IMG/VR virus record: IMGVR_UViG_2850761752_000005
Length of the DNA stretch: 33,816 nucleotides
Strand: one strand, 5' to 3'
Origin: a virus
Taxonomy: Duplodnaviria > Heunggongvirae > Uroviricota > Caudoviricetes
In this document: positions 1-33,816 of the stretch, piece by piece
How the letters are laid out: every line of letters starts with the position of its first letter
Numbering within the stretch: position 1 is the first letter of the stretch
Made by a program: the position numbers and the translations under genes
The notes under the pieces: generated by a model
What the model saw: the letters and a program-made list of their open reading frames with translations, nothing else
The model's database searches: none
Told to the model about the DNA's origin: nothing

Positions 1-258
1 ATGCAAACCGTTATTTTTGGTCGTTCGGGTTGCCCTTACTGTGTGCGTGCAAAAGATCTGGCTGAGAAATTGAGCAATGAACGCGATGATTTTCAGTATC
101 AGTATGTAGATATTCGTGCGGAAGGGATCACTAAAGAAGATCTACAACAAAAGGCAGGTAAACCCGTAGAAACCGTGCCGCAGATTTTTGTCGATCAGCA
201 ACATATCGGCGGCTATACCGATTTTGCTGCATGGGTGAAAGAAAATCTGGACGCCTGA
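1..258 (+). CDS. grxA: glutaredoxin 1
   Basis: 85-aa ORF starting at window position 1; CPYC redox motif; matches recalled E. coli GrxA. Confidence 0.9.
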   Translation: MQTVIFGRSGCPYCVRAKDLAEKLSNERDDFQYQYVDIRAEGITKEDLQQKAGKPVETVPQIFVDQQHIGGYTDFAAWVKENLDA

Positions 259-268
259 TCGTCTGACA

Positions 269-300
269 AGCCCTCGCGTTGAGGGCTTTACTGATTTTTT
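269..300 (+). terminator. Putative intrinsic terminator between convergent grxA and ybjM
   Basis: Seen in sequence: 7-bp GC-rich stem AGCCCTC / GAGGGCT with 5-nt loop, followed by TTACTGATTTTTT. Confidence 0.45.
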
Positions 301-665
301 CTGTGCTGTGGTTTAAACAAACTACTGATAAATAAGAAACACAGTGCCCCCAGCGCACACCAGAACACCGCGCTTAGTAACCATGCCAGCTCTTGCCAGA
401 ATGAGCGCGTCGGTGAAAAAAACAGCCGCATAATGAGCATTGAACAGGGTGCCGCCAGCATTGCGCCAAATAGAGGTTTCAGGACTTCTCTACGCTGTGA
501 AAAGAAACTGGCAACTGCTCCAGGAAGAATGAAAAACAGCAAGCCGATTTCAGGATGCCCGGCAGCCCGAAAAGCGCCTTTCATGTGCGTCGCCAGAAAA
601 AGGCACACCACAATGAAGAGGACAAAACAGCAGATTGCCCCCGCCCAACGTTGTTTATGTTTCAC
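288..665 (-). CDS. ybjM: inner membrane protein YbjM
   Basis: 125-aa hydrophobic ORF; lies between grxA and ybjL as in E. coli K-12 (gene order from memory). Confidence 0.75.
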   Translation of the reverse strand: MKHKQRWAGAICCFVLFIVVCLFLATHMKGAFRAAGHPEIGLLFFILPGAVASFFSQRREVLKPLFGAMLAAPCSMLIMRLFFSPTRSFWQELAWLLSAVFWCALGALCFLFISSLFKPQHRKNQ

Positions 666-934
666 TCGTTCCTCCTGACACTGCGTCTATCGAACACATT
701 TTTCGCCAGTGTGGCGTTCAGTAAGATAAAGCCGCTTCGCATTCCATGCTAATATAGGCCAACGCAATTCATATAGCCGTTGATACCTAATGTGATTACA
801 CTAGTAAAATATATTGTTACTTTACTATCGTTTAGGTGCGCTGAATGAATCTGCGCCCTGAATTCTGGTAAAAAACATTATCGTAAATTACCATTTCTTT
901 CAACAGCTTACTAGTAAACAAGAAGTTAGCCTCC

Positions 935-2620
935 GTGAATATAAACGTCGCCGAATTGTTAAATGGGAATTACATTCTGTTATTATTTGTGGTCCTCGCG
1001 CTTGGGCTATGTCTCGGAAAGTTACGACTTGGTTCGATCCAACTGGGTAATTCCATTGGCGTTTTAGTCGTATCGCTGTTATTAGGCCAACAACATTTCA
1101 GCATTAACACCGATGCGCTTAATCTTGGCTTTATGCTGTTTATTTTCTGCGTCGGGGTCGAAGCCGGACCGAACTTTTTTTCCATTTTTTTTCGCGATGG
1201 GAAAAATTACCTAATGTTAGCACTGGTGATGGTTGGCAGTGCGCTGGTGATCGCCTTAGGGTTAGGTAAGCTGTTTGGCTGGGATATTGGCCTGACGGCC
1301 GGTATGTTAGCAGGCTCTATGACGTCGACACCGGTTCTGGTCGGTGCTGGCGATACACTGCGTCATTCCGGCATGGAAAGCAGGCAGCTCTCACTGGCAC
1401 TGGATAATCTGAGCCTCGGGTATGCCTTAACCTATTTAATCGGTCTGGTGAGTTTGATTGTTGGTGCGCGTTACTTGCCGAAATTGCAGCATCAGGACTT
1501 ACAGACCAGCGCCCAGCAAATCGCCCGCGAACGTGGCCTGGACACTGATGCCAACCGTAAGGTTTATTTACCGGTGATCCGCGCCTATCGCGTCGGCCCG
1601 GAGCTGGTGGCCTGGACCGACGGCAAAAATCTGCGTGAACTGGGTATTTATCGACAAACCGGCTGCTACATTGAACGTATTCGACGTAACGGGATTCTGG
1701 CAAATCCAGACGGTGATGCCGTGCTACAAATGGGCGATGAAATAGCGTTGGTAGGCTATCCCGACGCCCATGCCCGACTCGATCCCAGCTTCCGTAACGG
1801 TAAAGAAGTTTTCGATCGTGACCTTCTCGACATGCGTATCGTCACTGAAGAAGTGGTCGTTAAAAACCATAACGCTGTAGGTAAACGTCTCGCACAACTG
1901 AAGTTGACCGATCACGGTTGCTTCCTTAACCGCGTCATTCGTAGCCAGATTGAGATGCCGATAGATGACAACGTCGTGCTTAACAAAGGTGACGTTTTAC
2001 AAGTCAGCGGTGATGCCCGTCGCGTAAAAACCATCGCCGATCGCATCGGCTTTATCTCGATTCACAGCCAGGTCACTGACCTGCTGGCATTTTGCGCCTT
2101 CTTTGTTATTGGGCTGATGATCGGGATGATCACCTTCCAGTTCAGCACATTCAGTTTCGGCATGGGGAACGCTGCCGGGTTGTTATTCGCCGGAATTATG
2201 CTGGGCTTTATGCGTGCTAACCACCCGACCTTCGGTTACATTCCGCAAGGTGCATTAAGCATGGTGAAAGAGTTCGGCTTGATGGTGTTTATGGCAGGCG
2301 TTGGTCTGAGCGCCGGTAGCGGTATTAATAACGGCCTGGGCGCGATTGGCGGTCAGATGTTGATTGCCGGATTAATTGTCAGTCTTGTGCCCGTGGTTAT
2401 CTGTTTCTTGTTCGGTGCTTATGTATTGCGAATGAACCGCGCACTGTTGTTCGGCGCAATGATGGGCGCACGCACCTGCGCGCCGGCAATGGAGATCATC
2501 AGTGATACAGCTCACAGTAACATCCCTGCGCTGGGCTATGCGGGCACCTACGCAATCGCCAACGTCCTGCTGACGCTGGCAGGGACAATCATCGTCATGG
2601 TATGGCCAGGATTAGGATAA
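935..2620 (+). CDS. ybjL: putative transport protein YbjL (AAE-family membrane transporter)
   Basis: 561-aa ORF with GTG start; hydrophobic N- and C-terminal halves around a soluble central region; matches recalled YbjL length and sequence. Confidence 0.85.
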
Positions 2621-2732
2621 AACTGAAGTTGCCCTGAAAATGAAATTTTTTTGCACAACCGCAGAACTTTTCCGCAGGGCATCAGTCTTAATTAGTGCCA
2701 CTGCTTTTCTTTGATGTCCCCATTTTGTGGAG

Positions 2733-2779
2733 CCCATCAACCCCGCCATTTCGGTTCAAGGTTGATGGGTTTTTTGTTG
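2733..2779 (+). terminator. Putative rho-independent terminator downstream of ybjL, at the host/prophage junction
   Basis: Perfect 10-bp inverted repeat CCCATCAACC ... GGTTGATGGG followed by TTTTTTGTTG. Confidence 0.45.
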
Positions 2780-2855
2780 TCTGAAATTTATGCCTTTTAA
2801 AATCATGATGTTAGAAGCACTGTTTTTTAACGATGGCGACAAAATGGCGGCAGCG

Positions 2856-3074
2856 TCAAAGAGAGAGCGCCACCTGTCCTGATTTCATTGGATGCGGCTG
2901 AACCGGATTTGACTCTTTTGGCGTTGCAATCGAACGAACAAAAGTTTCATGGGTAACAAAAGTATGGCTGCAGTTAATGTTCTGGCACTGGTTGTAACGC
3001 TCTTTGGTCAATGAAGATACCTGAAAACTGCTGCGAGTATGGGCGGCACTTCCACACAGTGGGCAAATCATCAT
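2856..3074 (-). CDS. ogr: P2 Ogr-type zinc-finger late transcription activator
   Basis: 72 aa from ATG at 3074 (the ORF track extends to a GTG at 3107); CPLCG...CQNINC cysteine pattern and overall similarity to recalled P2 Ogr. Confidence 0.85.
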   Translation of the reverse strand: MMICPLCGSAAHTRSSFQVSSLTKERYNQCQNINCSHTFVTHETFVRSIATPKESNPVQPHPMKSGQVALSL

Positions 3075-3164
3075 TTTTCGAGTTCTCCCCATTTTTGCTA
3101 AATTCACAATAATGATACCGCATTATTCCATTTTGCAAACTTAAAAGTTCTCCATTGCGAAGAA

Positions 3165-4265
3165 TCATTCCATTTCGAAATCATCAATCCTCACTTCAAG
3201 CTCCAGACTGGTCGTAAAACCGTTATCCGGGCTGACAGTATGCGTCAGAGTCGTAATGGTCCATTCCGCATCATCTAGCGGCTGTTTAAAGCCACTGACC
3301 TTCACAGGCATTTCTGTGTAGAGATCTGCCCGCCCTTCCGCCAGTTGTAGCGAGAATGATGCAACGCCGCGTTGCAGGCGTTCCCACTGCATTTTCGCTG
3401 CCCGTTCGGCGTTGCTCCGGTTGGCATAAGTGCGATTAAGTACCAGCACGTTTTCATCCGTACCCACCAGGTAATCGCCCTGCTTCGCTTCCGGCTCTTT
3501 CTTCTGCTTCTTAGTCCTGCGCTTACGCTTCACCGTGGTGCTTTCTTTCTTCGCGGGTTCGCGGGTATGCAACCAGCTGGCAATGACGCCCGTGTAAGCT
3601 CCGCGATCTGCCAGGGTAAAGCGGTGACTGTCGCCGTCCTTGCGTGTGATAGTGATCACCGGTAGTGGTTTACCGCTGGCGCTTTTACCCTGCCCCTGCC
3701 GGATGAATAACAGATTGCCATTTTTCACCGACGCAATAGCACCGTACTGGCGCGCCAGCCGCATCAAAAAACTGCCGTCACTCTCATTAGTCTGGTCTAT
3801 ATGCTCCACGAGTTTATCCGACAAGTCTTCACCCAATGCCATCTTCAGTTTGTGCCGCGCAGCTATTTCCTTCACCACTTCCCCAACGGTGGTCTTGTGC
3901 CACGACTTTTCACGGCGGGTATTCAGCGTTTCACGAAAATCAGCACTTCGCGCCCGGATAGTCAGGCGATCCGGTGCGCCAGTGTGTTCAATCTCGTCCA
4001 CCGTGAATGCCCCTTTCGGGAAAAGCGGCTGTCCCTTCCAGCCCAGCGCCAGCGTAATGACAGCCCCACGGCGCGGCAGCACGATTTTTCCATCGGCGTC
4101 GTCCAGCTCCAGATCAAGCTGGTCCGCTTCAAAGCCCCGGTTATCCGTCAGCGTCAGCCCCATCAGGCGGTTGTCCAGCACAGTGGTGATATCCCTGCCT
4201 TCAATACTGATGCTGAATGCCGGAGTTTTGTTGCCTTTGTTAAGCAGTTCAGAGCTGAAATTCAC
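3165..4265 (-). CDS. D: P2 gpD-like tail protein (late control D)
   Basis: 366-aa ORF; GTG start overlaps the U stop (GTGA); position after U and before ogr as in P2. Confidence 0.8.
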   Translation of the reverse strand: MNFSSELLNKGNKTPAFSISIEGRDITTVLDNRLMGLTLTDNRGFEADQLDLELDDADGKIVLPRRGAVITLALGWKGQPLFPKGAFTVDEIEHTGAPDRLTIRARSADFRETLNTRREKSWHKTTVGEVVKEIAARHKLKMALGEDLSDKLVEHIDQTNESDGSFLMRLARQYGAIASVKNGNLLFIRQGQGKSASGKPLPVITITRKDGDSHRFTLADRGAYTGVIASWLHTREPAKKESTTVKRKRRTKKQKKEPEAKQGDYLVGTDENVLVLNRTYANRSNAERAAKMQWERLQRGVASFSLQLAEGRADLYTEMPVKVSGFKQPLDDAEWTITTLTHTVSPDNGFTTSLELEVRIDDFEME

Positions 4266-4747
4266 GACAGCAGCCCTCCCACCGTTTTACTGATATCGCT
4301 TAAGGCAGATGTTGCCGTTCCCTGCAGATTATTCAGTTGCGCACTGAGATCACCGAACATATCGGACAGGGATTCATCCACGCGTTTTAGCGACAGGGTG
4401 AACTCAATCCGGCGCGGCATACCGTCGCGGAAAAACTCCGTTTTAGTCTGATTCAGTCCCTCAATCACATACATGCCGTAAATCGTGCCGCTGCCTTCAA
4501 TCAGGGGCCATGCTTTTCCCTGTTCTGCCATCTGCTCCAGAGCCAGCAACGACAGCCTGCCGCCCGTTACCTCCGGCATAAGAACACCAGAAAGCGTCAG
4601 CATGTCGTTGTCCGGTCCCAGAAACTGCGTTGACGGGCGTCGGTTTACCCGGCTGTTTGCCGCATGTCGCCAGCTGCGTTGATACTGCAGCTCCTGATAC
4701 GGCACGGTGCGCAGCATAAACACGTACAATCCCAGCACCATCATCAT
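4262..4747 (-). CDS. U: P2 gpU-like tail protein
   Basis: 161-aa ORF, similar in size to P2 U (159 aa); ATG overlaps the T stop. Confidence 0.8.
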   Translation of the reverse strand: MMMVLGLYVFMLRTVPYQELQYQRSWRHAANSRVNRRPSTQFLGPDNDMLTLSGVLMPEVTGGRLSLLALEQMAEQGKAWPLIEGSGTIYGMYVIEGLNQTKTEFFRDGMPRRIEFTLSLKRVDESLSDMFGDLSAQLNNLQGTATSALSDISKTVGGLLS

Positions 4748-7700
4748 GCGTCGTATCCCCCCTGATCGCTGTAGTTACTCCTGGCTTTTGCCTTCAGCCT
4801 GCGTTCACGTTCATCAAGCTGGCGGGCCACCTCCCGCGCAATATCCTGCGCACTTTGTCCTGGCTGCGTTTGAATGATGATCTGCATCGGTGCCTCAATC
4901 CGTTGAACGGGCGGCACAGTGGCTGCACGACTCACCATCGCTTCACCGCCTTTCGCGGGAAGTGCCAAAGGGTGCAACGGTGGAAGCTCTGCTGGCGTAG
5001 CAGCAACACCCATCATTCCGGCAACAACGGCAGCCAGTGCAGCTGTATTTCTCCGGCTGGTCACATTTGCCGGGCCGTTAACAATTTCCGGCCCGTTTTC
5101 ACCGACGATGCCAAACTGCCCGCGCGGGATATACCCGCCGCTGTCATACATCCCCGCAAAGCCATATCCCCATGACGGAAAACCACCCGATGGCATCATC
5201 ACTTTACCGTCTGCATTCACCGTCGCAGGTTGCTGACGCGTCACGCTTTCCGGCAGTTTCGCCTTTGCGGCCTCTTTACTGACAATGCCAAGTTTCTCCA
5301 GCAACCAGGAAACGCCGGATTTCAGGGAGTCCAGCGGATGCATGACCATATTCAGCCCTTCCGCCAGAGCCTCCCCGAATCGTCGCCCCATTGCCGCTGC
5401 ACTCTGCAGTTCGGCAGAGGTCGACTTAACGGGCGTCAGCAGATCAGTAAACCAGCCCCACAGCGCCTGTACTTTGTCGCCAATCCACTGGAACACAGGC
5501 TTAAGCGGTTCGAACGCGGCACTGACAGGACCTGCCGCCGCTTTGAATCCTTCCACCACGCCACCGAGAAATGCGGTGATGGGCTGCCAGTATTTCCAGA
5601 CAACCAGCGCCACACCCGCCAGTGCAGTAACCACAAGACCTATCAGACTGAGCAGAGCACCTAACAGACCAGAGACGGCATACAGGGCAACGCGCAGCAT
5701 CGCCAGTGGACCGGATGCGAGCATACGCAGCACCGTGCCTGTGGCAGCCAGTCCGCCGCGTAGTACCGCCAGTGGATTCATAAACATCACAGCAACCGCA
5801 CGTAAACCGGATAATCCAGACCGCAAAAGTGCAACCGGCGCACCTGCTACAGTTTTCAGGACATTTCCCGTCAGTGATGCCGTGCGGCGCAAAGACGACA
5901 ACGGCGCAGTAAGTAAACCTGCAGCGTTGCCCGATGAAGCAAGCCCGCGTCGCAGCAGTGCCAGTGGTGCGCCAGCCAGCCAGGACAACGCGTTGCTGGT
6001 TCGGGTTACTGTTGCCGTAACGGAAGGTAACGTTTTGATACCCAGCACAGAGAATCCCAGACGGATGACTGCCAGCGGCCCCAGCACTGCAGCCAGCGCC
6101 ACCGCTAAGGTGCCGAGGCCCACGGTAACGGCAGCTACCACAGCGGCTACTTTCATCAGAGTGCCCGTCAGTTCCGGGTTAGCTTCCACCCAGCGACGCA
6201 ACGCCCCCGTGACGCTTTTCACCGTGTACAGAATATCCATCAGCGGCTGGCGCAGCGTTTCCCCCAGGCTGCTGAAGGTGTTCTGTGCTCCGGTTTTGAC
6301 CAGCAACCACTGAGCAGAAAGTGAATCCTTGTTGATGTCGGATTCTTTCTGCATGGAACCGAGCGCATCATTGCCCGCAGTCAGTTTTAACTGGCGCTGA
6401 AGTTCCGGCAGGTTGTTTGCCAGTTTCGCTGCGTCATCGCCAAACTCTTTACCAAACAACATGGTCATGGCAGACAGGCGCTTATCCTGTGGCAGCGCAT
6501 TCACCTTCTCCAGCACCCGCTGGATAGTTCCCATCGCATCCTTCGTCATCTGCTTTTCAATCACTTCTGGATTGAGTTTCAGCAGATTCATCCCTTCAAA
6601 GAAACTCTTGCTTTGCATGGTGGCAATGGACAATTCACGCACCATCGCGTTTGCTGCACTGGCTGCAACCTCAGGCGCAGCGCCGAGTGTCAGGAAGGTG
6701 GAACCCAGCGCCGCCGCTTTACGATAATCCAGACGGTCAGCCACACCGCCCAGGCGTTGCATGACATCAATGATGTCCGCCCCTTTCGACATGGCGTTAT
6801 CATCCAGATAGTTCAGCGCATCACCGAGCTGCTCAATATTGCGGGTAGGGATTTTGTAGAGCTGGGCGATTTTCCCCAGACTTTCTGACAGTTCATCCGC
6901 TGGCAGTTCAAAGGCTGTTGCCGCCTTTGCCGCCGTGCTGGCGAAGGCCAGCAGGTCACGTTTCTGGTCTTCCCAGCTGTCGTCAGGGTTTGCGACGTTC
7001 ATGCGCGCACCACCTTCAACCAGTGCGGCGAAGTCCACAGCACCGTTTTCCATCGGCAACTGTTCGCTGGCAGCCTTGATGGCACCCTGCATTTCGTAAA
7101 AACGCGCAGTGCGGTTGCCATTATCGTCACGCAGACCATTGACCTGCTTTGCCACACCTTTCATGGCATCTTCCATGCTGGTATAGCTTTTTACTGCCGC
7201 CATCACTGGTGCGCCCATTGCCAGCCCTGCAGCCGTGGTGGTGGCTCCGGCACCTGCAATACGATCCCTTACCTCAAGACGCCTGGCGTAAGCCCCCGGG
7301 CGGCGTGCATTTTTCGCTGTTGCTCCCCGACACGTCGTAACCTCGCTTCCTGCTCAGAAAGCTGCCTGTTATAACGCATCGTTTCACGGGTAATGCGGGC
7401 CGTCGCACTGGCGCCATCATTAGCTGAAATACCAGCACGATAAAGTTCTGCACGCACAAGCGCCGTCTGCTGCTGCAGCTTTTTCTGGCGTTCTTCTAGG
7501 CGCTGAACAGCCAGCCGTTGACGGCCCAGAGCAACAACCTGACGTTGCGAAGGCGGCCCCATCGCTCCCAGTTCCTGACTGAGCAAATTTGCACGCTGGC
7601 GGGCATAGTTCAGCCTGTCGCCTAATTTCTGATTTTCTGCCTGCAGCTTTCGGAAGCTGTCCAGACTGCTCCCGGCCTGATCAAGCTGCTTTATTGCATC

Positions 7701-7820
7701 GCGGGATTTTTTGACAGCAGCAGCCAGTTCTCTTGAACTGGCCTGCGCGGATCGAAATGGGCGGGTGAGTTTGTCAACCGCATTAAGAATCACCTGCAGA
7801 CGCAGGTTATTGTCACTCAT
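4744..7820 (-). CDS. T: tail tape measure protein (gpT-like), interrupted by an apparent single-base frameshift
   Basis: Two ORFs: 7269..7820 (183 aa, coiled-coil-rich; its ATG overlaps the E' stop) and 4744..7218 (824 aa, Gly/Ala/Leu-rich repeats). Their frames differ by one and both are open across about 7269..7355. One extra base in the C5/G run at 7293..7301 would fuse them into about 1025 aa. Confidence 0.7.
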
Positions 7821-8249
7821 GGCTGGCCCCGCTTCTCTGAATCGCTTTATCCCGCCATTCCAGCACTTCGGTCAGCGGCATAACGTCAGTAACGGATGGC
7901 GGCCAGTGAAAGATGGTGGCGATATCAGCCACCAGATCGTCAACCGTCAGGCTGTCGGTAAACCGGCAAGCACCGACTTCTTCAACAAAAAAGTGACAAC
8001 CTCAACCGACATGGCAGTGAGATCTGCCGGGTCCATCTCTGCAATTTCCTGTGCAGTCAGTGCCGGACTGGAGATGCGGGGGATCACGGTCATCATCGCG
8101 TTCACATCCATATCCATAATGGCCTGCAGGCGTGTGCCGCGCAGCGCACCGGACTGCGGTTTACGCAACACAATTTCGGTAATTTCTGTTTTACCGCGCA
8201 TGATGGGAGTATCCAGTTGAATGGTCTTTTCAGTCTGCTTATCGCTCAT
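7813..8249 (-). CDS. E+E' extended chaperone made by programmed -1 frameshift
   Basis: Minus-strand heptamer T TTT TTG (plus 7986..7992) near the E 3' end; the -1 frame stays open for about 59 codons to a TGA at 7813..7815 that overlaps the T start. Predicted length of about 146 aa is close to P2 E+E' (142 aa). Confidence 0.6.
7947..8249 (-). CDS. E: tail assembly chaperone gpE-like
   Basis: 100-aa ORF between FII and T; ends just after a T TTT TTG slippery heptamer. Confidence 0.75.
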   Translation of the reverse strand: MSDKQTEKTIQLDTPIMRGKTEITEIVLRKPQSGALRGTRLQAIMDMDVNAMMTVIPRISSPALTAQEIAEMDPADLTAMSVEVVTFLLKKSVLAGLPTA

Positions 8250-8303
8250 TTTGTTGTCCTGTAAATTAGGTTCTGGCGCGGCATTCCGCGCCGTTCAGAT
8301 ACA

Positions 8304-8819
8304 TCAGAGGCCGAGGGCGTTGCGGTGCGCTTCCATCAGGTCCACACCGTCCACAATTTCCACCATGTTGATCAGGTCCACTTCATAGAGCACCTCACCA
8401 TTGATGGTCAGCTTCGCGTAGCTGTTGGTACTGGTCACTTTGGTAGTGTTGCTTTCGCCCGTCTTCCACTCGCCGGAATCTACTTCTTTGTGACGTCCAC
8501 GCACCACAAGCTCCACGGCCTGCACTTCCCCGGTATCATCACGCTGAATAGAGCCGGTAAAGCGCAGCTGGATGCCATCCACCGTGGCTTTGCCCATCTG
8601 CTTAAACAGCAGCAGTTCAGTACCACCAATGGAAAATTCTGTATCCAGTGCACTGTCATCCAGTCCCAGATCCACATCCACCGCTCCGGGCATACCGCCG
8701 CCGCGATACTTCTCATATTTGCGGGTGAATTTCGGCAGCGTCAGCGACTCAACGATCCCCTGCCAGTTGTTCCCGTCGTTAAACAGGTTCAGGTGTTTTA
8801 ATTTGCGTGGTAAAGCCAT
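8304..8819 (-). CDS. FII: tail tube protein gpFII-like
   Basis: 171-aa ORF (P2 FII is 172 aa); follows the sheath gene. Confidence 0.85.
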   Translation of the reverse strand: MALPRKLKHLNLFNDGNNWQGIVESLTLPKFTRKYEKYRGGGMPGAVDVDLGLDDSALDTEFSIGGTELLLFKQMGKATVDGIQLRFTGSIQRDDTGEVQAVELVVRGRHKEVDSGEWKTGESNTTKVTSTNSYAKLTINGEVLYEVDLINMVEIVDGVDLMEAHRNALGL

Positions 8820-8828
8820 GTTGTCCCC

Positions 8829-10001
8829 TTACGCGCTGACCTGGCTGGAGAAATTCACCAGGTACTGATCGGTGATGCGCTGACGCAGCATCAGGTTTTC
8901 AAGTGGCGGCACTGGCGTGTAGTCGTAATCGATGGTGAGTTTCCCGGCTTTCAGCGTGTCTTTATCGTTCACCGACTCGTCCAGCCAGCAATCACCACCA
9001 ATGAGATAGCCCTGACTGACCAGGCTACGCATTTTGGCGCGGATACCTTCGATAATGTCGCGGGCCAGCGACGGGTTCAGCGGTTTGTCCACCGCCCACA
9101 TGTGCGCTTCTGCCATCGTGTCCATCAGCACCTGCGCCGTGCGGGTGTAGTTTTCGAAGGCAAAGAGCGGATCATCGCTCAGACAGCGGGAACCCCAGAA
9201 GCGGAAACCGTCTTTGCGGATAAGCGTGGTGATATCGTTCTGGTTAAGCAGACCTGCATCGGTTGCCGGGTCCTGCAGATCCCAGAACACATCAGCAGAA
9301 ATTCCGGTGACACCGTTCACGCCCACGTTGGACAGGCTTTTGTGCCATCCGGTCTGCTCATCAATTTTAGCGCGCAGACCGAGCGCACGGGCGGTGGCAT
9401 AAGCCGTTGCTTCGGCATTCAGCACCGTGTCCCAGCCAGTAAAGTCGGGCCAGATCAGCATTCCTTCACGCTGACTGAAGTTTTCACGGTAAGTGATTGC
9501 TTCCTGCACCGTCTTGCAACCATACGCTGACAGGTAAGCAAATCCACGCAGGCTTTGCGCCACGCTCAGCAACTCAGTAGCTACCGCCTTCGTGTCGTGA
9601 CCTGGCACGCCGAGAATGCGCGGTTTAACGCCGAGCTGTGACTGGGCAGATAACAGGGCTTTCATACCTGTTTTTTTACCCTCGGCGGTCACTGCGCCAA
9701 TGATATTGGTTGTGGTTTCTTCTTCCGTTTCACCCTGCGGCACACGCACAACAACGGTCACGGGTTTTGCCTGGTCAGCGATGGCATCCAGCGAACGGGC
9801 CAGCGTGCCAGACTCACCCGCTTTACCGCTGGCGGTCAGCACATCAGTGATCAGCACAGGTTTATTAAGAGGAAACATTTTTGCATCGGCATCATCGCCC
9901 GTGCAGACCATACCCACGATGGCGGTGCTCACCGTGGTAATGGATCGGGTGCCTTCGTTGACTTCAACAACGCGCACCCCGTGGTGGTAATCCTGAGCCA
10001 T
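8829..10001 (-). CDS. FI: contractile tail sheath protein gpFI-like
   Basis: 390-aa ORF (P2 FI is 396 aa); first gene of the FI-FII-E-T-U-D operon. Confidence 0.85.
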
Positions 10002-10077
10002 AGTGGCGAACCTCCTGATTGGATTAGGCTTCGCCCTATGTTGAAGTGATTGTGCCTGACAAACAGCTAAGCGCAGT

Positions 10078-10095
10078 TGTGTCGTTATTCACACA
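10078..10095 (-). promoter_or_regulatory. Candidate Ogr-dependent late promoter element (TGT-N12-ACA) for the FI operon
   Basis: TGTGTCGTTATTCACACA, centred about 85 nt upstream of the FI ATG, as expected for a -55 activator site plus leader. Confidence 0.4.
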
Positions 10096-10143
10096 AAATG
10101 ACGGTATTTGTCCGCTTACAGGAAAAATCAAAATAATACTGAC

Positions 10144-10710
10144 TCAGGGCGATTCATTGCTCTCATTCGCCGGAAATTTTCTATAAATGGTAGAAACGCC
10201 CACATCAAAAATCAGTGCAATACGCTGTCTTGATTCTCCGGCCTCGAGTAAACGTCCAATCTGTGCCCACTGTTCGGTGGTCAACTTAGGACGGCGTCCA
10301 CCTACTCTGCCTTTGGCACGAGCTGCAGCCAGCCCTGCTCTGGTACGTTCAACTATCAGTTCACGTTCCATTTCAGCCAGAGCCCCCATGACGTGAAAAA
10401 AGAAACGGCCCATTGGGGTACTGGTATCAATACTGTCAGTCAGGCTTCGGAAATTCACACCACGCTGGCGCAACTCTTCTATCAGCGTAACAAGATGCCG
10501 CATACTGCGTCCCAGTCTGTCCAGCTTCCAGACAACCAGCGTGTCTCCTGCCGATAGTGTCCTGAGCAGTTTTTTAAGCCCCGGTCTGTCGGGCTTAGTG
10601 CCACTGATTTTATCCTCAAAAATCCGCTCACATCCCGCGCAGTTCAGTGCATTACGTTGCAAATCGGTGTTCTGGTCATTTGTTGACACGCGTACATAGC
10701 CAATAAGCAT
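10144..10710 (-). CDS. serine DNA invertase (Hin/Gin/Pin/Cin family)
   Basis: 188 aa from ATG at 10710; GYVRVSTNDQ catalytic-serine motif at the N-terminus and a C-terminal HTH; the ORF track extends upstream of this start. Confidence 0.85.
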   Translation of the reverse strand: MLIGYVRVSTNDQNTDLQRNALNCAGCERIFEDKISGTKPDRPGLKKLLRTLSAGDTLVVWKLDRLGRSMRHLVTLIEELRQRGVNFRSLTDSIDTSTPMGRFFFHVMGALAEMERELIVERTRAGLAAARAKGRVGGRRPKLTTEQWAQIGRLLEAGESRQRIALIFDVGVSTIYRKFPANESNESP

Positions 10711-10721
10711 GATCAATCCCC

Positions 10722-10747
10722 TGAATAAAAACCGGGGATGATGCCAG
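10722..10747. other. Candidate hix/gix-like inversion crossover site
   Basis: Half-site TGAATAAAAACC resembles the TTATCAAAAACC consensus; lies 12 bp from the invertase start, exactly where the tail-fibre segment reading frame opens (10729). Confidence 0.4.
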
Positions 10748-11127
10748 TTAGCCATTATCTCTGCATTTTCTTAAACGTTGGTTTGGGAGAATTATCTCTG
10801 GCTGGCACTGCATCGGGTGTCATTGGCCTGAATGGGTATGTAACGATTCCGTTAATTATTTCAGGTTCCCGGAGAACACTGATTATTCAGTGGGGGCAGG
10901 CGAGATTTGGTGGGTCTGGTGGTGAAGATGCAGGATATCTTAATGATTTTCCTTTTGCCTTTCCGTCAGCATGTTATGGGATGATAGTTAGTCATGTGGG
11001 GCATACACCTTCAGGCGCAGGAATCCTGTCGGCTTCTGCAATTACATCAAATCAGTTCCGCGGTTTTTCAAGCATAGCGACTGCTGCAAATGCTGTATTA
11101 GGTCGTTATATCGCTATAGGGGTTTAA
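10738..11127 (+). CDS. orphan tail-fibre C-terminal variable segment (Hv'-like), inverted relative to the late operon
   Basis: 129-aa Gly/Ser-rich ORF; frame is open from 10729 at the crossover site; immediately followed by a tail-fibre assembly gene. Confidence 0.5.
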   Translation: MMPVSHYLCIFLNVGLGELSLAGTASGVIGLNGYVTIPLIISGSRRTLIIQWGQARFGGSGGEDAGYLNDFPFAFPSACYGMIVSHVGHTPSGAGILSASAITSNQFRGFSSIATAANAVLGRYIAIGV

Positions 11128-11128
11128 T

Positions 11129-11566
11129 ATGTTTTATAGTCCATCTTTAAACATTTTTGTGAATCCTGCGCTTAAGGATGATTACATTAATGCAAATTCA
11201 TGGCCAGATGATGCTCTGGCTGTCAGTGATGATGTTTATAATGAATTTGCAATCAATACGCCCCCAGATGACAAAATTCGTGTTGCAGGAAAAAATGGAT
11301 TACCCACATGGGCACTAATACCTCCACCATCATATGAAGAACTTATTCAACAGGCAGAATCAGAAAGGCAATTATTGCTTAATCAGGCCAACGAATACAT
11401 GAACAGTAAACAATGGCCCGGTAAAGCCGCTATTGGTCGTCTGAAAGGTGAGGAACTGGCGCAATATAATTTGTGGCTGGATTATCTGGACGCACTGGAA
11501 CTGATTGATACCTCCAGTGCTCCAGATATTGAATGGCCTACGCCTCCGGCAGTTCAGGCCAGATGA
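11129..11566 (+). CDS. tail fibre assembly protein (Tfa/gpG-like)
   Basis: 145-aa ORF ending in the DIEWPTPP motif typical of Tfa proteins. Confidence 0.7.
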   Translation: MFYSPSLNIFVNPALKDDYINANSWPDDALAVSDDVYNEFAINTPPDDKIRVAGKNGLPTWALIPPPSYEELIQQAESERQLLLNQANEYMNSKQWPGKAAIGRLKGEELAQYNLWLDYLDALELIDTSSAPDIEWPTPPAVQAR

Positions 11567-11652
11567 CATCCGGCGCGGTGCTGGTATCTGTTGCCGCCAC
11601 CGCGTCAATGTAATCCAACACGGCGTTAAGTCGGGTGGGTAATGACTCCAAC

Positions 11653-12156
11653 TTACTGATAGTGTTTTATGTTCAGATAATGCCCGATGACCTTGTCATG
11701 CAGCTCCACCGATTTTGAGAACGACAGTGACTTCCGTCCCAGCCTTGCCAGATGTTGTCTCAGATTCAGATTATGTCGCTCAATGCGCTGAGTGTAACGC
11801 TTGCTGATAACGTGCAGCTTTCCCTTCAGGCGTGATTCATACAGCGGCCAGCCATCCGTCATCCATACCACGACCTCAAAGGCCGACAGCAGGCTCAGAA
11901 GACGCTCCAGTGTGGCCAGAGTGCGTTCACCGAAGACGTGCGCCACAACCGTCCTCCGTATCCTGTCATACGCGTAAAACAGCCAGCGCTGACGTGATTT
12001 AGCACCGACGTAGCCCCACTGTTCGTCCATTTCAGCGCAGACAATCACATCACTGCCCGGTTGTATGCGCGAGGTTACCGACTGCGGCCTGAGTTTTTTA
12101 AGTGACGTAAAACCGTGTTGAGGCCAACGCCCATAATGCGTGCACTGGCGCGACAT
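11653..12156 (-). CDS. insB: IS1 InsB
   Basis: 167-aa ORF matching recalled InsB; overlaps the insA 3' end. Confidence 0.95.
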
Positions 12157-12350
12157 CCGACGCCATTCATGGCCATATCAATGATTTTCTGGTGCGTACC
12201 GGGCTGAGAGGCGGTGTAAGTGAACTGTAGTTGCCATGTTTTACGGCAATGAGAGCAGAGATAGCGCTGATGTCCGGCAGTGCTTTTGCCGTTACGCACC
12301 ACGCCTTCAGTAGCGGAGCAGGAAGGACATCTGATGGAAATGGAAGCCAC
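12075..12350 (-). CDS. insA: IS1 InsA
   Basis: 91-aa ORF matching recalled InsA. Confidence 0.95.
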
Positions 12351-12428
12351 GCAAGCACCTTAAAATCACCATCATACACTAAATCAGTAAGTTGGCAGCA
12401 TTACCACTCAATTGAAAACAAATAAAAA

Positions 12429-12872
12429 TCAAGTTAGGTTTTTAATGAACATTCTTTCAATTAACTCAATAGATTGGACATTAAAACCTAATAACTGCCT
12501 TTTCGCATAGATGGTATAAATACCTTTTCGACTGACGCGATCACTCAAGCCGTAATGGTGAATACGGGCAATGCGCTGCACCCTACCTTCAAACTGTACG
12601 CTGGCAGAATCGGCGCTGGCTGCAGTTTTCAGGTATTTTGTGGTGCGCAGCTTTGTAAACATCTGACGTTTGATGCACCCCTTTTTGCTGCGTGCTGTTA
12701 CCCTGCGCGGCTCATAACTGCTGCCATCAGGATTGCGCTGCATCCTGATGTTCTGCTGCTGTGTCCGGCGCAGTTCCTGCGCCAGCTGGCGCATCATGCG
12801 GCTTCTTGCGGCTGGCTCCAGATTCGCCAATAATGCACTCAGCCAGTCGTCCACCTTCTGCAATTCAGCCAC
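12429..12872 (-). CDS. S: tail completion protein gpS-like
   Basis: 147-aa ORF (P2 S is 150 aa); GTG start overlaps the R stop; last late gene before the IS1 junction. Confidence 0.7.
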   Translation of the reverse strand: MAELQKVDDWLSALLANLEPAARSRMMRQLAQELRRTQQQNIRMQRNPDGSSYEPRRVTARSKKGCIKRQMFTKLRTTKYLKTAASADSASVQFEGRVQRIARIHHYGLSDRVSRKGIYTIYAKRQLLGFNVQSIELIERMFIKNLT

Positions 12873-13296
12873 GTTTCACCGTCCACATTTCTTCAGGTTC
12901 ATCAGGTTCCGCTACCGCTTCAACGTTCGACACACTGCCGTCAGTGCTGACCAGCACACGCTCCGTCAGTTGCAGGTTAAGGCTGATATCACAGACATCG
13001 TTGCGCAGAATATCCACCTCAAAGGTGAATAGCTTTTCCCGTAACGCCGGGTTATTGATCGCATCGGGCTGGTTATCCCGCAGCCACAGCAAAACCGGGG
13101 CCATCAGCAGATTCTGGTCGCCGCTGAAATCTTCAATCACCACGTTCAGGGTGTAGCGGTACTCCCATGACATGGAGCTAGCCCCGGAGGCAACCAGCGA
13201 ACCGTTATCCACAAACAGATGCAGTTTGTCCGGGTTATTACGGACATAAGGCACTGCTTTATTGAGGGCGTGGCGCAGGGATTGTGGTTTGTTCAC
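12865..13296 (-). CDS. R: tail completion protein gpR-like
   Basis: GTG start at 13296 preceded by AGGAG; the ORF track alternative is a TTG at 13317. Confidence 0.7.
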   Translation of the reverse strand: MNKPQSLRHALNKAVPYVRNNPDKLHLFVDNGSLVASGASSMSWEYRYTLNVVIEDFSGDQNLLMAPVLLWLRDNQPDAINNPALREKLFTFEVDILRNDVCDISLNLQLTERVLVSTDGSVSNVEAVAEPDEPEEMWTVKRG

Positions 13297-13549
13297 TGTT
13301 TCGCTCCTGACACGCAATAATCATGTCCACTTTGTCTGCACAGACCGCCCAGGCGGCCTCCGTTTCATCCAGCAACGCATTCAGATCACCGTTAGTGCGC
13401 GGCGCTGCCTGCTCCAGCCGACACGGCGTCACTCGCGGACAACCACTGACGGTAAGCTGCACCTCCGGTGAGTGCCGGACGTTCCCGCAGCCGGATAATG
13501 TCAGCAGGCAAAGGAGTATCAGCCCAGCGACGTAAATCCTCGTTCTCAC
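13259..13549 (-). CDS. lysC: LysC/Rz1-like outer-membrane spanin lipoprotein
   Basis: 96-aa ORF embedded out of frame in lysB; signal peptide with lipobox LTLSGC; GTG start. Confidence 0.65.
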   Translation of the reverse strand: MRTRIYVAGLILLCLLTLSGCGNVRHSPEVQLTVSGCPRVTPCRLEQAAPRTNGDLNALLDETEAAWAVCADKVDMIIACQERNSEQTTIPAPRPQ

Positions 13550-13820
13550 GTTTCAGTTCCTCAATCCGGCGTTGTCGTTGTCTCAGCAGTACACTGGTCT
13601 GTTCTGCTTCGGCATAGAGCCGCGCCTGCTCCCGGTTATTGGTTTCAGTCAGAATGGACAGGCTGATAAGCTGGCTGTTGCTCTTTGCCAGTGCCTGGCT
13701 TTTGCTCTGCAGCTCGTCTGCCTGCGTGCTGATGGTCTGGCTGGCATCAGCCAGCCGCCACGTCTGCCAGCCCAGCGCCGCCAATAATAACGCCAGCACA
13801 ACCAGCAGCAACCGGTTCAT
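13392..13820 (-). CDS. lysB: LysB/Rz-like inner-membrane spanin
   Basis: 142-aa ORF with N-terminal TM segment and coiled-coil body; ATG overlaps the lysA stop. Confidence 0.75.
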   Translation of the reverse strand: MNRLLLVVLALLLAALGWQTWRLADASQTISTQADELQSKSQALAKSNSQLISLSILTETNNREQARLYAEAEQTSVLLRQRQRRIEELKRENEDLRRWADTPLPADIIRLRERPALTGGAAYRQWLSASDAVSAGAGSAAH

Positions 13821-14194
13821 GCGGCTACCTGTTGCGCCATCTGATTATGGGTGATCCAGAAGGCAATAACGGTCAGCAGATAAAAGACCAGGGTAATGGC
13901 CCACCCCGTCCAGGCGAGACTGACGACAATCAGCAATCGTATCACCCAGCTGATAAATACGTTTTCTTTTCGGGTAATTGTCTTCAGTAAAGATGCCCTC
14001 AACTCCTGCCAGAGCGGGCCATTCTTAATTAACGAAGCCAGTGCTACCGGAATTACCGCCCATGTCAGTAAACAGGCTACCCAAACGCCGGACGCTGCCA
14101 GTACCGGAAAAATCCCCTGCGGATACACCATTGCTGCGATTAACAGCGCCATCCATAACATCAGAAACAGCCCGCTGATTAATTTCTTTTTCAT
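13817..14194 (-). CDS. lysA: LysA-like lysis timing membrane protein
   Basis: 125 aa from ATG at 14194 (MKKK...), 1 nt after the K stop; several TM segments; the ORF track extends to a GTG at 14266. Confidence 0.65.
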   Translation of the reverse strand: MKKKLISGLFLMLWMALLIAAMVYPQGIFPVLAASGVWVACLLTWAVIPVALASLIKNGPLWQELRASLLKTITRKENVFISWVIRLLIVVSLAWTGWAITLVFYLLTVIAFWITHNQMAQQVAA

Positions 14195-14195
14195 T

Positions 14196-14708
14196 TCAGT
14201 TTGCTCCCTGTAAACACCAGGCCATCTCCCGCGCACGGCGGTTATCCAGCCCCTGATTAAAAACACCTTTCACATAAACCCAGCGCGGCAACTGTCGGCA
14301 CGCATCCGCCCAGCGCCGCTGATTGAGCAATTTCACCAGCGTGGAACTGCAGGCATTGCCCGTACCCACGTTGAAGGCAAACGACACCGCAGCGTCATAC
14401 ACCTTCTGCGGCGGCTGTTGCTTCACACACTTTTCCAGCGCCCGCTCCACACGCAGCACGTTGGAGATCAGCCCTTCTGCTGCCTGTCGCTCCGTAATGG
14501 TTTTGCCGGGAATGACGCCCGACGTATTACCAATACCGTCGGTCCAGACACCCGCGCTGCACTGATACGGCTGCAGACGACAACCTTCGTAATCGGCAAT
14601 CAGTTTCAGTCCCTCCACGGAGGTGTGAAGCTGCTGAAAACCCGGCAGCGTGGCAGCAATAGCCAGCACGGCCCCGACAAGGCAGCGTTTAACGATTGAT
14701 GGATTCAT
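14196..14708 (-). CDS. K: endolysin (gpK-like lysozyme) with N-terminal hydrophobic segment
   Basis: 170-aa ORF (P2 K is 165 aa); position between holin and lysA. Confidence 0.8.
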   Translation of the reverse strand: MNPSIVKRCLVGAVLAIAATLPGFQQLHTSVEGLKLIADYEGCRLQPYQCSAGVWTDGIGNTSGVIPGKTITERQAAEGLISNVLRVERALEKCVKQQPPQKVYDAAVSFAFNVGTGNACSSTLVKLLNQRRWADACRQLPRWVYVKGVFNQGLDNRRAREMAWCLQGAN

Positions 14709-14904
14709 AGTCCTCCCGCGAGATCTGCCCGTCGCGCAGAAGCTGGTAGGCTTTGTGTTTGTAGTACCAGTTGATAGCCAGCATCAGCACACCAATCATC
14801 AGGCCGCCCAGCGTTGAGGCATCCTTGATGGACAAATCGCCCAGCCAGGCCAGCACGACGGCGATGCAATACGTGATAAAGGCGCTGATTCGCTCAAGCG
14901 TCAT
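14689..14904 (-). CDS. Y: holin (gpY-like)
   Basis: 71-aa ORF with two hydrophobic segments and a charged C-terminus, directly upstream of the endolysin. Confidence 0.7.
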   Translation of the reverse strand: MTLERISAFITYCIAVVLAWLGDLSIKDASTLGGLMIGVLMLAINWYYKHKAYQLLRDGQISREDYESINR

Positions 14905-14907
14905 AAT

Positions 14908-15111
14908 TCAGTCCCATAGCTGGACGGTCTGCACGGTGGTGGTGGTCGGAATGTCCGGCAGCTCCACCTGCAGCCCGTGAGGTAAAAAGGGGCCGTATTC
15001 GGCAAGCCCCGGATTTGCCTTCAGTACCTGCTCCGTGACACCCTGCGTGCGCCCGTAATGACGCCAGCAAAGCGCGTCCACCGTGTCATACTGATGCGCA
15101 CGCACTTTCAT
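14908..15111 (-). CDS. X: tail protein gpX-like
   Basis: 67-aa ORF, same length as P2 X; ATG overlaps the L stop. Confidence 0.8.
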   Translation of the reverse strand: MKVRAHQYDTVDALCWRHYGRTQGVTEQVLKANPGLAEYGPFLPHGLQVELPDIPTTTTVQTVQLWD

Positions 15112-15638
15112 CAGATAAGCTCCACTGTGCAGTGCGGCGCGTCCTGCACCCGGCTGATGGCCCAGCGGGCGTCACGCCACAAATCACCGCTTGCTTCCGC
15201 CAGTTCTTCGCCCCGCTTCGCACCGGATGCCGTGGCGTCATAGTCCTGGAAACGTTCGTTGAGCATGGCGCGAGCCCAGCAGTAAACCGCGTTGAAATAG
15301 TGCTGAATGCGCTCACTTTTCCCGTCCAGCTGTTCCGCCGGAACCTCAGCCAGCGACGCATACCCCAGCATCTGCTGGCGTCTGCGAAACTCATACAGCT
15401 CTGCGTTAACCTCCGAAATTGCCGACAGTGCAACCTGCTTTAAACGCGGCTGCGTCACCGTGCCGTCAGTGCGCATGACACTGCGAAACTCCGACAGGTC
15501 CACATCAGGCCAGAACGGCGTATTTCTAATGATTTCCGCCTGTTCCGGTGCCTGTTCTGGCGCAACAAACTTCATGCTGCTTTCTCCTGAAATAAAGGGC
15601 GGTGGACGGGGTTTTGATGTGGCTGTGCCTTTCGCCAC
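15111..15638 (-). CDS. L: head completion protein gpL-like
   Basis: 175 aa from GTG at 15638 (P2 L is 169 aa); an internal ATG at 15575 with a strong AGGAGA site is an alternative start. Confidence 0.75.
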   Translation of the reverse strand: MAKGTATSKPRPPPFISGESSMKFVAPEQAPEQAEIIRNTPFWPDVDLSEFRSVMRTDGTVTQPRLKQVALSAISEVNAELYEFRRRQQMLGYASLAEVPAEQLDGKSERIQHYFNAVYCWARAMLNERFQDYDATASGAKRGEELAEASGDLWRDARWAISRVQDAPHCTVELI

Positions 15639-15670
15639 CCCGTGCCGCCCGTGCGCGGGGGCACGTTCTG

Positions 15671-16321
15671 TCAGCGGCTGTCATTGCGCAGTCTGCGCTC
15701 CAGCTGCTGTTTGTCTTTTTTCACGCCACAGCGGGGATCGAGCTGTAACGCATGGTTGAGATGATTAAGGGCGGAAGCCGGATTGCTTTCACTCAGGACC
15801 GCGCCAATCGCTTTATGCAGACGTGCCCGTGACTGGTCCGGCATATCCAGACCGTCTGTCAGCTCCAGCGTCTGCAGCAACAGATCGGCATCAAAGCCGG
15901 TGGCGGCAAGCATTGCGCTCTGCGCTGCATCTGCCATTTCCTCTGTCAGCACGGTCTGCACGTTGCGGTTGCCCAGCGGCATCACCCATCCATGACGCAG
16001 GGCATGACGCCCGATCTCCAGCGCCCCGGCATAATCTCCGGCATCAATGCGCCACAACATCACGTACATCAGCACGTCATCCTGTTGAGCGCCTCCGGCA
16101 GCCAGGACACCCTCCGCCCAGGCGGCGTACTTCGGCAGCAGCTCCACTTTGATTTCCGCTTTTTTGACCGTGGACTGAACGCCCTTGAGACGGCGGCGGT
16201 CTTCCGCCAGTTGCAGCAGCATCAGGTCATAGCCCGATGCGTGGCGAACACTGCCACCCTCACGGACGGCCTGTTCAGCCTGAACGCGCAGGCGATGCTG
16301 CCGTGCGGGACTCAGGCTCAT
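15671..16321 (-). CDS. M: terminase small (endonuclease) subunit gpM-like
   Basis: 216-aa ORF between N and L. Confidence 0.8.
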   Translation of the reverse strand: MSLSPARQHRLRVQAEQAVREGGSVRHASGYDLMLLQLAEDRRRLKGVQSTVKKAEIKVELLPKYAAWAEGVLAAGGAQQDDVLMYVMLWRIDAGDYAGALEIGRHALRHGWVMPLGNRNVQTVLTEEMADAAQSAMLAATGFDADLLLQTLELTDGLDMPDQSRARLHKAIGAVLSESNPASALNHLNHALQLDPRCGVKKDKQQLERRLRNDSR

Positions 16322-16324
16322 GGA

Positions 16325-17383
16325 TTACGCTCCGGTTTCGGCTGCGGCGGCGCTGAAATCACTAATCTGGATGTTTTCCACCAGTGCGGCGCAGCGGTAG
16401 TCCTCAACCACATAGGCTTCGTTAACGGATTCAAAGTTTTCAATCCGGTCACGTTTCGGGTTGTCGATAACTGAACGGCGGCGGGTGTCTTCCTGCCAGT
16501 AGATGGACAGGTTATCCAGACGGGTGATCAGCAGCGCATTCGGCGGGAAGAACGGCGCACGCACGGCCTGCAGGCCACCCATGCGTTTCTGACTGATGAT
16601 CATATCGGCAGCCAGTTTTTCACTGTTTTCCTGCTCTTTGTTGACCAGCGGGAAATACTTGTCAGACAGCAGTTCACGACCGCAAATCACCACCAGATCG
16701 TCATCGTCCTGGTAGACCACGTCGATAAGCTCATTGACGGCATCCATCACCACGGCGTCCAGGTTGGCATATTCGCCACCTTTCCCGACTTTCACTGCGC
16801 CCGGTGTGGTTTCACCGCCCGTGGTGGTGCTGCCCATGACGTGATCCGGTGCATCCTCACGGATTTTCTGCAGCCAGCCTTTATTCACATCCTGCAGCAG
16901 CGGGTTTTCGCTACGGTTGGAGGTTTTCGCACGCTTCACGCCATTAAAGCCGATCATGATGCGGTCCAGTGCCTGACGTTTCACGATGGCGTCACGGATA
17001 CGCACCTGAAAATCCTGAAACTTCGCCCACAGGTCCAGCTTCGCGTAGGTCAGCACCGTGTCAAAGTTGGTCTGCTCGCATTTATATTCCACATCGACCA
17101 TCAGCGTCGGATCGACAGGTTCACGCTCTTTCGCAGTGGTATCAGTGGTTCCGGCAATGGTGCTGCCAACTCCCAACCCCAGCAGCTGACCGGACTGCTC
17201 AGTCACTGGCGTGACGTTAATCAGAGTCAGGAAAGCGGCGGACTGCTGGATCTGGTCTTCCAGCGTCTGCTGCACGGACGGCTCTACGGTGAACTTGCTG
17301 GACAGTTCTTCAACTGCCACACCGTTCAGACGCGCCAGTTGCTGCAGGTAAGCGTTAAAAGCAAAGCGGGTATTCTTCTTCAT
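16325..17383 (-). CDS. N: major capsid protein gpN-like
   Basis: 352-aa ORF (P2 N is 357 aa). Confidence 0.85.
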   Translation of the reverse strand: MKKNTRFAFNAYLQQLARLNGVAVEELSSKFTVEPSVQQTLEDQIQQSAAFLTLINVTPVTEQSGQLLGLGVGSTIAGTTDTTAKEREPVDPTLMVDVEYKCEQTNFDTVLTYAKLDLWAKFQDFQVRIRDAIVKRQALDRIMIGFNGVKRAKTSNRSENPLLQDVNKGWLQKIREDAPDHVMGSTTTGGETTPGAVKVGKGGEYANLDAVVMDAVNELIDVVYQDDDDLVVICGRELLSDKYFPLVNKEQENSEKLAADMIISQKRMGGLQAVRAPFFPPNALLITRLDNLSIYWQEDTRRRSVIDNPKRDRIENFESVNEAYVVEDYRCAALVENIQISDFSAAAAETGA

Positions 17384-17399
17384 CAGGTTTTGTGCTCCA

Positions 17400-18233
17400 T
17401 CAGCAATTGGTCAGAGTGTCAGCGGGGGCGTTACCGCCTGTTGCACGCTGGCGGTAGTCCTGGCGGCTGTCTTCATGACTCAGCTTGTCCACCAGTTCGT
17501 TAAAGGCGGTTTGCTGTGCCTGCAGGGCAGTCTCCAGCTCAGACAGGCGTTCTTCCTGCTCAGACAGGGATTTTTCGGTGCGTGCGCTCAGGTTCTGCTG
17601 CTCAGTGGCGACCAGCTCCACGGCCTTATGCACATCAGAGAACCGGGCGTCATCGGACTGCTCTTTTTTGGTAAACAGCGCCGTGACGCGGGCAAACAGG
17701 GACGGTTTGTCGTCCTGGACTTCTTCCAGTTCGATCACCGTTTCCTCTGCGGCGGTAAAGAGATTGGCGGGATTCTGCTTGCGGTTTGCCAGCGGGTTAT
17801 GGGCTGCACTGGCGCTGAATGTCAGCATTTCAGTGCCCAGACTGGCAGGGTCATCAGTGGCAGCCAGGCCGACTAGGTAGGCTTTGCCCGTATCAGCGAA
17901 CTTCGGGCTGACTTCCATAAAGGTGAATAATTTCTGGCCTTTTTTCACCAGTTCCACCAGGGACTCCGTTGGCTCAACGTCAGCATACAGCGCCATCTTG
18001 CCTGCCAGCGGACCTTCCGTGATTTCTTCAGCAAACAGCGCCGTCACCTTGCCGTAGCGGTTAAAGGTGCTGTCCGGCAGATAAGACTTGATGTGCTCAA
18101 GGTTAATCAGCGCGGTATACACCGCCGGGTTATAGCTGGCTGCCATCTGTTCCAGCCATTCACGCTGGATTTCGCGTCCGTCGGTGGTGGCACCTTCCAC
18201 CCCGATGCGAAAACGCTTTGCTTTCACTGTCAT
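17400..18233 (-). CDS. O: capsid scaffold protein gpO-like
   Basis: 277-aa acidic, coiled-coil-rich ORF; first gene of the O operon, divergent from P. Confidence 0.85.
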   Translation of the reverse strand: MTVKAKRFRIGVEGATTDGREIQREWLEQMAASYNPAVYTALINLEHIKSYLPDSTFNRYGKVTALFAEEITEGPLAGKMALYADVEPTESLVELVKKGQKLFTFMEVSPKFADTGKAYLVGLAATDDPASLGTEMLTFSASAAHNPLANRKQNPANLFTAAEETVIELEEVQDDKPSLFARVTALFTKKEQSDDARFSDVHKAVELVATEQQNLSARTEKSLSEQEERLSELETALQAQQTAFNELVDKLSHEDSRQDYRQRATGGNAPADTLTNC

Positions 18234-18311
18234 GAGCCGTGCTCCGTTAGAAAAAACTTACTGGAGCCTTATGGTTGCGGTGATAGGGGCAGTGAAACAA
18301 TGCGCGGTATT

Positions 18312-18329
18312 TGTACCGACAACCACACA
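18312..18329. promoter_or_regulatory. Candidate Ogr-dependent late promoter element (TGT-N12-ACA) in the P/O divergent region
   Basis: TGTACCGACAACCACACA; centre is about 87 nt upstream of the O ATG and 56 nt upstream of the P ATG. Confidence 0.4.
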
Positions 18330-18375
18330 AACCGCAGGCGGGGAAAGCCTTCATTCAAGGCTGTAGGTTTGTGCC

Positions 18376-20142
18376 ATGAACACCACACTGACACCCGCAG
18401 ATCTCGATCCCCGTCGGCAGGCCATGCTGCTGTACTTTCAGGGATACCGCGTAGCCCGCATTGCTGAAATGCTGGGCGAGAAAGTTGCAACCGTTCACAG
18501 CTGGAAAAAACGCGACAAGTGGGGTGACTATGGGCCTCTGGATCAGATGCAGCTCACCACCGCCGCACGCTACTGCCAGCTCATCATGAAGGAGCACAAA
18601 GAAGGGAAAGATTTCAAAGAGATTGACCTGCTGGCGCGCCAGTCTGAGCGCCACGCGCGGATCGGCAAGTTTAACAATGGCGGCAACGAAGCCGACTTAA
18701 ACCCTAACGTCGCCAACCGCAACAAAGGCCCACGCCGTCAGCCTGAAAAGAATGTTTTCACCGATGACCAGATTGAGAAGCTGGAAAAAATTTTCCATTC
18801 CTCCATGTTCAACTACCAGCGCCACTGGTGGGAAGCCGGAAAAACCAACCGCATCCGCAACCTGCTGAAGTCACGCCAGATCGGCGCGACCTTCTATTTT
18901 GCCCGTGAAGCCCTGATTGACGCCCTGCTTACCGGACGTAACCAGATTTTCCTTTCTGCCAGTAAGGCACAGGCCCACGTCTTCAAACAGTACATCATCG
19001 ACTTTGCCAAAGAAGTGGAGGTGGAGCTGAAAGGCGATCCGATGGTGCTTCCCAACGGGGCCACACTGTATTTCCTCGGCACCAATGCCCGCACTGCCCA
19101 GAGTTATCACGGTAACCTGTATCTGGATGAATATTTCTGGATACCGAAATTTCAGGAGCTACGCAAAGTGGCTTCCGGTATGGCTATTCACAAGAAATGG
19201 CGGCAGACCTATTTTTCCACACCATCCAGTCTGACCCACAGTGCTTATCCGTTCTGGTCCGGTGCGCTGTTCAACCGTGGGCGCAACAAAGCTGACAAGG
19301 TGGACATCGACCTGTCCCACAGCAATCTGGCCCCCGGCCGGCTGTGCGCAGACGGGCAATACCGCCAGATAGTCACCGTGGAAGATGCGGTGCGCGGCGC
19401 CTGTAACCTGTTCGACCTTGACCAGTTGCGCATGGAGTACAGCCCTGACGAATACCAGAACCTGCTGATGTGCGAGTTCGTGGACGATCTCGCGTCCGTG
19501 TTCCCGCTCAGCGAATTGCAGGCGTGCATGGTGGACAGCTGGGAAGTCTGGACCGACTTTCATGCACTGGCCCTGCGCCCGTTTGGCTGGCGCGAAGTGT
19601 GGATCGGTTATGACCCGGCAAAAGGTACGCAGAACGGCGACAGCGCCGGATGCGTGGTGGTGGCACCGCCAGCCGTGCCAGGCGGTAAGTTCCGCATTCT
19701 TGAGCGTCACCAGTGGCGCGGAATGGACTTTCGCGCCCAGGCTGACGCCATCAAAAAACTGACTGAACAGTACAACGTGACCTATATCGGCATCGACTCA
19801 ACCGGCGTTGGTCACGGGGTTTACGAGAACGTGAAAGCGTTTTTTCCTGCCGTCCGGGAGTTTGTCTACAACCCCAACGTTAAAAACGCCCTGGTACTCA
19901 AGGCCTACGACATTATCAGCCACCGCCGTCTTGAGTTTGACGCCGGGCACACCGACATTGCGCAGTCATTCATGGCAATCCGTCGCGCCACCACCGCCAG
20001 CGGCAACCGCCCGACCTATGAAGCCAGCCGCAGCGAAGAAGCCAGCCATGCCGATCTGGCCTGGGCAACAATGCACGCACTGTTTAACGAACCGCTGCAG
20101 GGCGAGTCCGCCAATACCAGCAATATTGTGGAGATTTTTTGA
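18376..20142 (+). CDS. P: terminase large (ATPase) subunit gpP-like
   Basis: 588-aa ORF (P2 P is 590 aa); stop overlaps the Q start (ATGA). Confidence 0.9.
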   Translation: MNTTLTPADLDPRRQAMLLYFQGYRVARIAEMLGEKVATVHSWKKRDKWGDYGPLDQMQLTTAARYCQLIMKEHKEGKDFKEIDLLARQSERHARIGKFNNGGNEADLNPNVANRNKGPRRQPEKNVFTDDQIEKLEKIFHSSMFNYQRHWWEAGKTNRIRNLLKSRQIGATFYFAREALIDALLTGRNQIFLSASKAQAHVFKQYIIDFAKEVEVELKGDPMVLPNGATLYFLGTNARTAQSYHGNLYLDEYFWIPKFQELRKVASGMAIHKKWRQTYFSTPSSLTHSAYPFWSGALFNRGRNKADKVDIDLSHSNLAPGRLCADGQYRQIVTVEDAVRGACNLFDLDQLRMEYSPDEYQNLLMCEFVDDLASVFPLSELQACMVDSWEVWTDFHALALRPFGWREVWIGYDPAKGTQNGDSAGCVVVAPPAVPGGKFRILERHQWRGMDFRAQADAIKKLTEQYNVTYIGIDSTGVGHGVYENVKAFFPAVREFVYNPNVKNALVLKAYDIISHRRLEFDAGHTDIAQSFMAIRRATTASGNRPTYEASRSEEASHADLAWATMHALFNEPLQGESANTSNIVEIF

Positions 20143-21171
20143 TGGGAAAGAGTAAGAAGAACCGCGCTGCGGCGACGAAACAGACCCAGCATAAAAACCA
20201 GACTTCAGCCGAAGCATTCAGCTTCGGCGATCCCGTTCCGGTTCTGGACCGCCGTGAACTACTGGACTATGTGGAATGCGTACAGACAGATCGCTGGTAT
20301 GAGCCGCCAGTGAGTTTTGACGGACTGGCGCGCACCTTCCGCGCCGCCGTGCATCACAGTTCACCAATTGCGGTGAAATGCAACATTCTGATCAGTACCT
20401 ACATCCCTCACCCGCTGCTCAGCCAGCAGGCTTTTTCACGTTTTGTGCAGGATTATCTGGTATTTGGTAACGCTTACCTGGAGAAACGCACAAACCGGTT
20501 CGGAGAGGTCATCGCTCTTGAGCCTGCTCTGGCAAAATACACCCGACGCGGATTAGACCTGGATACCTACTGGTTTGTGCAATACGGCATGACCACGCAG
20601 CCGTATCAGTTCACGAAAGGAAGCATCTTTCATCTGATGGAACCGGACATCAACCAAGAGATCTACGGCCTGCCAGGTTACCTTTCTGCCATTCCGTCAG
20701 CCCTGCTCAACGAGTCCGCCACGCTGTTCCGCCGATAGTATTACATTAACGGCAGTCATGCAGGCTTCATCATGTACATGACCGATGCCGCGCAAAACCA
20801 GGAGGATGTGAACAACCTCCGCAATGCGATGAAAAGCGCCAAAGGACCAGGTAACTTCCGCAATCTGTTTATGTACTCGCCTAACGGCAAAAAGGACGGG
20901 CTTCAGATCATCCCGTTGTCAGAAGTCGCGGCGAAGGATGAGTTTCTGAACATCAAGAACGTGAGCCGGGATGACATGATGGCGGCGCATCGTGTGCCAC
21001 CGCAAATGATGGGGATTATGCCTAATAATGTCGGGGGTTTGGGGATGTGGAGAAGGCGAGCCTGGAGTTTGTACGTAACGAGTTAATACCGTTACAAAAA
21101 AGAATGATGGAAATAAATAAATTGGTAAGTGAGAACATTGTTAAATTTGATAGTTATAAACTAGCTACTTA
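20139..21171 (+). pseudogene. Q: portal protein gpQ-like, disrupted by an in-frame amber codon and a frameshift
   Basis: In-frame TAG at 20736..20738 with the same frame continuing to 21086; the final 40 or so codons (...DVEKASLEFVRNELIPLQ...) are in another frame, rejoined by adding one G to the G5 run at 21033..21037. Total span is about 344 codons, as in P2 Q. Confidence 0.75.
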
Positions 21172-21277
21172 ACGTAATCACTAAATGAGGTTCTTTAACA
21201 CAGCTAAAAAATTTATTAATAGCCAGCAGTTTTATGAATTTCTTCAGCGTGCAGATACACGCTGAAGATGCAAAAAA

Positions 21278-22159
21278 TCATATGAGACGACCGTCTGGAC
21301 TTCTGTTACCTAAATGTAATTCACAGAGTATCCACCTAATCACATCAGGTCGAATTAACCCAGCTACAAAAACCGAATTCCAATTATTTTTACCTTTATG
21401 TTTTTCATCCAACAGCAACAACTCGCGAGTCAACAACTCATATACATCGCTATAAGTAGAAAGACTCTTATTCAGTCCTCTAATAACAAGCTCAGGATAT
21501 AAGTAAAACGACTCCCATTGTTCAGACAAATACCCCTTAATATTATTCTTGATAACAACATTATCAAGATGATACTTAACATTGTTATATTCTGGTGACA
21601 TTGGGTCAATTATGATTTTTACATCAATTGTAGGTGTTCGCCCTAATTTAGAAAAATTAGCACATATTAATCTTTGTTTTAATATATTATCAAAATATGG
21701 ATGCAGCATCCGATGGCCTGCAGAATTAGCTATAGTAGTACTTTTGAAAGTATTACATTTGCAAGCAGGAACCAAATTCTTAGTGAATAAAGAAAATTCT
21801 GGATAGTTTTCCTTGGGTAAAACATGATCCAAAGTCCCGCTATGCATTGAACCACACATTGGACATAGAGAGTTAGAATTAGCTGCTCTTATATCATCAA
21901 TTATAGATAAACACTTTGCGGGATTGTTATAATAATATCTCAAAGCTTCAGCAATATTGTTACTCAATACGCCACAAGAATTGACATTAAGATACCCTTT
22001 ATTCTTTATGTACGATCTATATGCATTAAGTATAAATGTATCCTGTCCATTCAGAACAGAATGATGTTTTAATCTCTTATTTGCAGATAGTTTTTTAAAT
22101 GCAGAATAATCTTTAAAAACAGGTCTTTTTAATTTATTCATTTCAATTGCCCATTTCAT
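21278..22159 (-). CDS. HNH endonuclease-domain protein (cargo gene 2)
   Basis: 293-aa ORF in an AT-rich region; motif CPMCG...GTLDHVLP...NLVPACKCN (CxxC, DH, N, CxC); ATG overlaps the ATPase stop by 17 nt. Confidence 0.7.
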   Translation of the reverse strand: MKWAIEMNKLKRPVFKDYSAFKKLSANKRLKHHSVLNGQDTFILNAYRSYIKNKGYLNVNSCGVLSNNIAEALRYYYNNPAKCLSIIDDIRAANSNSLCPMCGSMHSGTLDHVLPKENYPEFSLFTKNLVPACKCNTFKSTTIANSAGHRMLHPYFDNILKQRLICANFSKLGRTPTIDVKIIIDPMSPEYNNVKYHLDNVVIKNNIKGYLSEQWESFYLYPELVIRGLNKSLSTYSDVYELLTRELLLLDEKHKGKNNWNSVFVAGLIRPDVIRWILCELHLGNRSPDGRLI

Positions 22160-23791
22160 TTCTCAACGCAGTTAATACATTAAGTGATAAGTCCTCGCTA
22201 TATTTAGATTCAACATCATCCCAAGACATATTCTTTGCAATTATATTGTTTTTTACTTTATTTAAAATTTGAGTTGGTTCACTCTCACCGAAAACAAAAT
22301 ATGAGATATTTCCTATATTCGCCCCAAAAGTACTCAATCTCGGTTTTTCGCTAACAATTACCCCATCATCTCGTCTTCTGAGTATTGTCACTTGCTCCTT
22401 AAAAACCTCCCGAACAAGATAAACCGAATGCGTTGCTATGATAGCTGAAGAGCCTGTCTTTCTAATAAATTATCAAGCAATGCCATAAATTTATTAATAA
22501 ATGAAGGATGGAGATGTGTTTCTGGCTCATCTATTAATAGAAGAGTCCCATTCTCAATATACAAACAGACTTGTACACAAAACTTAATAAACGATATTTC
22601 CCCACTACTCAAAGGGTAACATTTATTTTCAATAAGCCTCAAAGGCTCGCCAGAGAGAATAATTTCAGAATATAATGATAGTCTAGATTCTTCGCCTCGA
22701 GAATTAAGCTCATTTAATTTAACAAATGGTGAATTTTCACCGCCACATTTGATTACTAAATCGTTGTTACTATTTAGAACACTCAGTGCATCAACAAATA
22801 TATTCCACCTTTGATTATAGCCGATAGCGTCGTTACTCCTCGCTAGTTGCACTATTAAATCATTCAAGTTTAATTTGGATTTTGATTCACGATTTAAAGT
22901 CAATCTTTTGTACCATATCAATGATTTTATTCTTTTATCGGTTGGAAATGAACACTTACTTTCATTTGTTGGAGAAAAAGCAATGAGCCTACTAATTTGA
23001 ATTCGTTCTTCAATGCTCACACCGTTAGAATCAACTACAGCCACCAAATTATCCTTTCCTTTAATCGCAGCCAATGCGATTTCTCTAAGCGTTTGGCTTT
23101 TTCCTACACCATTCTCGCCTATAATTATGGAAATTCTTTTTGGTAAATCATGCTCGTGATCAAAATTAAAAACATAAGATACATCTTCTTCATTAACTTT
23201 ATTCGAATAGCTAATCTTGATGTGCTGTGATAAATTACCCAACTCCTCATATTGAATACCGGAAAGAACTGTTCCTGCATTTTTGAAAGTAAAATACGAC
23301 TCAGACTCTCTAATGAAAGATTTATTAAAGATATCAGAAGAGATTGCTTTTTTCCTCAAATTCTCTGCACTAGCGTCACTTTTCTTAGAAACAACATCAT
23401 TAATGAAATTTAATATATATTTGGATTCATTCACCCCAAAAAATCTTACTAGTCTTCGATAATTATTCATATCCTGAAGCATGACAAAATAATCATTAAA
23501 CCCCTCATCCTTTAAATTAGATTCTTCCTTTTTCTTCACTCGCCTTATCAGTTCTGCTTTTCCATTTCGTTCCTCCTCTGAATTCAAAAAACCAATATAA
23601 CCATTCAGTGAAATTATATCCTTACACTCTTTTTTATTAAAAATAGATATTTCGACTCTACTCAAATATCCAAAATCATTCCAATCGCTTCTTGATGGGA
23701 CTATTTTTATATAATTACCAGAATCAGATATCTGTTGATTATTTGTAATTAAAAAATATAAACTATAATTTTTATTTTTCTTGACTAACAT
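22143..23791 (-). CDS. OLD/ABC-type ATPase with an unrecognised N-terminal domain (cargo gene 1), apparent single-base frameshift
   Basis: Walker A GENGVGKS near residue 225, Walker B LLLIDEPETHLHP and H-loop IIATHS. Read as two ORFs (22436..23791 and 22143..22391); a 1-nt gain within about 22430..22470 gives one protein of about 549 aa. Sample block 22441..22500 has 16 G+C of 60. Confidence 0.7.
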
Positions 23792-23833
23792 TATTACCCT
23801 CTCACTTCATTAGTGATGATTTATTTTGGAATT

Positions 23834-23861
23834 ATTTTACACACTTATACCTAGCGCGCAA
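23834..23861 (-). promoter_or_regulatory. Candidate sigma70 promoter for the ATPase-HNH operon
   Basis: Minus strand TTGCGC, 16-bp spacer, TAAAAT, about 45 nt upstream of the ATPase ATG. Pattern match only. Confidence 0.25.
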
Positions 23862-23879
23862 TCGTATCCCCGCCACGCC
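23861..23879. other. Candidate cos site (cohesive-end region)
   Basis: Minus strand GGCGTGGCGGGGATACGAT; first 13 nt match the recalled P2/186 cohesive-end sequence GGCG(A/T)GGCGGGGA. Confidence 0.4.
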
Positions 23880-23927
23880 TGCCCGCTTTATGTAGAGGTT
23901 TTCATGCACCTGCATGATCTACGCAAA

Positions 23928-23948
23928 AGCCCGCCAGTTCTGGCGGGC
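23928..23948 (-). terminator. Putative terminator downstream of the tum/dinI-like cassette
   Basis: Inverted repeat GCCCGCCAG / CTGGCGGGC with a short loop, followed on the minus strand by TTTTG. Confidence 0.35.
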
Positions 23949-24083
23949 CTTAGCAAAAACGATCCTCAAACGATCATGCGATCTCATGCGGCATAGACAT
24001 GCACTACAGAGCTAACGCCTCGCAAGGGCTCGTTGTTCAACCTTGCTGACGCCAGAAGCTAGTTCAGACGCCAGCAACGTTTC

Positions 24084-24317
24084 TTAATGCAGCCAGCTGT
24101 CGTCTTCCCACACCTTCTGCATAATTTTCATCACTTGTTTTCTTTCTTCGTCCAGTTGCAATCCAGTAAGTTCCACACCGTTAGAGCTACCTTTGCGGAT
24201 ACGAATTACCGTTTTGGGATACAGAGGGCGCAGATTGCGGTAAAGCTCGGATTCAAGAGCGTCCAGGGTAGACTGGCTAATCTTCTGCTCTTTATCGATC
24301 ATTATTTCAATGCGCAT
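24084..24317 (-). CDS. DinI-family protein
   Basis: 77 aa from ATG at 24317, preceded by GAGGTGA; MRIEIMIDK...VMKIMQKVWEDDSWL resembles E. coli DinI. Confidence 0.75.
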   Translation of the reverse strand: MRIEIMIDKEQKISQSTLDALESELYRNLRPLYPKTVIRIRKGSSNGVELTGLQLDEERKQVMKIMQKVWEDDSWLH

Positions 24318-24327
24318 AAAAGTCACC

Positions 24328-24516
24328 TCAGCTGATGACATCCATTGAGCGGTTGTATTCGTGGGTTCTGATTTTTGCCATGAGTTCATCAGTCAATTCA
24401 GAAACCCACTGCAGAGCCAGCCCCTTCTCTTCATCACTACACTCACTAGCCGCTACAAGCTTAAGAAAAAAATCAATGCGCTGGAGCTTCAAAGACTCCA
24501 AAAAATAGTCCTGCAT
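24328..24516 (-). CDS. small SOS-regulated protein, candidate Tum-like antirepressor N-terminal module
   Basis: 62 aa from ATG at 24516, preceded by AGGAGG; LexA box 44 to 59 nt upstream; stop lies 10 nt before the DinI-like ATG. Confidence 0.55.
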   Translation of the reverse strand: MQDYFLESLKLQRIDFFLKLVAASECSDEEKGLALQWVSELTDELMAKIRTHEYNRSMDVIS

Positions 24517-24557
24517 CTTTCCTCCTATGACACCACACGCAATACTGTATGCATAAC

Positions 24558-24577
24558 CACTGTTTATATTTACAGTA
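24558..24577 (-). promoter_or_regulatory. LexA (SOS) box overlapping the cassette promoter
   Basis: Minus strand TACTGTAAATATAAACAGTG, a full CTGT-N8-ACAG match; TATACT -10-like hexamer overlaps its 5' edge. Confidence 0.7.
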
Positions 24578-24669
24578 TATAATAATCTTACTGATGTAAA
24601 ACGTTTTTTTACGTTCATCAGCCTGATATGCCTGGTATTATTAAGAGCACGAATTGTTAACCCGCGTAA

Positions 24670-27084
24670 TTAATACAGGTTCCGCCACTGATCATCTTCC
24701 TGCAAACGCTGGTTCCGATAGAAGATACGCAGGCCTGCTCCTGACGGAATACTGCCTCCGCGAAGGAGTAAATCGACCTCTTTCTCGCTGCCATCAAATC
24801 CTCTGGACTTCAGCTCATACACGAGCTGCAGTCGCTGATGGTCTGTAATTCGCTGTTTGTAGTCTTTACGCCGTTTCGGTTTCACCAGGCGTAACCTTGC
24901 TGCCAGTTCCCGGCGCTCTTTTTTGCTCATACTGTGCAGGTAATCGTGCAACTCCTTGTCATCCATGCTGGTAATGTCCGTTCTGGGGTTCCCATCAGCT
25001 GATTTATCTTTCTCCTGTTGGTTCAAATTTTCAGCAAGGAGACAGTTATTGCCACGAGTCCAAGGGGCGCAAGCGCCCTGGTCGGCTGCCGCCTCCTGAA
25101 CGTCAACGGCTTTACGAACCATTTTCCACTTCACTGCATGAGTGCAGATCTTGCCTTCTGCAATGGGTGACCAGATGCCATAAATACGAATACCGTGATC
25201 GCCATAGGCGGTCGGCTCTTCATTGATTTCATAAGCGGTTCTGATCAAGTGATATTTGCGAGGAACCAGCACGCCGCCCTGCCTCATAATGTAGGTGGCA
25301 AAACAGCCAGCATCAGCAGCAGCCAGGATGGCATCAAGGCGCGGGTTATCCAGTACCGGCGCACCTGCTTTTTTGTCACCCTGCTGCCTTGCCGCCTGAC
25401 CAGCCAACAACCGCAGTTCACGGTAAGCCTGACGCCCTGGAATACCAAAGAAGCGGAATTGCTGAACACGATGCAGAGACGCCCAGGGATTAACGTATTC
25501 AGCGTTATCACGCAGGGATTTACCCGTTTCCTTGCTGATCTCGCCAGCCAGACCACGCCCGTCAATGTTCTTACTGATGTATTTCGCGATGTAGCTTGTC
25601 GGCGTTCCTTTGCGCGGGTTTATCAGCTCAGATTTAAAGCGTGGACCAGTGTTATTACCCAGTTCCTCGCGGTCTTCACGGATGGCAAACTTACGCAACA
25701 ATGCAGTAATGGCGCGGCGGTCTTTTTTGCGCATAAAACACAACAGGTGCCAGTGAACTGTACCGTCATGATGCGGCTCAGCCACCCGCACGCCATACCA
25801 GCGCAACCCGGCTTTGTGCATCGCCTTACGAAATGCAGCAAACATGCCGACCAGATAATCGCTGCTTTGTCTTACCGTCGCATTTGTCCAGGTTGGGTTT
25901 GGTCTGCCGTTATTGAGCGTGGAATGGAAACGTGACGGACAGGTAATGGTGTAGAAAACGGCGCAGTCACCGCGCATTTCCGCGATAAGCTCCAGACCTT
26001 TAACACAGGCCATCATCTCATTGCGGCGGTGCGCCGGGTTGCTGCTGCTGGCGTTTACCACGTCTTCCATATCCAGCGTGTCGCCCTCTTCGTTCACCAG
26101 TTCATGAGAACGGAAAAACTCCAATGACTTGCGGCGCTGCTCACGTTTATGCATCACGGCTTCATAGCTGACATAGGGAGATGCTTTTTTGCTGACCAGG
26201 CAGACAGCACGCAACTGCTCTTCCCGCCATTCGCAACGCATTTTCCATAATTTCCGGTACCACCAGTCGGCGCACAACATACGCGCCAGCGAACCCGGAA
26301 TGAGTTCATAGGGCACGGGTTTACGGCGGTTTCTTTTCCGACGGAGTTGCTCAAACGCAGGCGGGATGACATCCAGACGCAGGGTTTCCGCTGCCACCTT
26401 TTCCCATGTCTTGCGGATTTCTTCTGGCTTAACGTCATCGGTGGCATACAAATCACCACAAGCTGCATCAAGGCACATGCTCATATGCGCAGCGACAAGG
26501 GTAGACAGGCGTTTCACCTGATCCTGACTCATTTCAGGCAGAATCAGCAGGCCGTCCAGCCCTACATGGCTTGCCATAAAACGAAAAGATGCAGATAGCT
26601 GGCTGTCGCGTACATGCTCCAGTCGTTCCAGACATGGCTTAATCGTCTCACGTAAATAGCGGGAATAAGCCTTTGGCCTGCCCAGGCTGCTGAAGTATTC
26701 AATACGTTGCATCAGCGGCTTGCTGATATGGGAAGGCTGGGCGTTGACGTCCGCCAGAATGACCATATCCGGATTAAAACGCTGCTGCTCATGCGCCAGC
26801 TTTGCCCGGCTAATGAGCTTATCCTGCTCCATTTCGTGCTGGACAGGATCACGTGATTCATAAAAAAAATAACGCTCCCAGACCTGATCACTCAGTGCCT
26901 CGCGGCGCAACTGTTCCTGCTCGTTATCGGCAGCGTACAGAGTGATCAGGTTTGAAAGCGCAGAAACCGGCGCAACTTCCGCCGGGTCCAGATAAGGGTT
27001 AATGGCCTTTTTCGGGCTGTTCCATGAGAACGCTGCGGCAGCCTCGTTAAAGCCGCAGCAGTTGTTCATATCGGCATGGCTCAT
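24670..27084 (-). CDS. A: replication initiation protein gpA-like (rolling-circle initiator)
   Basis: 804-aa ORF (P2 A is 761 aa); ATG overlaps the dam' stop. Confidence 0.85.
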
Positions 27085-27720
27085 GCACGTACTCCGTACA
27101 CGGCAGAACTATCCACGCCACGCGAATAATCAAATCCCACCCAGCAGCGCGGCCCGGAAACAGCAATGATTTCTGTTGCTGATTTACCCTCGCCAGCTGC
27201 CACACCGATGCTGCGTTTTACCTTGATATAGTGGTGAGTAAAATTGCGATACAGCGAACGGATCAGGGATGTGTCACTGTTAGAAACAATGACCGGATGT
27301 CCTTCTGATGACCGATGTTCAAGAACGGATGCTAGGTGATACTGGTCATCTTCAGTGAAACCATCAGTGTGATAGCCGGAAAACGTACCGTCATACGGTG
27401 GATCGCAATACACCACATCCCCCGCCTTCAACATCGCCAGCGTTTCATCAAAGCTGGCGCAGATAAACGTTGCTCGCTGGGCTTTTTCTGCAAATGCGCG
27501 AATTTCTTTTTCAGGGAAATACGGATTTTTATAATTGCCGTAGGGAATGTTGAAATGCCCGCTCTTGTTATAGCGACATAAACCACGGTAACCGTGACGA
27601 TTGAGATACAGGAAATATACCGCTTTCATGAAATCAGTAATTTCAGTTGAGTAATTAAACTCCTGCCTTATGTTGTAATAAGCCACCTCCCTGTTTGCGA
27701 TCTCAAATAAAACTCTGGCG
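27081..27720 (-). pseudogene. Dam-like N6-adenine DNA methyltransferase, 5'-truncated by IS911
   Basis: DPPY motif and a strong match to recalled E. coli Dam from about residue 75 onward; frame is open right up to the IS911 end at 27721; the N-terminal AdoMet-binding region is missing. Confidence 0.75.
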
Positions 27721-27728
27721 TGAAGTGG

Positions 27729-28897
<1,169 letters not shown>

Positions 28898-28969
28898 TGG
28901 AGCACCTGTGTTGTTCTGAGGTGAGCATATCACCTCTGTTCAGGTGGCCAAATTCAGTGTGCCACTTCA

Positions 28970-29146
28970 AAGCAGCCAGATTTCTGGTGCGGTTAATAAA
29001 TGAGGCTGAGCTGGGTTCAGCTTGTTCCGCAGAATCTGCACATTCATGCCTGCACGTTCTGCCAGTTGCACCAGATTGTGGCGCAGTGCAAATGCACGAC
29101 AGGCTTCATCAAAATGTGGATGTTTGGAAACTTGGTAATCAAACAT
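28970..29146 (-). pseudogene. cII: 186 CII-like protein, 3'-truncated by IS911
   Basis: [19 protein letters not shown]... resembles recalled 186 CII; the frame runs into the IS911 terminus and stops at the IS-encoded TGA. Confidence 0.6.
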
Positions 29147-29178
29147 GGTCAATGCCTCTGATGTATTTCAGAATCGAA

Positions 29179-29400
29179 CTAATTAAGGTTTAGATTGCAT
29201 TCTGAAAGCGCATCAACGGTCATTGCTGCTATGTTGATCATCACTTTTTCGCGTTTTTTATCTTTGCGCAGACGGTGACGGATAAGGCGTCCATCAGCCA
29301 ACATGTCATTGATGGTATCGATGGATAGCCCTGTCAGCTCGCTATAGCGTTCAATAGTCACATGAGGCGTGGTAAGAGTGATTGAAATGTTAGGTCTCAT
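29179..29400 (-). CDS. apl: 186 Apl-like excisionase / repressor
   Basis: 73-aa HTH ORF divergent from cI, upstream of cII. Confidence 0.65.
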
Positions 29401-29472
29401 GATGCAACATTCCTCGTTTAATGATGATTAATCAGGACGAATACGGATCGTTTGTATTTTGTGAACACCATA

Positions 29473-29501
29473 AACATATGATTGCACAGTGAAATCGTCA
29501 A
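29473..29501 (-). promoter_or_regulatory. Candidate lytic promoter pR driving apl-cII
   Basis: Minus strand TTGACG, 17-bp spacer, TATGTT in the cI/apl intergenic region. Pattern match only. Confidence 0.35.
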
Positions 29502-29525
29502 GATAAAAGTTCACTTGGAGTGACC

Positions 29526-30095
29526 ATGAATTTGGAGAAAGGCGGACGAGGCGCCATAGAGCGCATGGTAGAAGCTTATGGATTCAAGACTCGACAGGCG
29601 TTGTGCGATCATTTAGGAATCTCTAAAAGTACACTCGCCACACGCTACATGCGTGACTCATTCCCAGCAGAATGGGTAATCCAGTGCGCCCTTGAAACGG
29701 GCACCTCGCTTAATTGGCTCACAACCGGACATGGTTCAAAGCAAACTTCAGGTAATACAAATACTATGGAAGTTGCTAAATATGTATTATCTGATGGTGC
29801 CTTGCGTGAAGACGGTTTTTATATTTTTGATAAGGGATTTCTACCCTCTACGTTTAAAAAACCTTTTGTCATCACAGATAACAATTCTGAATTTATTTGT
29901 GATAAAGAATTTGATGACATACGTGATGGTAAATGGGTAATAAGTATTGATGGCGAAGTAACGATCCGTGACATTACTCGTTTACCCGGTGGAAGAATCT
30001 TCGTCGAGGGTGGAAACAGAGCCTTCGAATGTAAGATAGAAGACATTGAAATAATTGGTAAAATTATAAGTTTAACAGTTAAATATGTTAGATAA
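29526..30095 (+). CDS. cI: 186 CI-like immunity repressor
   Basis: 190 aa from ATG at 29526 after GGAG (the ORF track starts at a GTG at 29520); N-terminal HTH. Confidence 0.7.
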   Translation: MNLEKGGRGAIERMVEAYGFKTRQALCDHLGISKSTLATRYMRDSFPAEWVIQCALETGTSLNWLTTGHGSKQTSGNTNTMEVAKYVLSDGALREDGFYIFDKGFLPSTFKKPFVITDNNSEFICDKEFDDIRDGKWVISIDGEVTIRDITRLPGGRIFVEGGNRAFECKIEDIEIIGKIISLTVKYVR

Positions 30096-30110
30096 TACCG
30101 GGAGGAAACT

Positions 30111-30302
30111 ATGCTTGGTAAAGTATTTTTTGTGGTTTTATCATGCTCTTTGTTATTAAGCCCACTAACTACCTATGCTAAAAATTATCCTTGTTCTGGG
30201 AAAAAGGGAGGTGTCTCTCACTGTACCTCCGATGGAAAATTTGTTTGCAATGATGGAACTATTAGTAAATCCAAAAAAATCTGTACTAAAAACTCACGAT
30301 AA
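30111..30302 (+). CDS. small secreted Cys-rich protein of unknown function (candidate moron)
   Basis: 63-aa ORF with strong GGGAGG site; N-terminal signal peptide and four Cys in the mature part; 16 nt after the cI stop. Confidence 0.5.
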
Positions 30303-30311
30303 CTTTTGCTT
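30303..30311. repeat. 9-bp target-site duplication CTTTTGCTT of IS1 copy 2 (left)
   Basis: Identical 9-mer at 32393..32401. Confidence 0.85.
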
Positions 30312-30366
30312 GGTAATGCTGCCAACTTACTGATTTAGTGTATGATGGTGATTTTAAGGTGCTTGC

Positions 30367-30642
30367 GTGGCTTCCATTTCCATCAGATGTCCTTCCTGCT
30401 CCGCTACTGAAGGCGTGGTGCGTAACGGCAAAAGCACTGCCGGACATCAGCGCTATCTCTGCTCTCATTGCCGTAAAACATGGCAACTACAGTTCACTTA
30501 CACCGCCTCTCAGCCCGGTACGCACCAGAAAATCATTGATATGGCCATGAATGGCGTCGGATGTCGCGCCAGTGCACGCATTATGGGCGTTGGCCTCAAC
30601 ACGGTTTTACGTCACTTAAAAAACTCAGGCCGCAGTCGGTAA
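30367..30642 (+). CDS. insA: IS1 InsA
   Basis: Identical 91-aa protein to copy 1. Confidence 0.95.
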
Positions 30643-31064
30643 CCTCGCGCATACAACCGGGCAGTGATGTGATTGTCTGCGCTGAAATGGACGAACAGTG
30701 GGGCTACGTCGGTGCTAAATCACGTCAGCGCTGGCTGTTTTACGCGTATGACAGGATACGGAGGACGGTTGTGGCGCACGTCTTCGGTGAACGCACTCTG
30801 GCCACACTGGAGCGTCTTCTGAGCCTGCTGTCGGCCTTTGAGGTCGTGGTATGGATGACGGATGGCTGGCCGCTGTATGAATCACGCCTGAAGGGAAAGC
30901 TGCACGTTATCAGCAAGCGTTACACTCAGCGCATTGAGCGACATAATCTGAATCTGAGACAACATCTGGCAAGGCTGGGACGGAAGTCACTGTCGTTCTC
31001 AAAATCGGTGGAGCTGCATGACAAGGTCATCGGGCATTATCTGAACATAAAACACTATCAGTAA
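30561..31064 (+). CDS. insB: IS1 InsB
   Basis: Identical 167-aa protein to copy 1. Confidence 0.95.
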
Positions 31065-31130
31065 GTTGGAGTCATTTGAACCGCCCCGGGAATCCTGGAG
31101 ACTAAACTCCCTGAGAAAGAGGTAAACAGG

Positions 31131-31457
31131 ATGACTAAAAATACTCGTTTTTCCCCCGAAGTCCGTCAGAGGGCGATTCGTATGGTTCTGGAAAGTCAGG
31201 GCGAATATGACTCACAGTGGGCGGCAATTTGTTCCATTGCCCCAAAGATTGGCTGTACACCGGAGACTCTGCGTGTCTGGGTACGCCAGCATGAGCGGGA
31301 TACCGGAGGCGGTGATGGCGGGCTCACCACCGCTGAACGTCAGCGTCTGAAAGAGCTGGAACGTGAAAATCGTGAACTGCGCCGCAGTAACGATATCCTT
31401 CGCCAGGCTTCCGCTTATTTTGCGAAGGCGGAGTTCGACCGCCTCTGGAAAAAGTGA
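31131..31457 (+). CDS. IS629 OrfA
   Basis: 108-aa [18 protein letters not shown]..., matching recalled IS629/IS1203 OrfA. Confidence 0.9.
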
Positions 31458-32344
31458 TGCCACTGCTGGATAAGCTGCGTAAGCTGTACGGGGTCGGACC
31501 GGTATGCAGTGAACTACATATTGCCCCGTCAACGTATTACCACTGTCAGCAACAGCGACATCATCCTGATAAACGCAGTGCCCGTGCGCAGCGCGATGAC
31601 TGGCTGAAGAAAGAGATACTGCGCGTATACGATGGGAATCATCAGGTATACGGTGTGCGTAAAGTCTGGCGTCAGTTGTTACGGGAAGGTATCAGAGTGG
31701 CCAGATGCACTGTGGCACGTCTCATGGCGGTTATGGGACTTGCCGGTGTTCTCCGGGGTAAAAAGGTCCGTACGACCATCAGCCGGAAAGCCGTTGCCGC
31801 AGGCGACCGCGTAAACCGTCAGTTCGTGGCAGAACGACCTGACCAGCTGTGGGTGGCTGATTTTACTTACGTCAGCACATGGCAGGGCTTCGTCTATGTG
31901 GCGTTCATTATTGATGTGTTTGCCGGATACATCGTGGGGTGGCGGGTCTCATCGTCCATGGAAACGACATTCGTGCTGGATGCTCTGGAGCAGGCGTTAT
32001 GGGCCCGTCGACCGTCCGGCACGGTCCATCACAGTGATAAAGGTTCTCAGTATGTATCGCTGGCCTACACACAGCGGCTTAAGGAAGCCGGATTACTGGC
32101 ATCAACAGGAAGTACAGGCGACTCGTATGACAACGCGATGGCGGAGAGCATCAATGGTCTTTACAAAGCGGAGGTAATACACCGTAAGAGCTGGAAAAAC
32201 CGTGCAGAAGTGGAACTGGCCACACTCACGTGGGTGGACTGGTATAATAATCGACGATTGCTGGAAAGGCTGGGCCACATCCCTCCGGCAGAAGCAGAAA
32301 AAGCTTATTATGCTTCCATCGGAAACGATGATCTGGCAGCCTGA
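31454..32344 (+). CDS. IS629 OrfB transposase
   Basis: 296-aa ORF with IS3-family DDE region. Confidence 0.9.
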
Positions 32345-32392
32345 GTTCACAGATAAAACACTCTCCAGGAAACCCGGGGCGGTTCAATTACC

Positions 32393-32401
32393 CTTTTGCT
32401 T
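32393..32401. repeat. 9-bp target-site duplication CTTTTGCTT of IS1 copy 2 (right)
   Basis: Identical to 30303..30311. Confidence 0.85.
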
Positions 32402-32580
32402 TTATATCTGCGTCTAAAATAAAAATGAGCCGCAGGTTAACCGCAAAAGTTACATGCTCACATAGCAAAAAGAATAGCCAACTTCATTATGGCTTCAGTG
32501 AGATGTATGGTCGTAGGATTTCATACATTGACACTGGTTATACATACAGTAAAAATACTCTCTACTGGAGGGCATTTTTT

Positions 32581-33441
32581 ATGGCAGTACGAAAACTCAC
32601 CACTGGGAAATGGCTTTGCGAATGTTACCCCGCCGGACGAAGTGGGCGTCGTGTGCGTAAACAATTCGCCACCAAAGGCGAAGCACTGGCTTTTGAGCGC
32701 CACACGATGGAAGAAACCGAAGCAAAGCCCTGGCTGGGTGAATCAGTGGATCGTCGAACACTGAAAGACGTGGTTGAGCTATGGTTCAAACTACATGGTA
32801 AATCTCTGACAGCTGGGCAGCATGTCTATGACAAATTGCTGTTGATGGTTGACGCTCTGGGCAATCCTCTTGCAACCGATCTCACCTCTAAAATGTTTGC
32901 CCACTATCGAGATAAACGCCTGACAGGCGGGATCTACTTCAGCGAGAAATGGAAGAAAGGAGCAAGCCCGGTCACCATTAACCTGGAGCAAAGCTATCTA
33001 AGTAGTGTTTTTAGCGAACTATCCCGTCTGGGCGAATGGTCGTATCCGAACCCACTGGAGAACATGCGAAAATTCACCATCGCAGAAAAAGAGATGGCAT
33101 GGCTTACCCATGAGCAGATTGTTGAATTGCTGGCTGATTGCAAACGTCAGGACCCAATTCTGGCACTGGTAGTTAAGATATGCTTAAGCACAGGCGCACG
33201 CTAGCGTGAAGCCGTAAATCTTACCCGCTCACAGGTGACCAAATACCGAATTACCTTTGTCAGAACGAAGGGAAGAAAAACAGAAGCATCCCTATCAGTA
33301 AAGAGCTTTACGAAGAGATCATGGCGCTTGATGGGTTCAATTTCTTCACAGACTGCTATTTTCAATTTTTATCCGTGATGGAAAAAACGTCTATCGTGCT
33401 CCCTCGCGGTCAACTCACACACGTTCTGCGCCATACGTTTG
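32581..33441 (+). pseudogene. int: P2/186-type tyrosine integrase with amber codon, frameshift and 3' truncation by IS911
   Basis: MAVRKLTTGKW... resembles recalled P2 Int; TAG at 33202..33204 where ...STGARW... is expected; frame change near the A-run at 33271..33280; the HVLRHTF region runs straight into the IS911 end at 33442, so the catalytic Tyr region is lost. Confidence 0.7.

Positions 33442-33816
<375 letters not shown>

What the first reader, a model, noticed from the sequence alone, without database searches (positions are those of the whole stretch)
4744..33441. Cluster of single-base frameshifts, several at homopolymers: reductive decay or assembly error
At least four genes need one extra base to be restored: T (C5/G run at 7293..7301), Q (G5 at 21033..21037), the cargo ATPase (about 22438) and int (A-run at 33271..33280). 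All shifts go the same direction, which is typical of homopolymer undercalling in some sequencing chemistries. The two amber codons and three IS truncations are not explained by such errors, so real pseudogenisation (as in Shigella-like lineages rich in IS1, IS911 and IS629) is also plausible. The distinction decides whether the cargo system is functional.
Basis: inference. Interest (0 to 1): 0.5.

Follow-up and report, generated by a model that had tools for sequence, protein, structure and literature searches.

The report
Homopolymer assembly errors in dead prophage
The four "frameshifted" genes in this Shigella boydii P2-like prophage are almost certainly one-base homopolymer undercalls of an unpolished long-read assembly, whereas the two amber codons and the IS insertions that really kill the prophage are genuine and shared by hundreds of Shigella genomes.

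Summary
Against the closest intact relative, the window lacks one base in gpT (C5, 7293-7297), portal Q (G5, 21033-21037), the cargo ATPase (T3, 22459-22461) and int (G3, 33270-33272). There is a fifth deficit in an intergenic T-run (21230-21233). All five are deletions in homopolymers.

The window is S. boydii ATCC 8700, CP026731.1, which I infer belongs to a PacBio-only series reported to carry "numerous indels in the homopolymers".

- Over 29,344 non-IS bases the window has no private substitution and no private insertion, only these deletions.
- CP068090.1 matches the window genome over 20.2 kb and UAUO01000003.1 over 15.7 kb, each with 0 mismatches. Both carry the longer run at Q, the intergenic site, the ATPase and int.
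- Sb227 (0 mismatches) and every other unselected comparator have C6 in T.
- Exact repaired products occur on 633 contigs (T), 825 (Q fragment) and 694 (ATPase). The frameshifted versions occur on about 15, 4 and 1.
- 13 of the 15 frameshifted-T contigs are complete long-read genomes (Fisher p = 2e-19).

The Q and int ambers and the IS1/IS911/IS3-family lesions are real and ancestral. The prophage is therefore truly defective, but its Septu-like ATPase+HNH cargo is most likely intact. This is an ordinary artefact of low interest.

The parts
7293..7297 (-). C5 run (G5 on the coding strand) in tape-measure gene T. One base short of the C6 found in relatives. It splits T into ORFs 7269-7820 (183 aa) and 4744-7218 (824 aa).
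   Evidence: Sb227, CP162080, CP162059, CP049285, AKMW01, ABSHEA01 and L001 all have C6. The intact exact 1025-aa T is in 1006 blocks; the frameshifted 183-aa product is on 15 contigs, 13 of them >1 Mb.
21033..21037 (+). G5 run in portal gene Q, downstream of the amber. One base short of G6.
   Evidence: The SNP-identical CP068090.1 and UAUO01000003.1, the draft AAVUNZ01 and Sb227 all have G6. The in-frame 133-aa product is on 825 contigs, the shifted 104-aa product on 2-4.
21230..21233 (.). Intergenic T4 run between Q and the HNH gene. One base short of T5.
   Evidence: All 12 of 12 comparators carry the extra T, as do all further assemblies.
22459..22461 (-). T3 run (A3 on the coding strand) in the cargo AAA ATPase. 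One base short of T4. It splits the 549-aa protein into 22436-23791 (451 aa) and 22143-22391 (82 aa).
   Evidence: The 451-aa product exists on exactly one contig, this assembly. The intact 549-aa product is on 694 contigs. All comparators have T4.
33270..33272 (+). G3 run in int, downstream of the amber. One base short of G4.
   Evidence: All 15 of 15 comparators have G4, including those that share the IS911 insertion at 33441/33442. CP068090.1 and UAUO01 (0 mismatches) also have G4.
20736..20738 (+). Genuine amber codon in portal Q (AAG->TAG). It ends a 198-aa product (20142-20738).
   Evidence: The exact 198-aa product is on >=1000 contigs in 1377 blocks, mostly 5-20 kb draft contigs.
33202..33204 (+). 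Genuine amber codon in int (TGG->TAG). It ends a 207-aa product (32581-33204).
   Evidence: The exact product is on 178 contigs in 217 blocks across NCBI, ENA and Logan.
11639..12405 (-). IS1 copy that replaces about 5.5 kb (tail fibre H/G, baseplate I, J, W, V and a DUF5677 gene) of the intact prophage.
   Evidence: Block structure against L001. The same junction is present in Sb227 and many other Shigella assemblies.
27721..28969 (-). IS911 copy that replaces about 1.8 kb of early region. It truncates Dam and the CII-like gene.
   Evidence: annotated as 'IS3-like element IS911 family transposase', 99.8% identity. Shared with Sb227 and others.
30312..32392 (+). IS1 (30312-31076) next to an IS3-family element with 108-aa and 296-aa ORFs, IS629-like (31077-32392). 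Both are inserted between the cI-side ORF and int.
   Evidence: The same arrangement is in CP068090.1, UAUO01, AKNB01 and PSSU01.
33442..33816 (+). Start of a second IS911 copy inserted in int. It runs off the window.
   Evidence: The copy continues to the window-equivalent position 34689 in L033.
21278..22159 (-). Intact HNH-like partner gene of the cargo ATPase (PADLOC PDC-M01B).
   Evidence: The exact 293-aa product is on 995 contigs.

Best explanation
The window is a defective P2-like prophage between ybjL and rcdA in Shigella boydii ATCC 8700, assembly CP026731.1. I infer that this is a long-read (PacBio) assembly never polished with short reads. The five single-base deficits (T, Q, the intergenic site at 21230, the ATPase and int) are consensus undercalls of homopolymers of true length 4-6. 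They are not mutations. In the real genome T, the ATPase and the downstream parts of Q and int are in frame.

The prophage is nonetheless genuinely dead. An IS1 deleted the tail-fibre and baseplate genes. Q and int carry ancestral amber codons. IS911, IS1 and an IS3-family element disrupt the early region and int.

Shown here: the indels are private to this assembly, absent from SNP-identical assemblies, all deletions, and associated with long-read complete genomes. Inferred: that the cause is PacBio consensus error. I have no reads, and the attribution of CP026731.1 to the Kim et al. 2018 series rests on its accession block and on the other ATCC type strains of that block.
For: 1. The window is 100% identical to CP026731.1, which is S. 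boydii ATCC 8700 (PMC9430107). Neighbouring accessions CP026774-CP026878 are the PacBio genomes of Kim et al. 2018 (PMC7819885; PMC10132075). [quoted passage not shown]

2. Over 29,344 non-IS positions the window has 0 private substitutions and 0 private insertions. Its differences from the comparators are 1-bp deletions: 21230 (12/12 comparators longer), 22459 (12/12), 33270 (15/15), 7293 (5/5 unselected comparators) and 21033 (8/13).

3. CP068090.1 matches the window genome over 20,180 bp, including four IS copies and host flank, with 0 mismatches and exactly 5 gaps. Four of the gaps are the Q, intergenic, ATPase and int sites. The fifth is a C5/C6 site just outside the window. UAUO01000003.1 gives the same result over 15.7 kb. 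The draft contig AAVUNZ01 has 0 mismatches and 3 gaps.

4. Sb227 (CP000036) has 0 mismatches over w2431-22869 and carries the longer run at T, Q, 21230 and the ATPase.

5. Exact-product counts, repaired against shifted: T 633 contigs (1006 blocks) against about 15; Q fragment 825 against 2-4; ATPase 694 against 1.

6. Thirteen of the 15 frameshifted-T contigs are >1 Mb complete genomes (every one of these displayed is from the CP0267xx-CP0268xx series). Only 19 of 1006 intact-T blocks are >1 Mb. Fisher p = 1.8e-19.

7. Sister assemblies of the series show their own sporadic -1 events in C/G runs, for example 6 in 9.5 kb in CP026825. Their rate is about 1 per 7 kb, the same as in the window. 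Assemblies from other projects show almost none.

8. HGAP3/Quiver assemblies are documented to retain indels 'nearly all ... within G or C homopolymer regions' (PMC4832174).
Against: - No reads were available, so no site is proven at read level.
- I could not confirm that CP068090.1 or UAUO01000003.1 are the same strain, nor how they were sequenced. They are only SNP-identical over 15-20 kb.
- These two assemblies do not cover the T site.
- The T C5 state recurs in 13 assemblies of several prophage lineages and in one Logan contig (ERR14938997). The Q G5 state also occurs in S. flexneri 1485-80 (AMGB01 and Logan SRR061722) and in Logan SRR29762670. So these two runs could also vary for real in some strains.
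- T, Q and int lie in a prophage that is already dead, where real frameshifts would be neutral.
- Two of the five runs (T3/T4 and G3/G4) are shorter than the classic PacBio problem runs.
Confidence: 0.92

Rival explanations
1. The deletions are real, strain-private slippage mutations that accumulated neutrally in a dead prophage of the long-passaged type strain. This would be Shigella-style reductive decay.
For: The prophage is truly defective (IS1 deletion, ancestral Q and int ambers), so T, Q and int are not under selection. Homopolymers are natural slippage sites. G5 in Q is also seen in assemblies outside the PacBio series.
Against: - There are no private substitutions beside five private deletions in 29 kb. 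With indels at 10-25% of spontaneous events (my recollection of E. coli mutation-accumulation data), the probability of five out of five is at most 1e-3, before the direction bias is counted.
- SNP-identical assemblies lack all four sites they cover.
- One deficit hits the ATPase of a defence-type cargo that is intact on 694 contigs.
- The same rate of sporadic -1 events appears in sister assemblies of the series but not in other projects.
- The assemblies are described in print as carrying numerous homopolymer indels.
Confidence: 0.05
2. The T (C6) and Q (G6) tracts are genuinely hypervariable, phase-variation-like runs. Cultures would then be mixed, and different assemblies would capture different states.
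For: Both states occur across several lineages. T C5 is in 13 complete genomes plus one Logan contig. Q G5 is in CP026823, CP026840, strain 1485-80 and SRR29762670.
Against: - Runs of 6 are short for high-frequency phase variation.
- The short state is almost confined to long-read complete genomes (13 of 15 for T), against about 990 draft blocks with the intact state.
- The 1485-80 and ERR14938997 contigs carry further private homopolymer indels of their own, which suggests error-prone data there too.
- Neither site has any plausible regulatory role. Q is already stopped by an amber.
Confidence: 0.03
3. The shifts are programmed ribosomal frameshift sites, so the genes are expressed as written.
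For: P2-type phages do use a programmed -1 frameshift in the tail chaperone genes E/E' (established knowledge). That locus lies next to T, at 7813-8249.
Against: Relatives encode T, the ATPase, Q and int as single continuous ORFs (1025, 549, 343 and 350 aa) with one more base at exactly these runs. The window would need +1 shifts at four unrelated sites. One deficit is intergenic.
Confidence: 0

Closest known systems
Residual homopolymer indels in PacBio-only (HGAP/Quiver) bacterial assemblies, specifically the CDC set of 59 historical Shigella genomes (Kim et al. 2018, Genome Announc 6:e00282-18)
   Same: One-base deficits in homopolymers with no accompanying SNPs. Sister assemblies of the series show the same rate and the same direction of error. 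Yassine et al. 2022 (PMC8795385) excluded these genomes from cgMLST for exactly this reason.
   Different: Two of the five runs are A/T and two have a true length of only 4, whereas G/C runs of 5 or more are the usual offenders. I infer that CP026731.1 belongs to that publication from its accession block and strain type. I did not read it in the paper, which is not held in the library.
IS-driven and nonsense-driven prophage and gene decay in Shigella (reductive evolution)
   Same: The IS1, IS911 and IS3-family insertions and deletions and the two amber codons in this prophage are genuine. They are inherited by hundreds to more than 1000 Shigella assemblies.
   Different: The single-base frameshifts, which are the subject of the finding, are not part of that decay. 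They are not inherited by any close relative.
Bacteriophage P2 and P2-like prophages (Peduoviridae) with a cargo hotspot next to the portal gene Q
   Same: The gene order is that of P2: ogr-D-U-T-E/E'-FII-FI ... S-R-lysis-X-L-M-N-O / P-Q, then cargo, then A-Dam ... cI-int. A defence-type cargo sits beside Q: an AAA_21/AAA_15 ATPase plus an HNH-like protein, best PADLOC match PDC-M01 A/B, PtuA-like (Septu-like).
   Different: The prophage is defective. It lacks H, G, I, J, W and V, and it has a stop in Q and a stop plus an IS in int. The cargo is a candidate system only, and no function was tested.

Membership tests
Assembly artefact: homopolymer undercall in a long-read consensus | Every event lies inside a homopolymer | tested here: met
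   The runs are C5, G5, T4, T3 and G3 where relatives have C6, G6, T5, T4 and G4. Only about 6% of non-IS bases lie in runs of 4 or more.
Assembly artefact: homopolymer undercall in a long-read consensus | Absent from independent assemblies of the same or a SNP-identical strain | tested here: met
   CP068090.1 (20.2 kb) and UAUO01000003.1 (15.7 kb) have 0 mismatches and the longer run at Q, 21230, the ATPase and int. Sb227 has 0 mismatches and the longer run at T. That these are the same strain is not proven.
Assembly artefact: homopolymer undercall in a long-read consensus | One-directional bias and no accompanying substitutions | tested here: met
   Five deletions, 0 insertions and 0 private substitutions in 29,344 bp.
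Assembly artefact: homopolymer undercall in a long-read consensus | Association with the sequencing platform or project | tested here: met
   The frameshifted T product is on >1 Mb long-read genomes in 13 of 15 cases, against 19 of 1006 blocks for intact T; Fisher p = 1.8e-19. Sister assemblies carry sporadic -1 events and other projects do not.
Assembly artefact: homopolymer undercall in a long-read consensus | Read pile-ups contradict the consensus | not testable with these tools
   No raw reads are accessible.
Genuine frameshift pseudogene (Shigella reductive evolution) | The lesion is inherited by clade relatives or reproduced in independent sequencing | tested here: not met
   The 451-aa ATPase fragment is on 1 contig only. 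The 21230 and 33270 states are found in no other assembly. The T and Q short states are absent from the nearest relatives.
Genuine nonsense and IS pseudogenisation (Shigella reductive evolution) | The lesion is shared by many independent assemblies from different platforms | tested here: met
   The Q amber product is on >=1000 contigs and the int amber product on 178 contigs. The IS1 and IS911 junctions are shared with Sb227 and many others.
Programmed ribosomal frameshift | Two overlapping frames conserved in relatives at the same site | tested here: not met
   Relatives have single continuous ORFs with one more base at these runs.
P2-like prophage | P2 gene order and hallmark proteins (ogr, gpD, gpU, gpT, E/E', FII, FI, capsid N, scaffold O, terminase P/M, portal Q, gpA, cI, int) | tested here: met
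   The RefSeq annotation of the 99.8%-identical intact prophage and the Pfam families of the called genes.
Septu-like / PADLOC PDC-M01 two-gene defence candidate | An AAA_15/AAA_21 ATPase adjacent to an HNH-type nuclease partner | tested here: met
   PDC-M01A scores E = 3e-55 and PtuA E = 1e-31 for the repaired ATPase. PDC-M01B scores E = 1e-33 for the partner. Pfam finds AAA_21 and AAA_15. No Pfam HNH hit for the partner; 'HNH endonuclease' is RefSeq's name. Defence activity was not tested.

The most novel reading that the evidence does not exclude
The C6 run in gpT and the G6 run in Q may be genuine recurrent slippage hotspots. Their short alleles would then really exist in some Shigella strains, possibly including this one, so at least one of the frameshifts would be biological rather than an error.
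Probability: 0.07. Interest if true: 0.12.

Novelty: not a real feature. Interest (0 to 1): 0.08.

Why it matters
The value is mainly practical. CP026731.1 is the genome of the S. boydii type strain and is used as a reference. In the roughly 41 kb examined it carries about one false one-base deletion per 7 kb. That extrapolates to several hundred false frameshifts genome-wide, which would inflate pseudogene counts in any study of Shigella reductive evolution. For this locus the result means two things. The Septu-like ATPase+HNH cargo should be treated as intact. The prophage's real defects are the IS1 deletion, the two ambers and the IS insertions, not the frameshifts.

Tried and rejected
- The Kim et al. 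2018 announcement (DOI and PMC5897796) is not held. Platform and series membership therefore rest on citing papers.
- The supplement look-up for CP026731 in PMC8767346 found no files held.
- A literature search for GCA_900457095, UAUO01 or NCTC 12985, meant to identify that assembly's strain, gave nothing usable.
- The look-up of the tail chaperone E+E' was far too broad (22,427 blocks). It only showed that T is 1025 aa everywhere else.
- Look-ups with ybjL and gpS were meant to retrieve the T region of CP068090.1. They did not display that record, which was probably collapsed among 'similar places not shown'. T therefore has no direct test against that assembly.
- L032 (CP182558.1) was dropped as a comparator because it is noisy (96.9% identity with many indels).
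- I first took 2514A, 3278G, 6012T and 7497T for window-private SNPs. They turned out to be shared with Sb227 and others.
- The apparent ybjJ truncation (375 against 402 aa) is a gene-calling difference. The DNA is identical to CP068090.1.
- Programmed frameshifting was considered and rejected.


Full report
**What the window is.** The window holds host genes grxA, ybjM and ybjL (1-2620), followed by a P2-like prophage from ogr (2856) to a truncated int. The closest intact relative in the E. coli collection is the prophage of UPEC-245U (NZ_CP049845.1), at 99.8% identity. Block alignment gives these relations:
- w1-11638 matches the relative.
- w11639-12405 is an IS1 that replaces 5.5 kb (tail fibre and baseplate genes H/G, I, J, W, V and a DUF5677 gene).
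- w12406-27720 matches.
- w27721-28969 is IS911 and replaces 1.8 kb of early region.
- w28970-30311 matches.
- w30312-32392 is an IS1 plus an IS3-family element with 108-aa and 296-aa ORFs (IS629-like by ORF size).
- w32393-33441 matches int.
- A second IS911 copy begins at 33442.

**Check of the observation.** The alignment contains six 1-bp gaps, and every one is a deficit in the window:
- w7293, C6->C5, in gpT.
- w21033, G6->G5, in portal Q.
- w21206-21213, A7G->A6T, intergenic.
- w21230, T5->T4, intergenic.
- w22459, T4->T3, in the AAA ATPase.
- w33270, G4->G3, in int.

Gene-by-gene translation shows that only T, Q, the ATPase and int are broken. All other phage genes are full length. Q also carries AAG->TAG at 20736-20738, and int carries TGG->TAG at 33202-33204. 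The ATPase base is missing at 22459-22461; 22436-22438 is the resulting stop codon. The int base is missing from the G-run 33270-33272, not from the A-run. The 21206-21213 difference is shared with Sb227, so it is an ordinary inherited polymorphism. That leaves five window-specific deficits.

**Source of the window.** Exact-product look-ups show that the window is 100% identical to CP026731.1 (GCA_002946735.1, 4,414,429 bp). PMC9430107 names this record as S. boydii ATCC 8700. The neighbouring accessions CP026774-CP026878, which include the other ATCC Shigella type strains, are attributed to the PacBio genomes of Kim et al. 2018 (PMC7819885; PMC10132075). Yassine et al. [quoted passage not shown] That CP026731.1 belongs to this set is my inference from its accession block and strain type. 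The original paper is not held.

**Are the deficits inherited or private?** I collected more than 60 related loci through exact-protein look-ups and compared them base by base.
- Over 29,344 non-IS positions, each covered by at least 3 other assemblies, the window has no private substitution and no private insertion.
- At 21230, 12 of 12 comparators carry the extra base. At 22459 it is 12 of 12. At 33270 it is 15 of 15, including assemblies that share the very IS911 insertion at 33441/33442.
- At 7293, all five comparators that were not selected through the frameshifted product have C6.
- At 21033, 8 of 13 comparators have G6.

**The nearest thing to re-sequencing the same strain.** CP068090.1 (4,412,414 bp) matches the window genome over 20,180 bp (w18970 to about 5.3 kb beyond the window). 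That stretch includes two IS911 copies, IS1, the IS3-family element and host flank. The match has 0 mismatches and exactly five gaps. Four of the gaps are the Q, 21230, ATPase and int sites. The fifth is a C5/C6 site in the second IS911 copy, just outside the window.

UAUO01000003.1 gives the same result over 15.7 kb. The 15-kb draft contig AAVUNZ010000098 has 0 mismatches and the three gaps it covers. All other strains differ from the window by 4-24 SNPs over the same stretch, so the zero-SNP matches are meaningful. Sb227 (CP000036) has 0 mismatches over w2431-22869 and carries the longer run at T, Q, 21230 and the ATPase, plus one private A8 of its own at w2646-2652.

**Population counts.** Exact products were counted in a collection of 15 billion proteins.

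| Product | Repaired / in-frame form | Frameshifted form |
|---|---|---|
| gpT | 1025 aa on 633 contigs (1006 blocks) | 183 aa on about 15 contigs |
| Q fragment | 133 aa on 825 contigs | 104 aa on 2-4 contigs |
| ATPase | 549 aa on 694 contigs | 451 aa on 1 contig (this assembly) |

By contrast, the amber-terminated Q product (198 aa) is on at least 1000 contigs, and the amber-terminated int product (207 aa) is on 178.

**Platform association.** Of the 15 contigs with the frameshifted T, 13 are >1 Mb complete genomes (every one of these displayed is from the CP0267xx-CP0268xx series). Of the 1006 blocks with intact T, only 19 are >1 Mb and the rest are draft-size contigs. Fisher's exact test gives p = 1.8e-19.

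Sister assemblies of the series carry their own sporadic one-base deletions, all in C/G runs of 3-6. CP026825 has six in 9.5 kb, CP026842 has three, and CP026840 and CP026866 have one each. Assemblies from other projects have almost none. The rate in the series is about 1 per 7 kb, which equals the window's rate (5 in 29 kb). [quoted passage not shown]

**Interpretation.** The five deficits behave as consensus errors of one assembly, not as mutations. They show no accompanying SNPs. They all go in one direction. They sit only in homopolymers. They are absent from SNP-identical assemblies. They match the error profile of the sequencing series. If they were real, five of five private events would be indels. 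With indels at 10-25% of spontaneous events (my recollection of E. coli mutation-accumulation work, not checked here), the probability is at most 1e-3 before the direction bias is counted.

The ambers and the IS lesions are real and old. The prophage is therefore truly defective: it has no tail fibre or baseplate, no portal and no integrase. T and the cargo, however, are most likely intact. The cargo is an AAA_21/AAA_15 ATPase whose best PADLOC match is PDC-M01A (E = 3e-55); it is also PtuA-like. Its HNH-like partner matches PDC-M01B (E = 1e-33). Together they form a Septu-like candidate defence pair in the P2 hotspot next to Q. The spurious shift would have removed the last 105 residues of the ATPase.

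**Remaining uncertainty.**
- No reads were available.
- I could not verify the strain identity or the chemistry of CP068090.1 and UAUO01.
- T is not covered by those two records.
- The short T and Q alleles recur outside this assembly. T C5 is in Logan ERR14938997. Q G5 is in S. flexneri 1485-80, Logan SRR061722 and SRR29762670. Two of those contigs have extra private homopolymer indels, which suggests error-prone data, but I could not determine the platforms.

**Verdict.** The finding is real as an observation but is an assembly artefact as biology. It is ordinary and of low interest. Its main use is as a warning about using this reference genome for pseudogene counts.

Noticed in passing
L033:6039 (window-equivalent 34619-34623, about 0.8 kb right of the window): This is a sixth one-base deficit of the same assembly: C5 against C6 (or C5A) near the end of the second IS911 copy. 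It makes the IS911 orfB run on into the int remnant, giving a 284-aa call. CP068090.1 and UAUO01 have the extra base.
   Followed up: partly
window 21278-23791: The cargo next to portal Q is an AAA_21/AAA_15 ATPase plus an HNH-like protein. The best PADLOC matches are the candidate system PDC-M01 A/B, and the ATPase is PtuA-like (Septu-like). Both proteins are intact on about 700-1000 Shigella/E. coli contigs.
   Followed up: partly
window-equivalent 5821-5823, in L017, L019, L020 and L021 (CP026823, CP026805, CP026842, CP026825): These four assemblies belong to a different prophage lineage, with IS66 in gpA and a 'Collar' tail-fibre remnant. They share a +1 C in T that splits it into 572 + 270 aa. 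It is shared by one lineage and is an insertion, so it may be a genuine inherited frameshift, unlike the sporadic -1 events.
   Followed up: no
window-equivalent 3693, 4757, 5373, 8078, 8528, 9193, 9281, 10383 and 13904, in L013, L018, L020 and L021: Sister PacBio assemblies carry their own sporadic single C/G deletions that break gpD, gpU, T, the tube, the sheath, the invertase and lysA. Two sites (4757 and 9193) recur in unrelated assemblies, which points to context-specific error hotspots.
   Followed up: partly
window 21033-21037, compared with L024, L025 and L026: The G5 state of Q is also present in S. flexneri 1485-80 (AMGB01000027 and Logan SRR061722) and in Logan SRR29762670. The 1485-80 contigs each have one further private homopolymer deletion (w22249 and w18251). 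I do not know the platforms.
   Followed up: partly
window 2646-2652: Sb227 (CP000036) alone has one extra A/T in this 7-base run between ybjL and ogr. It is either a private real change or an error in that older assembly.
   Followed up: no
window 10144-11566: A serine recombinase (invertase, 188 aa) sits beside oppositely oriented tail-fibre C-terminal and chaperone cassettes (gp53-like 128 aa, Tfa 145 aa). This is a tail-fibre inversion module, here cut off by the IS1 at 11639.
   Followed up: no
L035/L060 (CP026811.1) and L034/L058 (UAUO01000003.1), right of window-equivalent 34689: Beyond the second IS911 copy these assemblies continue into different DNA. CP026811 continues into Dam-gpA, as if the segment between the two IS911 copies were inverted. 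UAUO01 continues into a ParM/plasmid-stability/portal region. This is either IS911-mediated rearrangement or misassembly.
   Followed up: no
L065, L069 and L070 (empty sites): Some genomes with the same YbjL protein have ybjL directly followed by rcdA, with no prophage. They define the integration site between ybjL and rcdA.
   Followed up: no
window 21206-21213: The A6T state here, against A7G in the UPEC relative, looks like another one-base deficit. It is shared with Sb227 and eight other assemblies, so it is a true polymorphism. Not every gap against a distant reference is an error.
   Followed up: yes

Follow-up and report, generated by a model that had tools for sequence, protein, structure and literature searches.

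A Pin-type tail-fibre switch in a P2-like Shigella prophage, very probably orphaned by an IS1 deletion

The window (the whole stretch of 33,816 nucleotides analysed here) is a P2-like prophage located between ybjL and rcdA on a Shigella boydii chromosome. Pfam searches recover the hallmarks of Peduoviridae, namely gpR, gpS, FI, FII, E, T, U, D and ogr, together with O, N, M and L and with P and Q, and the window is collinear with an annotated P2-like prophage of Escherichia coli UPEC-245U. The late operon, however, passes directly from gpS to the sheath gene; V, W, J, I and H are absent and an IS1 stands at the gap (Table 1). The prophage is defective, since it lacks V, W, J, I, H and G and has frameshifts in several genes. 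Next to the sheath gene lie a serine recombinase gene and, facing away from it, a tail-fibre segment and a fibre assembly gene. In P2, fun(Z) lies between the terminator of the V operon and the F promoter, and the cassette described here occupies the equivalent accessory slot, between the fibre genes and the sheath gene, as had been proposed from the sequence alone.

Table 1. Features of the cassette and its neighbours (positions in the window)
Feature	Position	Strand	Basis
Tail tube gene	8304-8819	minus	
Tail sheath gene (FI), neighbour on one side	8829-10001	minus	Pfam Phage_sheath_1, Phage_sheath_1C, Gp18_domIII_N
Pin/Gin-family (Din) serine DNA invertase gene, 188 aa, apparently intact	10144-10710	minus	Pfam Resolvase and HTH_7
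Conserved 55-bp leader, from crossover site to invertase ATG	10711-10765	minus	Alignment with e14, Mu and phage KP12
Single surviving 26-bp pix-like crossover site	10766-10791	minus	Inverted repeat in intact relative
Silent variable C-terminal segment of tail-fibre gene H, 111 codons and stop	10792-11127	plus	Gp53-like_C
Tail-fibre assembly gene (Tfa/U'-like), pairs with the silent tip, 145 aa	11129-11566	plus	Caudo_TAP
Remnant of the alternative 200-aa Tfa gene, last 32 codons and stop	11538-11637	minus	Translation match
IS1, 768 bp, insA/insB	11638-12405	minus	Pfam InsA/InsB, terminal repeats, blastn break points
insB/insA ORFs of IS1	11653-12350	minus	
Final 20 nt of DUF5677 cargo gene, right-hand deletion end point	12406-12425	plus	Alignment to UPEC-245U
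P2 gpS-like tail completion gene, first late gene past the deletion	12429-12872	minus	Phage_tail_S 5.4e-37
gpR gene	12865-13317	minus	

The minus-strand serine invertase gene reported from the sequence is real. Its open reading frame (10144–10755) matches Pfam Resolvase (3.7e-53) and HTH_7, and the product is a small serine recombinase with an N-terminal catalytic domain carrying the Ser nucleophile and a C-terminal HTH. A reading of 203 residues is too long; the likeliest start is the ATG at 10710, which gives a protein of 188 residues beginning MLIGYVRVST, as judged from the RefSeq start of the identical gene in UPEC-245U and from alignments to Gin and PinE, which begin at residue 1. Residues 1–184 align with the Gin structures 3UJ3 and 4M6F (E ∼1e-92). 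The Ser9 motif YVRVST and the DRLGR motif are conserved, MLIGYVRVSTNDQ and KLDRLGRS are identical to Gin, and residue 114 is the wild-type Met, against Val in the 3UJ3 sequence. Alignment with e14 pin, P1 cin and Mu gin, which had been suggested as a check, gave identities of 85% to e14 PinE, 79% to P1 Cin and 74.6% to Mu Gin, and identity to these characterised members is well above identity to resolvases. The earlier assignment to a Hin/Gin type is thus right as to the family, but the nearest relative is e14 Pin rather than Hin or Gin. Closer still are the invertases of two phages, the P2-like KP12 (98.4% protein identity) and Escherichia phage 500465-1 (95% DNA identity), and the copies in the window and in the intact UPEC prophage do not differ. 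The possibility that the invertase is PinB of S. boydii was weighed and rejected, the core of its bix site being GA and that of the pix-like site here AA. Of the 26 bases in the bix sites of S. boydii/sonnei PinB, 23 and 25 agree with gix, and the core is GA (PMC3241671).

A single 26-bp site adjoins the invertase gene. On the minus strand it reads TTCTCCCAAACC AA CGTTTAAGAAAA, that is, two imperfect 12-bp half-sites around a 2-bp core of the AA/GA kind (core dinucleotide 10778–10779), and it agrees at 25 of 26 positions with e14 pixR, TTCTCCCAAACC AA CGTTTATGAAAA, when the K-12 sequence is compared. The same pixR is given in a published table of Din-family sites, with the same 25/26 match and AA core (PMC3241671). 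In the UPEC-245U prophage the sole inverted repeat of the right geometry is a 26-bp pair with its arms 1,828 nt apart; one arm (TTTTCTTAAACGTTGGTTTGGGAGAA, equivalent to window 10766–10791) adjoins the invertase gene and its partner (TTCTCCCAAACCAAGGTATGTGAGAA) lies within gene H. The sequence-only reading had instead taken a 12-mer at 10722–10733 (TGAATAAAAACC) for a hix/gix-like half-site, which it is not. It differs from the hix half-site at 3 of 12 positions, a level of similarity found 56 times in the window against about 30 expected by chance, and it belongs to no inverted repeat of the intact relative. It sits in the 55-bp leader, in which the blocks TGGCAT.AT...TTTTA...GG.G before the ATG are conserved in alignment with e14, Mu and phage KP12. 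Because the 12-mer is near chance level and lies in this conserved leader, the site was shifted by ∼40 bp from the earlier call.

No second site was found when the whole 33.8-kb window was searched with both site copies, with the left half-site and with a degenerate Din-type pattern, and the earlier statement that the invertase has no partner site in the window is upheld by these searches. Two inverted sites flank the segment in a Din system, whereas the window has one. Since the partner lies within 5,545 bp that are deleted here and present in intact relatives (see below), the locus is the remnant of a Din member rather than a working member.

Downstream of the site on the plus strand, the open reading frame 10738–11127 encodes a tail-fibre C-terminal domain (Gp53-like_C, 1.3e-12) and that at 11129–11566 a tail-fibre assembly protein (Caudo_TAP, 8.5e-33). 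Both gene assignments made from the sequence are therefore correct, and the alternative that the 129-aa and 145-aa frames are unrelated to fibre and Tfa proteins falls, the two being fibre-tip and Tfa homologues. The silent fibre tip is 37% identical to StfP, and the C-terminal half of the silent Tfa is 51% identical to e14 TfaP. The fibre frame had been described as opening at the crossover site, which is approximately so: it is open from 10729, after a TAA at 10726–10728, and runs across the site as far as 11127. The ATG at 10738 is no real start, and the silent segment has no start codon of its own. Converging on the assembly gene from the other side, the stretch 11538–11637 translates as TRLNAVLDYIDAVAATDTSTAPDVIWPELPEA followed by a stop, the very sequence with which the 200-aa Tfa ends in the intact relative. 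The constant part of the fibre gene and the second site are indeed absent, as the sequence-only reading had it, but the alternative half is not entirely so, 32 codons and the stop of the second tfa being left.

That intact relative was identified by a megablast search against complete E. coli genomes, in which UPEC-245U/190328 (NZ_CP049845.1) was 100% identical over window 9900–11638. Its prophage occupies the same chromosomal site (ybjL–rcdA) and is 99.8–100% identical to the window. The gene order there is sheath, recombinase (188 aa), a gp53-like ORF (plus), tfa (plus), tfa (minus, 200 aa) and H (minus, 513 aa), continuing past H with I, J, W, V, the DUF5677 gene, S and R. As in the G segment of Mu, a constant 5′ part of the fibre gene is accompanied by alternative 3′ parts, each with its own assembly gene; the window keeps one 3′ fibre part and its Tfa only. 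Inversion was simulated by reverse-complementing the stretch between the two core dinucleotides of UPEC-245U. The native H is a protein of 513 aa with a Collar-type tip, paired with the 200-aa Tfa; the simulated inversion yields an in-frame H of 465 aa (LLTYLGLGE joined to LSLAGTASGV at the crossover), with the Gp53-like tip and the 145-aa Tfa.

Intact copies with an identical invertase are common in E. coli, and an exact-sequence look-up with the invertase shows that both orientations occur in natural genomes. L016, L017 and L019 have the arrangement of UPEC-245U (H being called in two pieces in L017), whereas JAKLOE010000001.1 (L021) is flipped: a 465-aa H with a Gp53-like_C tip is followed by the 145-aa Tfa, and the 200-aa Tfa and a Collar fragment lie silent beside the invertase. 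The C-terminus of this H matches the silent segment of the window at 112 of 112 positions (111 residues and the stop), and its Tfa matches that of the window at 146 of 146, stop counted. In addition, the single bases flanking the two sites (A and C) are swapped relative to UPEC-245U, as predicted by a crossover inside the sites. These comparisons amount to good indirect evidence that the cassette inverts in intact copies. Together, the intact relative, the in-frame simulated inversion and the naturally flipped genome support the earlier proposal that the window carries the inverted, silent half of a Gin/Pin-type fibre switch. In the window itself the cassette is frozen, with the Gp53-like half silent.

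The sequence-only reading had missed the IS1 at 11638–12405 (Pfam matches, flanks and blastn alignments), which is very probably the cause of the orphaning. The element is 768 bp long, has the terminal inverted repeats GGTAATGACTCCAACTTACTGAT and GGTAATGCTGCCAACTTACTGAT, and gives Pfam matches to InsA and InsB; its flanks, AGTCGGGTG and ACTCAATTG, show no target-site duplication. By blastn the window aligns with UPEC-245U in two blocks, window 1–11638 with locus 112–11750 (99.88%) and window 12406–27723 with locus 17296–32617 (99.78%), and from these break points the 768-bp IS1 replaces 5,545 bp. The sequence lost comprises, in UPEC-245U, most of the alternative tfa, H, I, J, W, V and the cargo gene. 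Position 12406 of the window aligns to position 17296 of the UPEC-245U locus, where the DUF5677 gene is annotated at 16296–17315. The tfa and DUF5677 remnants on either side of the IS1 are scars of a deletion here, and argue against an insertion in the comparator.

Shigella genomes carry IS1 in many copies, at which assemblies are often broken or mis-joined, and many gpS-bearing contigs end at this very element, so the missing half could in principle be an assembly artefact, a collapse or mis-join at the repeated IS1. We regard this as highly improbable. Several assemblies retrieved by exact look-up of gpS share the arrangement S–IS1–tfa–tip–invertase–sheath. CP026731.1 is 100% identical to window 6429–18872 (12,444 bp) and has both IS1 junctions, which are also present in CP162080.1 and in AKNB01000239.1 (S. 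flexneri 6); identical junctions in three independent assemblies, two of them full-length chromosomes, speak against mis-joining. The remnants left in place (32 tfa codons and 20 nt of the DUF5677 gene) are likewise of the kind that a genuine deletion produces. Of the two chromosomes, CP026731.1 is that of S. boydii ATCC 8700 (PMC9430107) and CP162080.1 that of S. flexneri serotype 6 strain 703427 (PMC11708030). The left junction recurs in another chromosome, CP162059, from a second serotype 6 strain, in which the right side of the IS1 abuts window 19220, in the terminase gene; this further 6.8-kb loss is a nested deletion from the same IS1 end. Within a contig collection holding one genome per species, the exact left junction was not found.

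With one end constant, the other variable and the losses nested, these deletions carry the hallmark of adjacent deletion promoted by IS1. In E. coli G5 the equivalent tfa gene has independently received a simple IS1 insertion, with no accompanying deletion, which illustrates a plausible first step. The scar is nevertheless alike for adjacent deletion and for homologous recombination between two IS1 copies, and the two are indistinguishable.

Our results are best explained if what survives at the locus is the stump of a tail-fibre host-range switch of Pin type (Din family) in a P2-like prophage, orphaned by an IS1 deletion, and we consider this very likely. In the intact element the invertase would recombine a pair of inverted 26-bp sites, the first just upstream of the invertase gene and the second within H, so flipping a segment of ∼1.9 kb and joining the constant part of H either to the Collar-type tip and 200-aa Tfa or to the Gp53-like tip and 145-aa Tfa. 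An IS1 may then have inserted into the gene for the 200-aa Tfa at a time when the Gp53-like half was silent, and a subsequent adjacent deletion promoted by it would have removed 5.5 kb, comprising the remainder of that gene, H together with the second site, I, J, W, V and the cargo gene; insertion probably preceded deletion. Left in the window are the invertase gene, which is intact, a single site, and a fibre tip and its chaperone gene, which have no promoter and neither start codon nor constant part to join. The invertase may still be expressed and active, and would presumably depend on Fis and an enhancer. The switch itself is dead: with one site in the window, no fibre gene and no baseplate, it can no longer invert or make a fibre.

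Two further readings concern the recombinase rather than the deletion. For the view that it is of resolvase or transposon type and unrelated to the adjacent fibre genes, one may cite that Pfam gives only the generic Resolvase and HTH_7 matches and that no NCBIfam equivalog scores above its cut-off for the invertase, which has sub-threshold matches only (no NCBIfam family was found for the fibre tip or Tfa). It is set aside, with next to no probability remaining, by the identities to PinE (85%) and to Gin and Cin (75–79%), beside which gamma-delta and Tn3 resolvases are far weaker (120.8 bits for gamma-delta against 310.8 for Gin), by the pixR-like 26-bp site 55 bp upstream of the gene in the layout of e14 and Mu, and by relatives with an identical protein that hold the adjacent segment in both orientations. 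The case foreseen in the sequence-only reading, a match to a resolvase with a different target, thus does not apply, given the PinE identity and the pix-like site adjoining the gene.

A less easily dismissed, though still unlikely, reading is that the invertase remains in use, its single site pairing with another Din-type site on the chromosome or the enzyme acting in trans on the segment of another prophage. The gene is intact and identical to copies in working prophages, and it encodes 188 aa in all three Shigella copies retrieved via the neighbouring gpS gene; several larger genes of the same prophage are frameshifted. Tominaga reportedly showed in 1991 that Din invertases cross-complement, and Kutsukake is said to have found in 2006 that the Fels-2 invertase Fin flips the Salmonella H segment, both of which would speak for action in trans. 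Against this, no second site lies within 33.8 kb, and the intactness of the gene needs no selection, since it is just 567 bp long and the prophage is only ∼0.2% divergent from an intact one. Moreover, mismatched cores give no stable inversion in the Din family. The published bix sites of S. boydii/sonnei have a GA core (PMC3241671), against AA here, and by the family rules no productive recombination between them is expected. The stronger proposition, that the orphan invertase has been kept functional in the S. boydii/S. flexneri 6 lineage and acts in trans on Din sites or quasi-sites, is slightly less probable again. If true, the lone site at 10766–10791 could be one end of rare large chromosomal inversions, or the invertase could control the switch of another prophage; an invertase active in trans could add structural variation to Shigella genomes.

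An orphaned Pin-type switch finds its counterpart in the P-segment/PinE system of e14 in E. coli K-12, reportedly described by Plasterk and van de Putte in 1985. Besides the resemblance of the invertase (85%) and of the proximal site (25/26 to pixR, with the same AA core), the two share the succession of invertase, ∼55-bp leader, site, silent fibre tip, tfa and convergent tfa; the alternative Tfa is called TfaE-like in RefSeq matches, and both loci lie in defective prophages. However, both sites are retained in e14, a lambdoid remnant in which inversion still occurs, whereas the copy here, in a P2-like prophage, lacks the partner site as well as the fibre gene, and the fibre tips are only 37% identical (e14 StfP). 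The Mu G segment with Gin and the P1 C segment with Cin likewise have a fibre gene with a constant 5′ part and two alternative 3′ parts, each 3′ part accompanied by an assembly gene of its own, with the invertase immediately beyond the segment. In Mu the invertible stretch measures 3 kb, compared with about 1.9 kb in this system; the type of phage differs as well, and the switch here is truncated. Among P2-like prophages, Fels-2 Fin represents another invertible tail-fibre cassette. Others, such as that of EPEC E2348/69, belong to the same phage family and occupy the same slot between fibre genes and sheath (PMC4272514); these cassettes are complete and their inversion has been shown, whereas the window holds a one-site stump. 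Inversion of fibre segments in e14 and in P2-like prophages has been demonstrated by sequencing (PMC4272514), and the core of Mu gix is GA, in contrast to AA here (PMC3241671). As for the deletion, a single IS1 without target-site duplication and nested losses across strains are also seen in IS1-promoted adjacent deletion during Shigella decay, and nothing about the present case is unusual in that respect.

The system at this locus is thus of a familiar kind and has decayed by a familiar process, in a genus noted for it; it represents ordinary genome decay. It offers a clean, well-dated case in which IS1 strips a Shigella prophage of tail genes and leaves a recombinase without its substrate, and its importance beyond annotation is small. 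The ‘gp53-like domain-containing protein’ called by pipelines is, at this locus, no gene but a promoterless 3′ cassette, and ‘orphan Pin-family invertase’ would be a better annotation for the recombinase.

Some minor observations bear on the 5′ region of the invertase gene. A crude scan for Fis motifs in the 5′ coding region shows that gin and pinE have, at matching positions, paired candidates 46–50 bp apart, with centres at 101 and 147/151; in the window, which is 86% identical to pinE there, both equivalent positions miss the filter of the same scan, the second only narrowly. A similarly crude scan found no sigma-70-like promoter upstream of the invertase on the minus strand, where the leader is conserved with Mu and e14, and in a promoter and terminator scan of 10000–11700 the promoters were not above shuffled expectation. 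A weak terminator-like hairpin at 10749–10730 overlaps the 12-mer at 10722–10733.

Relative to the intact prophage at the same chromosomal site in E. coli UPEC-245U (NZ_CP049845.1; L002), three genes of the window carry both a substitution and a 1-bp deletion. In the tail tape measure gene these are T-for-A at 7242 and the deletion at 7293, and S. boydii ATCC 8700 shares the split, whereas the gene is unsplit, at 1025 aa, in the copies from S. flexneri 6. The corresponding positions are 20736 and 21033 in the portal gene Q, and 33203 and 33270 in the integrase gene, which appears to be disrupted.

Features of the decaying prophage and of its intact relative (coordinates are those of the window unless L002 is named)
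Feature	Coordinates	Strand	Remarks
Tail tape measure gene	4744-7820	minus	two ORFs, 824 aa + 183 aa
Portal gene (Q)	20139-21086	plus	two ORFs, 199 aa + 104 aa
Two-gene cargo, HNH protein (293 aa) + AAA ATPase	21278-23791	minus	P2 tin/old slot
IS911-like IS3-family element	27724-28969		replaces 1,835 bp of early region
Insert of 2,081 bp, IS1 + IS3-family element	30312-32392		between repressor region and int
Integrase gene	32425-33441		ORF stops at 33204
DUF5677 gene	L002 16296-17315	opposite strand	between V and S of intact prophage

In the intact relative, the segment replaced by the IS911-like element spans L002 32618-34452; it starts at the end of the Dam methylase gene and reaches into the gene for a CII-family regulator. 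At the insert of IS1 and an IS3-family element, the alignment blocks on either side share 9 bp (L002 35786-35794), an overlap consistent with a target-site duplication.

The cargo pair of HNH protein and AAA ATPase matches PDC-M01, a candidate defence system in PADLOC whose A component is PtuA/Septu-like; a 1-bp deletion at 22459 shortens the ATPase from 549 to 451 aa. From the DUF5677 gene, only the last 20 nt survive in the window (12406-12425). The gene of the intact relative gave no PADLOC match, and it looks like an accessory gene.

Further loss of the late region is seen in S. flexneri 6 strain 604193 (CP162059; L014, positions 3305/3306), which carries the window's IS1 with an unchanged left junction. 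On its right side this IS1 joins window position 19220, inside the terminase gene P. This additional adjacent deletion of 6.8 kb has removed S, R, the lysis genes and the head genes, and the tube gene is interrupted by an extra IS3-family element.

The tail-fibre switch itself occurs in another rearranged version in CP148297.1 (L020, 2682-5567), in which an identical invertase and proximal site adjoin a different partial cassette. This cassette holds a site that matches e14 pixL exactly (TTCTCCCAAACCAAGGTTTTCGAGAG), along with a gene resembling Mu gp48 and a transposase of the IS3 family. In the window, the invertase leader contains a weak terminator-like hairpin on the minus strand (10730-10749), followed by TTTATTC, which overlaps the supposed crossover half-site (10722-10733) of the sequence-only reading. 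The stretch with this hairpin is also conserved in e14, Mu and KP12, so it may belong to the control of the invertase gene.

Follow-up and report, generated by a model that had tools for sequence, protein, structure and literature searches.

A probable IS1-adjacent deletion of the baseplate and tail-fibre genes in a P2-like prophage of a Shigella boydii-type genome

The window analysed here, the whole 33,816-nt stretch of DNA in the IMG/VR record IMGVR_UViG_2850761752_000005, contains a prophage of the P2 type (Peduoviridae) from a Shigella boydii-type genome, with ybjL on one side and rcdA on the other. Its late genes are the P2 complement in P2 order (Q P O N M L X holin K lysA/B/C R S ... 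FI FII E T U D ogr). The baseplate and fibre operon V-W-J-I-H-G is missing; the last 32 codons of G are its sole remainder, and an IS1 element (copy 1) stands between them and S. How was this block lost, and what part did the insertion sequence play? A preliminary description, made from the letters of the window, had proposed that an IS-mediated deletion, and not a simple insertion, produced the junction, and that alignment to an intact prophage would map the endpoints.

As a reference we used the intact P2-like prophage of E. coli UPEC-245U (NZ_CP049845.1; L001), which lies between ybjL and rcdA. Queried separately against complete E. coli genomes, the two flanks of IS1 copy 1 both match this genome (left 100%, right 99.6%) at positions 5,546 bp apart. 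The whole-window alignment to L001 gives four collinear blocks, all in one orientation and at 99.6–99.9% identity (99.8–99.9% for the two blocks beside IS1 copy 1), outside which the window consists of insertion sequence throughout:

Block 1: window 1-11637, L001 1512-13149
Block 2: window 12406-27723, L001 18696-34017
Block 3: window 28970-30311, L001 35853-37194
Block 4: window 32393-33441, L001 37186-38235

The alignment puts V, W, J, I, H and G exactly between the IS1 flanks, as the preliminary description had anticipated. The deleted stretch is L001 13150-18695 (5,546 bp), with the following content:

Within L001 13150-18695, deleted: G, first 168 codons (5' 83%); Pfam Caudo_TAP
Within L001 13150-18695, deleted: H; Pfam Phage_tail_fib and Collar
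Within L001 13150-18695, deleted: I; Pfam Tail_P2_I
Within L001 13150-18695, deleted: J; Pfam Baseplate_J
Within L001 13150-18695, deleted: W; Pfam GPW_gp25
Within L001 13150-18695, deleted: V; Pfam Phage_base_V and Apex
L001 17696-18715, opposite strand, between V and S: DUF5677 gene, 339 aa, deleted bar its last 20 nt; Pfam DUF5677 (E=6e-28, L001 protein)

When the seven L001 proteins (G, H, I, J, W, V and DUF5677) were searched against the window by tblastn, the G remnant and the paralogous tfa' were the only finds. G residues 169-200 were recovered at 11636-11541 with 100% identity, covering 17% of G. Homologues of V, W, J, I and H elsewhere in the prophage, named beforehand as evidence against a loss, did not emerge from this search of the window (best E=0.6). 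The proposed loss of six genes is therefore correct for V, W, J, I and H, and needs amendment in that G keeps its last 32 codons and the DUF5677 gene has gone as well. Similarly, the expectation that S is followed by V-W-J-I-H-G holds for the six genes in L001, except that in the present lineage the 1-kb opposite-strand DUF5677 gene comes first. In phage 500465-1, S is followed directly by V and the DUF5677 gene is absent, which makes the latter cargo carried in the S/V slot; over 12406-12522 the sequence of phage relatives differs from that of the window, and the gene is variable cargo. A PADLOC search with the DUF5677 protein returned no match, so a defence role is not assignable.

The junction itself comprises the following features of the window:

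11129-11566, plus strand: tfa', silent alternative tail-fibre assembly gene, identical to L001; Pfam Caudo_TAP (E=8.5e-33)
11538-11637, minus strand: G remnant, 3' 100 bp (aa 169-200 and stop) of a tail-fibre assembly gene cut by the deletion
11629-11637: AGTCGGGTG, deletion-made junction and putative 9-bp target of the deletion-forming strand transfer; the L001 alignment stops at 13149/13150
11638-12405, minus strand: IS1 copy 1, 768 bp, IRL at 12405, read directly from the sequence
12406-12414: ACTCAATTG, remaining copy of the original 9-bp target-site duplication, found on both sides of the identical IS1 in the sister genome L014
12406-12425, plus strand: DUF5677 remnant, last 20 nt including the stop codon; maps to L001 18696-18715
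12429-12872, minus strand: S (tail completion/virion morphogenesis), intact; Pfam Phage_tail_S (E=5e-37)

S has 444 nt, its length in L001, and is free of internal stops. The reported succession of S, 23 bp and then IS1 is borne out (S 12429-12872, IS1 ending at 12405), and the 23 bp at 12406-12428 are the final 20 nt of the DUF5677 gene plus a 3-nt spacer. On the far side, IS1 had been described as followed directly by the inverted fibre half-segment; tfa' does end at 11566, but the 71 bp at 11567-11637 are part of the G remnant rather than spacer, and this remnant overlaps the end of tfa'.

The terminal inverted repeats of IS1 copy 1 match at 20 of 23 positions, its reading frames insA (12075-12350, 91 aa) and insB' (11653-12156, 167 aa) are open, and the A6C –1 frameshift motif AAAAAAC occurs at IS position 307. 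An identical IS1 locus carries the Pfam domains Zn_ribbon_InsA, HTH_Tnp_IS1 and DDE_Tnp_IS1 (PF03811, PF12759 and PF03400), and E. coli IS1 copies share 99.5% identity with the element. Its 9-bp flanks, AGTCGGGTG (11629-11637) and ACTCAATTG (12406-12414), agree at five of nine positions, so a target-site duplication is absent, as first stated; re-inspection for identical 9-bp repeats, which had been named as a way to overturn the reading, again finds two different 9-mers. Non-matching flanks are what a deletion would be expected to leave. IS1 favours AT-rich target sites, and the left target AGTCGGGTG is GC-rich, hence atypical, a point against its use in a transposition event. The left (G/IS1) junction is identical in L002-L006, L010, L011, L012 and L015. 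Neither junction occurs in any record among the 5,426 complete E. coli genomes searched, and the right junction has no match in the GTDB species-representative genomes (one genome per species). E. coli matches H1-H3, which run 13 nt past the IS1 end, were considered as the same insertion site and rejected, because they lie at an unrelated locus between malZ and acpH.

A sister genome, CP026766.1 (L014), was found through an exact-sequence look-up of the tfa' protein; the look-ups of S and tfa' contexts covered ~27 contigs each. Its gene order is tfa', G, H, I, J, W, V, DUF5677, IS1, S. The IS1 is identical to copy 1 of the window at 768 of 768 positions, shares its orientation and right-hand site, and is bounded on both sides by ACTCAATTG, a perfect 9-bp duplication whose right junction is that of the window; correspondingly, precisely these 9 bp are common to both blocks in the alignment of L014 with L001. 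Five SNPs that distinguish the window from the E. coli reference are also present in L014, which places it in the same lineage, and L014 is the natural state before the deletion. There the insertion shortens the DUF5677 protein from 339 to 337 aa. Relative to L014, the window has lost 7510-13064, that is 5,555 bp (5,546 bp plus one duplication copy), a stretch that abuts the IRR terminus; both states and the exact endpoints can be read directly from the genomes. An intermediate with its duplication and all six genes in place supports the original reading of an IS-mediated deletion as opposed to a simple insertion. As a separate observation, the fibre gene H is already split in L014 (8012-9553, ORFs of 388 and 121 aa), and for that reason the loss of fibre function there may have had nothing to do with the IS1-mediated deletion.

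Very likely, then, IS1 inserted first and a deletion of the V-to-G block from its terminus followed, most plausibly by one-step intramolecular transposition. In a first step, IS1 would have entered the AT-rich 3' tip of the DUF5677 gene between S and V, producing the usual 9-bp duplication ACTCAATTG and almost no damage. In a second step, confined to the window lineage, a deletion would have begun exactly at the IRR terminus of the resident IS1 and run for 5,555 bp, removing DUF5677, V, W, J, I, H and the first 168 codons of G, ending inside the invertible tail-fibre segment and leaving IS1 and its other junction unchanged. Such an event would be a classical 'adjacent deletion' by one-step intramolecular IS1 transposition, with AGTCGGGTG in G as the target. 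From parsimony and the shared SNPs we infer the order of the two steps, and the transposase-driven chemistry is likewise proposed.

Two related genomes carry the G/IS1 junction of the window together with larger losses that start from the other end of the element. CP162059.1 (L011) lacks window 12406-19219 (~6.8 kb, from S into the terminase gene) from the IRL end, with its distal endpoint at window 19220. In CP160651.1 (L015), ~20 kb more has gone from the IRL end, up to window 32402/3. By published definition, adjacent deletions start at a fixed terminus of one IS and differ in how far they reach (PMC9330008), and the window, L011 and L015 fit this definition. We also note that the extended deletion in L015 ends (8277/8278, corresponding to window 32402/32403) 0–1 bp from the outer edge of the 9-bp target of a second IS1, copy 2; this may reflect a local IS1 hot spot or coincidence.

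The alternative that fares best is a two-step route, in which a second IS1 of the same orientation lands in G and RecA-dependent homologous recombination then excises 5.5 kb together with one IS1. It would leave the same product, a single IS1 with unrelated flanks, and a nearby second insertion is plausible given that Shigella chromosomes hold hundreds of IS copies, mostly IS1 (PMC7373316). Its signature would be a G-borne IS1 flanked by a duplication of its own, at the junction GCAGCATTACC abutting AGTCGGGTGGTTTCTGCC. However, no double-IS1 intermediate was present among the 5,426 complete E. coli genomes, where no record shares either junction, or among the S or tfa' contexts returned (~27 contigs per look-up). 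Moreover, the route invokes two events in place of one, and under it the IRL-end deletions of L011 and L015 would each require another lost IS1. We consider the two-step route unlikely, and one-step intramolecular IS1 transposition the best candidate mechanism, at a level between probable and highly probable on the sequence comparisons.

The deletion also bears on the invertible segment in which it ends. Three further features of the window belong to this segment:

10144-10710, minus strand: DNA invertase (Gin/Cin/Pin-type serine recombinase), intact; its sequence equals that of the 188-aa 'recombinase family protein' in L001 (100% identity)
10741-11127, plus strand: H'c, silent alternative C-terminal fibre exon, Gp53-like_C domain (Pfam PF21882, E=1e-12)
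10766-10791: sole remaining 26-bp crossover site, TTCTCCCAAACCAACGTTTAAGAAAA on the minus strand

Loci identical to the invertase locus list the Pfam domains Resolvase and HTH_7 in their gene tables. L001 has 26-bp crossover sites at 12278-12303 and 14132-14157, the latter inside H; a second such site was not found in the window. The same prophage in L016, an E. coli-type genome, has the segment flipped between exactly these sites (6647-8505 versus L001 12287-14145), and the flip joins H to the Gp53-like_C exon to give a 465-aa fibre. L016 is direct evidence of a working fibre switch in intact relatives. With one of the two crossover sites left, the H'c and tfa' half-segment is frozen in its silent orientation and the switch is inoperable; this half-segment is promoterless and the invertase orphaned.

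Judged from its gene content, the prophage lacks in cis the baseplate hub, spike and wedge genes and any expressed fibre or chaperone. The preliminary statement that it cannot make a baseplate or fibres holds in this form, as gene absence in cis in the present prophage; another P2-like prophage elsewhere in the genome might supply the functions in trans. The deletion would account for an inability of the prophage, by itself, to make infectious particles. Other lesions are independent inactivating hits on the same prophage: the portal gene Q has a nonsense codon at 20736, shared with Sb227 (where the portal is likewise split into two ORFs), and the integrase combines a TGG-to-TAG nonsense change at 33203 with a 1-bp deletion at 33270 and a second, presumably IS911-like, copy from 33442. 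Most retained late genes are 0–3 amino acids from those of the intact phage, and one could imagine that sheath, tube, lysis and capsid genes have been kept by selection, perhaps as a remnant that has been domesticated or that satellites can exploit, rather than merely awaiting decay. We regard this as very improbable, however, in view of the portal nonsense codon and the outright loss of such genes in the sister lineages L011 and L015. Downstream of the portal, at 21278-23791, a cargo pair of an HNH endonuclease and an AAA_21/AAA_15 ATPase occupies a typical P2 accessory slot; it matches PDC-M01, listed by PADLOC as a candidate defence system (B, E=1e-33; A, E=2e-55), with a weaker match to Septu PtuA.

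An assembly artefact, in which repeat collapse at IS1 cost 5.5 kb, must also be weighed. The window assembly is not error-free: single-base deletions at 2653, 7298, 21038, 21234 and 22462, all in homopolymer runs, are unique to it in comparison with four sister genomes and produce what look like frameshifts in T (tape measure), Q (portal) and the AAA ATPase; sequencing errors, not true pseudogenes, are the probable explanation. The window is 100% identical to CP026731.1 across 20.4 kb, and five single-base gaps are its sole differences from CP000036.1, the genome of S. boydii serotype 4 strain Sb227 (PMC8767353). Both junctions, compared as 60-mers, are base-for-base alike in five independently sequenced complete genomes, Sb227 included, so that the deletion junctions are found in Sb227 and at least four more assemblies, and short-read draft contigs (L007, L017) break at the same IS1. 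Identical junctions across assemblies argue that the deletion is old and clade-fixed, and leave an artefact barely credible.

The remaining insertion sequences of the window are these:

27724-28969 and 33442-33816: two inverted IS3-family copies, presumably IS911-like, the second of which interrupts the integrase
30312-31076 and 32391-32393, inverted relative to copy 1: IS1 copy 2, with the duplication CTTTTGCTT at 30303-30311 and 32394-32402
31077-32387: IS3-family element, 1,311 bp, with 26-bp inverted repeats and a 3-bp duplication (ATT), splitting IS1 copy 2 3 bp from its IRR tip; by terminal sequence we take it to resemble IS629/IS1203

IS1 copy 2 lies between the cI-side genes and the integrase and is a simple insertion. 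That copy 1 recombined with the inverted copy 2 (30312-32393), scrambling the prophage and displacing the baseplate genes, can be dismissed as next to impossible: the two are inverted and identical over 765 bp, but copy 2 is itself bounded by a perfect 9-bp duplication, CTTTTGCTT, and is therefore not a recombination partner, the window aligns collinearly with the intact reference throughout, in a single orientation, and the flanks of copy 1 match neither flank of copy 2. An apparent 771-nt '100%' inverted repeat reaching 6 bp beyond IS1 was likewise rejected; the match holds at only four of those six flanking bases, and the terminal 3 bp of copy 2 are missing at the point where the IS3-family element inserted. 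The element at 27724-28969 stands in place of 1,835 bp of early-region sequence (L001 34018-35852): dam has lost its 3' end and cII most of its length, and TraR, DUF2732, DUF5347 and Fil are gone, which makes a second IS-adjacent deletion.

The case is useful for annotation, since the remnants of G (100 bp) and DUF5677 (20 nt) and the orphaned invertase need careful calling: the two remnants are not genes, and the invertase is not a working switch. It also offers a resolved natural example of a single insertion sequence dismantling a prophage, with successive states preserved in the genomes of one Shigella clade.

Among known systems, the nearest classified phage is Escherichia phage 500465-1 (Peduoviridae, Wadgaonvirus), at 94–97% identity to the window. 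It shares with the UPEC-245U prophage, which is 99.8% identical to the window, the late-gene order S, V-W-J-I-H-G, invertible H'c/tfa' half-segment, invertase and FI, whereas the window lacks the whole V-to-G block. The invertible segment resembles the Mu G, P1 C and e14 P segments, in which a serine invertase adjoins two fibre C-termini and two chaperones between 26-bp inverted sites, and, as in such Gin/Cin/Pin-type segments, both orientations occur naturally (L001 versus L016); unlike them, the window keeps one site and one half of the segment. In starting exactly at an IS terminus and keeping the IS and its other junction, the loss resembles the classical E. coli IS1 adjacent deletions attributed to intramolecular target-primed transposition, as it does in its variable distal endpoint, with related genomes carrying nested deletions from either IS end. 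In contrast to laboratory-selected IS1 adjacent deletions, the present event is a natural one, fixed in a prophage and known here from sequence. Finally, the locus resembles IS-driven genome decay in Shigella, in which IS1 is the dominant and most expanded IS (Hawkey et al. 2020, PMC7373316), an account that mentions neither prophages (term count 0) nor the present locus. The window prophage adds to its IS1 copy 1 a second IS1, two IS911-like copies, an IS629-like element, a further IS-adjacent 1.8-kb deletion and point pseudogenes. IS1-mediated deletion in the decay of Shigella prophages is already well known, and this is an ordinary case of it, to which the exact endpoints and the natural series of intermediates lend added value.

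What the first reader, a model, noticed from the sequence alone, without database searches (positions are those of the whole stretch)
21278..23791. AT-rich ATPase + HNH nuclease operon between the portal gene and cos: candidate anti-phage system
Seen in sequence: two translationally coupled minus-strand genes sit between the portal gene (ends 21171) and the cos-like sequence (23861..23879), in DNA that is far more AT-rich than the flanking phage genes. Gene 1 has Walker A GENGVGKS, Walker B LLLIDEPETHLHP and H-loop IIATHS; gene 2 has an HNH motif. Established knowledge: the A-to-Q interval spanning cos is a recognised defence-gene hotspot in P2-like phages (old/tin in P2), and ATPase + HNH is the Septu (PtuA/PtuB) architecture. 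Inference: this is a prophage-borne defence module, possibly a divergent Septu relative or an unclassified family.
Basis: partly seen in the sequence, partly recalled or inferred. Interest (0 to 1): 0.85.

Follow-up and report, generated by a model that had tools for sequence, protein, structure and literature searches.

The report
Septu-like ATPase–HNH cargo in P2 prophage
A defective P2-like prophage carries, between its portal gene and cos, a two-gene ATPase plus HNH-nuclease module that is a distant relative of the Septu anti-phage system and of phage lambda's long-unexplained ea59–ea31 genes; it was already catalogued as an untested candidate, and this copy has a one-base frameshift.

Summary
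Two co-oriented, translationally coupled minus-strand genes (ATPase 23791..22143, HNH 22141..21278) lie in a 2.7-kb AT-rich segment (GC 0.27–0.36; flanks 0.52–0.60) between portal gene Q and cos.

The ATPase is an ABC-type NTPase with an extra ~190-aa N-terminal domain. In this window a 1-bp deletion in a T-run (22459–22461) breaks it. The corrected protein is identical to an allele seen on 694 contigs.

Lambda ea59–ea31 is a homologous adjacent pair (hhalign 99.5% and 98%).

Rousset et al. 2022 list these sequences as P2-hotspot system #155 (12 occurrences). I did not find it in their table of tested systems.

Best reading: a Septu-like defence or conflict module carried as phage cargo. No member of this clade has been tested, as far as I found.

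Novelty is modest: a catalogued, uncharacterised variant of a known kind. Interest 0.35.

The parts
21106..23841 (.). AT-rich variable cargo segment between the conserved part of portal gene Q and cos
   Evidence: GC 0.27-0.36 against 0.52-0.60 in the flanks. Homology to phage 813R9's portal gene (89%) ends at window 21105. About 1,200 E. coli genomes match only from window ~23842 onward; 3 of 5,426 hold the cargo.
22143..23791 (-). ABC-type ATPase gene (PtuA/Ea59-like; 549 aa once frame-corrected). In this window it splits into a 451-aa ORF (23791..22436) and an out-of-frame 3' part (to 22143).
   Evidence: PADLOC PDC-M01A E 3e-55 over 27-539; PtuA1 model PDLC00282 E 1e-31. Pfam AAA_21 and AAA_15. 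Foldseek top hits are PtuA chains. The corrected protein is identical to an allele on 694 contigs.
22459..22461 (-). Frameshift site: T3 run on the plus strand, T4 in all intact copies
   Evidence: Seven other copies have T4. The 451-aa truncated product is on a single contig, CP026731.1.
23096..23119 (-). Walker A GENGVGKS (residues 225-232)
   Evidence: G225, N227, G228, G230, K231 and S232 are invariant in 35 homologues.
22598..22612 (-). ABC signature motif LSSGE (residues 394-398)
   Evidence: Invariant in the family alignment. This motif marks an ABC/SMC-type ATPase, not a STAND ATPase.
22505..22543 (-). Walker B / D-loop LLLIDEPETHLHP (residues 417-429)
   Evidence: D421, E422, P423, E424, H426, L427, H428 and P429 are invariant.
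22425..22436 (-). H-loop ATHS, downstream of the frameshift and so out of frame with the Walker motifs in this window
   Evidence: T454, H455 and S456 are invariant.
23224..23791 (-). Family-specific N-terminal domain of the ATPase (residues ~1-189; conserved WNDF, YR and SFxR motifs); function unknown
   Evidence: Conserved through to lambda Ea59. No Pfam or PDB sequence match. The AF2 model shows a beta-rich part followed by helices.
21278..22141 (-). HNH nuclease gene (PtuB/Ea31-like, 287 aa; alternative start 22159 gives 293 aa), intact
21701..21865 (-). HNH catalytic core: C93-x2-C96 ... D105-H106 ... N122 ... C127-x-C129-N130 ... H147
   Evidence: All these residues are invariant in 36 homologues.
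23861..23879 (-). cos-like cohesive-end sequence GGCGTGGCGGGGATACGAT
   Evidence: Aligns to P2 cosL positions 1-19 at 15 of 19, plus the conserved TGCGCGC.
23923..23954 (-). Terminator-like hairpin (11-bp GC stem followed by UUUUG) between the dinI-like gene and cos; it would insulate the operon from upstream transcription
   Evidence: dG -27.6 kcal/mol, z -5.2. Inverted repeat I6.
21241..21268 (.). 12-bp hairpin between the convergent HNH and portal genes; no U-tract on either strand
   Evidence: dG -20.8 kcal/mol, z -5.0.
20139..21172 (+). Portal gene Q (left border of the slot), broken by a nonsense codon at 20736 and a 1-bp deletion at 21033

Best explanation
This is a self-contained two-gene conflict module of the Septu type, carried as exchangeable cargo in the slot between cos and portal gene Q of a P2-like prophage. 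It belongs to the Ea59/Ea31-like clade, which PADLOC lists as candidate family PDC-M01.

Shown here:
- Gene 1 encodes an ABC-type ATPase with intact Walker A, signature, Walker B/D-loop and H-loop residues, plus a family-specific ~190-aa N-terminal domain.
- Gene 2 encodes a 287-aa protein with a complete zinc-finger HNH core. Its predicted fold resembles PtuB over about 180 residues, well beyond the HNH core.
- The two genes are adjacent, co-oriented and translationally coupled in every homologous locus examined.

Inferred by analogy with characterised PtuAB systems: the ATPase oligomerises and binds the nuclease through its C-terminal region; ATP binding keeps the nuclease quiet; a phage-derived cue, perhaps read by the N-terminal domain, releases it; the nuclease then cuts DNA (nicking or ssDNA) or a tRNA, halting phage replication, probably at a cost to the host cell.

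In this window the ATPase frame is broken by a 1-bp homopolymer contraction, so this copy is either inactive or mis-assembled. The same allele is intact on hundreds of Shigella and E. coli contigs.
For: Family assignment:
- PADLOC PDC-M01A and PDC-M01B match full length at E 3e-55 and 1e-33. PtuA1 models come next, the best at 1e-31 over the full length.
- Pfam AAA_21 and AAA_15 match the ATPase.
- The best NCBIfam hits after TIGR04435 are PtuA (NF041760) and the PtuB family (TIGR02646).

Fold:
- ATPase model (pLDDT 76.8): top Foldseek hits are PtuA of retrons Ec83, I-A and Ec78 and of E. coli Septu, followed by OLD.

Pairing:
- An ATPase homologue sits immediately upstream of the HNH homologue in all 12 loci that extend far enough, from 100% down to 25% identity.
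- Many hits from the two protein searches come from contigs of identical length, and the Serratia, Providencia and Edwardsiella hits carry the same species name.

Context:
- The slot is variable; 3 of 5,426 E. coli genomes hold this cargo, and phage 813R9 holds different cargo there.
- The hotspot is published (PMC9122126).
- In Stenotrophomonas the pair sits in an island with AbiJ, a Peptidase_U49 (Lit-type) gene and a SduA_C (Shedu-type) gene.
- On one viral contig it lies next to an ABC-3C system; on another, next to a lambda-type integrase.
- In lambda the homologous pair lies in the non-essential b region.

Mechanistic precedents:
[quoted passage not shown] Maintenance: the intact allele occurs on 694 contigs although the prophage lineage carries a portal nonsense mutation.
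Against: - I found no experimental test of any member of this clade. It does not appear in the table of systems Rousset et al. evaluated, and PADLOC lists it only as a candidate.
- Sequence similarity to characterised PtuA and PtuB is marginal. NF041760 scores 41 bits against a cut-off of 500. TIGR02646 scores 13 bits against 52. A family profile finds no PtuB in the PDB.
- Fold-search TM-scores are low, at 0.3-0.4.
- No promoter was identified upstream of the operon, so expression in the lysogen is unproven.
- In lambda the homologous genes lie in the pL-transcribed b region (my recollection). That would fit a role in lytic growth rather than in protecting a lysogen.
- This copy is frameshifted.
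Confidence: 0.68

Rival explanations
1. A phage-serving nuclease of the lytic cycle. Like lambda Ea59/Ea31, the pair would be made during lytic growth and act for the phage, for example in competition with co-infecting phages, host takeover, or DNA processing. It would not be a lysogen-expressed shield for the host.
For: The pair is homologous to lambda ea59-ea31 and shares PHROG 8066, annotated 'unknown function'. The operon lies on the same strand as, and downstream of, the early replication operon, which ends with gene A. No separate promoter was found. From memory, unverified here: lambda Ea31 and Ea59 were reported to co-purify as an endonuclease (Benchimol, Lucko and Becker, J Biol Chem 1982).
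Against: A strong terminator hairpin separates the operon from the upstream genes. Homologues also occur outside prophages: between housekeeping genes in Providencia and in a Stenotrophomonas defence island. The intact operon persists on hundreds of contigs in a lineage whose portal gene carries a nonsense codon, so it cannot be serving particle production there.
Confidence: 0.15
2. A selfish addiction (toxin-antitoxin-like) cassette. Its nuclease toxicity, restrained by the ATPase, would stabilise the prophage or island without a dedicated anti-phage role.
For: Pfam names AAA_21 after the AbiEii type IV toxin. Retron-free PtuAB is toxic when expressed (PMC12640716). The pair is retained in a decaying prophage.
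Against: If the ATPase were the antidote, a frameshifted ATPase beside an intact HNH should be lethal. In retron Ec78, though, toxicity needs both activities (PMC12819146). TA-like behaviour and abortive-infection defence do not exclude each other.
Confidence: 0.07
3. An NLR-like (STAND NTPase) sensor with a nuclease effector. This is how Rousset et al. annotated system #155.
For: Their Table S5B comment, with an NB-ARC label among the domain calls. Weak Pfam P-loop hits to NACHT and nSTAND models.
Against: Those hits cover only the P-loop (residues 214-262) and fall below the cut-offs (NACHT 16.6 bits against 26.7). The protein has an invariant ABC signature LSSGE, a D-loop and an H-loop. Its structural neighbours are PtuA, OLD, UvrA and ABC transporters, not STAND proteins.
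Confidence: 0.03
4. An HNH accessory factor of the packaging machinery. Some cos phages need an HNH protein for terminase cleavage, and this gene lies beside cos, portal and terminase.
For: Position next to cos, Q and P. That such factors exist in HK97-like phages is established knowledge recalled from memory.
Against: P2 itself has only 167 bp between cos and Q. Only 3 of about 1,200 E. coli genomes that carry this P2-type flank have the pair. The pair also occurs in non-phage contexts and is always linked to the ABC ATPase. The fold is PtuB-like rather than a minimal ~100-aa HNH.
Confidence: 0.02
5. In this genome the operon is a dead remnant. The ATPase frameshift would be real, part of the general decay of the prophage, so nothing functions here.
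For: The prophage is clearly defective. It has a portal nonsense codon shared with related contigs, IS1 in place of baseplate and tail-fibre genes, and an IS3-family element in the dam gene. The frameshift removes the H-loop and the last ~100 residues from the frame.
Against: The frameshift is private to one assembly (1 contig, against 694 for the intact allele). It is a homopolymer contraction. Three other private homopolymer contractions lie within 1.4 kb. No further mutation has accumulated: the corrected protein is 100% identical to the common allele. This pattern fits a consensus error in the assembly equally well.
Confidence: 0.4

Closest known systems
Septu (PtuA/PtuB), stand-alone: E. 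coli Septu (PDB 8EE4, 8EE7, 8EEA, 8SUX) and Septu Ec^B88
   Different: About 11-15% sequence identity. Curated PtuA and PtuB HMMs are missed. The Walker A lysine is at residue 231, against K43 in Septu Ec^B88, because of an extra ~190-aa N-terminal domain. The HNH protein is larger (287 aa against 205-234) and its catalytic His is at 106 rather than 75. No functional data exist.
Phage lambda Ea59 / Ea31 (b-region genes ea59-ea31)
   Same: An adjacent pair in the same order with overlapping genes. Ea59 aligns over 472 columns, including the N-terminal domain (hhalign 99.5%, E 6e-23). Ea31 aligns over 197 columns (98%, E 2e-13). Both ATPases fall in PHROG 8066. Both pairs match PADLOC families PDC-M01A and PDC-M01B.
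   Different: Only 22-26% identity. The two pairs match different PDC-M01 sub-models, and the HNH proteins fall in different PHROGs (18937 against 10378). The host phage type and genome position differ (lambda b region next to att/int; here the P2 cos-Q slot). Lambda's pair is non-essential and of unknown role.
PADLOC phage-defence candidate PDC-M01 (unpublished candidate family)
   Same: Both proteins give their best, full-length matches to PDC-M01A and PDC-M01B models, and the genes are adjacent.
   Different: None in architecture. The family is only a computational candidate. In the Bacillus cereus group, 41 PDC-M01 calls were duplicates of PADLOC's own Septu calls on the same proteins (PMC11811056).
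Rousset et al. 2022, P2-hotspot system #155 ('AAA_21/AAA_15/AAA_25/NB-ARC | HNH_5')
   Same: The two protein sequences printed in Table S5B match this pair: the HNH sequence is identical and the ATPase differs at residue 125 (N there, Y here) over the part stored. The system is counted 12 times among E. coli P2-like loci.
   Different: [quoted passage not shown] It does not appear in their table of evaluated systems.
Retron type I-A effectors (Ec78/Eco7 and Ec83/Eco4 PtuAB; 'type II Septu')
   Different: No reverse transcriptase gene in the variable segment, and no Rfam family (so no known retron ncRNA) there. The equivalog model NF041760 scores 41 bits against a cut-off of 500.
P2 Old / OLD-family nucleases, Gabija GajA, PARIS AriA-AriB
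   Same: An ABC ATPase (AAA_15/AAA_21) coupled to a nuclease. P2 Old occupies the same A-Q hotspot. OLD and AriA appear among the structural and profile hits.
   Different: Their nuclease is a Toprim or DUF4435 domain, not HNH. No Toprim domain is found here. P2's old lies on the other side of cos.

Membership tests
Septu (PtuA/PtuB) | Two adjacent co-oriented genes, an ATPase followed by an HNH nuclease | tested here: met
   The arrangement is conserved in 12 of 12 homologous loci.
Septu (PtuA/PtuB) | PtuA is an ABC-type ATPase (AAA_15/AAA_21) with Walker A, signature, Walker B and H-loop | tested here: met
   Pfam AAA_21 at 60.8 bits (cut-off 27) and AAA_15 at 35.3 bits (cut-off 32.1). Motifs are invariant in the family. 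In this window the H-loop is out of frame.
Septu (PtuA/PtuB) | The ATPase matches a PtuA sequence model | tested here: inconclusive
   PADLOC PtuA1 model PDLC00282 matches at E 1e-31 over the full length, but scores below PDC-M01A. NCBIfam PtuA equivalog NF041760 scores 41 bits against a cut-off of 500. PDB PtuA 8ee4 matches only at E 0.0017, in the C-terminal part.
Septu (PtuA/PtuB) | The nuclease matches a PtuB sequence model (TIGR02646 family) | tested here: not met
   TIGR02646 scores 13.1 bits against a cut-off of 52.15. There is no PtuB among PDB sequence or profile hits. No PtuB model appears in the 25 PADLOC rows shown.
Septu (PtuA/PtuB) | PtuB-like fold beyond the HNH core | tested here: met
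   [not shown]
Septu (PtuA/PtuB) | PtuA oligomer binds PtuB; the nuclease is ATP-regulated; anti-phage phenotype | not testable with these tools
   Needs biochemistry and phage assays. No multimer prediction was available.
PADLOC PDC-M01 (Ea59/Ea31-like candidate) | Adjacent genes matching PDC-M01A and PDC-M01B HMMs | tested here: met
   PDLC04242 at E 3.2e-55 (residues 27-539) and PDLC04270 at E 1.2e-33 (residues 8-270). Lambda Ea59 and Ea31 match the same families at 4e-201 and 6e-113.
Lambda Ea59/Ea31 family | Full-length homology of both proteins, including the ATPase N-terminal domain | tested here: met
   hhalign 99.5% over 472 columns and 98.0% over 197 columns. Both ATPases match phrog_8066. 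tblastn E 6e-14 and 2e-8.
STAND / NLR-like NTPase plus effector | NACHT or NB-ARC type NTPase module | tested here: not met
   Only sub-threshold P-loop matches (NACHT 16.6 bits against 26.7; nSTAND3 15.4 against 27.2). The ABC signature and H-loop are present. The structural neighbours are ABC ATPases.
OLD / Gabija / PARIS (ABC ATPase plus Toprim) | A Toprim or DUF4435 nuclease domain or partner | tested here: not met
   No Toprim or DUF4435 hit in either protein. The partner is an HNH protein.
Retron type I-A (retron-Septu) | A reverse transcriptase gene and msr/msd ncRNA beside ptuAB | tested here: not met
   The variable segment holds no long ORF other than the two genes. No Rfam family matches at E up to 1 in 20900-24700.
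Phage packaging HNH accessory | A small HNH protein conserved with the terminase/portal module across the phage group | tested here: not met
   Absent from P2 and from all but 3 of about 1,200 E. coli genomes that match the flank. Present in non-phage loci.

The most novel reading that the evidence does not exclude
The Ea59/Ea31 family is a distinct, experimentally untouched branch of Septu-type ATPase-nuclease immunity. It includes this P2-borne pair, lambda's b-region genes ea59-ea31 (function unknown for decades), and 2,503 50%-identity cluster representatives at E ≤ 1e-10. It is defined by a ~190-aa N-terminal domain with no detectable relative, which would act as the infection sensor. Temperate phages of unrelated types (P2-like, lambda, other integrase-proximal morons) would deploy it against competitors. 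If so, lambda itself has carried an unrecognised anti-phage system all along.
Probability: 0.45. Interest if true: 0.55.

Novelty: new variant of a known kind. Interest (0 to 1): 0.35.

Why it matters
If the clade is a working defence system, three things follow.

- It would add an experimentally tractable Septu variant with a new N-terminal domain, a candidate sensor. That could help explain how ATPase-nuclease systems detect infection.
- It would give a function to lambda's ea59-ea31 genes, which are routinely deleted from lambda vectors as dispensable.
- It would illustrate that cargo can sit on either side of cos in the P2 hotspot, and that the exchange junction here reaches into the 3' end of the portal gene. 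It would also show such cargo kept intact on hundreds of Shigella/E. coli contigs while the surrounding prophage decays.

For genome annotation, the pair is named only 'AAA family ATPase' and 'HNH endonuclease/hypothetical protein'. It could be labelled Septu-like (PDC-M01).

For this window the finding is largely ordinary: a previously catalogued candidate, and possibly a mis-assembled copy.

Tried and rejected
- **PDB profile search for the ATPase.** It returned generic ABC proteins (UvrA, EF3, AriA, Ec83 ATPase) through the signature and Walker B region only.
- **N-terminal domain alone.** A 13-member profile including lambda Ea59 found nothing in the PDB or Pfam.
- **Promoter scan.** No consensus sigma-70 site upstream of the ATG at 23791. 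The number of sites in the region was no higher than in shuffles.
- **Rfam.** No RNA family in 20900-24700, so no known retron ncRNA.
- **Repeat search.** No flanking direct or inverted repeats that would suggest transposition of the cargo.
- **Literature.** Searches for ea59/ea31 function found nothing beyond non-essentiality and an 'ATP-dependent endonuclease' label. The Casjens and Hendrix lambda review was not held. The E. coli Septu tested by Wang et al. has its catalytic His at 75, so it is not this clade.
- **Structure job.** The near-identical database protein P0121 was used instead.
- **Rejected readings.** NLR-like, packaging HNH, retron-associated, OLD/PARIS-type. Reasons are in the membership tests.
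Full report
**1. What is in the sequence**

On the minus strand, an ORF starts at ATG 23791, preceded by a GAGGG ribosome-binding site. It runs for 451 codons to a stop at 22436. A second frame continues to TGA at 22145..22143. One nucleotide later, an ATG at 22141 opens a 287-codon ORF that ends at 21278.

The first ORF carries Walker A GENGVGKS, the ABC signature LSSGE and Walker B/D-loop LLLIDEPETHLHP. The H-loop IIATHS lies in the continuing frame. The second gene carries CPMCGS…LDHVLP…NLVPACKCN…LHPY.

GC is 0.27–0.36 across 21000–23999 and 0.52–0.60 on both sides.

The 19-mer GGCGTGGCGGGGATACGAT (23879..23861) aligns to P2 cosL at 15 of 19 positions, followed by the conserved TGCGCGC.

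**2. The frameshift**

An E. coli chromosome (UPEC-245U, locus L001) is 99.8% identical over 12.6 kb. It has an uninterrupted 549-aa 'AAA family ATPase' and a 287-aa 'HNH endonuclease'.

Against it, the window has four 1-bp deletions, all in homopolymers. One falls in a T-run at 22459–22461 inside the ATPase.

- Seven other copies all have T4 at that site.
- The truncated 451-aa product exists on a single contig, CP026731.1.
- The frame-corrected protein is 100% identical to an allele found on 694 contigs, mostly Shigella.
- The exact HNH protein is on at least 995 contigs.

The frameshift is therefore private, recent or artefactual. I cannot tell which. I put about 0.4 on its being real.

**3. 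The host element is a decaying P2-like prophage**

The gene order is O-N-M-L…P-Q | cargo | cos | dinI-like, A, dam.

- The portal gene has an AAG→TAG nonsense codon at 20736. Two independent viral contigs share it, so it is real. It also has a private G-run deletion at 21033.
- An IS1 sits where the baseplate and tail-fibre genes should be.
- An IS3-family element splits the dam gene.

The ATPase–HNH operon is nonetheless kept intact across this lineage.

**4. Position in the hotspot**

In P2, cosL is at 1–19 and Q ends at 187. Here 2.7 kb are inserted in that gap. This is the Q side of cos, not the A side where P2 carries tin and old.

Only 3 of 5,426 complete E. coli genomes hold this cargo. 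About 1,200 match the cos–dinI flank. Phage vB_EcoM-813R9 has an unrelated gene in the same slot.

The left junction lies inside Q. Similarity to the 813R9 portal gene (89%) stops 65 nt before the stop codon.

Rousset et al. 2022 described the A–Q interval as a hotspot for defence cargo.

**5. What the proteins are**

*PADLOC.* The ATPase matches PDC-M01A at E 3e-55 over residues 27–539. The HNH matches PDC-M01B at E 1e-33 over residues 8–270. PtuA models come next, the best at 1e-31 over the full length.

*Pfam.* AAA_21 and AAA_15 match the ATPase. Nothing matches the HNH protein.

*NCBIfam.* PtuA (41 bits, cut-off 500) and the PtuB family TIGR02646 (13 bits, cut-off 52) are the nearest named families and are missed by far.

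*Family conservation.* Homologues of both proteins are spread through Proteobacteria at 38–55% identity. All catalytic residues are invariant. The HNH family has 191 50%-cluster representatives at E ≤ 1e-30 and 2,503 at E ≤ 1e-10.

*Structure.* AlphaFold models (pLDDT 81.8 and 76.8) gave two results.

- The top Foldseek hits for the ATPase are PtuA chains of retrons Ec83, I-A and Ec78 and of E. coli Septu, followed by OLD and ABC transporters.

The pair is thus PtuA/PtuB-like in fold and operon structure, but outside the curated sequence families.

**6. An unexpected relative**

tblastn against phage genomes found lambda ea59 (24.8% identity over 90% of the ATPase, E 6e-14) and the adjacent ea31 (37% over the HNH core, E 2e-8).

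Profile comparison gives 99.5% probability over 472 columns for Ea59, including the N-terminal domain. It gives 98% over 197 columns for Ea31.

Ea59 and Ea31 are themselves top hits of PDC-M01A (4e-201), PtuA1 model PDLC00282 (5e-184) and PDC-M01B (6e-113). Both ATPases belong to PHROG 8066, annotated 'unknown function'. PDC-M01 is therefore, in effect, the Ea59/Ea31 family.

The lambda genes are non-essential. I recall, but could not verify here, that Ea31 and Ea59 were purified together as an endonuclease (Benchimol et al., 1982).

**7. The pair as a unit, and its neighbours**

In all 12 loci with enough sequence, the ATPase homologue lies directly upstream of the HNH homologue. This holds from 100% down to 25% identity.

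Contexts:
- a Stenotrophomonas island with AlpA, AbiJ, a Peptidase_U49 (Lit-type) gene and a SduA_C (Shedu-type) gene;
- a bare two-gene insertion between housekeeping genes in Providencia;
- a viral contig beside a lambda-type integrase and CI repressor, and another beside an ABC-3C system.

This is the distribution of a mobile, self-sufficient accessory module. It is not that of a packaging or replication function.

**8. Mechanism (inferred)**

Characterised relatives set the model.

[quoted passage not shown] PtuB binds the PtuA C-terminal domain.
- ATP binding inhibits the nuclease.
- Substrates differ by system: plasmid nicking, ssDNA, or tRNA-Tyr.
- Septu Ec^B88 needs its Walker A/B and HNH residues and cleaves the tRNA-Tyr variable loop during infection.

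I propose the same logic here, with the family-specific N-terminal domain as a candidate sensor. That domain has conserved WNDF, YR and SFxR motifs. It has no Pfam or PDB match.

Its absence from canonical PtuA is inferred from the Walker A lysine at residue 43 in Septu Ec^B88, against 231 here.

Expression is unresolved. A strong terminator hairpin (ΔG −27.6, z −5.2) isolates the operon from the upstream genes. No consensus promoter was found in the ~130 nt before the ATG.

**9. Prior knowledge and novelty**

Table S5B of Rousset et al. 2022 lists this pair as P2-hotspot system #155. The HNH sequence is identical. The ATPase is the N125 allele, differing from this window at one residue.

[quoted passage not shown] The sequences appear only in that table, not in the table of evaluated systems.

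The NLR reading is not supported. The only STAND-type hits are sub-threshold P-loop matches, whereas the protein has an invariant ABC signature and H-loop and ABC-type structural neighbours.

PADLOC holds the family as an unpublished candidate. In the Bacillus cereus group, 41 PDC-M01 calls duplicated PADLOC's own Septu calls on the same proteins.

So this is a catalogued but uncharacterised variant of a known kind. The link to lambda ea59–ea31 did not turn up in my searches of the open literature.

**10. Verdict**

- Observation: confirmed.
- Interpretation: supported, with the defence function still inferred.
- Interest: 0.35.
- Homology to the PtuAB and Ea59/Ea31 families: about 0.95.
- Anti-phage function of the clade: about 0.65–0.7.
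- This copy being genuinely inactivated: about 0.4.

Noticed in passing
window 20139..21172: Portal gene Q is broken. An AAG→TAG nonsense codon at 20736 is shared with two independent IMG/VR contigs (L011, L015), so it is a real lineage mutation. A 1-bp G-run deletion at 21033 is private to this assembly.
   Followed up: yes
window 10144..12872: An IS1 transposase (11653..12156, minus strand) sits where the P2 baseplate and tail-fibre genes V, W, J, I and H should be. It lies between gpS (12429..12872) and a Hin-type invertase (10144..10755) that has tail-fibre C-terminal and assembly cassettes (10738..11566). The tail module looks deleted or rearranged.
   Followed up: partly
window 27081..28933: An IS3-family element (rve transposase 27729..28568; HTH_Tnp_1 28595..28933) interrupts the prophage Dam methylase gene. 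Only its C-terminal part remains, at 27081..27686.
   Followed up: partly
window 21106..21172: The last ~65 nt (~22 codons) of the portal gene are AT-rich and unrelated to the same stretch in other P2-like phages. The cargo-exchange junction therefore lies inside Q, and each cargo brings its own portal C-terminus.
   Followed up: partly
window 23923..23954 and 21241..21268: A strong terminator-like hairpin lies between the dinI-like gene and cos (ΔG −27.6, z −5.2). A 12-bp hairpin without a U-tract lies between the convergent HNH and portal genes (ΔG −20.8, z −5.0).
   Followed up: partly
[not shown]
   Followed up: no
L010 2510..4974 (lambda NC_001416 24509..26973): Lambda ea59 and ea31 are a homologous ATPase–HNH pair. 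They give top hits to PADLOC PDC-M01A/B and to a PtuA1 model. Lambda thus appears to carry a Septu-like module in its b region.
   Followed up: yes
window 23224..23791 (ATPase residues 1-189): A conserved N-terminal domain (WNDF, YR and SFxR motifs) has no Pfam or PDB sequence relative. It is shared with lambda Ea59. Canonical PtuA appears to lack it, judging from the Walker A lysine at residue 43 in Septu Ec^B88.
   Followed up: partly
window 935..2620: A 561-aa Asp-Al_Ex/TrkA_C permease gene. It looks like a host chromosomal gene next to the prophage end.
   Followed up: no
L017 3832..9061: In one viral contig a distant homologue of the pair (35% identity) lies next to an ABC-3C three-component system (SMC-like ATPase, MComp1, CTD1), forming a small defence cluster.
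   Followed up: partly

Follow-up and report, generated by a model that had tools for sequence, protein, structure and literature searches.

What is the long region that precedes the ATP-binding site in an ATPase carried by a P2-like prophage? The stretch of DNA analyzed here (the window; 33,816 nucleotides) is a P2-like prophage by its gene layout, with genes for an ATPase and an HNH nuclease lying between gpA and the portal gene (Table 1). The GC content of this cargo is 32 to 34%, compared to 53 to 57% in the flanking DNA. The cos-proximal site between gpA and gpQ is a hotspot for interchangeable anti-phage cargo of P2-like phages (PMC9122126), and the genes studied here share its characteristics, being located between gpA and the portal gene gpQ, beside cos, and being of atypical composition. 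The cargo was present in 3 of 5,426 complete Escherichia coli genomes. Copies of its proteins in databases come mostly from E. coli, Shigella, and Salmonella, under names limited to "AAA family ATPase," "HNH endonuclease," and "hypothetical protein." A first-pass annotation, made from the sequence, had placed the Walker A motif of the ATPase near residue 225 and described the ~215 residues before it as a domain of no recognizable motif. The position of the motif was borne out: GENGVGKS is the only P-loop in the translation.

Table 1. Coordinates of the ATPase-HNH cargo, its domains and motifs, neighboring prophage genes, and two variant architectures (positions are those of the window unless another locus is named)
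Feature	Position	Strand	Detail
Terminase	18376-20142	+	
Portal (gpQ)	20139-~21170	+	
HNH nuclease partner, 287 aa	21278..22141	-	Start 1 nt after ATPase stop
Shifted 3' part of ATPase, residues ~445-549	22143..22458	-	H-loop ATHS (453-456), C-terminal helices, stop 22143-22145
ATPase main ORF, 451 aa	22436-23791	-	Stop 22436-22438
Frameshift site	22459-22461	-	AAA here, AAAA in intact copies; alignment to L001
ABC ATPase head, residues 186-~444	22459..23236	-	Pfam AAA_21, motifs, Foldseek
Walker B LLLIDE, residues 417-422, then PETHLHP	22526-22543	-	
Signature LSSGE, residues 394-398	22598-22612	-	
Walker A GENGVGKS, residues 225-232	23096-23119	-	Sole P-loop in translation
N-module lobe 2, residues 106-185	23237..23476	-	AlphaFold2: helical bundle
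N-module lobe 1, residues 1-105	23477..23791	-	AlphaFold2: five beta-strands, one long helix, sixth strand
Replication endonuclease gpA	24670-27084	-	
IS3-family transposase ORFs	27729-28568 and 28595-28933	-	Within 27081-28933
AbiJ_NTD3 variant, 812 aa	L045 4001-6439		P0181
DUF4062 variant, ~705 aa	L044 4001-6118		P0187

The window carries a broken copy of the ATPase gene. Relative to L001, the E. coli chromosome that we used as the comparison for indels, one A is missing at the frameshift site, and this 1-nt loss breaks the gene in two, leaving the 451-aa ORF and, out of frame with it, the 3' part. In a tblastn search of the window, ATPase residues 1 to 447 were found in frame -3 and residues 442 to 549 in frame -2. 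An 82-aa ORF in the shifted part (22143 to 22391, minus strand) matches the PADLOC profile PDC-M01A. The intact 549-aa protein is encoded in seven other copies of the cargo, on E. coli chromosomes and IMG/VR contigs, and the catalytic motifs of the ABC ATPase are intact in the unbroken copies. An example of an intact pair is WP_112048222.1 with WP_005007304.1, from E. coli UPEC-245U. Other truncated versions occur in Shigella boydii, one of them 243 aa long with a different truncation. Lesions were also detected elsewhere in the prophage. In the portal gene, AAG has become TAG at 20736 to 20738 (K200*), a nonsense substitution, and a C-run near 21037 is shortened by 1 nt, which shifts the frame. 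The Dam methylase ORF is shortened to 201 aa, relative to ~285 codons in L001, and an IS3-family element lies directly upstream, suggesting that the insertion sequence entered the Dam methylase gene. Each of the four indels relative to L001 is the contraction of a homopolymer and could thus be a sequencing error; the substitution that creates TAG in the portal gene points to a prophage in genuine decay. Given the frameshifted ATPase, the pair is probably inactive in the window.

Residues 1 to ~185 of the ATPase are a real, conserved, and confidently folding domain without a match to a known family or solved structure; we refer to it as the N-module. The domain ends near residue 185 (window position ~23237), and residues ~190 to 224 form the beta-strands that lead up to the P-loop in any ABC head (predicted strands 190 to 196, 203 to 209, and 220 to 225, running into the P-loop). 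The domain proposed in the first-pass annotation is therefore real and lacks a known motif, family, or fold, but its boundary lies some way upstream of residue 215, with the rest belonging to the ABC head. AlphaFold2 predicted residues 1 to 188 alone with a pLDDT of 86 and a pTM of 0.84, and the whole ATPase, modeled with 66 homologues, with a pLDDT of 79 and a pTM of 0.73. The predicted strands of lobe 1 span residues 2 to 5, 10 to 13, 27 to 32, 45 to 52, 56 to 68, and 101 to 105, with its helix at 77 to 91. The predicted helices of lobe 2 span residues 108 to 129, 140 to 150, 153 to 159, and 163 to 176.

The two lobes differ in conservation. Across 99 representatives at 50% identity, the mean column identity was 0.25 for lobe 1, 0.46 for lobe 2, and 0.48 for the ABC core. 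By this measure, lobe 1 is the most variable part of the ATPase, and lobe 2 is conserved on par with the ATPase core. The residues that are invariant or nearly so are P32, N38-D39-F40-G41, G67, M104-L105, Y111-R112, D132, F155, S158-F159, R161, N171, G178, and E182. P32 and the W-N-D-F-G stretch at 37 to 41 make up the motif of lobe 1; lobe 2 carries the near-invariant Y111, R112, D132, F155, and R161 and the motif SESYFxFKNA (163 to 172). In distant members of the family, the profile no longer recognizes lobe 1, although it is present, and the lobe 2 motifs persist. Such conservation bears on the most trivial explanation for the region, that it is no domain at all and results from a mis-called start or from AT-rich filler ahead of a normal PtuA-like ATPase. 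The low-complexity-looking composition and the absence of a database motif would fit that explanation. However, the ORF runs unbroken from its ATG, which is preceded by a Shine-Dalgarno-like sequence (GAGAGGG), the region is widely conserved with invariant motifs, and its predicted fold is a confident one. We consider this explanation refuted and give it next to no weight.

Searches of family and structure databases returned little for the N-module itself. Pfam gave no match on residues 1 to 214 of the ATPase and no consistent match on 18 N-modules; NCBIfam gave none on the ATPase N terminus. The best hits of an N-module profile against PDB sequences (E = 0.077) and of a Foldseek search of the N-module against BFVD (E = 0.15) amounted to nothing, and no clear homology to a domain described in Septu or OLD-family ATPases emerged from our searches. 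For both proteins of the pair, the best database matches came from PADLOC. Profile PDC-M01A (PDLC04235) matched ATPase residues 18 to 446 with an E value of 5.1 × 10−33, and PDC-M01B (PDLC04270) matched the HNH partner with an E value of 1.2 × 10−33. PHROG 8066 covers residues 12 to 535 of the ATPase (E = 2 × 10−204) and PHROG 18937 matches the HNH protein (E = 4 × 10−213), both listed as of "unknown function." When the isolated N-module was taken from 18 homologues, up to 16 of them matched PDC-M01A profiles (best E = 1.3 × 10−16), with one marginal match to a PtuA1 profile, and some PDC-M01A and PDC-M01B profiles are shorter, seemingly without the N-module or the N-terminal part of the partner. 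The earlier statement that no motif could be assigned to the region thus holds for Pfam, NCBIfam, and the PDB; however, the N-module is implicit in the PDC-M01A profiles and in PHROG 8066, yet unnamed and uncharacterized there.

These matches identify the pair as a catalogued, unvalidated candidate system, PDC-M01, consisting of a Septu-like ATPase and an HNH nuclease. Calls for PDC-M01 and for Septu overlap in other genomes (PMC11811056), and PDC-M01 itself is unpublished. In the literature, we found no experimental report on the PDC-M01 family, which is absent from the candidates validated in the studies consulted, PMC9122126 included. Another possible assignment came from NCBIfam, where the best match of the ATPase was TIGR04435 ("restriction system-associated AAA ATPase," 568 positions), with similar motif positions. 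We rejected membership in this family because the match scored far below the cutoff and was confined to the region from the signature to the H-loop in all 11 proteins tested. The coordinates of the match are nearly identical in profile and protein (392 to 506 and 396 to 517, respectively), so a long N-terminal region, unrelated in sequence, may be present in TIGR04435 proteins too.

We then asked how far the N-module extends beyond this one protein. A search with the full-length ATPase recovered 724 relatives, of which the best 120 were 540 to 556 aa long and 44 to 82% identical over 95 to 100% of the length, from Enterobacteria, Pseudomonas, xanthomonads, Burkholderiales, and Rhizobiales. Because the full-length relatives keep the N terminus, it is a trait of the family rather than of a single protein. 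The N-terminal region is 31 to 74% identical from Enterobacteria to Alpha- and Betaproteobacteria and a metagenome-assembled genome (MAG) of Geobacteraceae. A word-indexed search with residues 1 to 220 gave just two identical truncated fragments, and we used an exhaustive hidden Markov model (HMM) search instead. The HMM of residues 1 to 188, run against 1.84 billion cluster representatives, gave 268 matches at an E value of ≤1e-3 and 170 at ≤1e-10, nearly all of the 268 being ABC ATPases of 530 to 580 aa with the module at residues ~1 to 190. Matches of ~200 aa were considered as stand-alone domain proteins and rejected, since they begin at residues other than Met or end in mid-protein and are fragments. 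The sole other architectures were ATPases in which an AbiJ_NTD3 or a DUF4062 domain precedes the N-module. The module therefore occurs in this ATPase family alone, and its N terminus is a site of domain addition. The genes found around these loci include type I restriction-modification/Mrr, GmrSD, GIY-YIG, and Eco57I genes, integrases, and a conjugative element (ICE). At L044, the pair sits between two genes for HsdM-like type I methylases, beside a Mrr-type nuclease and a HigB toxin. Such mobile-element and defense-island neighborhoods lend support to a role in defense without proving one.

Relatives were also compared for the nuclease gene. An HNH homologue of ~288 aa, covering residues 1 to 287, lies directly downstream in all 33 testable loci retrieved via the ATPase or the N-module (29 distinct genomic places in Gamma-, Beta-, and Alphaproteobacteria and the Geobacteraceae MAG). 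The two genes overlap by 1 to 8 nt, HNH start over ATPase stop, at most of these loci. When the search was seeded with the HNH protein, distant relatives on viral contigs (27 to 29% identity) were still preceded by module-bearing ATPases of 559 to 576 aa, and both variants with an extra N-terminal domain keep an overlapping, HNH-sized partner. Judging from gene order, the N-module is strictly linked to the HNH partner, which answers in the affirmative the question, raised in the first-pass annotation, of whether homologues with the extension always have the same one. In alignments, the partner (WP_005007304.1, an "HNH endonuclease" in RefSeq) shows a zinc-finger HNH arrangement with C93-x2-C96, D105-H106, N122, C127-x-C129-N130, and H147. 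In addition to its PDC-M01B match, it is recognized by phrog_18937 and HNH PHROGs. Two starts are in circulation for the gene. The ATG at 22159 gives 293 aa and an overlap with the 3' end of the ATPase; the ATG at 22141, used in RefSeq, gives 287 aa, and it is from this start that homologues align. Just past the HNH stop, a perfect 10-bp inverted repeat is located at 21242 to 21267 (CTTCAGCGTG, a 6-nt loop, and CACGCTGAAG). On the strand of the HNH gene, a T-run lies before the repeat and not after it, and the repeat was not called in a terminator scan.

The nearest characterized counterpart is Septu, an anti-phage system with an ATP-controlled nuclease and an assembly of the PtuA6:PtuB2 type. 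Both are two-gene operons in which an OLD-like ABC ATPase is followed by an HNH nuclease, directly downstream in the window. The ATPase is of ABC type (AAA_15/AAA_21, OLD-like), with Walker A, signature, Walker B, and H-loop, and Pfam AAA_21 matches residues 221 to 444 at 45.1 bits (cutoff, 27). In a whole-model Foldseek search of the PDB, PtuA chains from Septu and from retrons Ec83 and Ec78/Eco7 came first (E ~1e-7; TM-scores of 0.26 to 0.34; identity of 10 to 15%); the E. coli structures of Septu PtuA/PtuB are 8EE4, 8EEA, and 8SUX. Septu and retron PtuA are the nearest solved relatives, at the level of the fold only. Two details are common to PtuA and the window ATPase: an Asn in Walker A (N227, corresponding to N95 of Eco7 PtuA) and D-E-x3-H-x-H after Walker B (E422/H426/H428, corresponding to E396/H400/H402). 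In Eco7 PtuA, Glu-x3-His-x-His forms the head-dimer interface (PMC12673091). The C-terminal helical region of the window ATPase also resembles the one by which PtuA binds its nuclease.

However, the ATPase falls outside the PtuA family by sequence, and what similarity there is remains marginal. The NCBIfam PtuA model NF041760, the equivalog for retron Ec78, scored 37.7 bits against a cutoff of 500; PtuA sequences in the PDB matched only the C-terminal part (E = 0.002 to 0.006); and PADLOC PtuA1 ranked well below the PDC-M01A models. The architectures differ as well. PtuA consists of an N-terminal head with a coiled-coil insertion and a C-terminal domain that binds the nuclease, whereas the head of the window ATPase follows a 185-aa module and has no coiled-coil between Walker A and Walker B, the model showing no long helices. 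These two motifs are ~190 residues apart here and ~291 apart in Eco7 PtuA, a difference of ~100. Walker A lies at residues 93 to 100 in Eco7 PtuA, far upstream of its position in the window protein. Stand-alone Septu PtuA is without an N-terminal extension (PMC12819146), and its Walker A should therefore sit nearer still to the N terminus, so the suggestion that the extension sets this ATPase apart from canonical PtuA proved sound. The nucleases differ in a similar manner: Eco7 PtuB has 216 aa with its catalytic His at residue 57, ~70 aa shorter than the window partner, in which the catalytic residue is His106.

A regulatory add-on at the N terminus has a functional precedent in the retrons. 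The N-terminal domain (NTD) of retron Ec78/Eco7 PtuA (residues 1 to 63), absent from stand-alone PtuA, contacts the reverse transcriptase (RT) and the noncoding RNA (ncRNA), and defense is lost upon its deletion (PMC12819146, PMC12673091); we found no evidence of homology between this domain and the window N-module. By this precedent, the N-module might bind nucleic acid, either the ends of phage DNA or RNA, and the basic pI of the window N-module (8.6 to 9.1) would agree with that. However, both lobes are mildly acidic across the 99 representatives (median pI of 5.5 and 5.7; 20 to 24% net positive), it is the ABC core that is basic (pI ~9), and the search found no resemblance to a nucleic-acid-binding fold. 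The Lys/Asn/Ser richness, offered in the first-pass annotation as a feature of the region, is the AT bias of the cargo, as is the basic charge of the window copy, and no functional signature can be taken from the composition; we accordingly rejected DNA or RNA binding as read from Lys richness. Overall, a nucleic-acid-binding role for the N-module seems improbable.

Other defense systems follow the same general plan. In OLD, Gabija (GajA), PARIS (AriAB), and WonAB/PD-T4-4, some of which are carried by prophages, an ABC ATPase likewise regulates a nuclease effector; their nucleases are TOPRIM or PD-(D/E)xK, fused or separate, whereas the partner here is HNH. PADLOC and the PDB gave weak matches to AriA and OLD over the C-terminal half of the ATPase head, and none of the PADLOC profiles for OLD, Gabija, PARIS, and WonAB-type systems reaches upstream of residue ~191. 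We rejected assignment to OLD/GajA (no Pfam Toprim match, a short helical C terminus, and a PADLOC ATPase-Toprim match covering only 206 to 448), to PARIS (an HNH partner rather than DUF4435/TOPRIM, and similarity to AriA at residues 221 to 447 only; E = 1.6 × 10−9), and to WonAB/PD-T4-4 (a PD-(D/E)xK nuclease, and an ATP-site lysine at residue 34, near the N terminus, in WonA [K34A]).

The C terminus of the ATPase is relevant to how the nuclease is held. Residues 481 to 549 are short and helical in the model. Residues 485 to 506 (RLSTFGANIGNISYFVFGESEP; window 22275 to 22340, minus strand) rank with the best-conserved segments in the family, with T488, G490, S497, and F501 invariant; the invariant motif proper, RLSTFGANIGNISYFVFGE, spans 485 to 503. 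Despite this invariance, residues 490 to 503 have a pLDDT of <50, the lowest confidence in the model, as is expected of a segment that becomes ordered on binding. The HNH partner, or another protomer, may bind at residues 485 to 506, a candidate interface. In PtuAB, the nuclease is bound by the C-terminal domain of the ATPase (PMC12673091). These observations weigh against the idea that the N-module is instead the docking platform for HNH, which would hold the nuclease inactive, possibly through the extra ~50 to 85 N-terminal residues of the partner, until release driven by ATP. That idea would account for the joint presence of the N-module and the long HNH protein in every locus examined, the most distant included, and for the extra N-terminal material of both ATPase and HNH relative to PtuAB. 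However, no relative without the N-module was recovered, so that this co-occurrence is without a control group, and the conserved C-terminal region is retained, with an interface-like appearance of its low-confidence motif. We consider docking on the N-module unlikely.

With modest confidence, we favor a reading in which the cargo of the P2 hotspot is a Septu-like ATPase-HNH module, with the N-module as the regulatory or assembly input that controls the HNH nuclease. The ATPase would dimerize head to head like PtuA and hold HNH through its conserved C-terminal region, the motif at 485 to 503 becoming ordered upon binding. Lobe 2, being helical and conserved like the catalytic core, probably packs on the ABC head and is coupled to it. 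Lobe 1, which is beta-rich and evolves fast, would be exposed and is the likely input surface, for recognition of a phage-derived trigger or for higher-order assembly. The coiled-coil that serves PtuA-PtuA contacts is absent here, and we therefore infer that the N-module takes over its regulatory or assembly role and so governs when the ATPase lets go of the HNH nuclease or activates it. All three functional parts of this scheme are inferred: activity against phages, a sensing or assembly role, and coupling to activation of the nuclease. The same applies to the sensor or partner-binding role suggested in the first-pass annotation.

Two features of the conservation pattern could be read against the favored scheme. 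First, the variability of lobe 1 may reflect mere weak constraint. Second, the near-invariant polar residues D39, Y111, R112, D132, R161, and E182 could instead form a ligand-binding or catalytic site. Together with F155, these residues are spread over both lobes in a pattern typical of a pocket, as would be the case if the N-module bound a small molecule or nucleotide, sensing a metabolite or second messenger, or carried out chemistry of its own. However, an interface with the ABC head would explain the same residues equally well, and no enzyme or ligand-binding family or fold was matched in our searches; we think a role of this kind has little likelihood. A more far-reaching version of the favored scheme, in which the N-module is a new fold and the phage-sensing and assembly input of a distinct ATPase-HNH defense family, is possible but rather doubtful. 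In that version, it would replace the coiled-coil and hexamer of Septu and the RT-msDNA control of retrons, with lobe 1 reading a phage protein and lobe 2 relaying the signal to the ABC head.

Septu, retron PtuAB, PARIS, and Gabija exemplify the pairing of an ATPase with a nuclease, one of the major classes of bacterial immune system. PDC-M01 is architecturally distinct from Septu and is not a redundant PADLOC call. For the window, the cargo can be annotated as a catalogued candidate defense pair whose ATPase has been inactivated in a decaying prophage. The N-module may represent a new fold, and the family provides a compact system of just two genes, with an input domain open to deletion, exchange, or mutation at a few invariant residues.

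What the first reader, a model, noticed from the sequence alone, without database searches (positions are those of the whole stretch)
22430..22470. Single-base frameshift splits the cargo ATPase between Walker B and H-loop
The 451-aa frame ends ...ERQALQLS-stop, while the next frame reads ...SSAIIATHSVYLVREV... (the ABC H-loop). One added base, for example restoring CTAATC at 22438..22441, gives a continuous ...ALQLIIATHS... protein. The system is therefore either inactivated or the assembly has an indel error.
Basis: seen in the sequence. Interest (0 to 1): 0.5.

Follow-up and report, generated by a model that had tools for sequence, protein, structure and literature searches.

The report
Assembly error mimics ATPase frameshift
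The apparent frameshift that splits a prophage-borne defence ATPase is almost certainly one base dropped from a short T-run by this particular genome assembly, because two other assemblies of the same Shigella boydii clone are otherwise identical and carry the gene intact.

Summary
On the minus strand a 451-aa ORF (22436-23791) stops 7 codons after leaving the true frame. The next frame carries the H-loop (IIATHS) and the last 105 residues of the protein. The missing base lies in a T-run at 22459-22461 (T3 here, T4 elsewhere), not at 22438-22441 as proposed. The repaired protein reads ...LLDNLLEKTGSSAIIATHS... (549 aa).

The window comes from CP026731.1 (Shigella boydii ATCC 8700). Two independent assemblies of the same clone (UAUO01000003.1, CP068090.1) match it at all 19,148 aligned positions and share the same IS insertions. 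They differ only by four one-base homopolymer contractions in the window, one of which is this "frameshift". All 22 other assemblies examined have T4. The truncated product exists on one contig only. A fifth contraction (tape measure, 7293-7297) recurs almost only in the same accession series, which suggests a pipeline artefact.

The gene is therefore most likely intact. It is the ABC-type ATPase of a two-gene ATPase + HNH candidate defence system (PADLOC PDC-M01, Septu-like). The system sits in the known gpA-gpQ hotspot of a decayed P2-like prophage. Interest is low. The main value is a warning about homopolymer indels in this assembly.

The parts
22459..22461 (-). T3 run (A3 on the coding strand, spanning codons 444/445). 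This is where one base is missing relative to T4 in every other assembly, and it is the cause of the apparent frameshift.
   Evidence: alignments; census: T4 in 22 other assemblies, T3 only in CP026731.1; exact coordinates.
22436..23791 (-). 451-aa ORF: residues 1-444 of the ATPase (Walker A, LSSGE signature, Walker B) plus 7 out-of-frame residues and a TAG.
   Evidence: identical prefix of 444 aa with the intact 549-aa protein; PDC-M01A, PtuA, AAA_21.
22143..22458 (-). Downstream frame encoding residues 445-549 of the ATPase (KTGSSAIIATHS... H-loop and C-terminal region), ending at TGA 22143-22145. There is no ATG/GTG/TTG between the upstream stop and the H-loop, so it cannot be made on its own.
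21278..22141 (-). Partner gene: HNH-type nuclease (287 aa from the RefSeq start, one base after the ATPase stop; a 293-aa ORF if read from 22159). PADLOC PDC-M01B.
   Evidence: RefSeq 'HNH endonuclease' WP_005007304.1; PDC-M01B 1.2e-33.
21173..24669 (.). Cargo region of the P2-like prophage between portal gene Q (broken) and replication gene A. It is AT-rich (32.5% GC for 21173-23900, against 55% in the phage backbone) and corresponds to the known gpA-gpQ defence hotspot.
   Evidence: PMC9122126.
21033..21037 (+). G5 run in the already dead portal gene. It is G6 in both same-clone assemblies, so this is a second contraction of the same kind.
21230..21233 (.). Intergenic T4 run, T5 in every other assembly. 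Third contraction, private to this assembly.
33270..33272 (+). G3 run in the integrase remnant, G4 in all other assemblies. Fourth contraction.
7293..7297 (-). C5 run that splits the tape-measure gene into 183 + 824 aa. It is C6 in all assemblies outside the accession series. Fifth contraction.

Best explanation
The split is a consensus error of this assembly (CP026731.1, Shigella boydii ATCC 8700). One T of a T4 run at 22459-22461 was under-called, as happened at several other short homopolymers in the same window. In the organism the gene is most likely an intact 549-aa ABC-type (AAA_21/AAA_15) ATPase. It sits immediately upstream of an HNH nuclease gene, one base apart, presumably co-transcribed and translationally coupled. 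Together they form a Septu-like two-gene candidate anti-phage system (PADLOC PDC-M01). The system is carried as cargo in the gpA-gpQ hotspot of a P2-like prophage that is otherwise a decayed remnant. By analogy with Septu (my own knowledge, not tested here), the ATPase would assemble with and restrain the HNH nuclease until infection is sensed, after which the nuclease cuts DNA. Shown: the sequence difference, its homopolymer context, its absence from same-clone and all other assemblies, and the family assignments. Inferred: that the cause is sequencing or assembly error rather than a stock-specific mutation, and the defence mechanism.
For: (1): the exact 451-aa product is on record on a single contig, CP026731.1, which searches identify as S. 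boydii ATCC 8700. (2): UAUO01000003.1 (L054) and CP068090.1 (L059) align to window 14673-33816 with 0 mismatches in 19,148 columns and share all IS insertions. The only differences are four 1-nt deletions in the window, each shortening a homopolymer (G6>G5, T5>T4, T4>T3, G4>G3). Both encode the intact 549-aa ATPase. One search adds a fifth such difference just outside the window, again with 0 substitutions in 12,111 nt. (3): among 14 assemblies over 11.4 kb, the window has 0 singleton substitutions and 2 singleton indels, both T-run contractions. No other assembly has a singleton 1-nt indel there. (4): T4 in 22 other assemblies, T3 only here. (5): the tape-measure C6>C5 contraction is carried by 9 shown assemblies of the same accession series (CP026731-CP026866). 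These belong to different prophage sub-lineages and carry many further split genes. All 7 assemblies outside the series are C6, which suggests a pipeline-specific artefact. (6): in every other locus with the same degraded prophage the ATPase is called at 549 aa. (7) Family identity.
Against: No reads were available, so the error is inferred from comparison. T3/T4 runs are short for typical long-read consensus errors. I could not confirm with the tools which strain names belong to GCA_900457095.1 and GCA_016726285.1. Calling them the same clone rests on 0 substitutions in 19 kb and identical IS insertions, compared with 6-20 substitutions to other S. boydii genomes. The sequencing platform of CP026731.1 was not established here. 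The portal G5 allele also occurs in a few unrelated assemblies, so at least that run could be naturally unstable. The look-up finds only carriers of the C5 product, so it cannot show how many assemblies of the series are C6.
Confidence: 0.9

Rival explanations
1. A real, stock-private loss-of-function mutation. Replication slippage deleted one A:T pair in the culture that was sequenced for CP026731.1, truncating the ATPase before its H-loop and inactivating the defence system.
For: The sequence as deposited carries the lesion. Shigella genomes and this prophage do accumulate real pseudogenes. The portal nonsense codon at 20736-20738 is shared by more than 1,300 collection blocks. Single-base homopolymer deletions are also the commonest natural frameshift.
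Against: Two same-clone assemblies lack it. It would have to arise together with at least three other one-base homopolymer deletions and no substitution in 19 kb. That is one indel per ~5 kb with zero base changes, which is unlike any natural mutation spectrum I know of. Two of the four differences lie in non-coding or already dead DNA, so selection cannot explain the pattern. The same kind of contraction recurs across the accession series.
Confidence: 0.07
2. Programmed recoding or phase variation. The gene is meant to be read through a ribosomal or transcriptional slip at the A-run, or it switches on and off by run-length changes.
For: The break is at a homopolymer. Some defence and IS genes use slippage.
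Against: The run is only 3-4 bases, far below the lengths that support transcriptional slippage or phase variation. There is no X XXY YYZ heptamer between codon 444 and the TAG. All 22 other assemblies have the in-frame T4 allele and none has T5 or T3. A phase-variable tract would show a spread of lengths.
Confidence: 0.01
3. A natural two-ORF (split) architecture, in which the N-terminal ATPase part and a C-terminal H-loop protein are made separately.
For: Two ORFs are visible (451 aa and 82 aa).
Against: The downstream frame has no ATG/GTG/TTG before the H-loop. Its first start, GTG at 22391, lies after the H-loop. No orthologue shows two ORFs with independent starts; all are single 549-aa genes.
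Confidence: 0.01

Closest known systems
Homopolymer under-call (consensus indel) errors in unpolished or long-read-only bacterial assemblies
   Same: Every difference from the same-clone assemblies is a one-base contraction of a 4-6 base homopolymer. There are no substitutions. Coding and non-coding sites are both affected. The same site recurs across assemblies of one accession series.
   Different: The platform and pipeline of CP026731.1 were not established here. Two of the affected runs are only 4 bases long, which is shorter than the usual problem runs.
PADLOC candidate system PDC-M01 (ATPase PDC-M01A + HNH PDC-M01B), which overlaps Septu calls in PADLOC/DefenseFinder comparisons (PMC11811056)
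   Same: The intact ATPase's best hit is PDC-M01A (3.2e-55, near full length). The partner's best hit is PDC-M01B (1.2e-33). The genes are adjacent on the same strand, one base apart.
   Different: PDC-M01 is an unpublished candidate with no experimental proof of defence for this member. Nothing was tested here beyond sequence.
Septu (PtuA ATPase + PtuB HNH nuclease)
   Same: Two-gene ATPase + HNH architecture. There is a near full-length PtuA profile match (PDLC00282, 9.6e-32, residues 32-535). The ATPase has ABC-type motifs (Walker A, LSSGE, Walker B, H-loop). The partner has a Cys-rich HNH-type motif.
   Different: PDC-M01A profiles score much better than the PtuA profiles. No PtuB profile appears among the 25 best hits for the nuclease. 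No solved Septu structure is found by sequence search; only UvrA ABC modules are. Pfam finds no HNH domain in the partner.
P2 old/tin locus: the gpA-gpQ defence hotspot of P2-like phages (Rousset et al. 2022, PMC9122126)
   Same: Same position, between replication gene A and portal gene Q next to cos. AT-rich cargo that is swapped between related prophages. E. coli relatives carry the same pair with extra genes beside it.
   Different: The cargo is not old/tin. The host prophage here is a non-functional remnant.

Membership tests
Genuine pseudogene (frameshift present in the organism) | The lesion is present in the organism's DNA, i.e. reproduced in independent sequencing of the same strain or clone | tested here: not met
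   UAUO01000003.1 and CP068090.1 have 0 substitutions in 19,148 nt against the window and identical IS insertions, and both carry T4 and an intact 549-aa ORF; the truncated product is on one contig only.
Assembly homopolymer indel artefact | Differences from same-clone assemblies are confined to one-base homopolymer length changes, without substitutions, irrespective of coding status | tested here: met
   5 of 5 differences are one-base contractions of G6, T5, T4, G4 and C6 runs, with 0 substitutions. Two lie in intergenic or dead DNA; 0 singleton substitutions against 2 singleton indels.
Assembly homopolymer indel artefact | Read pile-up contradicts the consensus at the site | not testable with these tools
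   No read data are accessible.
ABC-type / AAA_21 (PF13304) ATPase | Walker A, signature motif, Walker B and H-loop in order, and a Pfam match above the gathering score | tested here: met
   AAA_21 60.8 bits (cut-off 27) and AAA_15 35.3 bits (cut-off 32.1) for the intact protein; motifs at 225-232, 394-398, 417-424 and 451-456.
PADLOC PDC-M01 | Adjacent PDC-M01A ATPase and PDC-M01B nuclease genes | tested here: met
   best hits 3.2e-55 (A) and 1.2e-33 (B); same strand, one base apart.
Septu | PtuA-family ATPase | tested here: met
   PtuA profile PDLC00282, 9.6e-32, covering residues 32-535 of 549. This is weaker than the PDC-M01A hits.
Septu | PtuB-family HNH nuclease partner | tested here: inconclusive
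   all 25 listed hits are PDC-M01B and any PtuB hit lies below the list; no Pfam HNH hit. RefSeq names it an HNH endonuclease. A CxxC...DH...N...CxC motif is visible in the translation.
Septu | Demonstrated protection against phage | not testable with these tools
   Needs cloning and plaque assays.
P2 gpA-gpQ defence hotspot cargo | Located between replication gene A and portal gene Q of a P2-like phage, with variable content among relatives | tested here: met
   (gene order; extra genes in L002/L003); PMC9122126.
Programmed frameshift / phase-variable tract | Slippery heptamer or long homopolymer at the shift site, and the out-of-frame arrangement conserved or length-variable among relatives | tested here: not met
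   A3 run and no heptamer; all 22 other assemblies are in frame with the same length.

The most novel reading that the evidence does not exclude
The frameshift itself has no novel reading left. The most interesting reading the data allow concerns the locus. The P2-like prophage of the S. boydii-type lineage is clearly dead: a portal nonsense codon, loss of tail-fibre and baseplate genes, and IS insertions at the integrase and regulatory genes. Yet its ATPase + HNH cargo is intact in all 22 other assemblies examined. This could mean the defence pair has been domesticated and is kept by selection while the phage decays around it.
Probability: 0.3. Interest if true: 0.3.

Novelty: not a real feature. 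Interest (0 to 1): 0.07.

Why it matters
It matters mainly as quality control. Taken at face value, the type-strain genome of Shigella boydii would be scored as carrying an inactivated defence system, and also a broken tape measure. Any pseudogene count on this assembly would be inflated by roughly one spurious homopolymer indel per 5-7 kb in this region. Anyone using CP026731.1, and probably its sister assemblies CP0267xx-CP0268xx, for pseudogene, defence-system or phase-variation analyses should treat one-base homopolymer frameshifts as suspect. Where possible they should use CP068090.1 or polish with short reads. Biologically, the strain most likely has an intact Septu-like ATPase + HNH pair in the P2 gpA-gpQ hotspot, which is an ordinary finding.

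Tried and rejected

(2) The idea that all indels against the UPEC relative are errors: partly rejected. The A7>A6 difference at 21206-21211 is shared by all close Shigella assemblies and is a real lineage polymorphism.

(3) Using the portal G5 allele as a strain marker. It occurs in several unrelated assemblies (AMGB01000027.1, SRR061722, SRR29762670, CP026823.1, CP026840.1), so it does not mark the clone. It is nevertheless G6 in both same-clone assemblies.

(4) Searching for substitutions private to the window, to use as clone markers. Only one was found (28357), inside a multi-copy IS, and it was not usable.

(5) Testing whether every assembly of the accession series shows private 1-nt indels in the 11.4 kb shared block. 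They do not; only the window does. The series effect shows up instead in the tail region.

(6) Sequence search of solved structures for the ATPase and the HNH protein. It found only UvrA ABC modules for the ATPase and nothing for the HNH, so it gives no structural anchor.

(7) Literature search for the accession numbers of the two same-clone assemblies. No paper names them. Only the equivalence NCTC 12985 = ATCC 8700 was found.

(8) Recoding, phase variation and split-gene readings: rejected (see rival explanations).

(9) Not used: structure prediction, the large protein homology searches, and metagenome or GTDB scans. The question was settled by same-clone comparison.

Full report
**Observation**

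Window 20900-23300 and its ORF list show a 451-aa ORF on the minus strand (22436-23791). It ends ...LLDNLLERQALQLS-TAG. The neighbouring frame reads FIRKTGSSAIIATHSVYLVREV... through to a TGA at 22143-22145.

The 451-aa part holds Walker A (GENGVGKS, 225-232), an ABC-signature-like LSSGE (394-398) and Walker B (LLLIDEPE, 417-424). The H-loop (IIATHS) is in the downstream frame.

The downstream frame has no ATG/GTG/TTG before the H-loop. Its first start is a GTG at 22391. As written, then, the sequence would give a truncated ATPase without an H-loop.

**Context**

The window is a P2-like prophage inserted next to ybjL. Its genes are:
- gpD, gpU, tape measure, tube and sheath;
- an invertase region;
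- lysis genes, capsid and scaffold (17400-18233);
- terminase (18376-20142);
- portal gene Q (from 20139, broken);
- an AT-rich cargo (32.5% GC against about 55% in the backbone);
- a DinI-like gene, replication gene A (24670-27084), and IS elements.

The cargo is the split ATPase followed, one base after its stop, by an HNH-type nuclease gene. The position between gpA and gpQ is the documented defence hotspot of P2-like phages, where P2 itself carries old and tin (PMC9122126).

**Orthologues**

Three complete E. coli genomes carry the same cargo at 99.4-99.7% identity. All have a single 549-aa 'AAA family ATPase', a 287-aa 'HNH endonuclease' and an intact 343-aa portal.

Alignment shows that the window lacks one T of a T4 run at 22459-22461. 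The intact protein reads ...NLLEKTGSSAIIATHS....

Over 27.9 kb aligned to the closest E. coli prophage there are 46 substitutions and 6 indels. Every indel is a one-base shortening of a homopolymer in the window.

**Provenance**

An exact look-up of the 451-aa product finds one contig in the whole collection: CP026731.1 of GCA_002946735.1. Two papers identify that record as Shigella boydii ATCC 8700.

The HNH product and the N-terminal portal fragment, which ends at a TAG at 20736-20738, are each on record in more than 1,300 collection blocks. These include S. boydii Sb227 (CP000036.1). In all the other loci shown, the ATPase is called at 549 aa.

So the prophage is an old, widely shared remnant with real lesions:
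- the portal nonsense codon;
- IS1 replacing the tail-fibre and baseplate genes at about 11638-12406;
- IS insertions at 27721-28969 and 30311-32393.

The ATPase lesion, by contrast, is unique to one assembly.

**Real mutation or error?**

In a 14-assembly alignment of 11.4 kb, the window has no singleton substitution but two singleton indels: T5>T4 at 21230-21233 and T4>T3 at 22459-22461. No other assembly has a singleton one-base indel there.

The decisive comparison came from look-ups through the integrase fragment and gpA. UAUO01000003.1 (GCA_900457095.1) and CP068090.1 (GCA_016726285.1; chromosome 4,412,414 bp against 4,414,429 bp) align to window 14673-33816 with 0 mismatches in 19,148 columns. 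They share every IS insertion. They differ only by four one-base deletions in the window:
- G6>G5 at 21033-21037;
- T5>T4 at 21230-21233;
- T4>T3 at 22459-22461;
- G4>G3 at 33270-33272.

A fifth difference, C6>C5 in an IS, lies just beyond the window, again with no substitutions.

Other S. boydii genomes differ from the window by 6-20 substitutions over the same stretch. The two identical assemblies therefore represent the same clone. ATCC 8700 and NCTC 12985 are the same strain (PMC9022532), but I could not confirm strain names for these two accessions with the tools. Both encode the intact 549-aa ATPase.

Across all loci fetched, 22 other assemblies have T4 and only CP026731.1 has T3.

**A pipeline signature**

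The left part of the window differs from its closest relative by 1 substitution and 1 indel in 12.4 kb. The indel is C6>C5 at 7293-7297, which splits the tape measure.

The resulting 183-aa product is carried by 15 contigs. The nine NCBI chromosomes shown all belong to the accession series CP026731-CP026866. They fall in different prophage sub-lineages and show many further split genes (tube, sheath, gpD, resolvase, YbjM). The only other carrier shown is a Logan contig that is itself full of frameshifts. All seven assemblies outside the series that cover the site are C6.

One caveat applies. This look-up can only find carriers of the C5 product, so it does not show what fraction of the series is affected. 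It does show that the contraction follows the sequencing project rather than the phylogeny.

**Conclusion on the finding**

Four to five one-base homopolymer contractions with no substitution, found in coding, dead and intergenic DNA alike and absent from two same-clone assemblies, is the pattern of consensus under-calling. It is not the pattern of mutation. I put about 0.9 on an assembly artefact and about 0.07 on a real stock-specific mutation.

Recoding or phase variation is negligible. The run is A3/A4 with no slippery heptamer, and all relatives have the same in-frame length. A split-gene architecture is also negligible, because there is no start codon before the H-loop and no orthologue with two ORFs.

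**What the gene is**

The intact protein matches Pfam AAA_21 and AAA_15 above their thresholds. In PADLOC it best matches PDC-M01A (3.2e-55) and, more weakly but at nearly full length, PtuA of Septu (9.6e-32). The partner matches PDC-M01B (1.2e-33).

PDC-M01 is an unpublished PADLOC candidate system that overlaps Septu calls (PMC11811056). No solved structure is close by sequence: the ATPase finds only UvrA ABC modules and the HNH protein finds nothing.

By analogy with Septu (my own knowledge, not tested), the ATPase would hold the HNH nuclease in check until infection. Membership of Septu proper is only partly tested, because the nuclease side is inconclusive.

**Novelty and interest**

The frameshift is not a real biological feature. 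The underlying system is an ordinary member of a known kind at a known hotspot, so interest is low.

One residual point is mildly interesting. The defence pair is intact in all the other assemblies of a prophage that is otherwise clearly dead, which would fit domestication. The divergence is too low to test selection here.

Noticed in passing
window 7293-7297 (minus-strand tape-measure gene, 4744-7820): A C5 run (C6 elsewhere) splits the 1025-aa tape measure into 183 + 824 aa. The same contraction is found almost only in assemblies of the accession series CP026731-CP026866, across different prophage sub-lineages. It is probably the same kind of consensus error as the ATPase frameshift.
   Followed up: yes
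window 21033-21037, 21230-21233, 33270-33272: Three further one-base homopolymer contractions (G6>G5 in the portal remnant, T5>T4 intergenic, G4>G3 in the integrase remnant) that are absent from both same-clone assemblies. The portal G5 allele also appears in a few unrelated assemblies (AMGB01000027.1, SRR061722, SRR29762670, CP026823.1, CP026840.1), so that run may be error-prone or naturally unstable.
   Followed up: yes
window 20736-20738: A TAG nonsense codon truncates portal protein gpQ at 198 aa. Unlike the indels, this is a substitution shared by more than 1,300 collection blocks, including S. boydii Sb227. It is a real, old pseudogenisation of the prophage.
   Followed up: partly
window 11638-12406, 27721-28969, 30311-32393: The prophage is a remnant. 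An IS1 copy replaces about 5.5 kb of tail-fibre and baseplate genes (H, I, J, W, V). An IS3-family element sits between the dam-like gene and the truncated cII-like gene. IS1 plus another IS3-family element interrupt the integrase region. The same insertions occur in the same-clone assemblies, so these lesions are real.
   Followed up: partly
window 21173-24669 and loci L006-L059: The prophage has decayed, yet the ATPase + HNH cargo is intact in all 22 other assemblies examined. This could be retention by selection (domesticated defence). Divergence is too low to test that here.
   Followed up: partly
L027 (AMGB01000027.1), equivalent to window 22244-22249: This draft assembly has its own one-base contraction of a T6 run inside the same ATPase gene, giving a 516-aa call. 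The Logan contig SRR061722_295 carries the same SNPs but lacks the contraction. This is another assembly-specific homopolymer indel in the same AT-rich gene.
   Followed up: partly
window 21206-21211: An A6 run that is A7 in the E. coli prophages and in one Shigella sub-lineage. All the closest Shigella assemblies, including the same-clone ones, share A6. This is a genuine lineage polymorphism, not an error, and it serves as a useful internal control.
   Followed up: yes
L002/L003 7026-8795 (E. coli NZ_CP148579.1, NZ_CP148374.1): In these E. coli relatives the hotspot holds two extra hypothetical genes (217 and 288 aa) between the ATPase and the DinI-like gene. This illustrates cargo turnover at the gpA-gpQ hotspot.
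   Followed up: no
L040 13109-15421 and L047 (ERR126952), just right of the window: CP026731.1 and the read-based Logan assembly ERR126952 share shortened ybjJ (375 aa against 402) and ybjH (92 aa against 94) alleles. Because an independent read-based assembly has them too, these chromosomal differences look real rather than artefactual.
   Followed up: partly

What the first reader, a model, noticed from the sequence alone, without database searches (positions are those of the whole stretch)
24084..24600. LexA-box-controlled Tum-like / DinI-like cassette next to cos
Seen in sequence: a full-consensus LexA box (CTGT-N8-ACAG, 24560..24575) overlaps a -10-like hexamer upstream of a 62-aa ORF, followed 10 nt later by a DinI-family ORF. 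Established knowledge: phage 186 is SOS-inducible through LexA-repressed tum, whose product is an antirepressor with a DinI-like C-terminal half. Here the two halves are separate ORFs. The DinI frame is open 24 codons upstream of its ATG, so a 1-nt indel splitting an ancestral single gene is possible, but the GAGGTGA site before the ATG fits two cistrons equally well.
Basis: partly seen in the sequence, partly recalled or inferred. Interest (0 to 1): 0.55.

Follow-up and report, generated by a model that had tools for sequence, protein, structure and literature searches.

The report
SOS-inducible split tum operon of prophage
This is the well-known DNA-damage switch of a Fels-2/186-type prophage: a LexA-repressed promoter drives a 62-residue antirepressor (TumA) and a separate DinI-like protein (TumB). 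It is correctly read but ordinary, occurring in about one in five complete E. coli genomes and already tested genetically in E. coli HS.

Summary
A CTGT-N8-ACAG LexA box (24575..24560) overlaps the -10 hexamer. A 62-aa ORF follows (24516..24328). Ten nt later comes a 77-aa DinI-family ORF (24317..24084), then a terminator and cos (23879..23861).

The 62-aa ORF is homologous to the N-terminal half of phage 186 Tum, but only at profile level (HMM E 5e-9; hhalign 95%). The DinI ORF is 41% identical to the Tum C-terminal half.

The split is not an indel artefact. In 18 loci, including the window, an intact DinI ORF follows tumA after 9-13 nt, in all three frame offsets. Another 19 loci have tumA with no DinI gene.

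The arrangement is already annotated as tumA/tumB in phage PSP3 and described in the literature for Fels-2. In E. coli HS prophage DuoHS, the same gene (61/62 residues identical, same promoter) was deleted and mitomycin-C-induced lysis was lost.

My additions are modest:
- The promoter carries a colicin-type double overlapping LexA operator.
- A 186-type CI repressor, the likely target, is present.
- The prophage is dead: IS insertions and a broken portal gene.

Verdict: already known, low interest.

The parts
24595..24600 (-). -35-like hexamer TTTACA of the tum promoter (equivalent of 186 p95)
   Evidence: Read from the sequence. An A-run followed by TTTACA/TTCACA is conserved about 17 nt upstream of TACTGT in most of the related loci. 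Same layout as the annotated p95 of phage 186. The generic promoter scan missed it because the -10 has only 3/6 matches.
24558..24577 (-). LexA box 1, TACTGTAAATATAAACAGTG (core CTGT-N8-ACAG 24575..24560). Its left half TACTGT is the -10 hexamer.
   Evidence: A box with at least 7/8 core matches is present at this position in every related locus with enough upstream sequence. Identical in Fels-2 and E. coli HS DuoHS.
24543..24562 (-). LexA box 2, CAGTGGTTATGCATACAGTA (core GTGG-N8-ACAG 24560..24545). It shares one base with the core of box 1, giving a colicin-type double SOS operator.
   Evidence: Conserved with at least 6/8 core matches at +15 nt in 21 of 39 loci scored, the window among them. 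The 35-nt operator aligns without gaps to the colicin N and pesticin promoters. [quoted passage not shown] LexA binding was not tested here.
24328..24516 (-). tumA: 62-aa antirepressor, homologue of the N-terminal half of 186 Tum. SD AGGAGG at 24526..24521.
   Evidence: Profile HMM against 186 Tum: 33 bits, E 5e-9, best shuffle 8.5 bits. hhalign 95%, E 3e-8, residues 3-46 to 3-46. PHROG cross-hits. 61/62 identical to ECHS_RS04495, the tum gene deleted in E. coli HS DuoHS. AF2 model: helical hairpin, pLDDT 89.
24084..24317 (-). tumB: 77-aa DinI-like protein. SD GAGGTGA (24329..24323) overlaps the tumA stop codon.
   Evidence: Pfam DinI 81 bits against a cut-off of 24.2. 41% identity to 186 Tum residues 71-145. 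Matches E. coli DinI structure 1GHH over its full length, E 2.7e-6. 77/77 identical to DuoHS ECHS_RS04500. PSP3 TumB is the annotated equivalent.
23922..23951 (-). Intrinsic terminator of the SOS operon (GGCCCGCCAG-AACT-CTGGCGGGCC, then TTTTG)
   Evidence: RNAfold gives -23.4 kcal/mol for the 43-nt stretch. The region is conserved with DuoHS and aligns to the right end of 186.
23861..23879 (-). cos cohesive-end 19-mer GGCGTGGCGGGGATACGAT
   Evidence: 16/19 identical to the annotated 186 cos, and both flanks align. The same motif follows tumA in Pantoea and Erwinia loci.
29520..30095 (+). 186-type CI immunity repressor, the inferred target of TumA
   Evidence: Pfam Phage_CI_repr 2.8e-33 and Phage_CI_C 5.4e-29. 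32% identity to 186 CI over 175 residues, E 7e-38.

Best explanation
This is the SOS operon of a Fels-2-like (Peduoviridae) prophage. It is the split-gene version of the phage 186 p95-tum module, and it lies between replication gene A and cos.

Proposed mechanism:
1. In undamaged cells, LexA occupies a double operator that overlaps the -10 hexamer and keeps the promoter off.
2. DNA damage activates RecA and LexA cleaves itself. The promoter then fires and makes one bicistronic mRNA.
3. TumA is a 62-residue helical hairpin homologous to the N-terminal half of 186 Tum. It binds the 186-type CI repressor and stops it from holding the lytic promoter, so the prophage switches to lytic growth without repressor cleavage.
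4. TumB is a free-standing DinI-like protein. Its translation is probably coupled to that of TumA, because its Shine-Dalgarno sequence overlaps the tumA stop codon. It binds RecA filaments and tunes the SOS signal.

Basis of each step:
- Shown here: the anatomy, the homologies and the conservation.
- Shown by others on a near-identical copy (DuoHS): the requirement for tum and for cleavable LexA.
- Inferred from 186 Tum and E. coli DinI: TumA binding CI, and TumB binding RecA.

In this window the switch can no longer yield phage, because the prophage is broken by IS elements and a portal pseudogene.
For: Anatomy.

Homology:
- DinI: Pfam 6.6e-23; 41% identity to the Tum C-terminal half; matches the DinI structure 1GHH.
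- TumA to the Tum N-terminal half: HMM E 5e-9 against a 2429-sequence decoy set; hhalign 95%.
- The 186 Tum N-terminal half hits phrog_698, which is the TumA family, at 5.9e-6.

Public annotation:
- The 186 record annotates p95, the LexA site, and nested tum starts. One is a GTG start that gives a DinI-only product.
- PSP3 annotates tumA ('similar to 5' end 186 tum; UV induction of prophage') and tumB.
- The Fels-2 record has the same pair of genes.

Literature:
- Fels-2 and PSP3 have tum split in two. In PSP3 the upstream gene is the antirepressor and the downstream gene is the DinI homologue (PMC3121763).
- lexA-null survivors of Salmonella LT2 had all lost Fels-2 (PMC12626290).
- Deleting tum (ECHS_RS04495), or making lexA non-cleavable, abolishes mitomycin-C-induced lysis of E. 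coli HS DuoHS (PMC12055606).
- That gene is 61/62 identical to the window ORF and has the same promoter.

Conservation:
- A LexA-like box is present in all 39 related loci with enough upstream sequence.
- Eighteen loci, the window included, keep an intact tumA-tumB bicistron in every frame offset.
- The cassette is in 1125 of 5426 complete E. coli genomes.

Target: a 186-type CI is present.
Against: - No experiment was done on this copy.
- The single LexA-motif match is not significant by itself.
- BLASTP sees no similarity between the 62-aa ORF and 186 Tum.
- PSP3 TumA does not score against the TumA profile (3.8 bits). The named PSP3 protein is therefore linked here only through synteny, a shared C-x6-[LI]AL motif seen by eye, and 186 Tum.
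- TumA binding to CI is inferred from 186, not shown for the split form.
- The role of TumB is unclear even in the literature. Non-polar dinI deletions in Gifsy prophages had no effect on induction.
- The prophage here is defective, so prophage induction cannot be the current selective function of this copy.
Confidence: 0.9

Rival explanations
1. The two ORFs are the remains of a single fused tum gene. It was split in this genome by a recent 1-nt indel or a sequencing error, so the locus is a pseudogene or an artefact.
For: The DinI frame is open 24-25 codons upstream of its ATG and overlaps the end of the 62-aa ORF. Phage 186 has the fused form.
Against: - The same 62-aa plus 77-aa arrangement, with a 10-nt gap, is found in Fels-2, DuoHS and more than a thousand E. 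coli genomes.
- In more distant loci the gap is 9-13 nt, with frame offsets 0, 1 and 2, and each has its own Shine-Dalgarno sequence and ATG.
- The upstream open stretch ranges from 1 to 25 codons.
- tumA occurs without any DinI gene in 19 loci.
- The split gene is functional in DuoHS.
Confidence: 0.02
2. In this decayed prophage the cassette is no longer an induction switch. It is kept because it serves the host or other mobile elements. TumB would act as an extra DinI-like SOS modulator. TumA would act in trans as an inducer of co-resident prophages or satellites that share the same CI specificity.
For: - The operon, promoter and CI are intact and nearly identical to functional DuoHS.
- Around them the portal gene carries a stop and a frameshift, and three IS elements disrupt the early operon and int.
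- Trans-acting antirepressors that cross-induce other prophages are documented in Salmonella (PMC3121763).
Against: - Intactness may only reflect recent decay, since the IS copies look young.
- No second Fels-2-like element is visible in the window.
- No test of selection was made.
- dinI-homologue deletions had no detectable effect in Gifsy prophages.
Confidence: 0.12
3. The 62-aa protein is not an antirepressor but a small transcription factor of another kind. Database names on relatives ('Levan regulatory protein') would suggest this, with the resemblance to Tum being superficial.
For: Several relatives carry the UniRef or NCBI name 'Levan regulatory protein'. Erwinia amylovora rlsB and rlsC bear that name and activate levansucrase expression (PMC3445560).
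Against: - The names are uncurated, and I could not obtain RlsB or RlsC sequences to test them.
- Homology to the Tum N-terminal half is statistically supported.
- Synteny with 186 and PSP3 tum is exact.
- Deleting the near-identical gene blocks SOS induction of DuoHS.
Confidence: 0.04

Closest known systems
E. coli HS prophage DuoHS tum (ECHS_RS04495) and its DinI-like neighbour ECHS_RS04500
   Same: TumA is 61/62 identical and TumB 77/77. The promoter and both LexA boxes are identical, and so are the 10-nt gap and the position after gene A. Deleting tum, or making lexA non-cleavable, abolishes mitomycin-C induction (PMC12055606).
   Different: DuoHS is an intact, inducible phage and carries an orf97-like gene after tumB. 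The window copy lacks that gene (24003..24085 is unrelated) and sits in a defective prophage.
Salmonella phage Fels-2 STM2728 / STM2726.1, and PSP3 tumA / tumB
   Same: Both have a split tum, with a small upstream ORF followed by a DinI homologue, behind a LexA box and between gene A and cos. Fels-2 DNA is about 96% identical to the window here. The literature states that the split is real and that the PSP3 upstream gene is the antirepressor (PMC3121763).
   Different: In PSP3 the two genes are in the same frame, separated by TAG plus one codon, and the LexA box is single, about 40 nt before the start. PSP3 TumA is too diverged to score against the TumA profile.
Coliphage 186 p95-tum SOS operon
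   Same: - A LexA box overlaps a TACTGT -10 hexamer.
[quoted passage not shown]
- N-terminal antirepressor region: profile homology over residues 3-46.
- DinI-like C-terminal region: 41% identity.
- A CI repressor of the same family is present.
- 186 also makes a DinI-only product, from an internal GTG start behind its own Shine-Dalgarno sequence.
   Different: In 186 the two parts are fused in one 146-aa protein, the LexA box is single, and orf97 follows in the operon.
Double overlapping SOS boxes of colicin and pesticin promoters
   Same: The 35-nt operator TACTGTAAATATAAACAGTGGTTATGCATACAGTA aligns without gaps to the cna and pst promoters. The two 16-bp cores share one base in the same way. 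Such operators bind two LexA dimers and give very tight repression (PMC2994835).
   Different: Here it drives a prophage antirepressor rather than a bacteriocin. Binding of two dimers was not tested. I found no description of this feature for Fels-2-type phages in the papers I could read, but Bunny et al. 2002 was not available.
Gifsy prophage dinI-gfoA/gftA LexA-controlled operons
   Same: A LexA-repressed promoter drives a DinI homologue and a small antirepressor that inactivates a non-cleavable repressor (PMC3121763).
   Different: The gene order is reversed (dinI first). The antirepressor and repressor families are unrelated to TumA and 186 CI, and the phage is lambdoid.

Membership tests
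Tum-type LexA-controlled antirepressor (186 Tum N-terminal half; PSP3 TumA; DuoHS Tum) | Sequence homology to the N-terminal, non-DinI part of 186 Tum | tested here: met
   - A profile of 47 TumA-family sequences (the window's ORF plus 46 relatives) hits Tum residues 5-43 at 33 bits, E 5e-9. The best of 2000 shuffles scores 8.5 bits.
- hhalign gives probability 95%, E 3e-8.
- The 186 Tum N-terminal half hits phrog_698 at 5.9e-6.
- Pairwise BLASTP is negative.
Tum-type LexA-controlled antirepressor (186 Tum N-terminal half; PSP3 TumA; DuoHS Tum) | Promoter repressed by LexA (SOS box overlapping the promoter) | tested here: inconclusive
   At sequence level it is met. The box is 17/20 to consensus, overlaps the -10, and is conserved in all 39 related loci with enough upstream sequence. 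A second overlapping box is also present. LexA binding cannot be tested with these tools. A lexA(Ind-) mutation blocks induction of DuoHS, which has an identical promoter.
Tum-type LexA-controlled antirepressor (186 Tum N-terminal half; PSP3 TumA; DuoHS Tum) | Position at the right end of a P2/186-like genome, between replication gene A and cos | tested here: met
   gpA lies at 27084..24670, tumA at 24516..24328 and cos at 23879..23861. The order is the same in 186, PSP3, Fels-2 and DuoHS.
Tum-type LexA-controlled antirepressor (186 Tum N-terminal half; PSP3 TumA; DuoHS Tum) | A cognate 186-type CI repressor in the same element | tested here: met
   ORF 29520..30095 has Pfam Phage_CI_repr and Phage_CI_C, and is 32% identical to 186 CI.
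Tum-type LexA-controlled antirepressor (186 Tum N-terminal half; PSP3 TumA; DuoHS Tum) | Binds CI and prevents operator binding; required for SOS induction | not testable with these tools
   The biochemistry is known only for fused 186 Tum (Shearwin et al. 1998, as cited). The genetic requirement is shown for the 61/62-identical DuoHS gene.
DinI family (Pfam PF06183) | Scores above the Pfam gathering threshold over the whole domain | tested here: met
   81.3 bits against a cut-off of 24.2; residues 14-76 cover profile positions 1-63 of 63.
DinI family (Pfam PF06183) | Equivalog of chromosomal E. coli DinI (NCBIfam PRK10597) | tested here: not met
   42.7 bits against a cut-off of 111. It is a phage DinI-like paralogue, not the host dinI. 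It still aligns end to end with the DinI structure 1GHH, E 2.7e-6, including the C-terminal W-E-x-D-x-W helix.
DinI family (Pfam PF06183) | Binds RecA filaments and modulates SOS | not testable with these tools
   Inferred from E. coli DinI and from the notes in the 186 record ('modulates SOS induction').
Colicin-type double SOS operator | Two LexA boxes whose 16-bp cores overlap by one base | tested here: met
   The cores are 24575..24560 and 24560..24545. They align without gaps to the cna and pst promoters. The second box is conserved in 21 of 39 loci scored, the window among them.
Colicin-type double SOS operator | Cooperative binding of two LexA dimers, giving tight and late induction | not testable with these tools
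   Known for colicin operators (PMC2994835). Not examined for this promoter.
P2/186-type cos site | 19-nt cohesive-end sequence with conserved flanks | tested here: met
   16/19 identical to the 186 cos, and about 95 nt across the joined 186 ends align. It is the only match to GGCGWGGCGGGG in the window.

The most novel reading that the evidence does not exclude
The Fels-2-type tum promoter is a colicin-type double LexA operator, whereas 186, PSP3 and the Pantoea-type relatives have a single box. Prophage induction would then be a high-threshold, late SOS event. Splitting tum would let the antirepressor and the DinI-like RecA modulator be dosed independently. In this IS-riddled dead prophage, the intact cassette would survive as a host-level SOS module or as a trans-inducer of other elements. 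A further untested lead: the 'levan regulatory protein' RlsB and RlsC of Erwinia may be domesticated TumA-family proteins.
Probability: 0.15. Interest if true: 0.35.

Novelty: already known. Interest (0 to 1): 0.15.

Why it matters
As a discovery it matters little. The module is described in the literature and annotated in PSP3. It has been validated genetically in a near-identical E. coli prophage, and it is present in about 21% of complete E. coli genomes.

The practical value is in annotation. TumA is still called 'hypothetical protein' by PGAP. It is 'unknown function' in PHROGs (phrog_698) and has no Pfam or NCBIfam model. SOS-inducible P2-like prophages are therefore easy to misread as non-inducible.

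The double LexA operator shared with colicin promoters is a small and cheaply testable point about how tightly these prophages are held.

Tried and rejected
- BLASTP of the 62-aa ORF against 186 Tum found no alignment. Profile methods were needed.
- Pfam, NCBIfam and PDB sequence searches found nothing for TumA.
- The HMMER scan of 1.84 billion representatives found 88 family members. All credible ones are short and stand-alone, none is fused to DinI, and 186 Tum itself fell below the library-wide threshold.
- A search with the 186 Tum N-terminal half returned many truncated fragments and some genuine 63-67-aa 'Tum protein' entries. I could not use it to say which of the fused and split states is ancestral.
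- The generic promoter scan found no sigma-70 site, because the -10 TACTGT has only 3/6 matches.
- The hairpin at the tumA/tumB junction (24339..24322) could sequester the tumB Shine-Dalgarno sequence. The sequence is not conserved in relatives, so I do not claim it.
- A programmed frameshift making a fused product is rejected, because frame offsets and upstream open lengths vary freely.
- The diverse alignment A2 was too variable for the search for related loci, so A1 was used instead.
- Bunny et al. 2002, the primary source for the Fels-2 split, is not in the library. I rely on how two later papers cite it.
- The RlsB/RlsC 'levan regulatory protein' lead could not be resolved for lack of those sequences.
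- No fold search was run on the TumA model. A 62-residue helical hairpin would match indiscriminately.

Full report
**What is there.** The coding strand is the minus strand. Downstream of the 804-aa replication gene A (27084..24670) the order is as follows:
- an A-run and TTTACA (24600..24595);
- 17 nt of spacer;
- TACTGTAAATATAAACAGTG (24577..24558);
- AGGAGG and an ATG that opens a 62-codon ORF (24516..24328);
- the stop codon TGA, overlapped by GAGGTGA;
- 10 nt after the stop, an ATG that opens a 77-codon ORF (24317..24084);
- a strong hairpin with a T-run (23951..23922; -23.4 kcal/mol);
- GGCGTGGCGGGGATACGAT (23879..23861).

This last 19-mer is 16/19 identical to the annotated cos of phage 186, and both flanks align.

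The one statistical caveat concerns the LexA motif. A single CTGT-N8-ACAG in 33.8 kb is not improbable: 0.41 are expected, and 36 of 100 shuffles have at least one. The case for the box rests on position and conservation, not on the match alone.

**Identity of the two ORFs.** The 77-aa ORF belongs to the DinI family.
- Pfam gives 81 bits against a cut-off of 24.
- It is 41% identical to residues 71-145 of 186 Tum.
- It aligns end to end with the solved E. coli DinI structure 1GHH.
- It falls below the NCBIfam equivalog cut-off for host DinI (42.7 against 111 bits), so it is a phage paralogue.

The 62-aa ORF has no Pfam, NCBIfam or PDB match, and BLASTP against 186 Tum is empty. Profile methods do link it to Tum.
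- A scan of 1.84 billion representative proteins gave 88 relatives. The credible ones are 55-75 aa and stand alone.
- An HMM built from the window's ORF plus 46 relatives hits 186 Tum residues 5-43 at 33 bits, E 5e-9. The test set held 2429 sequences, 2000 of them shuffles, and the best shuffle scored 8.5 bits.
- hhalign gives 95% probability, aligning residues 3-46 of both proteins.
- In the other direction, the 186 Tum N-terminal half hits phrog_698, the family of the window ORF, at 5.9e-6.
- AlphaFold predicts a confident helical hairpin (helix 2-23, a turn holding the conserved Cys26, helix 28-61; pLDDT 89).

**It is already known.**
- The phage 186 record annotates p95 (-35 TTCACA, -10 TACTGT), a LexA site over the -10, and tum with nested starts. 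One is a GTG start that gives a DinI-only product.
- The PSP3 record annotates tumA ('similar to 5' end 186 tum; UV induction of prophage') and tumB ('similar to dinI and 3' end of 186 tum').
- The Fels-2 record has the same 62-aa ORF and a DinI gene described as similar to PSP3 TumB. Its DNA is about 96% identical to the window here.
- Lemire et al. [quoted passage not shown] They add that in PSP3 the upstream gene is the antirepressor and the downstream gene is the DinI homologue (PMC3121763).
- lexA-null survivors of Salmonella LT2 had all lost Fels-2 (PMC12626290, citing Bunny et al. 2002).
- The strongest evidence is genetic. Ortiz de Ora et al. 2025 deleted 'tum (locus tag ECHS_RS04495)' in E. 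coli HS prophage DuoHS. Both that deletion and lexA(Ind-) abolished mitomycin-C-induced lysis (PMC12055606).
- ECHS_RS04495 is a 62-aa ORF that is 61/62 identical to the window's. It has an identical promoter, the same 10-nt gap, and a DinI-like neighbour that is 77/77 identical.
- The cassette is found in 1125 of 5426 complete E. coli genomes, where PGAP calls it 'hypothetical protein | DinI-like family protein'.

**Indel or two cistrons?** I fetched 40 related loci from different Enterobacterales species (65-100% TumA identity) and analysed them together with the window, 41 loci in all.
- tumA is about 62 codons in nearly all of them.
- Eighteen loci, including the window, have an intact DinI ORF 9-13 nt after the tumA stop. 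The frame offsets are 0, 1 and 2 in 5, 6 and 7 loci, and each DinI ORF has its own G-rich Shine-Dalgarno sequence and ATG.
- The open stretch upstream of the DinI ATG varies from 1 to 25 codons, so the 24 open codons in the window are chance.
- Four loci have a damaged DinI gene.
- Nineteen loci, mainly Pantoea and Erwinia, have tumA with no DinI gene at all. In several of these tumA is followed directly by the terminator and cos.

This rules out a sequencing artefact, a recent pseudogenising indel and a conserved programmed frameshift. It also shows that TumA is the constant part of the module and DinI an optional one. In PSP3 the two genes are in the same frame, separated by TAG and one codon, so the junction has been remodelled repeatedly. 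I could not decide whether fusion or fission came first.

**The operator is double.** In the Fels-2-type loci a second box follows 15 nt after the first (window: CAGTGGTTATGCATACAGTA, 24562..24543). Its 16-bp core shares one base with the core of box 1.
- It keeps at least 6/8 core positions in 21 of 39 loci scored, the window among them.
- It is absent from 186, PSP3 and the Pantoea-type promoters. There a single box lies about 40 nt before the start codon.
- A search of plasmids with this 67-nt stretch hit small colicin plasmids and Yersinia pestis pPCP1.
- The 35-nt operator aligns without gaps to the colicin N (cna) and pesticin (pst) promoters.

By analogy, the Fels-2-type tum promoter should be held more tightly, and fire later, than a single-box promoter. 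This is inference.

**Mechanism.**
- Shown by sequence: a LexA operator lies over the -10; the two cistrons have a coupled layout, with the tumB Shine-Dalgarno sequence overlapping the tumA stop; a terminator and cos follow; a 186-type CI repressor lies at 29520..30095. The CI has Pfam Phage_CI_repr and Phage_CI_C and is 32% identical to 186 CI.
- Shown by others on a near-identical copy: tum and cleavable LexA are required for SOS induction.
- Inferred from 186: TumA binds CI and blocks operator binding.
- Inferred from DinI and the 186 record notes: TumB acts on RecA filaments.

A hairpin that could mask the tumB Shine-Dalgarno sequence is not conserved, and I do not claim it.

**State of this copy.** The prophage is dead.
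- Compared with DuoHS, an IS3-family element (27729..28933) replaces about 1.6 kb of the early operon and truncates dam and cII.
- IS1 (30367..31064) and a second IS3-family element (31131..32344) lie between cI and int.
- int is truncated, and a further IS3-family copy begins at 33478.
- The portal gene has an in-frame TAG and a frameshift.
- The orf97 homologue that follows tumB in 186, Fels-2 and DuoHS is absent.

The SOS operon and cI are nevertheless intact. This is compatible either with recent decay or with retention for another use. I give the second reading low probability.

**Verdict.** The finding is an already known, experimentally validated and very common module. Its residual interest lies in the colicin-type double operator and in the annotation gap for TumA.

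Noticed in passing
window 21278..23791 (minus strand): Two low-GC cargo genes sit between cos and the portal gene: a 451-aa AAA_21 ATPase and a 293-aa partner. They match the PADLOC candidate defence pair PDC-M01A (5e-33) and PDC-M01B (1e-33). Homology to related phages stops 7 nt past the cos 19-mer, and other phages carry different cargo at this spot.
   Followed up: partly
window 20142..21163 (+): The portal gene (P2 Q homologue) is a pseudogene. It has an in-frame TAG where DuoHS has Lys (about 20736) and a frameshift near 21040, after which the C-terminus diverges.
   Followed up: partly
window 27729..28933, 30367..31064, 31131..32344, 33478..33816: Four insertion sequences lie in or next to the prophage regulatory region: three IS3-family copies, two of them near-identical, and one IS1. 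The first replaces about 1.6 kb of the early operon and truncates dam (27081..27686) and cII (28967..29152). int (32425..33204) is truncated.
   Followed up: partly
window 24003..24085: The orf97-like gene that follows tumB in 186, Fels-2 and DuoHS is missing. Eighty-three nt of unrelated sequence with an imperfect hairpin join tumB to the conserved terminator-cos segment.
   Followed up: no
TumA-family proteins P0018, P0325, P0340, P0372 (relatives of window 24328..24516): Several relatives are named 'Levan regulatory protein' in UniRef or NCBI. Erwinia amylovora rlsB and rlsC carry that name and activate levansucrase expression (PMC3445560). If they are true homologues, the antirepressor family has been recruited to host regulation. 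I could not get those sequences to test this.
   Followed up: partly
distant TumA relatives (e.g. P0146, P0157, P0161, P0173, P0178, P0188): A subgroup of diverged TumA homologues ends in a conserved glycine-rich tail...K-N-P-Q-x-G-G-x-x-S-G-x-x-L-Q. The window's protein lacks it, and its meaning is unknown.
   Followed up: no
window 30111..30302 (+): A 63-aa ORF with a signal-peptide-like N-terminus and several cysteines lies just downstream of cI. The same position in DuoHS holds a 63-aa hypothetical gene.
   Followed up: no

Follow-up and report, generated by a model that had tools for sequence, protein, structure and literature searches.

Introduction

IS1 is an element of 768 bp that generates an 8-9 bp target duplication, and both of its inverted repeats are bound by InsA and InsAB' (PMC12428005, PMC12903888). 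The length of IS629 is 1310 bp (PMC3064760, PMC5724897), with a target duplication of 3-4 bp (PMC3271280). IS629 is a member of the IS150 group in the IS3 family, of which IS1203 and IS3411 are isoforms. Both elements are dealt with here in a prophage lysogeny region of the phage 186 type (P2 family). The lysogenic promoter of phage 186 drives joint transcription of cI and int.

In the window (the whole stretch of DNA that was analysed, 33,816 nucleotides), a complete IS629 lies inside the second of two IS1 copies, three base pairs from its right end. The best explanation, to which we assign a probability of roughly 93%, is that the arrangement arose by two successive transpositions, first of IS1 and then of IS629, in the prophage lysogeny region of a Shigella lineage.

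The prophage and its lysogeny region

The lysogeny module resembles that of 186-type prophages near rcdA, with the apl-like gene and cII pointing leftward and cI, a ydcA-like ORF and int pointing rightward, and intact E. coli 186-type prophages are up to 99.7% identical to the window's module. Unlike these intact prophages, the one in the window is degraded: insertions of IS911 (two), IS1 (two) and IS629 (one) are present, int has a nonsense mutation, and sequence has been deleted next to IS1 copy 1 and IS911 copy a.

Related loci, which were given L numbers, were found by an exact-sequence look-up of the truncated integrase (32581-33204). One of them, L005 in Shigella boydii ATCC 8700 (CP026731.1; PMC9430107), matches the window with 100% identity across 11,236 b, and the Pfam domain matches given below were obtained on this locus. 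The genes around the nested pair are as follows.

29520/29526-30095, plus strand: prophage CI repressor gene (RefSeq annotation of the E. coli homologue; Pfam Phage_CI_repr on L005)
30111-30302, plus strand: 63-aa ydcA-like ORF (Pfam YdcA on L005; NCBIfam PRK10040)
32581-33440, plus strand: integrase pseudogene (premature TAG, 1-bp deletion, cut by IS911)

The pair sits within the rightward unit of cI, the ydcA-like ORF and int, and is predicted to be polar on the transcript of these genes. It had been said to separate cI from int. It does lie between the two genes, but the ydcA-like ORF intervenes after cI.

Any such effect has to be seen against the state of int. A TGG codon of this gene has become TAG at 33202-33204 in all the Shigella loci, including those without IS1. 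There is also a 1-bp deletion near 33269, and IS911 cuts the gene from 33441. Through the stop codon and IS911, int is dead independently of the IS1/IS629 pair. With the integrase already inactivated, the pair is therefore likely to have little functional consequence, and its effect on the host should be small.

IS1 copy 2

The IS1 part of the nest is divided between the two sides of IS629, and its features are listed here.

30303-30311, unstranded: left target duplication of IS1, CTTTTGCTT, directly 3' of the TAA stop codon of the ydcA-like ORF
30312-31076, plus strand: IS1 bases 1-765 (100% identity to IS1 copy 1, 11638-12405)
Starting at 30312, plus strand: left inverted repeat (IRL) of IS1
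30367-30642, plus strand: insA
30561-31064, plus strand: insB' ORF
30618-30624, plus strand: A6C frameshift motif of IS1
32390-32392, plus strand: IS1 bases 766-768, ACC, the tip of the right inverted repeat (IRR), completing the 768-bp element
32393-32401, unstranded: right target duplication of IS1, CTTTTGCTT (repeat analysis and script check of the coordinates)

Just inside the left CTTTTGCTT, the element opens with GGTAATGCTGCCAACTTACTGAT. The portion before IS629 ends in ...AAGTTGGAGTCATT at 31076, with the inner portion of the IRR terminating in ...GTTGGAGTCATT. The two CTTTTGCTT copies abut the tips of IS1 exactly, reading GGTAATG... on the left and ...ATTACC on the right.

As a check on the nested structure, the original prediction had proposed the in-silico removal of 31077-32389, and this deletion does restore an IS1 of 768 bp. 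The restored element is 100% identical, in a gap-free alignment, to the other IS1 of the window (11638-12405, minus strand). Its ends read GGTAATG... and ...CATTACC, and 17 of the first 23 bases match the reverse complement of the other end. The insA and insB' ORFs both match the NCBIfam profile for IS1 family transposases, NF033558 (E = 4e-25 and 3.5e-43, respectively), and cover positions 1-81 and 75-199 of it, and L005, which is identical, gives a match to Pfam DDE_Tnp_IS1.

The element agrees with the IS1 family in these features: the terminal inverted repeats are imperfect and some 23-30 bp long, a -1 frameshift motif, A6C, links insA and insB', and the AT-rich target is duplicated over 9 bp. 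The expectation that a canonical IS1 would be recovered holds for its length and organisation, but not for the isoform. The restored IS1 is 99.7-100% identical to a copy annotated as IS1X2 in RefSeq, and its gap-free alignment to an annotated IS1A shows 91.4% identity; by sequence, IS1 copy 2 is an IS1X2/IS1F-like isoform. Unlike in an intact IS1, the last 3 bp of the IRR are found 1313 bp away from the rest.

IS629 within the right end of IS1

The features of IS629 and its target duplication are given below.

31074-31076, unstranded: left target duplication of IS629, ATT (IS1 positions 763-765)
31077-32386, plus strand: complete IS629 of 1310 bp (E. coli copies align end to end)
31077-31101, plus strand: IRL of IS629
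31131-31457, plus strand: orfA
31412-31528: ALIL frameshift pseudoknot (Rfam RF01497, 116 bits; gathering score, 50)
31454-32344, plus strand: orfB
32362-32386, plus strand: IRR of IS629
32387-32389, unstranded: right target duplication of IS629, ATT

The element opens with TGAACCGCCCCGGGAATCC at 31077 and closes with ...GGAAACCCGGGGCGGTTCA at 32386, and thus carries TG...CA ends. In its terminal inverted repeats, TGAACCGCCCCGGG and CCCGGGGCGGTTCA, all 14 of the 14 outer bases match. The orfA and orfB products were both recognised by the NCBIfam model transpos_IS3 (IS3 family transposase; E = 2.7e-11 and 2.3e-92), and Pfam HTH_Tnp_1 and rve were matched on L005, which is identical to the window. 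The ALIL pseudoknot spans the overlap of orfA and orfB. No structural difference from IS629 was seen. The closest annotated relatives of this copy are labelled only as IS3 family, or as IS1203 at 95.9%, so that the name IS629, as opposed to that of a close isoform, rests on the length, the ends, the Shigella origin and the literature.

The interpretation of the target duplications depends on where IS629 is taken to begin and end. Copies of IS629 in E. coli, found in many different contexts, aligned over positions 1-1310 at 98.8-99.4% identity, and these end-to-end alignments fix the boundaries of the element independently of the target duplications. An inverted-repeat search returned 26 nt at 92% around IS629, which takes in a base of the flank at either end. 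As the inverted repeat runs into T 31076 and A 32387, a boundary moved by 1 bp was also considered; it was rejected because it leaves no matching duplication and because the E. coli copies end exactly at positions 1 and 1310.

All coordinates of the nested insertion were found to be exact, both by reading the sequence from 30100 to 32700 and by script, with the last IS1 bases ACC on the far side of IS629. The right inverted repeat of IS1 is therefore broken as described, its terminal ACC lying 1313 bp from the inner IRR.

The repeated 9-mer is weak evidence by itself, since five exact 9-nt direct-repeat pairs occur in the 2.3-kb stretch. The chance of finding the CTTTTGCTT pair exactly at the tips of IS1 is about 4^-9 for fixed positions. 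The weight beyond chance comes from the exact abutment on the IS1 tips, the matches to IS629 over 1-1310, and the earlier stages that are preserved in relatives.

Both insertions had been proposed to be simple transpositions. This agrees with the intact duplications, which show that there was no associated deletion or inversion, but replicative transposition followed by resolution would be indistinguishable from it. The movement of IS1 is reported to be mainly replicative (PMC12903888).

Empty, IS1-only and nested states in relatives

The empty site was searched for with the window sequence minus both elements and one 9-mer, and it was found in one piece, at up to 99.7% identity, in 629 of the 5,426 complete E. 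coli genomes. The empty site of UPEC-245U, ...CACGATAACTTTTGCTTTTATATC..., contains the 9-mer once and is located between a gene for a 63-aa hypothetical protein (ydcA family) and the integrase of a 186/P2-type prophage adjacent to rcdA-ybjJ. The E. coli locus L004 has exactly one CTTTTGCTT at the empty site. The two CTTTTGCTT at the element tips, compared with one at the empty site, bear out the 9-bp duplication around IS1. An empty site is also present in the Shigella loci L012, L016 and L018 (S. boydii 600657), which already have the TAG mutation in int.

The intermediate state is represented by L009 (GCA_000296305.1, AMGB01000027), a Shigella-type draft in which this site is occupied by IS1 alone, again flanked by duplicated CTTTTGCTT. 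The right end of this IS1 is uninterrupted and reads ...GAGTCATTACC, with a single ATT, which agrees with the ATT copies on the two sides of IS629 in the window being a duplication. A comparison with related strains carrying the uninterrupted IS1 was the second check that had been suggested, and L009 answers it.

The nested state, with identical junctions, is found in L005, L006 (an NCTC assembly), L007 (S. flexneri 6 strain 64-5500, CP026811; PMC9455713), L008 and L010, and the right junction is also present in L011 (S. flexneri 6 strain CCH060; PMC4206707) and L014 (a metagenome contig). The junctions are thus shared by at least five independent assemblies, two of which are complete chromosomes (CP026731 and CP026811). 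As both IS1 and IS629 are multicopy in Shigella, the nest could in principle be an assembly artefact made from collapsed or mis-joined repeats, and one draft locus, L013, differs at the right junction and has a cluster of 10 mismatches in the 5' part of IS629, of the kind that repeat mixing would be expected to produce. We give this explanation almost no credence, because the same junctions recur in two finished genomes, the NCTC assembly, several drafts and a metagenome contig, and because they yield exact duplications and an IS1 of exactly 768 bp.

The order of events, IS1 first and IS629 later, follows both from the geometry, in which IS629 was inserted into IS1 sequence, and from L009, whose existence places the insertion of IS629 at the present locus with IS1 already there. 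The events may be reconstructed as follows. In a phage-186/P2-type prophage by rcdA-ybjJ, in a lineage that would include S. boydii ATCC 8700 and S. flexneri serotype 6, a 768-bp IS1X2-like IS1 would first have entered just 3' of the stop codon of the ydcA-like ORF and duplicated CTTTTGCTT. The 1310-bp IS629 would then have entered between IS1 positions 765 and 766, in the same orientation, duplicating ATT and moving the terminal ACC of IS1 1313 bp off.

An alternative is that IS629 joined IS1 elsewhere and that the resulting 2081-bp composite then transposed here as a unit and made the 9-bp duplication. A 9-bp duplication around the whole unit is formally the trace that such an event would leave, and the ATTACC that follows IS629 recreates the last six bases of an IS1 end. 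However, the IS1 of L009 stands alone at the very same site, flanked by the very same duplication, and in the composite the transposase-bound part of the IRR would be 1.3 kb from the tip. Searches for the composite elsewhere point the same way. The exact nest was absent from the 5,426 complete E. coli genomes, which were queried with the whole region and with the IS1(765)/IS629 junction; these queries returned only non-collinear IS1/IS629 pairs or nests elsewhere in IS1. The left junction likewise had no match in the GTDB species representatives or the metagenome contigs. A 22-mer across the right junction had two matches in the metagenome and genome collections, neither of them related to IS1; they were set aside as chance, one being an IS629-like element outside IS1 with a matching flank of 6 bp and the other an unrelated IS3-type end. 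Transposition of a ready-made composite is therefore extremely unlikely.

Another possibility is that the nested state is ancestral and that L009 lost IS629 and one ATT by precise excision, which would leave the order of insertion unchanged. L009 resembles the nested strains in features that look later, as it has the TAG in int and both copies of IS911. Kusumoto et al. (2011) reportedly described that IS629 is excised precisely in E. coli O157 with the help of an IS-excision enhancer. On the other side, excision needs an additional event, and L009 has the ancestral base at the sole informative SNP, which fits a basal position. This SNP, at window position 29479, is the only informative one in the 4.5-kb flank, and the ancestral C is likewise present in the nested loci L007 and L010, so it is compatible with L009 branching before the insertion of IS629, but a single SNP is too few for firm rooting. 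Overall, we consider excision in L009 unlikely and retain the two successive transpositions, with L009 as a probable preserved intermediate. Nothing in the evidence speaks against the structure or the insertion order.

A deviant right junction and nests elsewhere in IS1

In L013 (S. flexneri 6 strain CDC 796-83, a draft), the right junction reads GGTTCA, CC and then CTTTTGCTT, which is four bases shorter than in the window. The IS629 of this locus has 10 differences from the window copy, all within 31165-31308 (the first ~230 bp), and its 3' ~1080 bp are identical. The locus may have undergone a microdeletion together with a conversion tract, or repeats may have been mixed in its assembly; the least likely cause is a separate insertion that duplicated CCC. 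The reading of L013 as an independent insertion of another IS629 subtype is not preferred because the differences are confined to 31165-31308 and the remainder is identical.

Nests of this kind also occur in three unrelated E. coli replicons, where an IS629/IS1203-type element is located in IS1 at about position 155 in strain C325, at about position 443 in plasmid pBS74R-D_5 and at about position 731 in pUMNF18_87; none of the three is at position 765 or in the prophage of the window. As the positions differ, IS1 appears to have been hit repeatedly, with no common hot spot.

The right tip of IS1 could, instead, be a locally preferred or recurrent target of IS629. The CC-CTTTTGCTT junction of L013 would also fit a separate IS629 insertion 4 bp further to the right with a CCC duplication, and in E. 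coli, IS1 has been entered by IS629-type elements at several other points. These E. coli nests are scattered along IS1, and L013 is more simply accounted for by an assembly error or by the loss of 4 bp. We regard a preference for the tip as very unlikely. Were it true that IS3-family elements are drawn to transposase-bound or bent ends of IS1, nesting would give one insertion sequence a systematic means of silencing another.

Nested insertion is routine in Shigella and E. coli, and the case described here is known in kind and involves no new mechanism. Both elements behave as is textbook for their families, and the genome, which is rich in insertion sequences, has already been published and annotated.

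Mobility of the two elements and use of the nest as a marker

The coding regions and frameshift signals are intact in both elements, i.e. insA, A6C and insB' in IS1, and orfA, ALIL and orfB in IS629. IS629 keeps both of its ends, while IS1 keeps an intact IRL and the inner IRR. As the tip at which cleavage occurs is split from the transposase-binding part of the IRR, IS1 copy 2 is probably immobile in cis, a prediction to be read with the limit that the terminal 3 bp alone are displaced and the inner binding part is intact. It could still supply the InsA repressor and the InsAB' transposase in trans. A comparable situation is known from an IS1 construct with a deleted IRR, which was expected by its authors to be immobile and the transposase of which mobilised another IS1 in trans (PMC12903888). 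The nest may therefore be a natural example of an IS1 that has kept its genes and lost its contiguous right end, and it might provide other copies with InsA and InsAB' in trans.

IS629, on the other hand, may still be active. Elements of the IS3 family transpose by copy-out/paste-in, therefore IS629 could seed new copies without restoring IS1.

The nest is an irreversible-looking marker that is common to S. boydii ATCC 8700 and strains of S. flexneri serotype 6. Together with the surviving empty and IS1-only stages, it may be of use in ordering the events of prophage decay and in typing this Shigella lineage.

A minor observation concerns the IS1 of L009, in which one extra G fuses insA to insB' into an ORF of 232 aa. 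The extra base is either an error of sequencing or the mark of a constitutive-transposase allele.

Deletion and inversion at the insertion sequences

Outside the nested pair of IS1 copy 2 and IS629, three further insertion sequence copies lie in the window.

11638-12405, minus strand: IS1 copy 1, in the tail region
27721-28969: IS911, in the cII/fil-dam region, in inverted orientation relative to the other IS911 copy
33441-33816: IS911, in int, running on to ~12109 in L005, the matching Shigella boydii locus

IS1 copy 1 and copy 2, the latter in its restored form, were 100% identical. No target duplication was found around copy 1, the flanking sequences being AAGTCGGGTG and ACTCAATTGA. It has the tail-completion gene S on one side and a tail-fibre assembly gene on the other, and occupies the place where a P2-type phage would be expected to have its genes for baseplate and tail fibre (V, W, J, I, H). 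The missing duplication, together with this location, suggests an adjacent deletion mediated by IS1.

The two IS911 copies were also examined for duplications. The copy in int is flanked by a 3-bp duplication (TTG/TTG), and is therefore a simple insertion. For the copy in the cII/fil-dam region there was no duplication (edges GCG and AAG) and the genes on either side are truncated, which implies that a deletion occurred there. In L007 (CP026811.1, S. flexneri 6 strain 64-5500, 5141-12103), which also carries the nested IS1 and IS629, the 4.5-kb segment between the IS911 copies, containing cI, the ydcA-like gene, IS1::IS629 and the remnant of int, is in the opposite orientation compared to the window, presumably because these two copies, being inverted, recombined with each other. 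The DNA beyond the IS911 in int differs again in L006, another locus with the nested pair, where ParM-like genes come first and then those for portal and terminase.

A deletion was seen in two loci that retain the empty IS1 site, L016 (PTES01000002) and L018 (S. boydii 600657, CP049281, 9019-9956). Both have lost ~20 kb of the prophage at an IS1A-type copy (99% identical to IS1A and 91% to the IS1 of the window), which now bridges two distant points of the window: 30145, a position within the ydcA-like ORF, and 10048, immediately before the start of the tail sheath gene on its upstream side. There was no duplication at the edges of the deletion.

The integrase gene was inactivated independently of the IS elements, by lesions at 33202-33204 and ~33269. 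The first, a TGG to TAG change, is common to all retrieved Shigella loci, including those with an empty IS1 site. The second, a 1-bp deletion in a run of G, was found only in the window and CP026731.

Variation at the nested locus

An independent IS1A was found in the same intergenic spot in L015 (E. coli F1267, NZ_OY754416.1, 3151-3936), and also in NZ_OY754389.1. It lies exactly 9 bp rightward of the Shigella IS1 site in the identical orientation, and is flanked by its own duplication, TTATATCTG, the 9-mer adjoining the Shigella target. This suggests that the AT-rich spacer after the ydcA-like gene is regionally preferred by IS1.

At the right junction of L013 (AERO01000047, S. flexneri 6 strain CDC 796-83, 1-1275) the sequence reads GGTTCA-CC-CTTTTGCTT, without ATTA. 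Between its IS629 and that of the window there are 10 differences, every one of them in the part that corresponds to window 31165-31308; the rest of the element is identical. Possible explanations are a microdeletion accompanied by a conversion tract, an artefact of the assembly, or an insertion that took place separately.

The contig of L012 (Logan ERR126952 contig 17, 1-40), which has the empty site, starts exactly 30 bases ahead of the IS1 insertion point. This hints at a branch of a k = 31 graph at that point, and the sample may therefore contain both occupied and empty alleles.

The uninterrupted IS1 of L009 (AMGB01000027, 9099-9797) is 769 bp, with one additional G (~window 30597) that places insA and insB' in a single frame, giving a fused ORF of 232 aa. 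The extra base may be a sequencing error; if real, this copy would be an allele that makes InsAB' constitutively and has no separate InsA.
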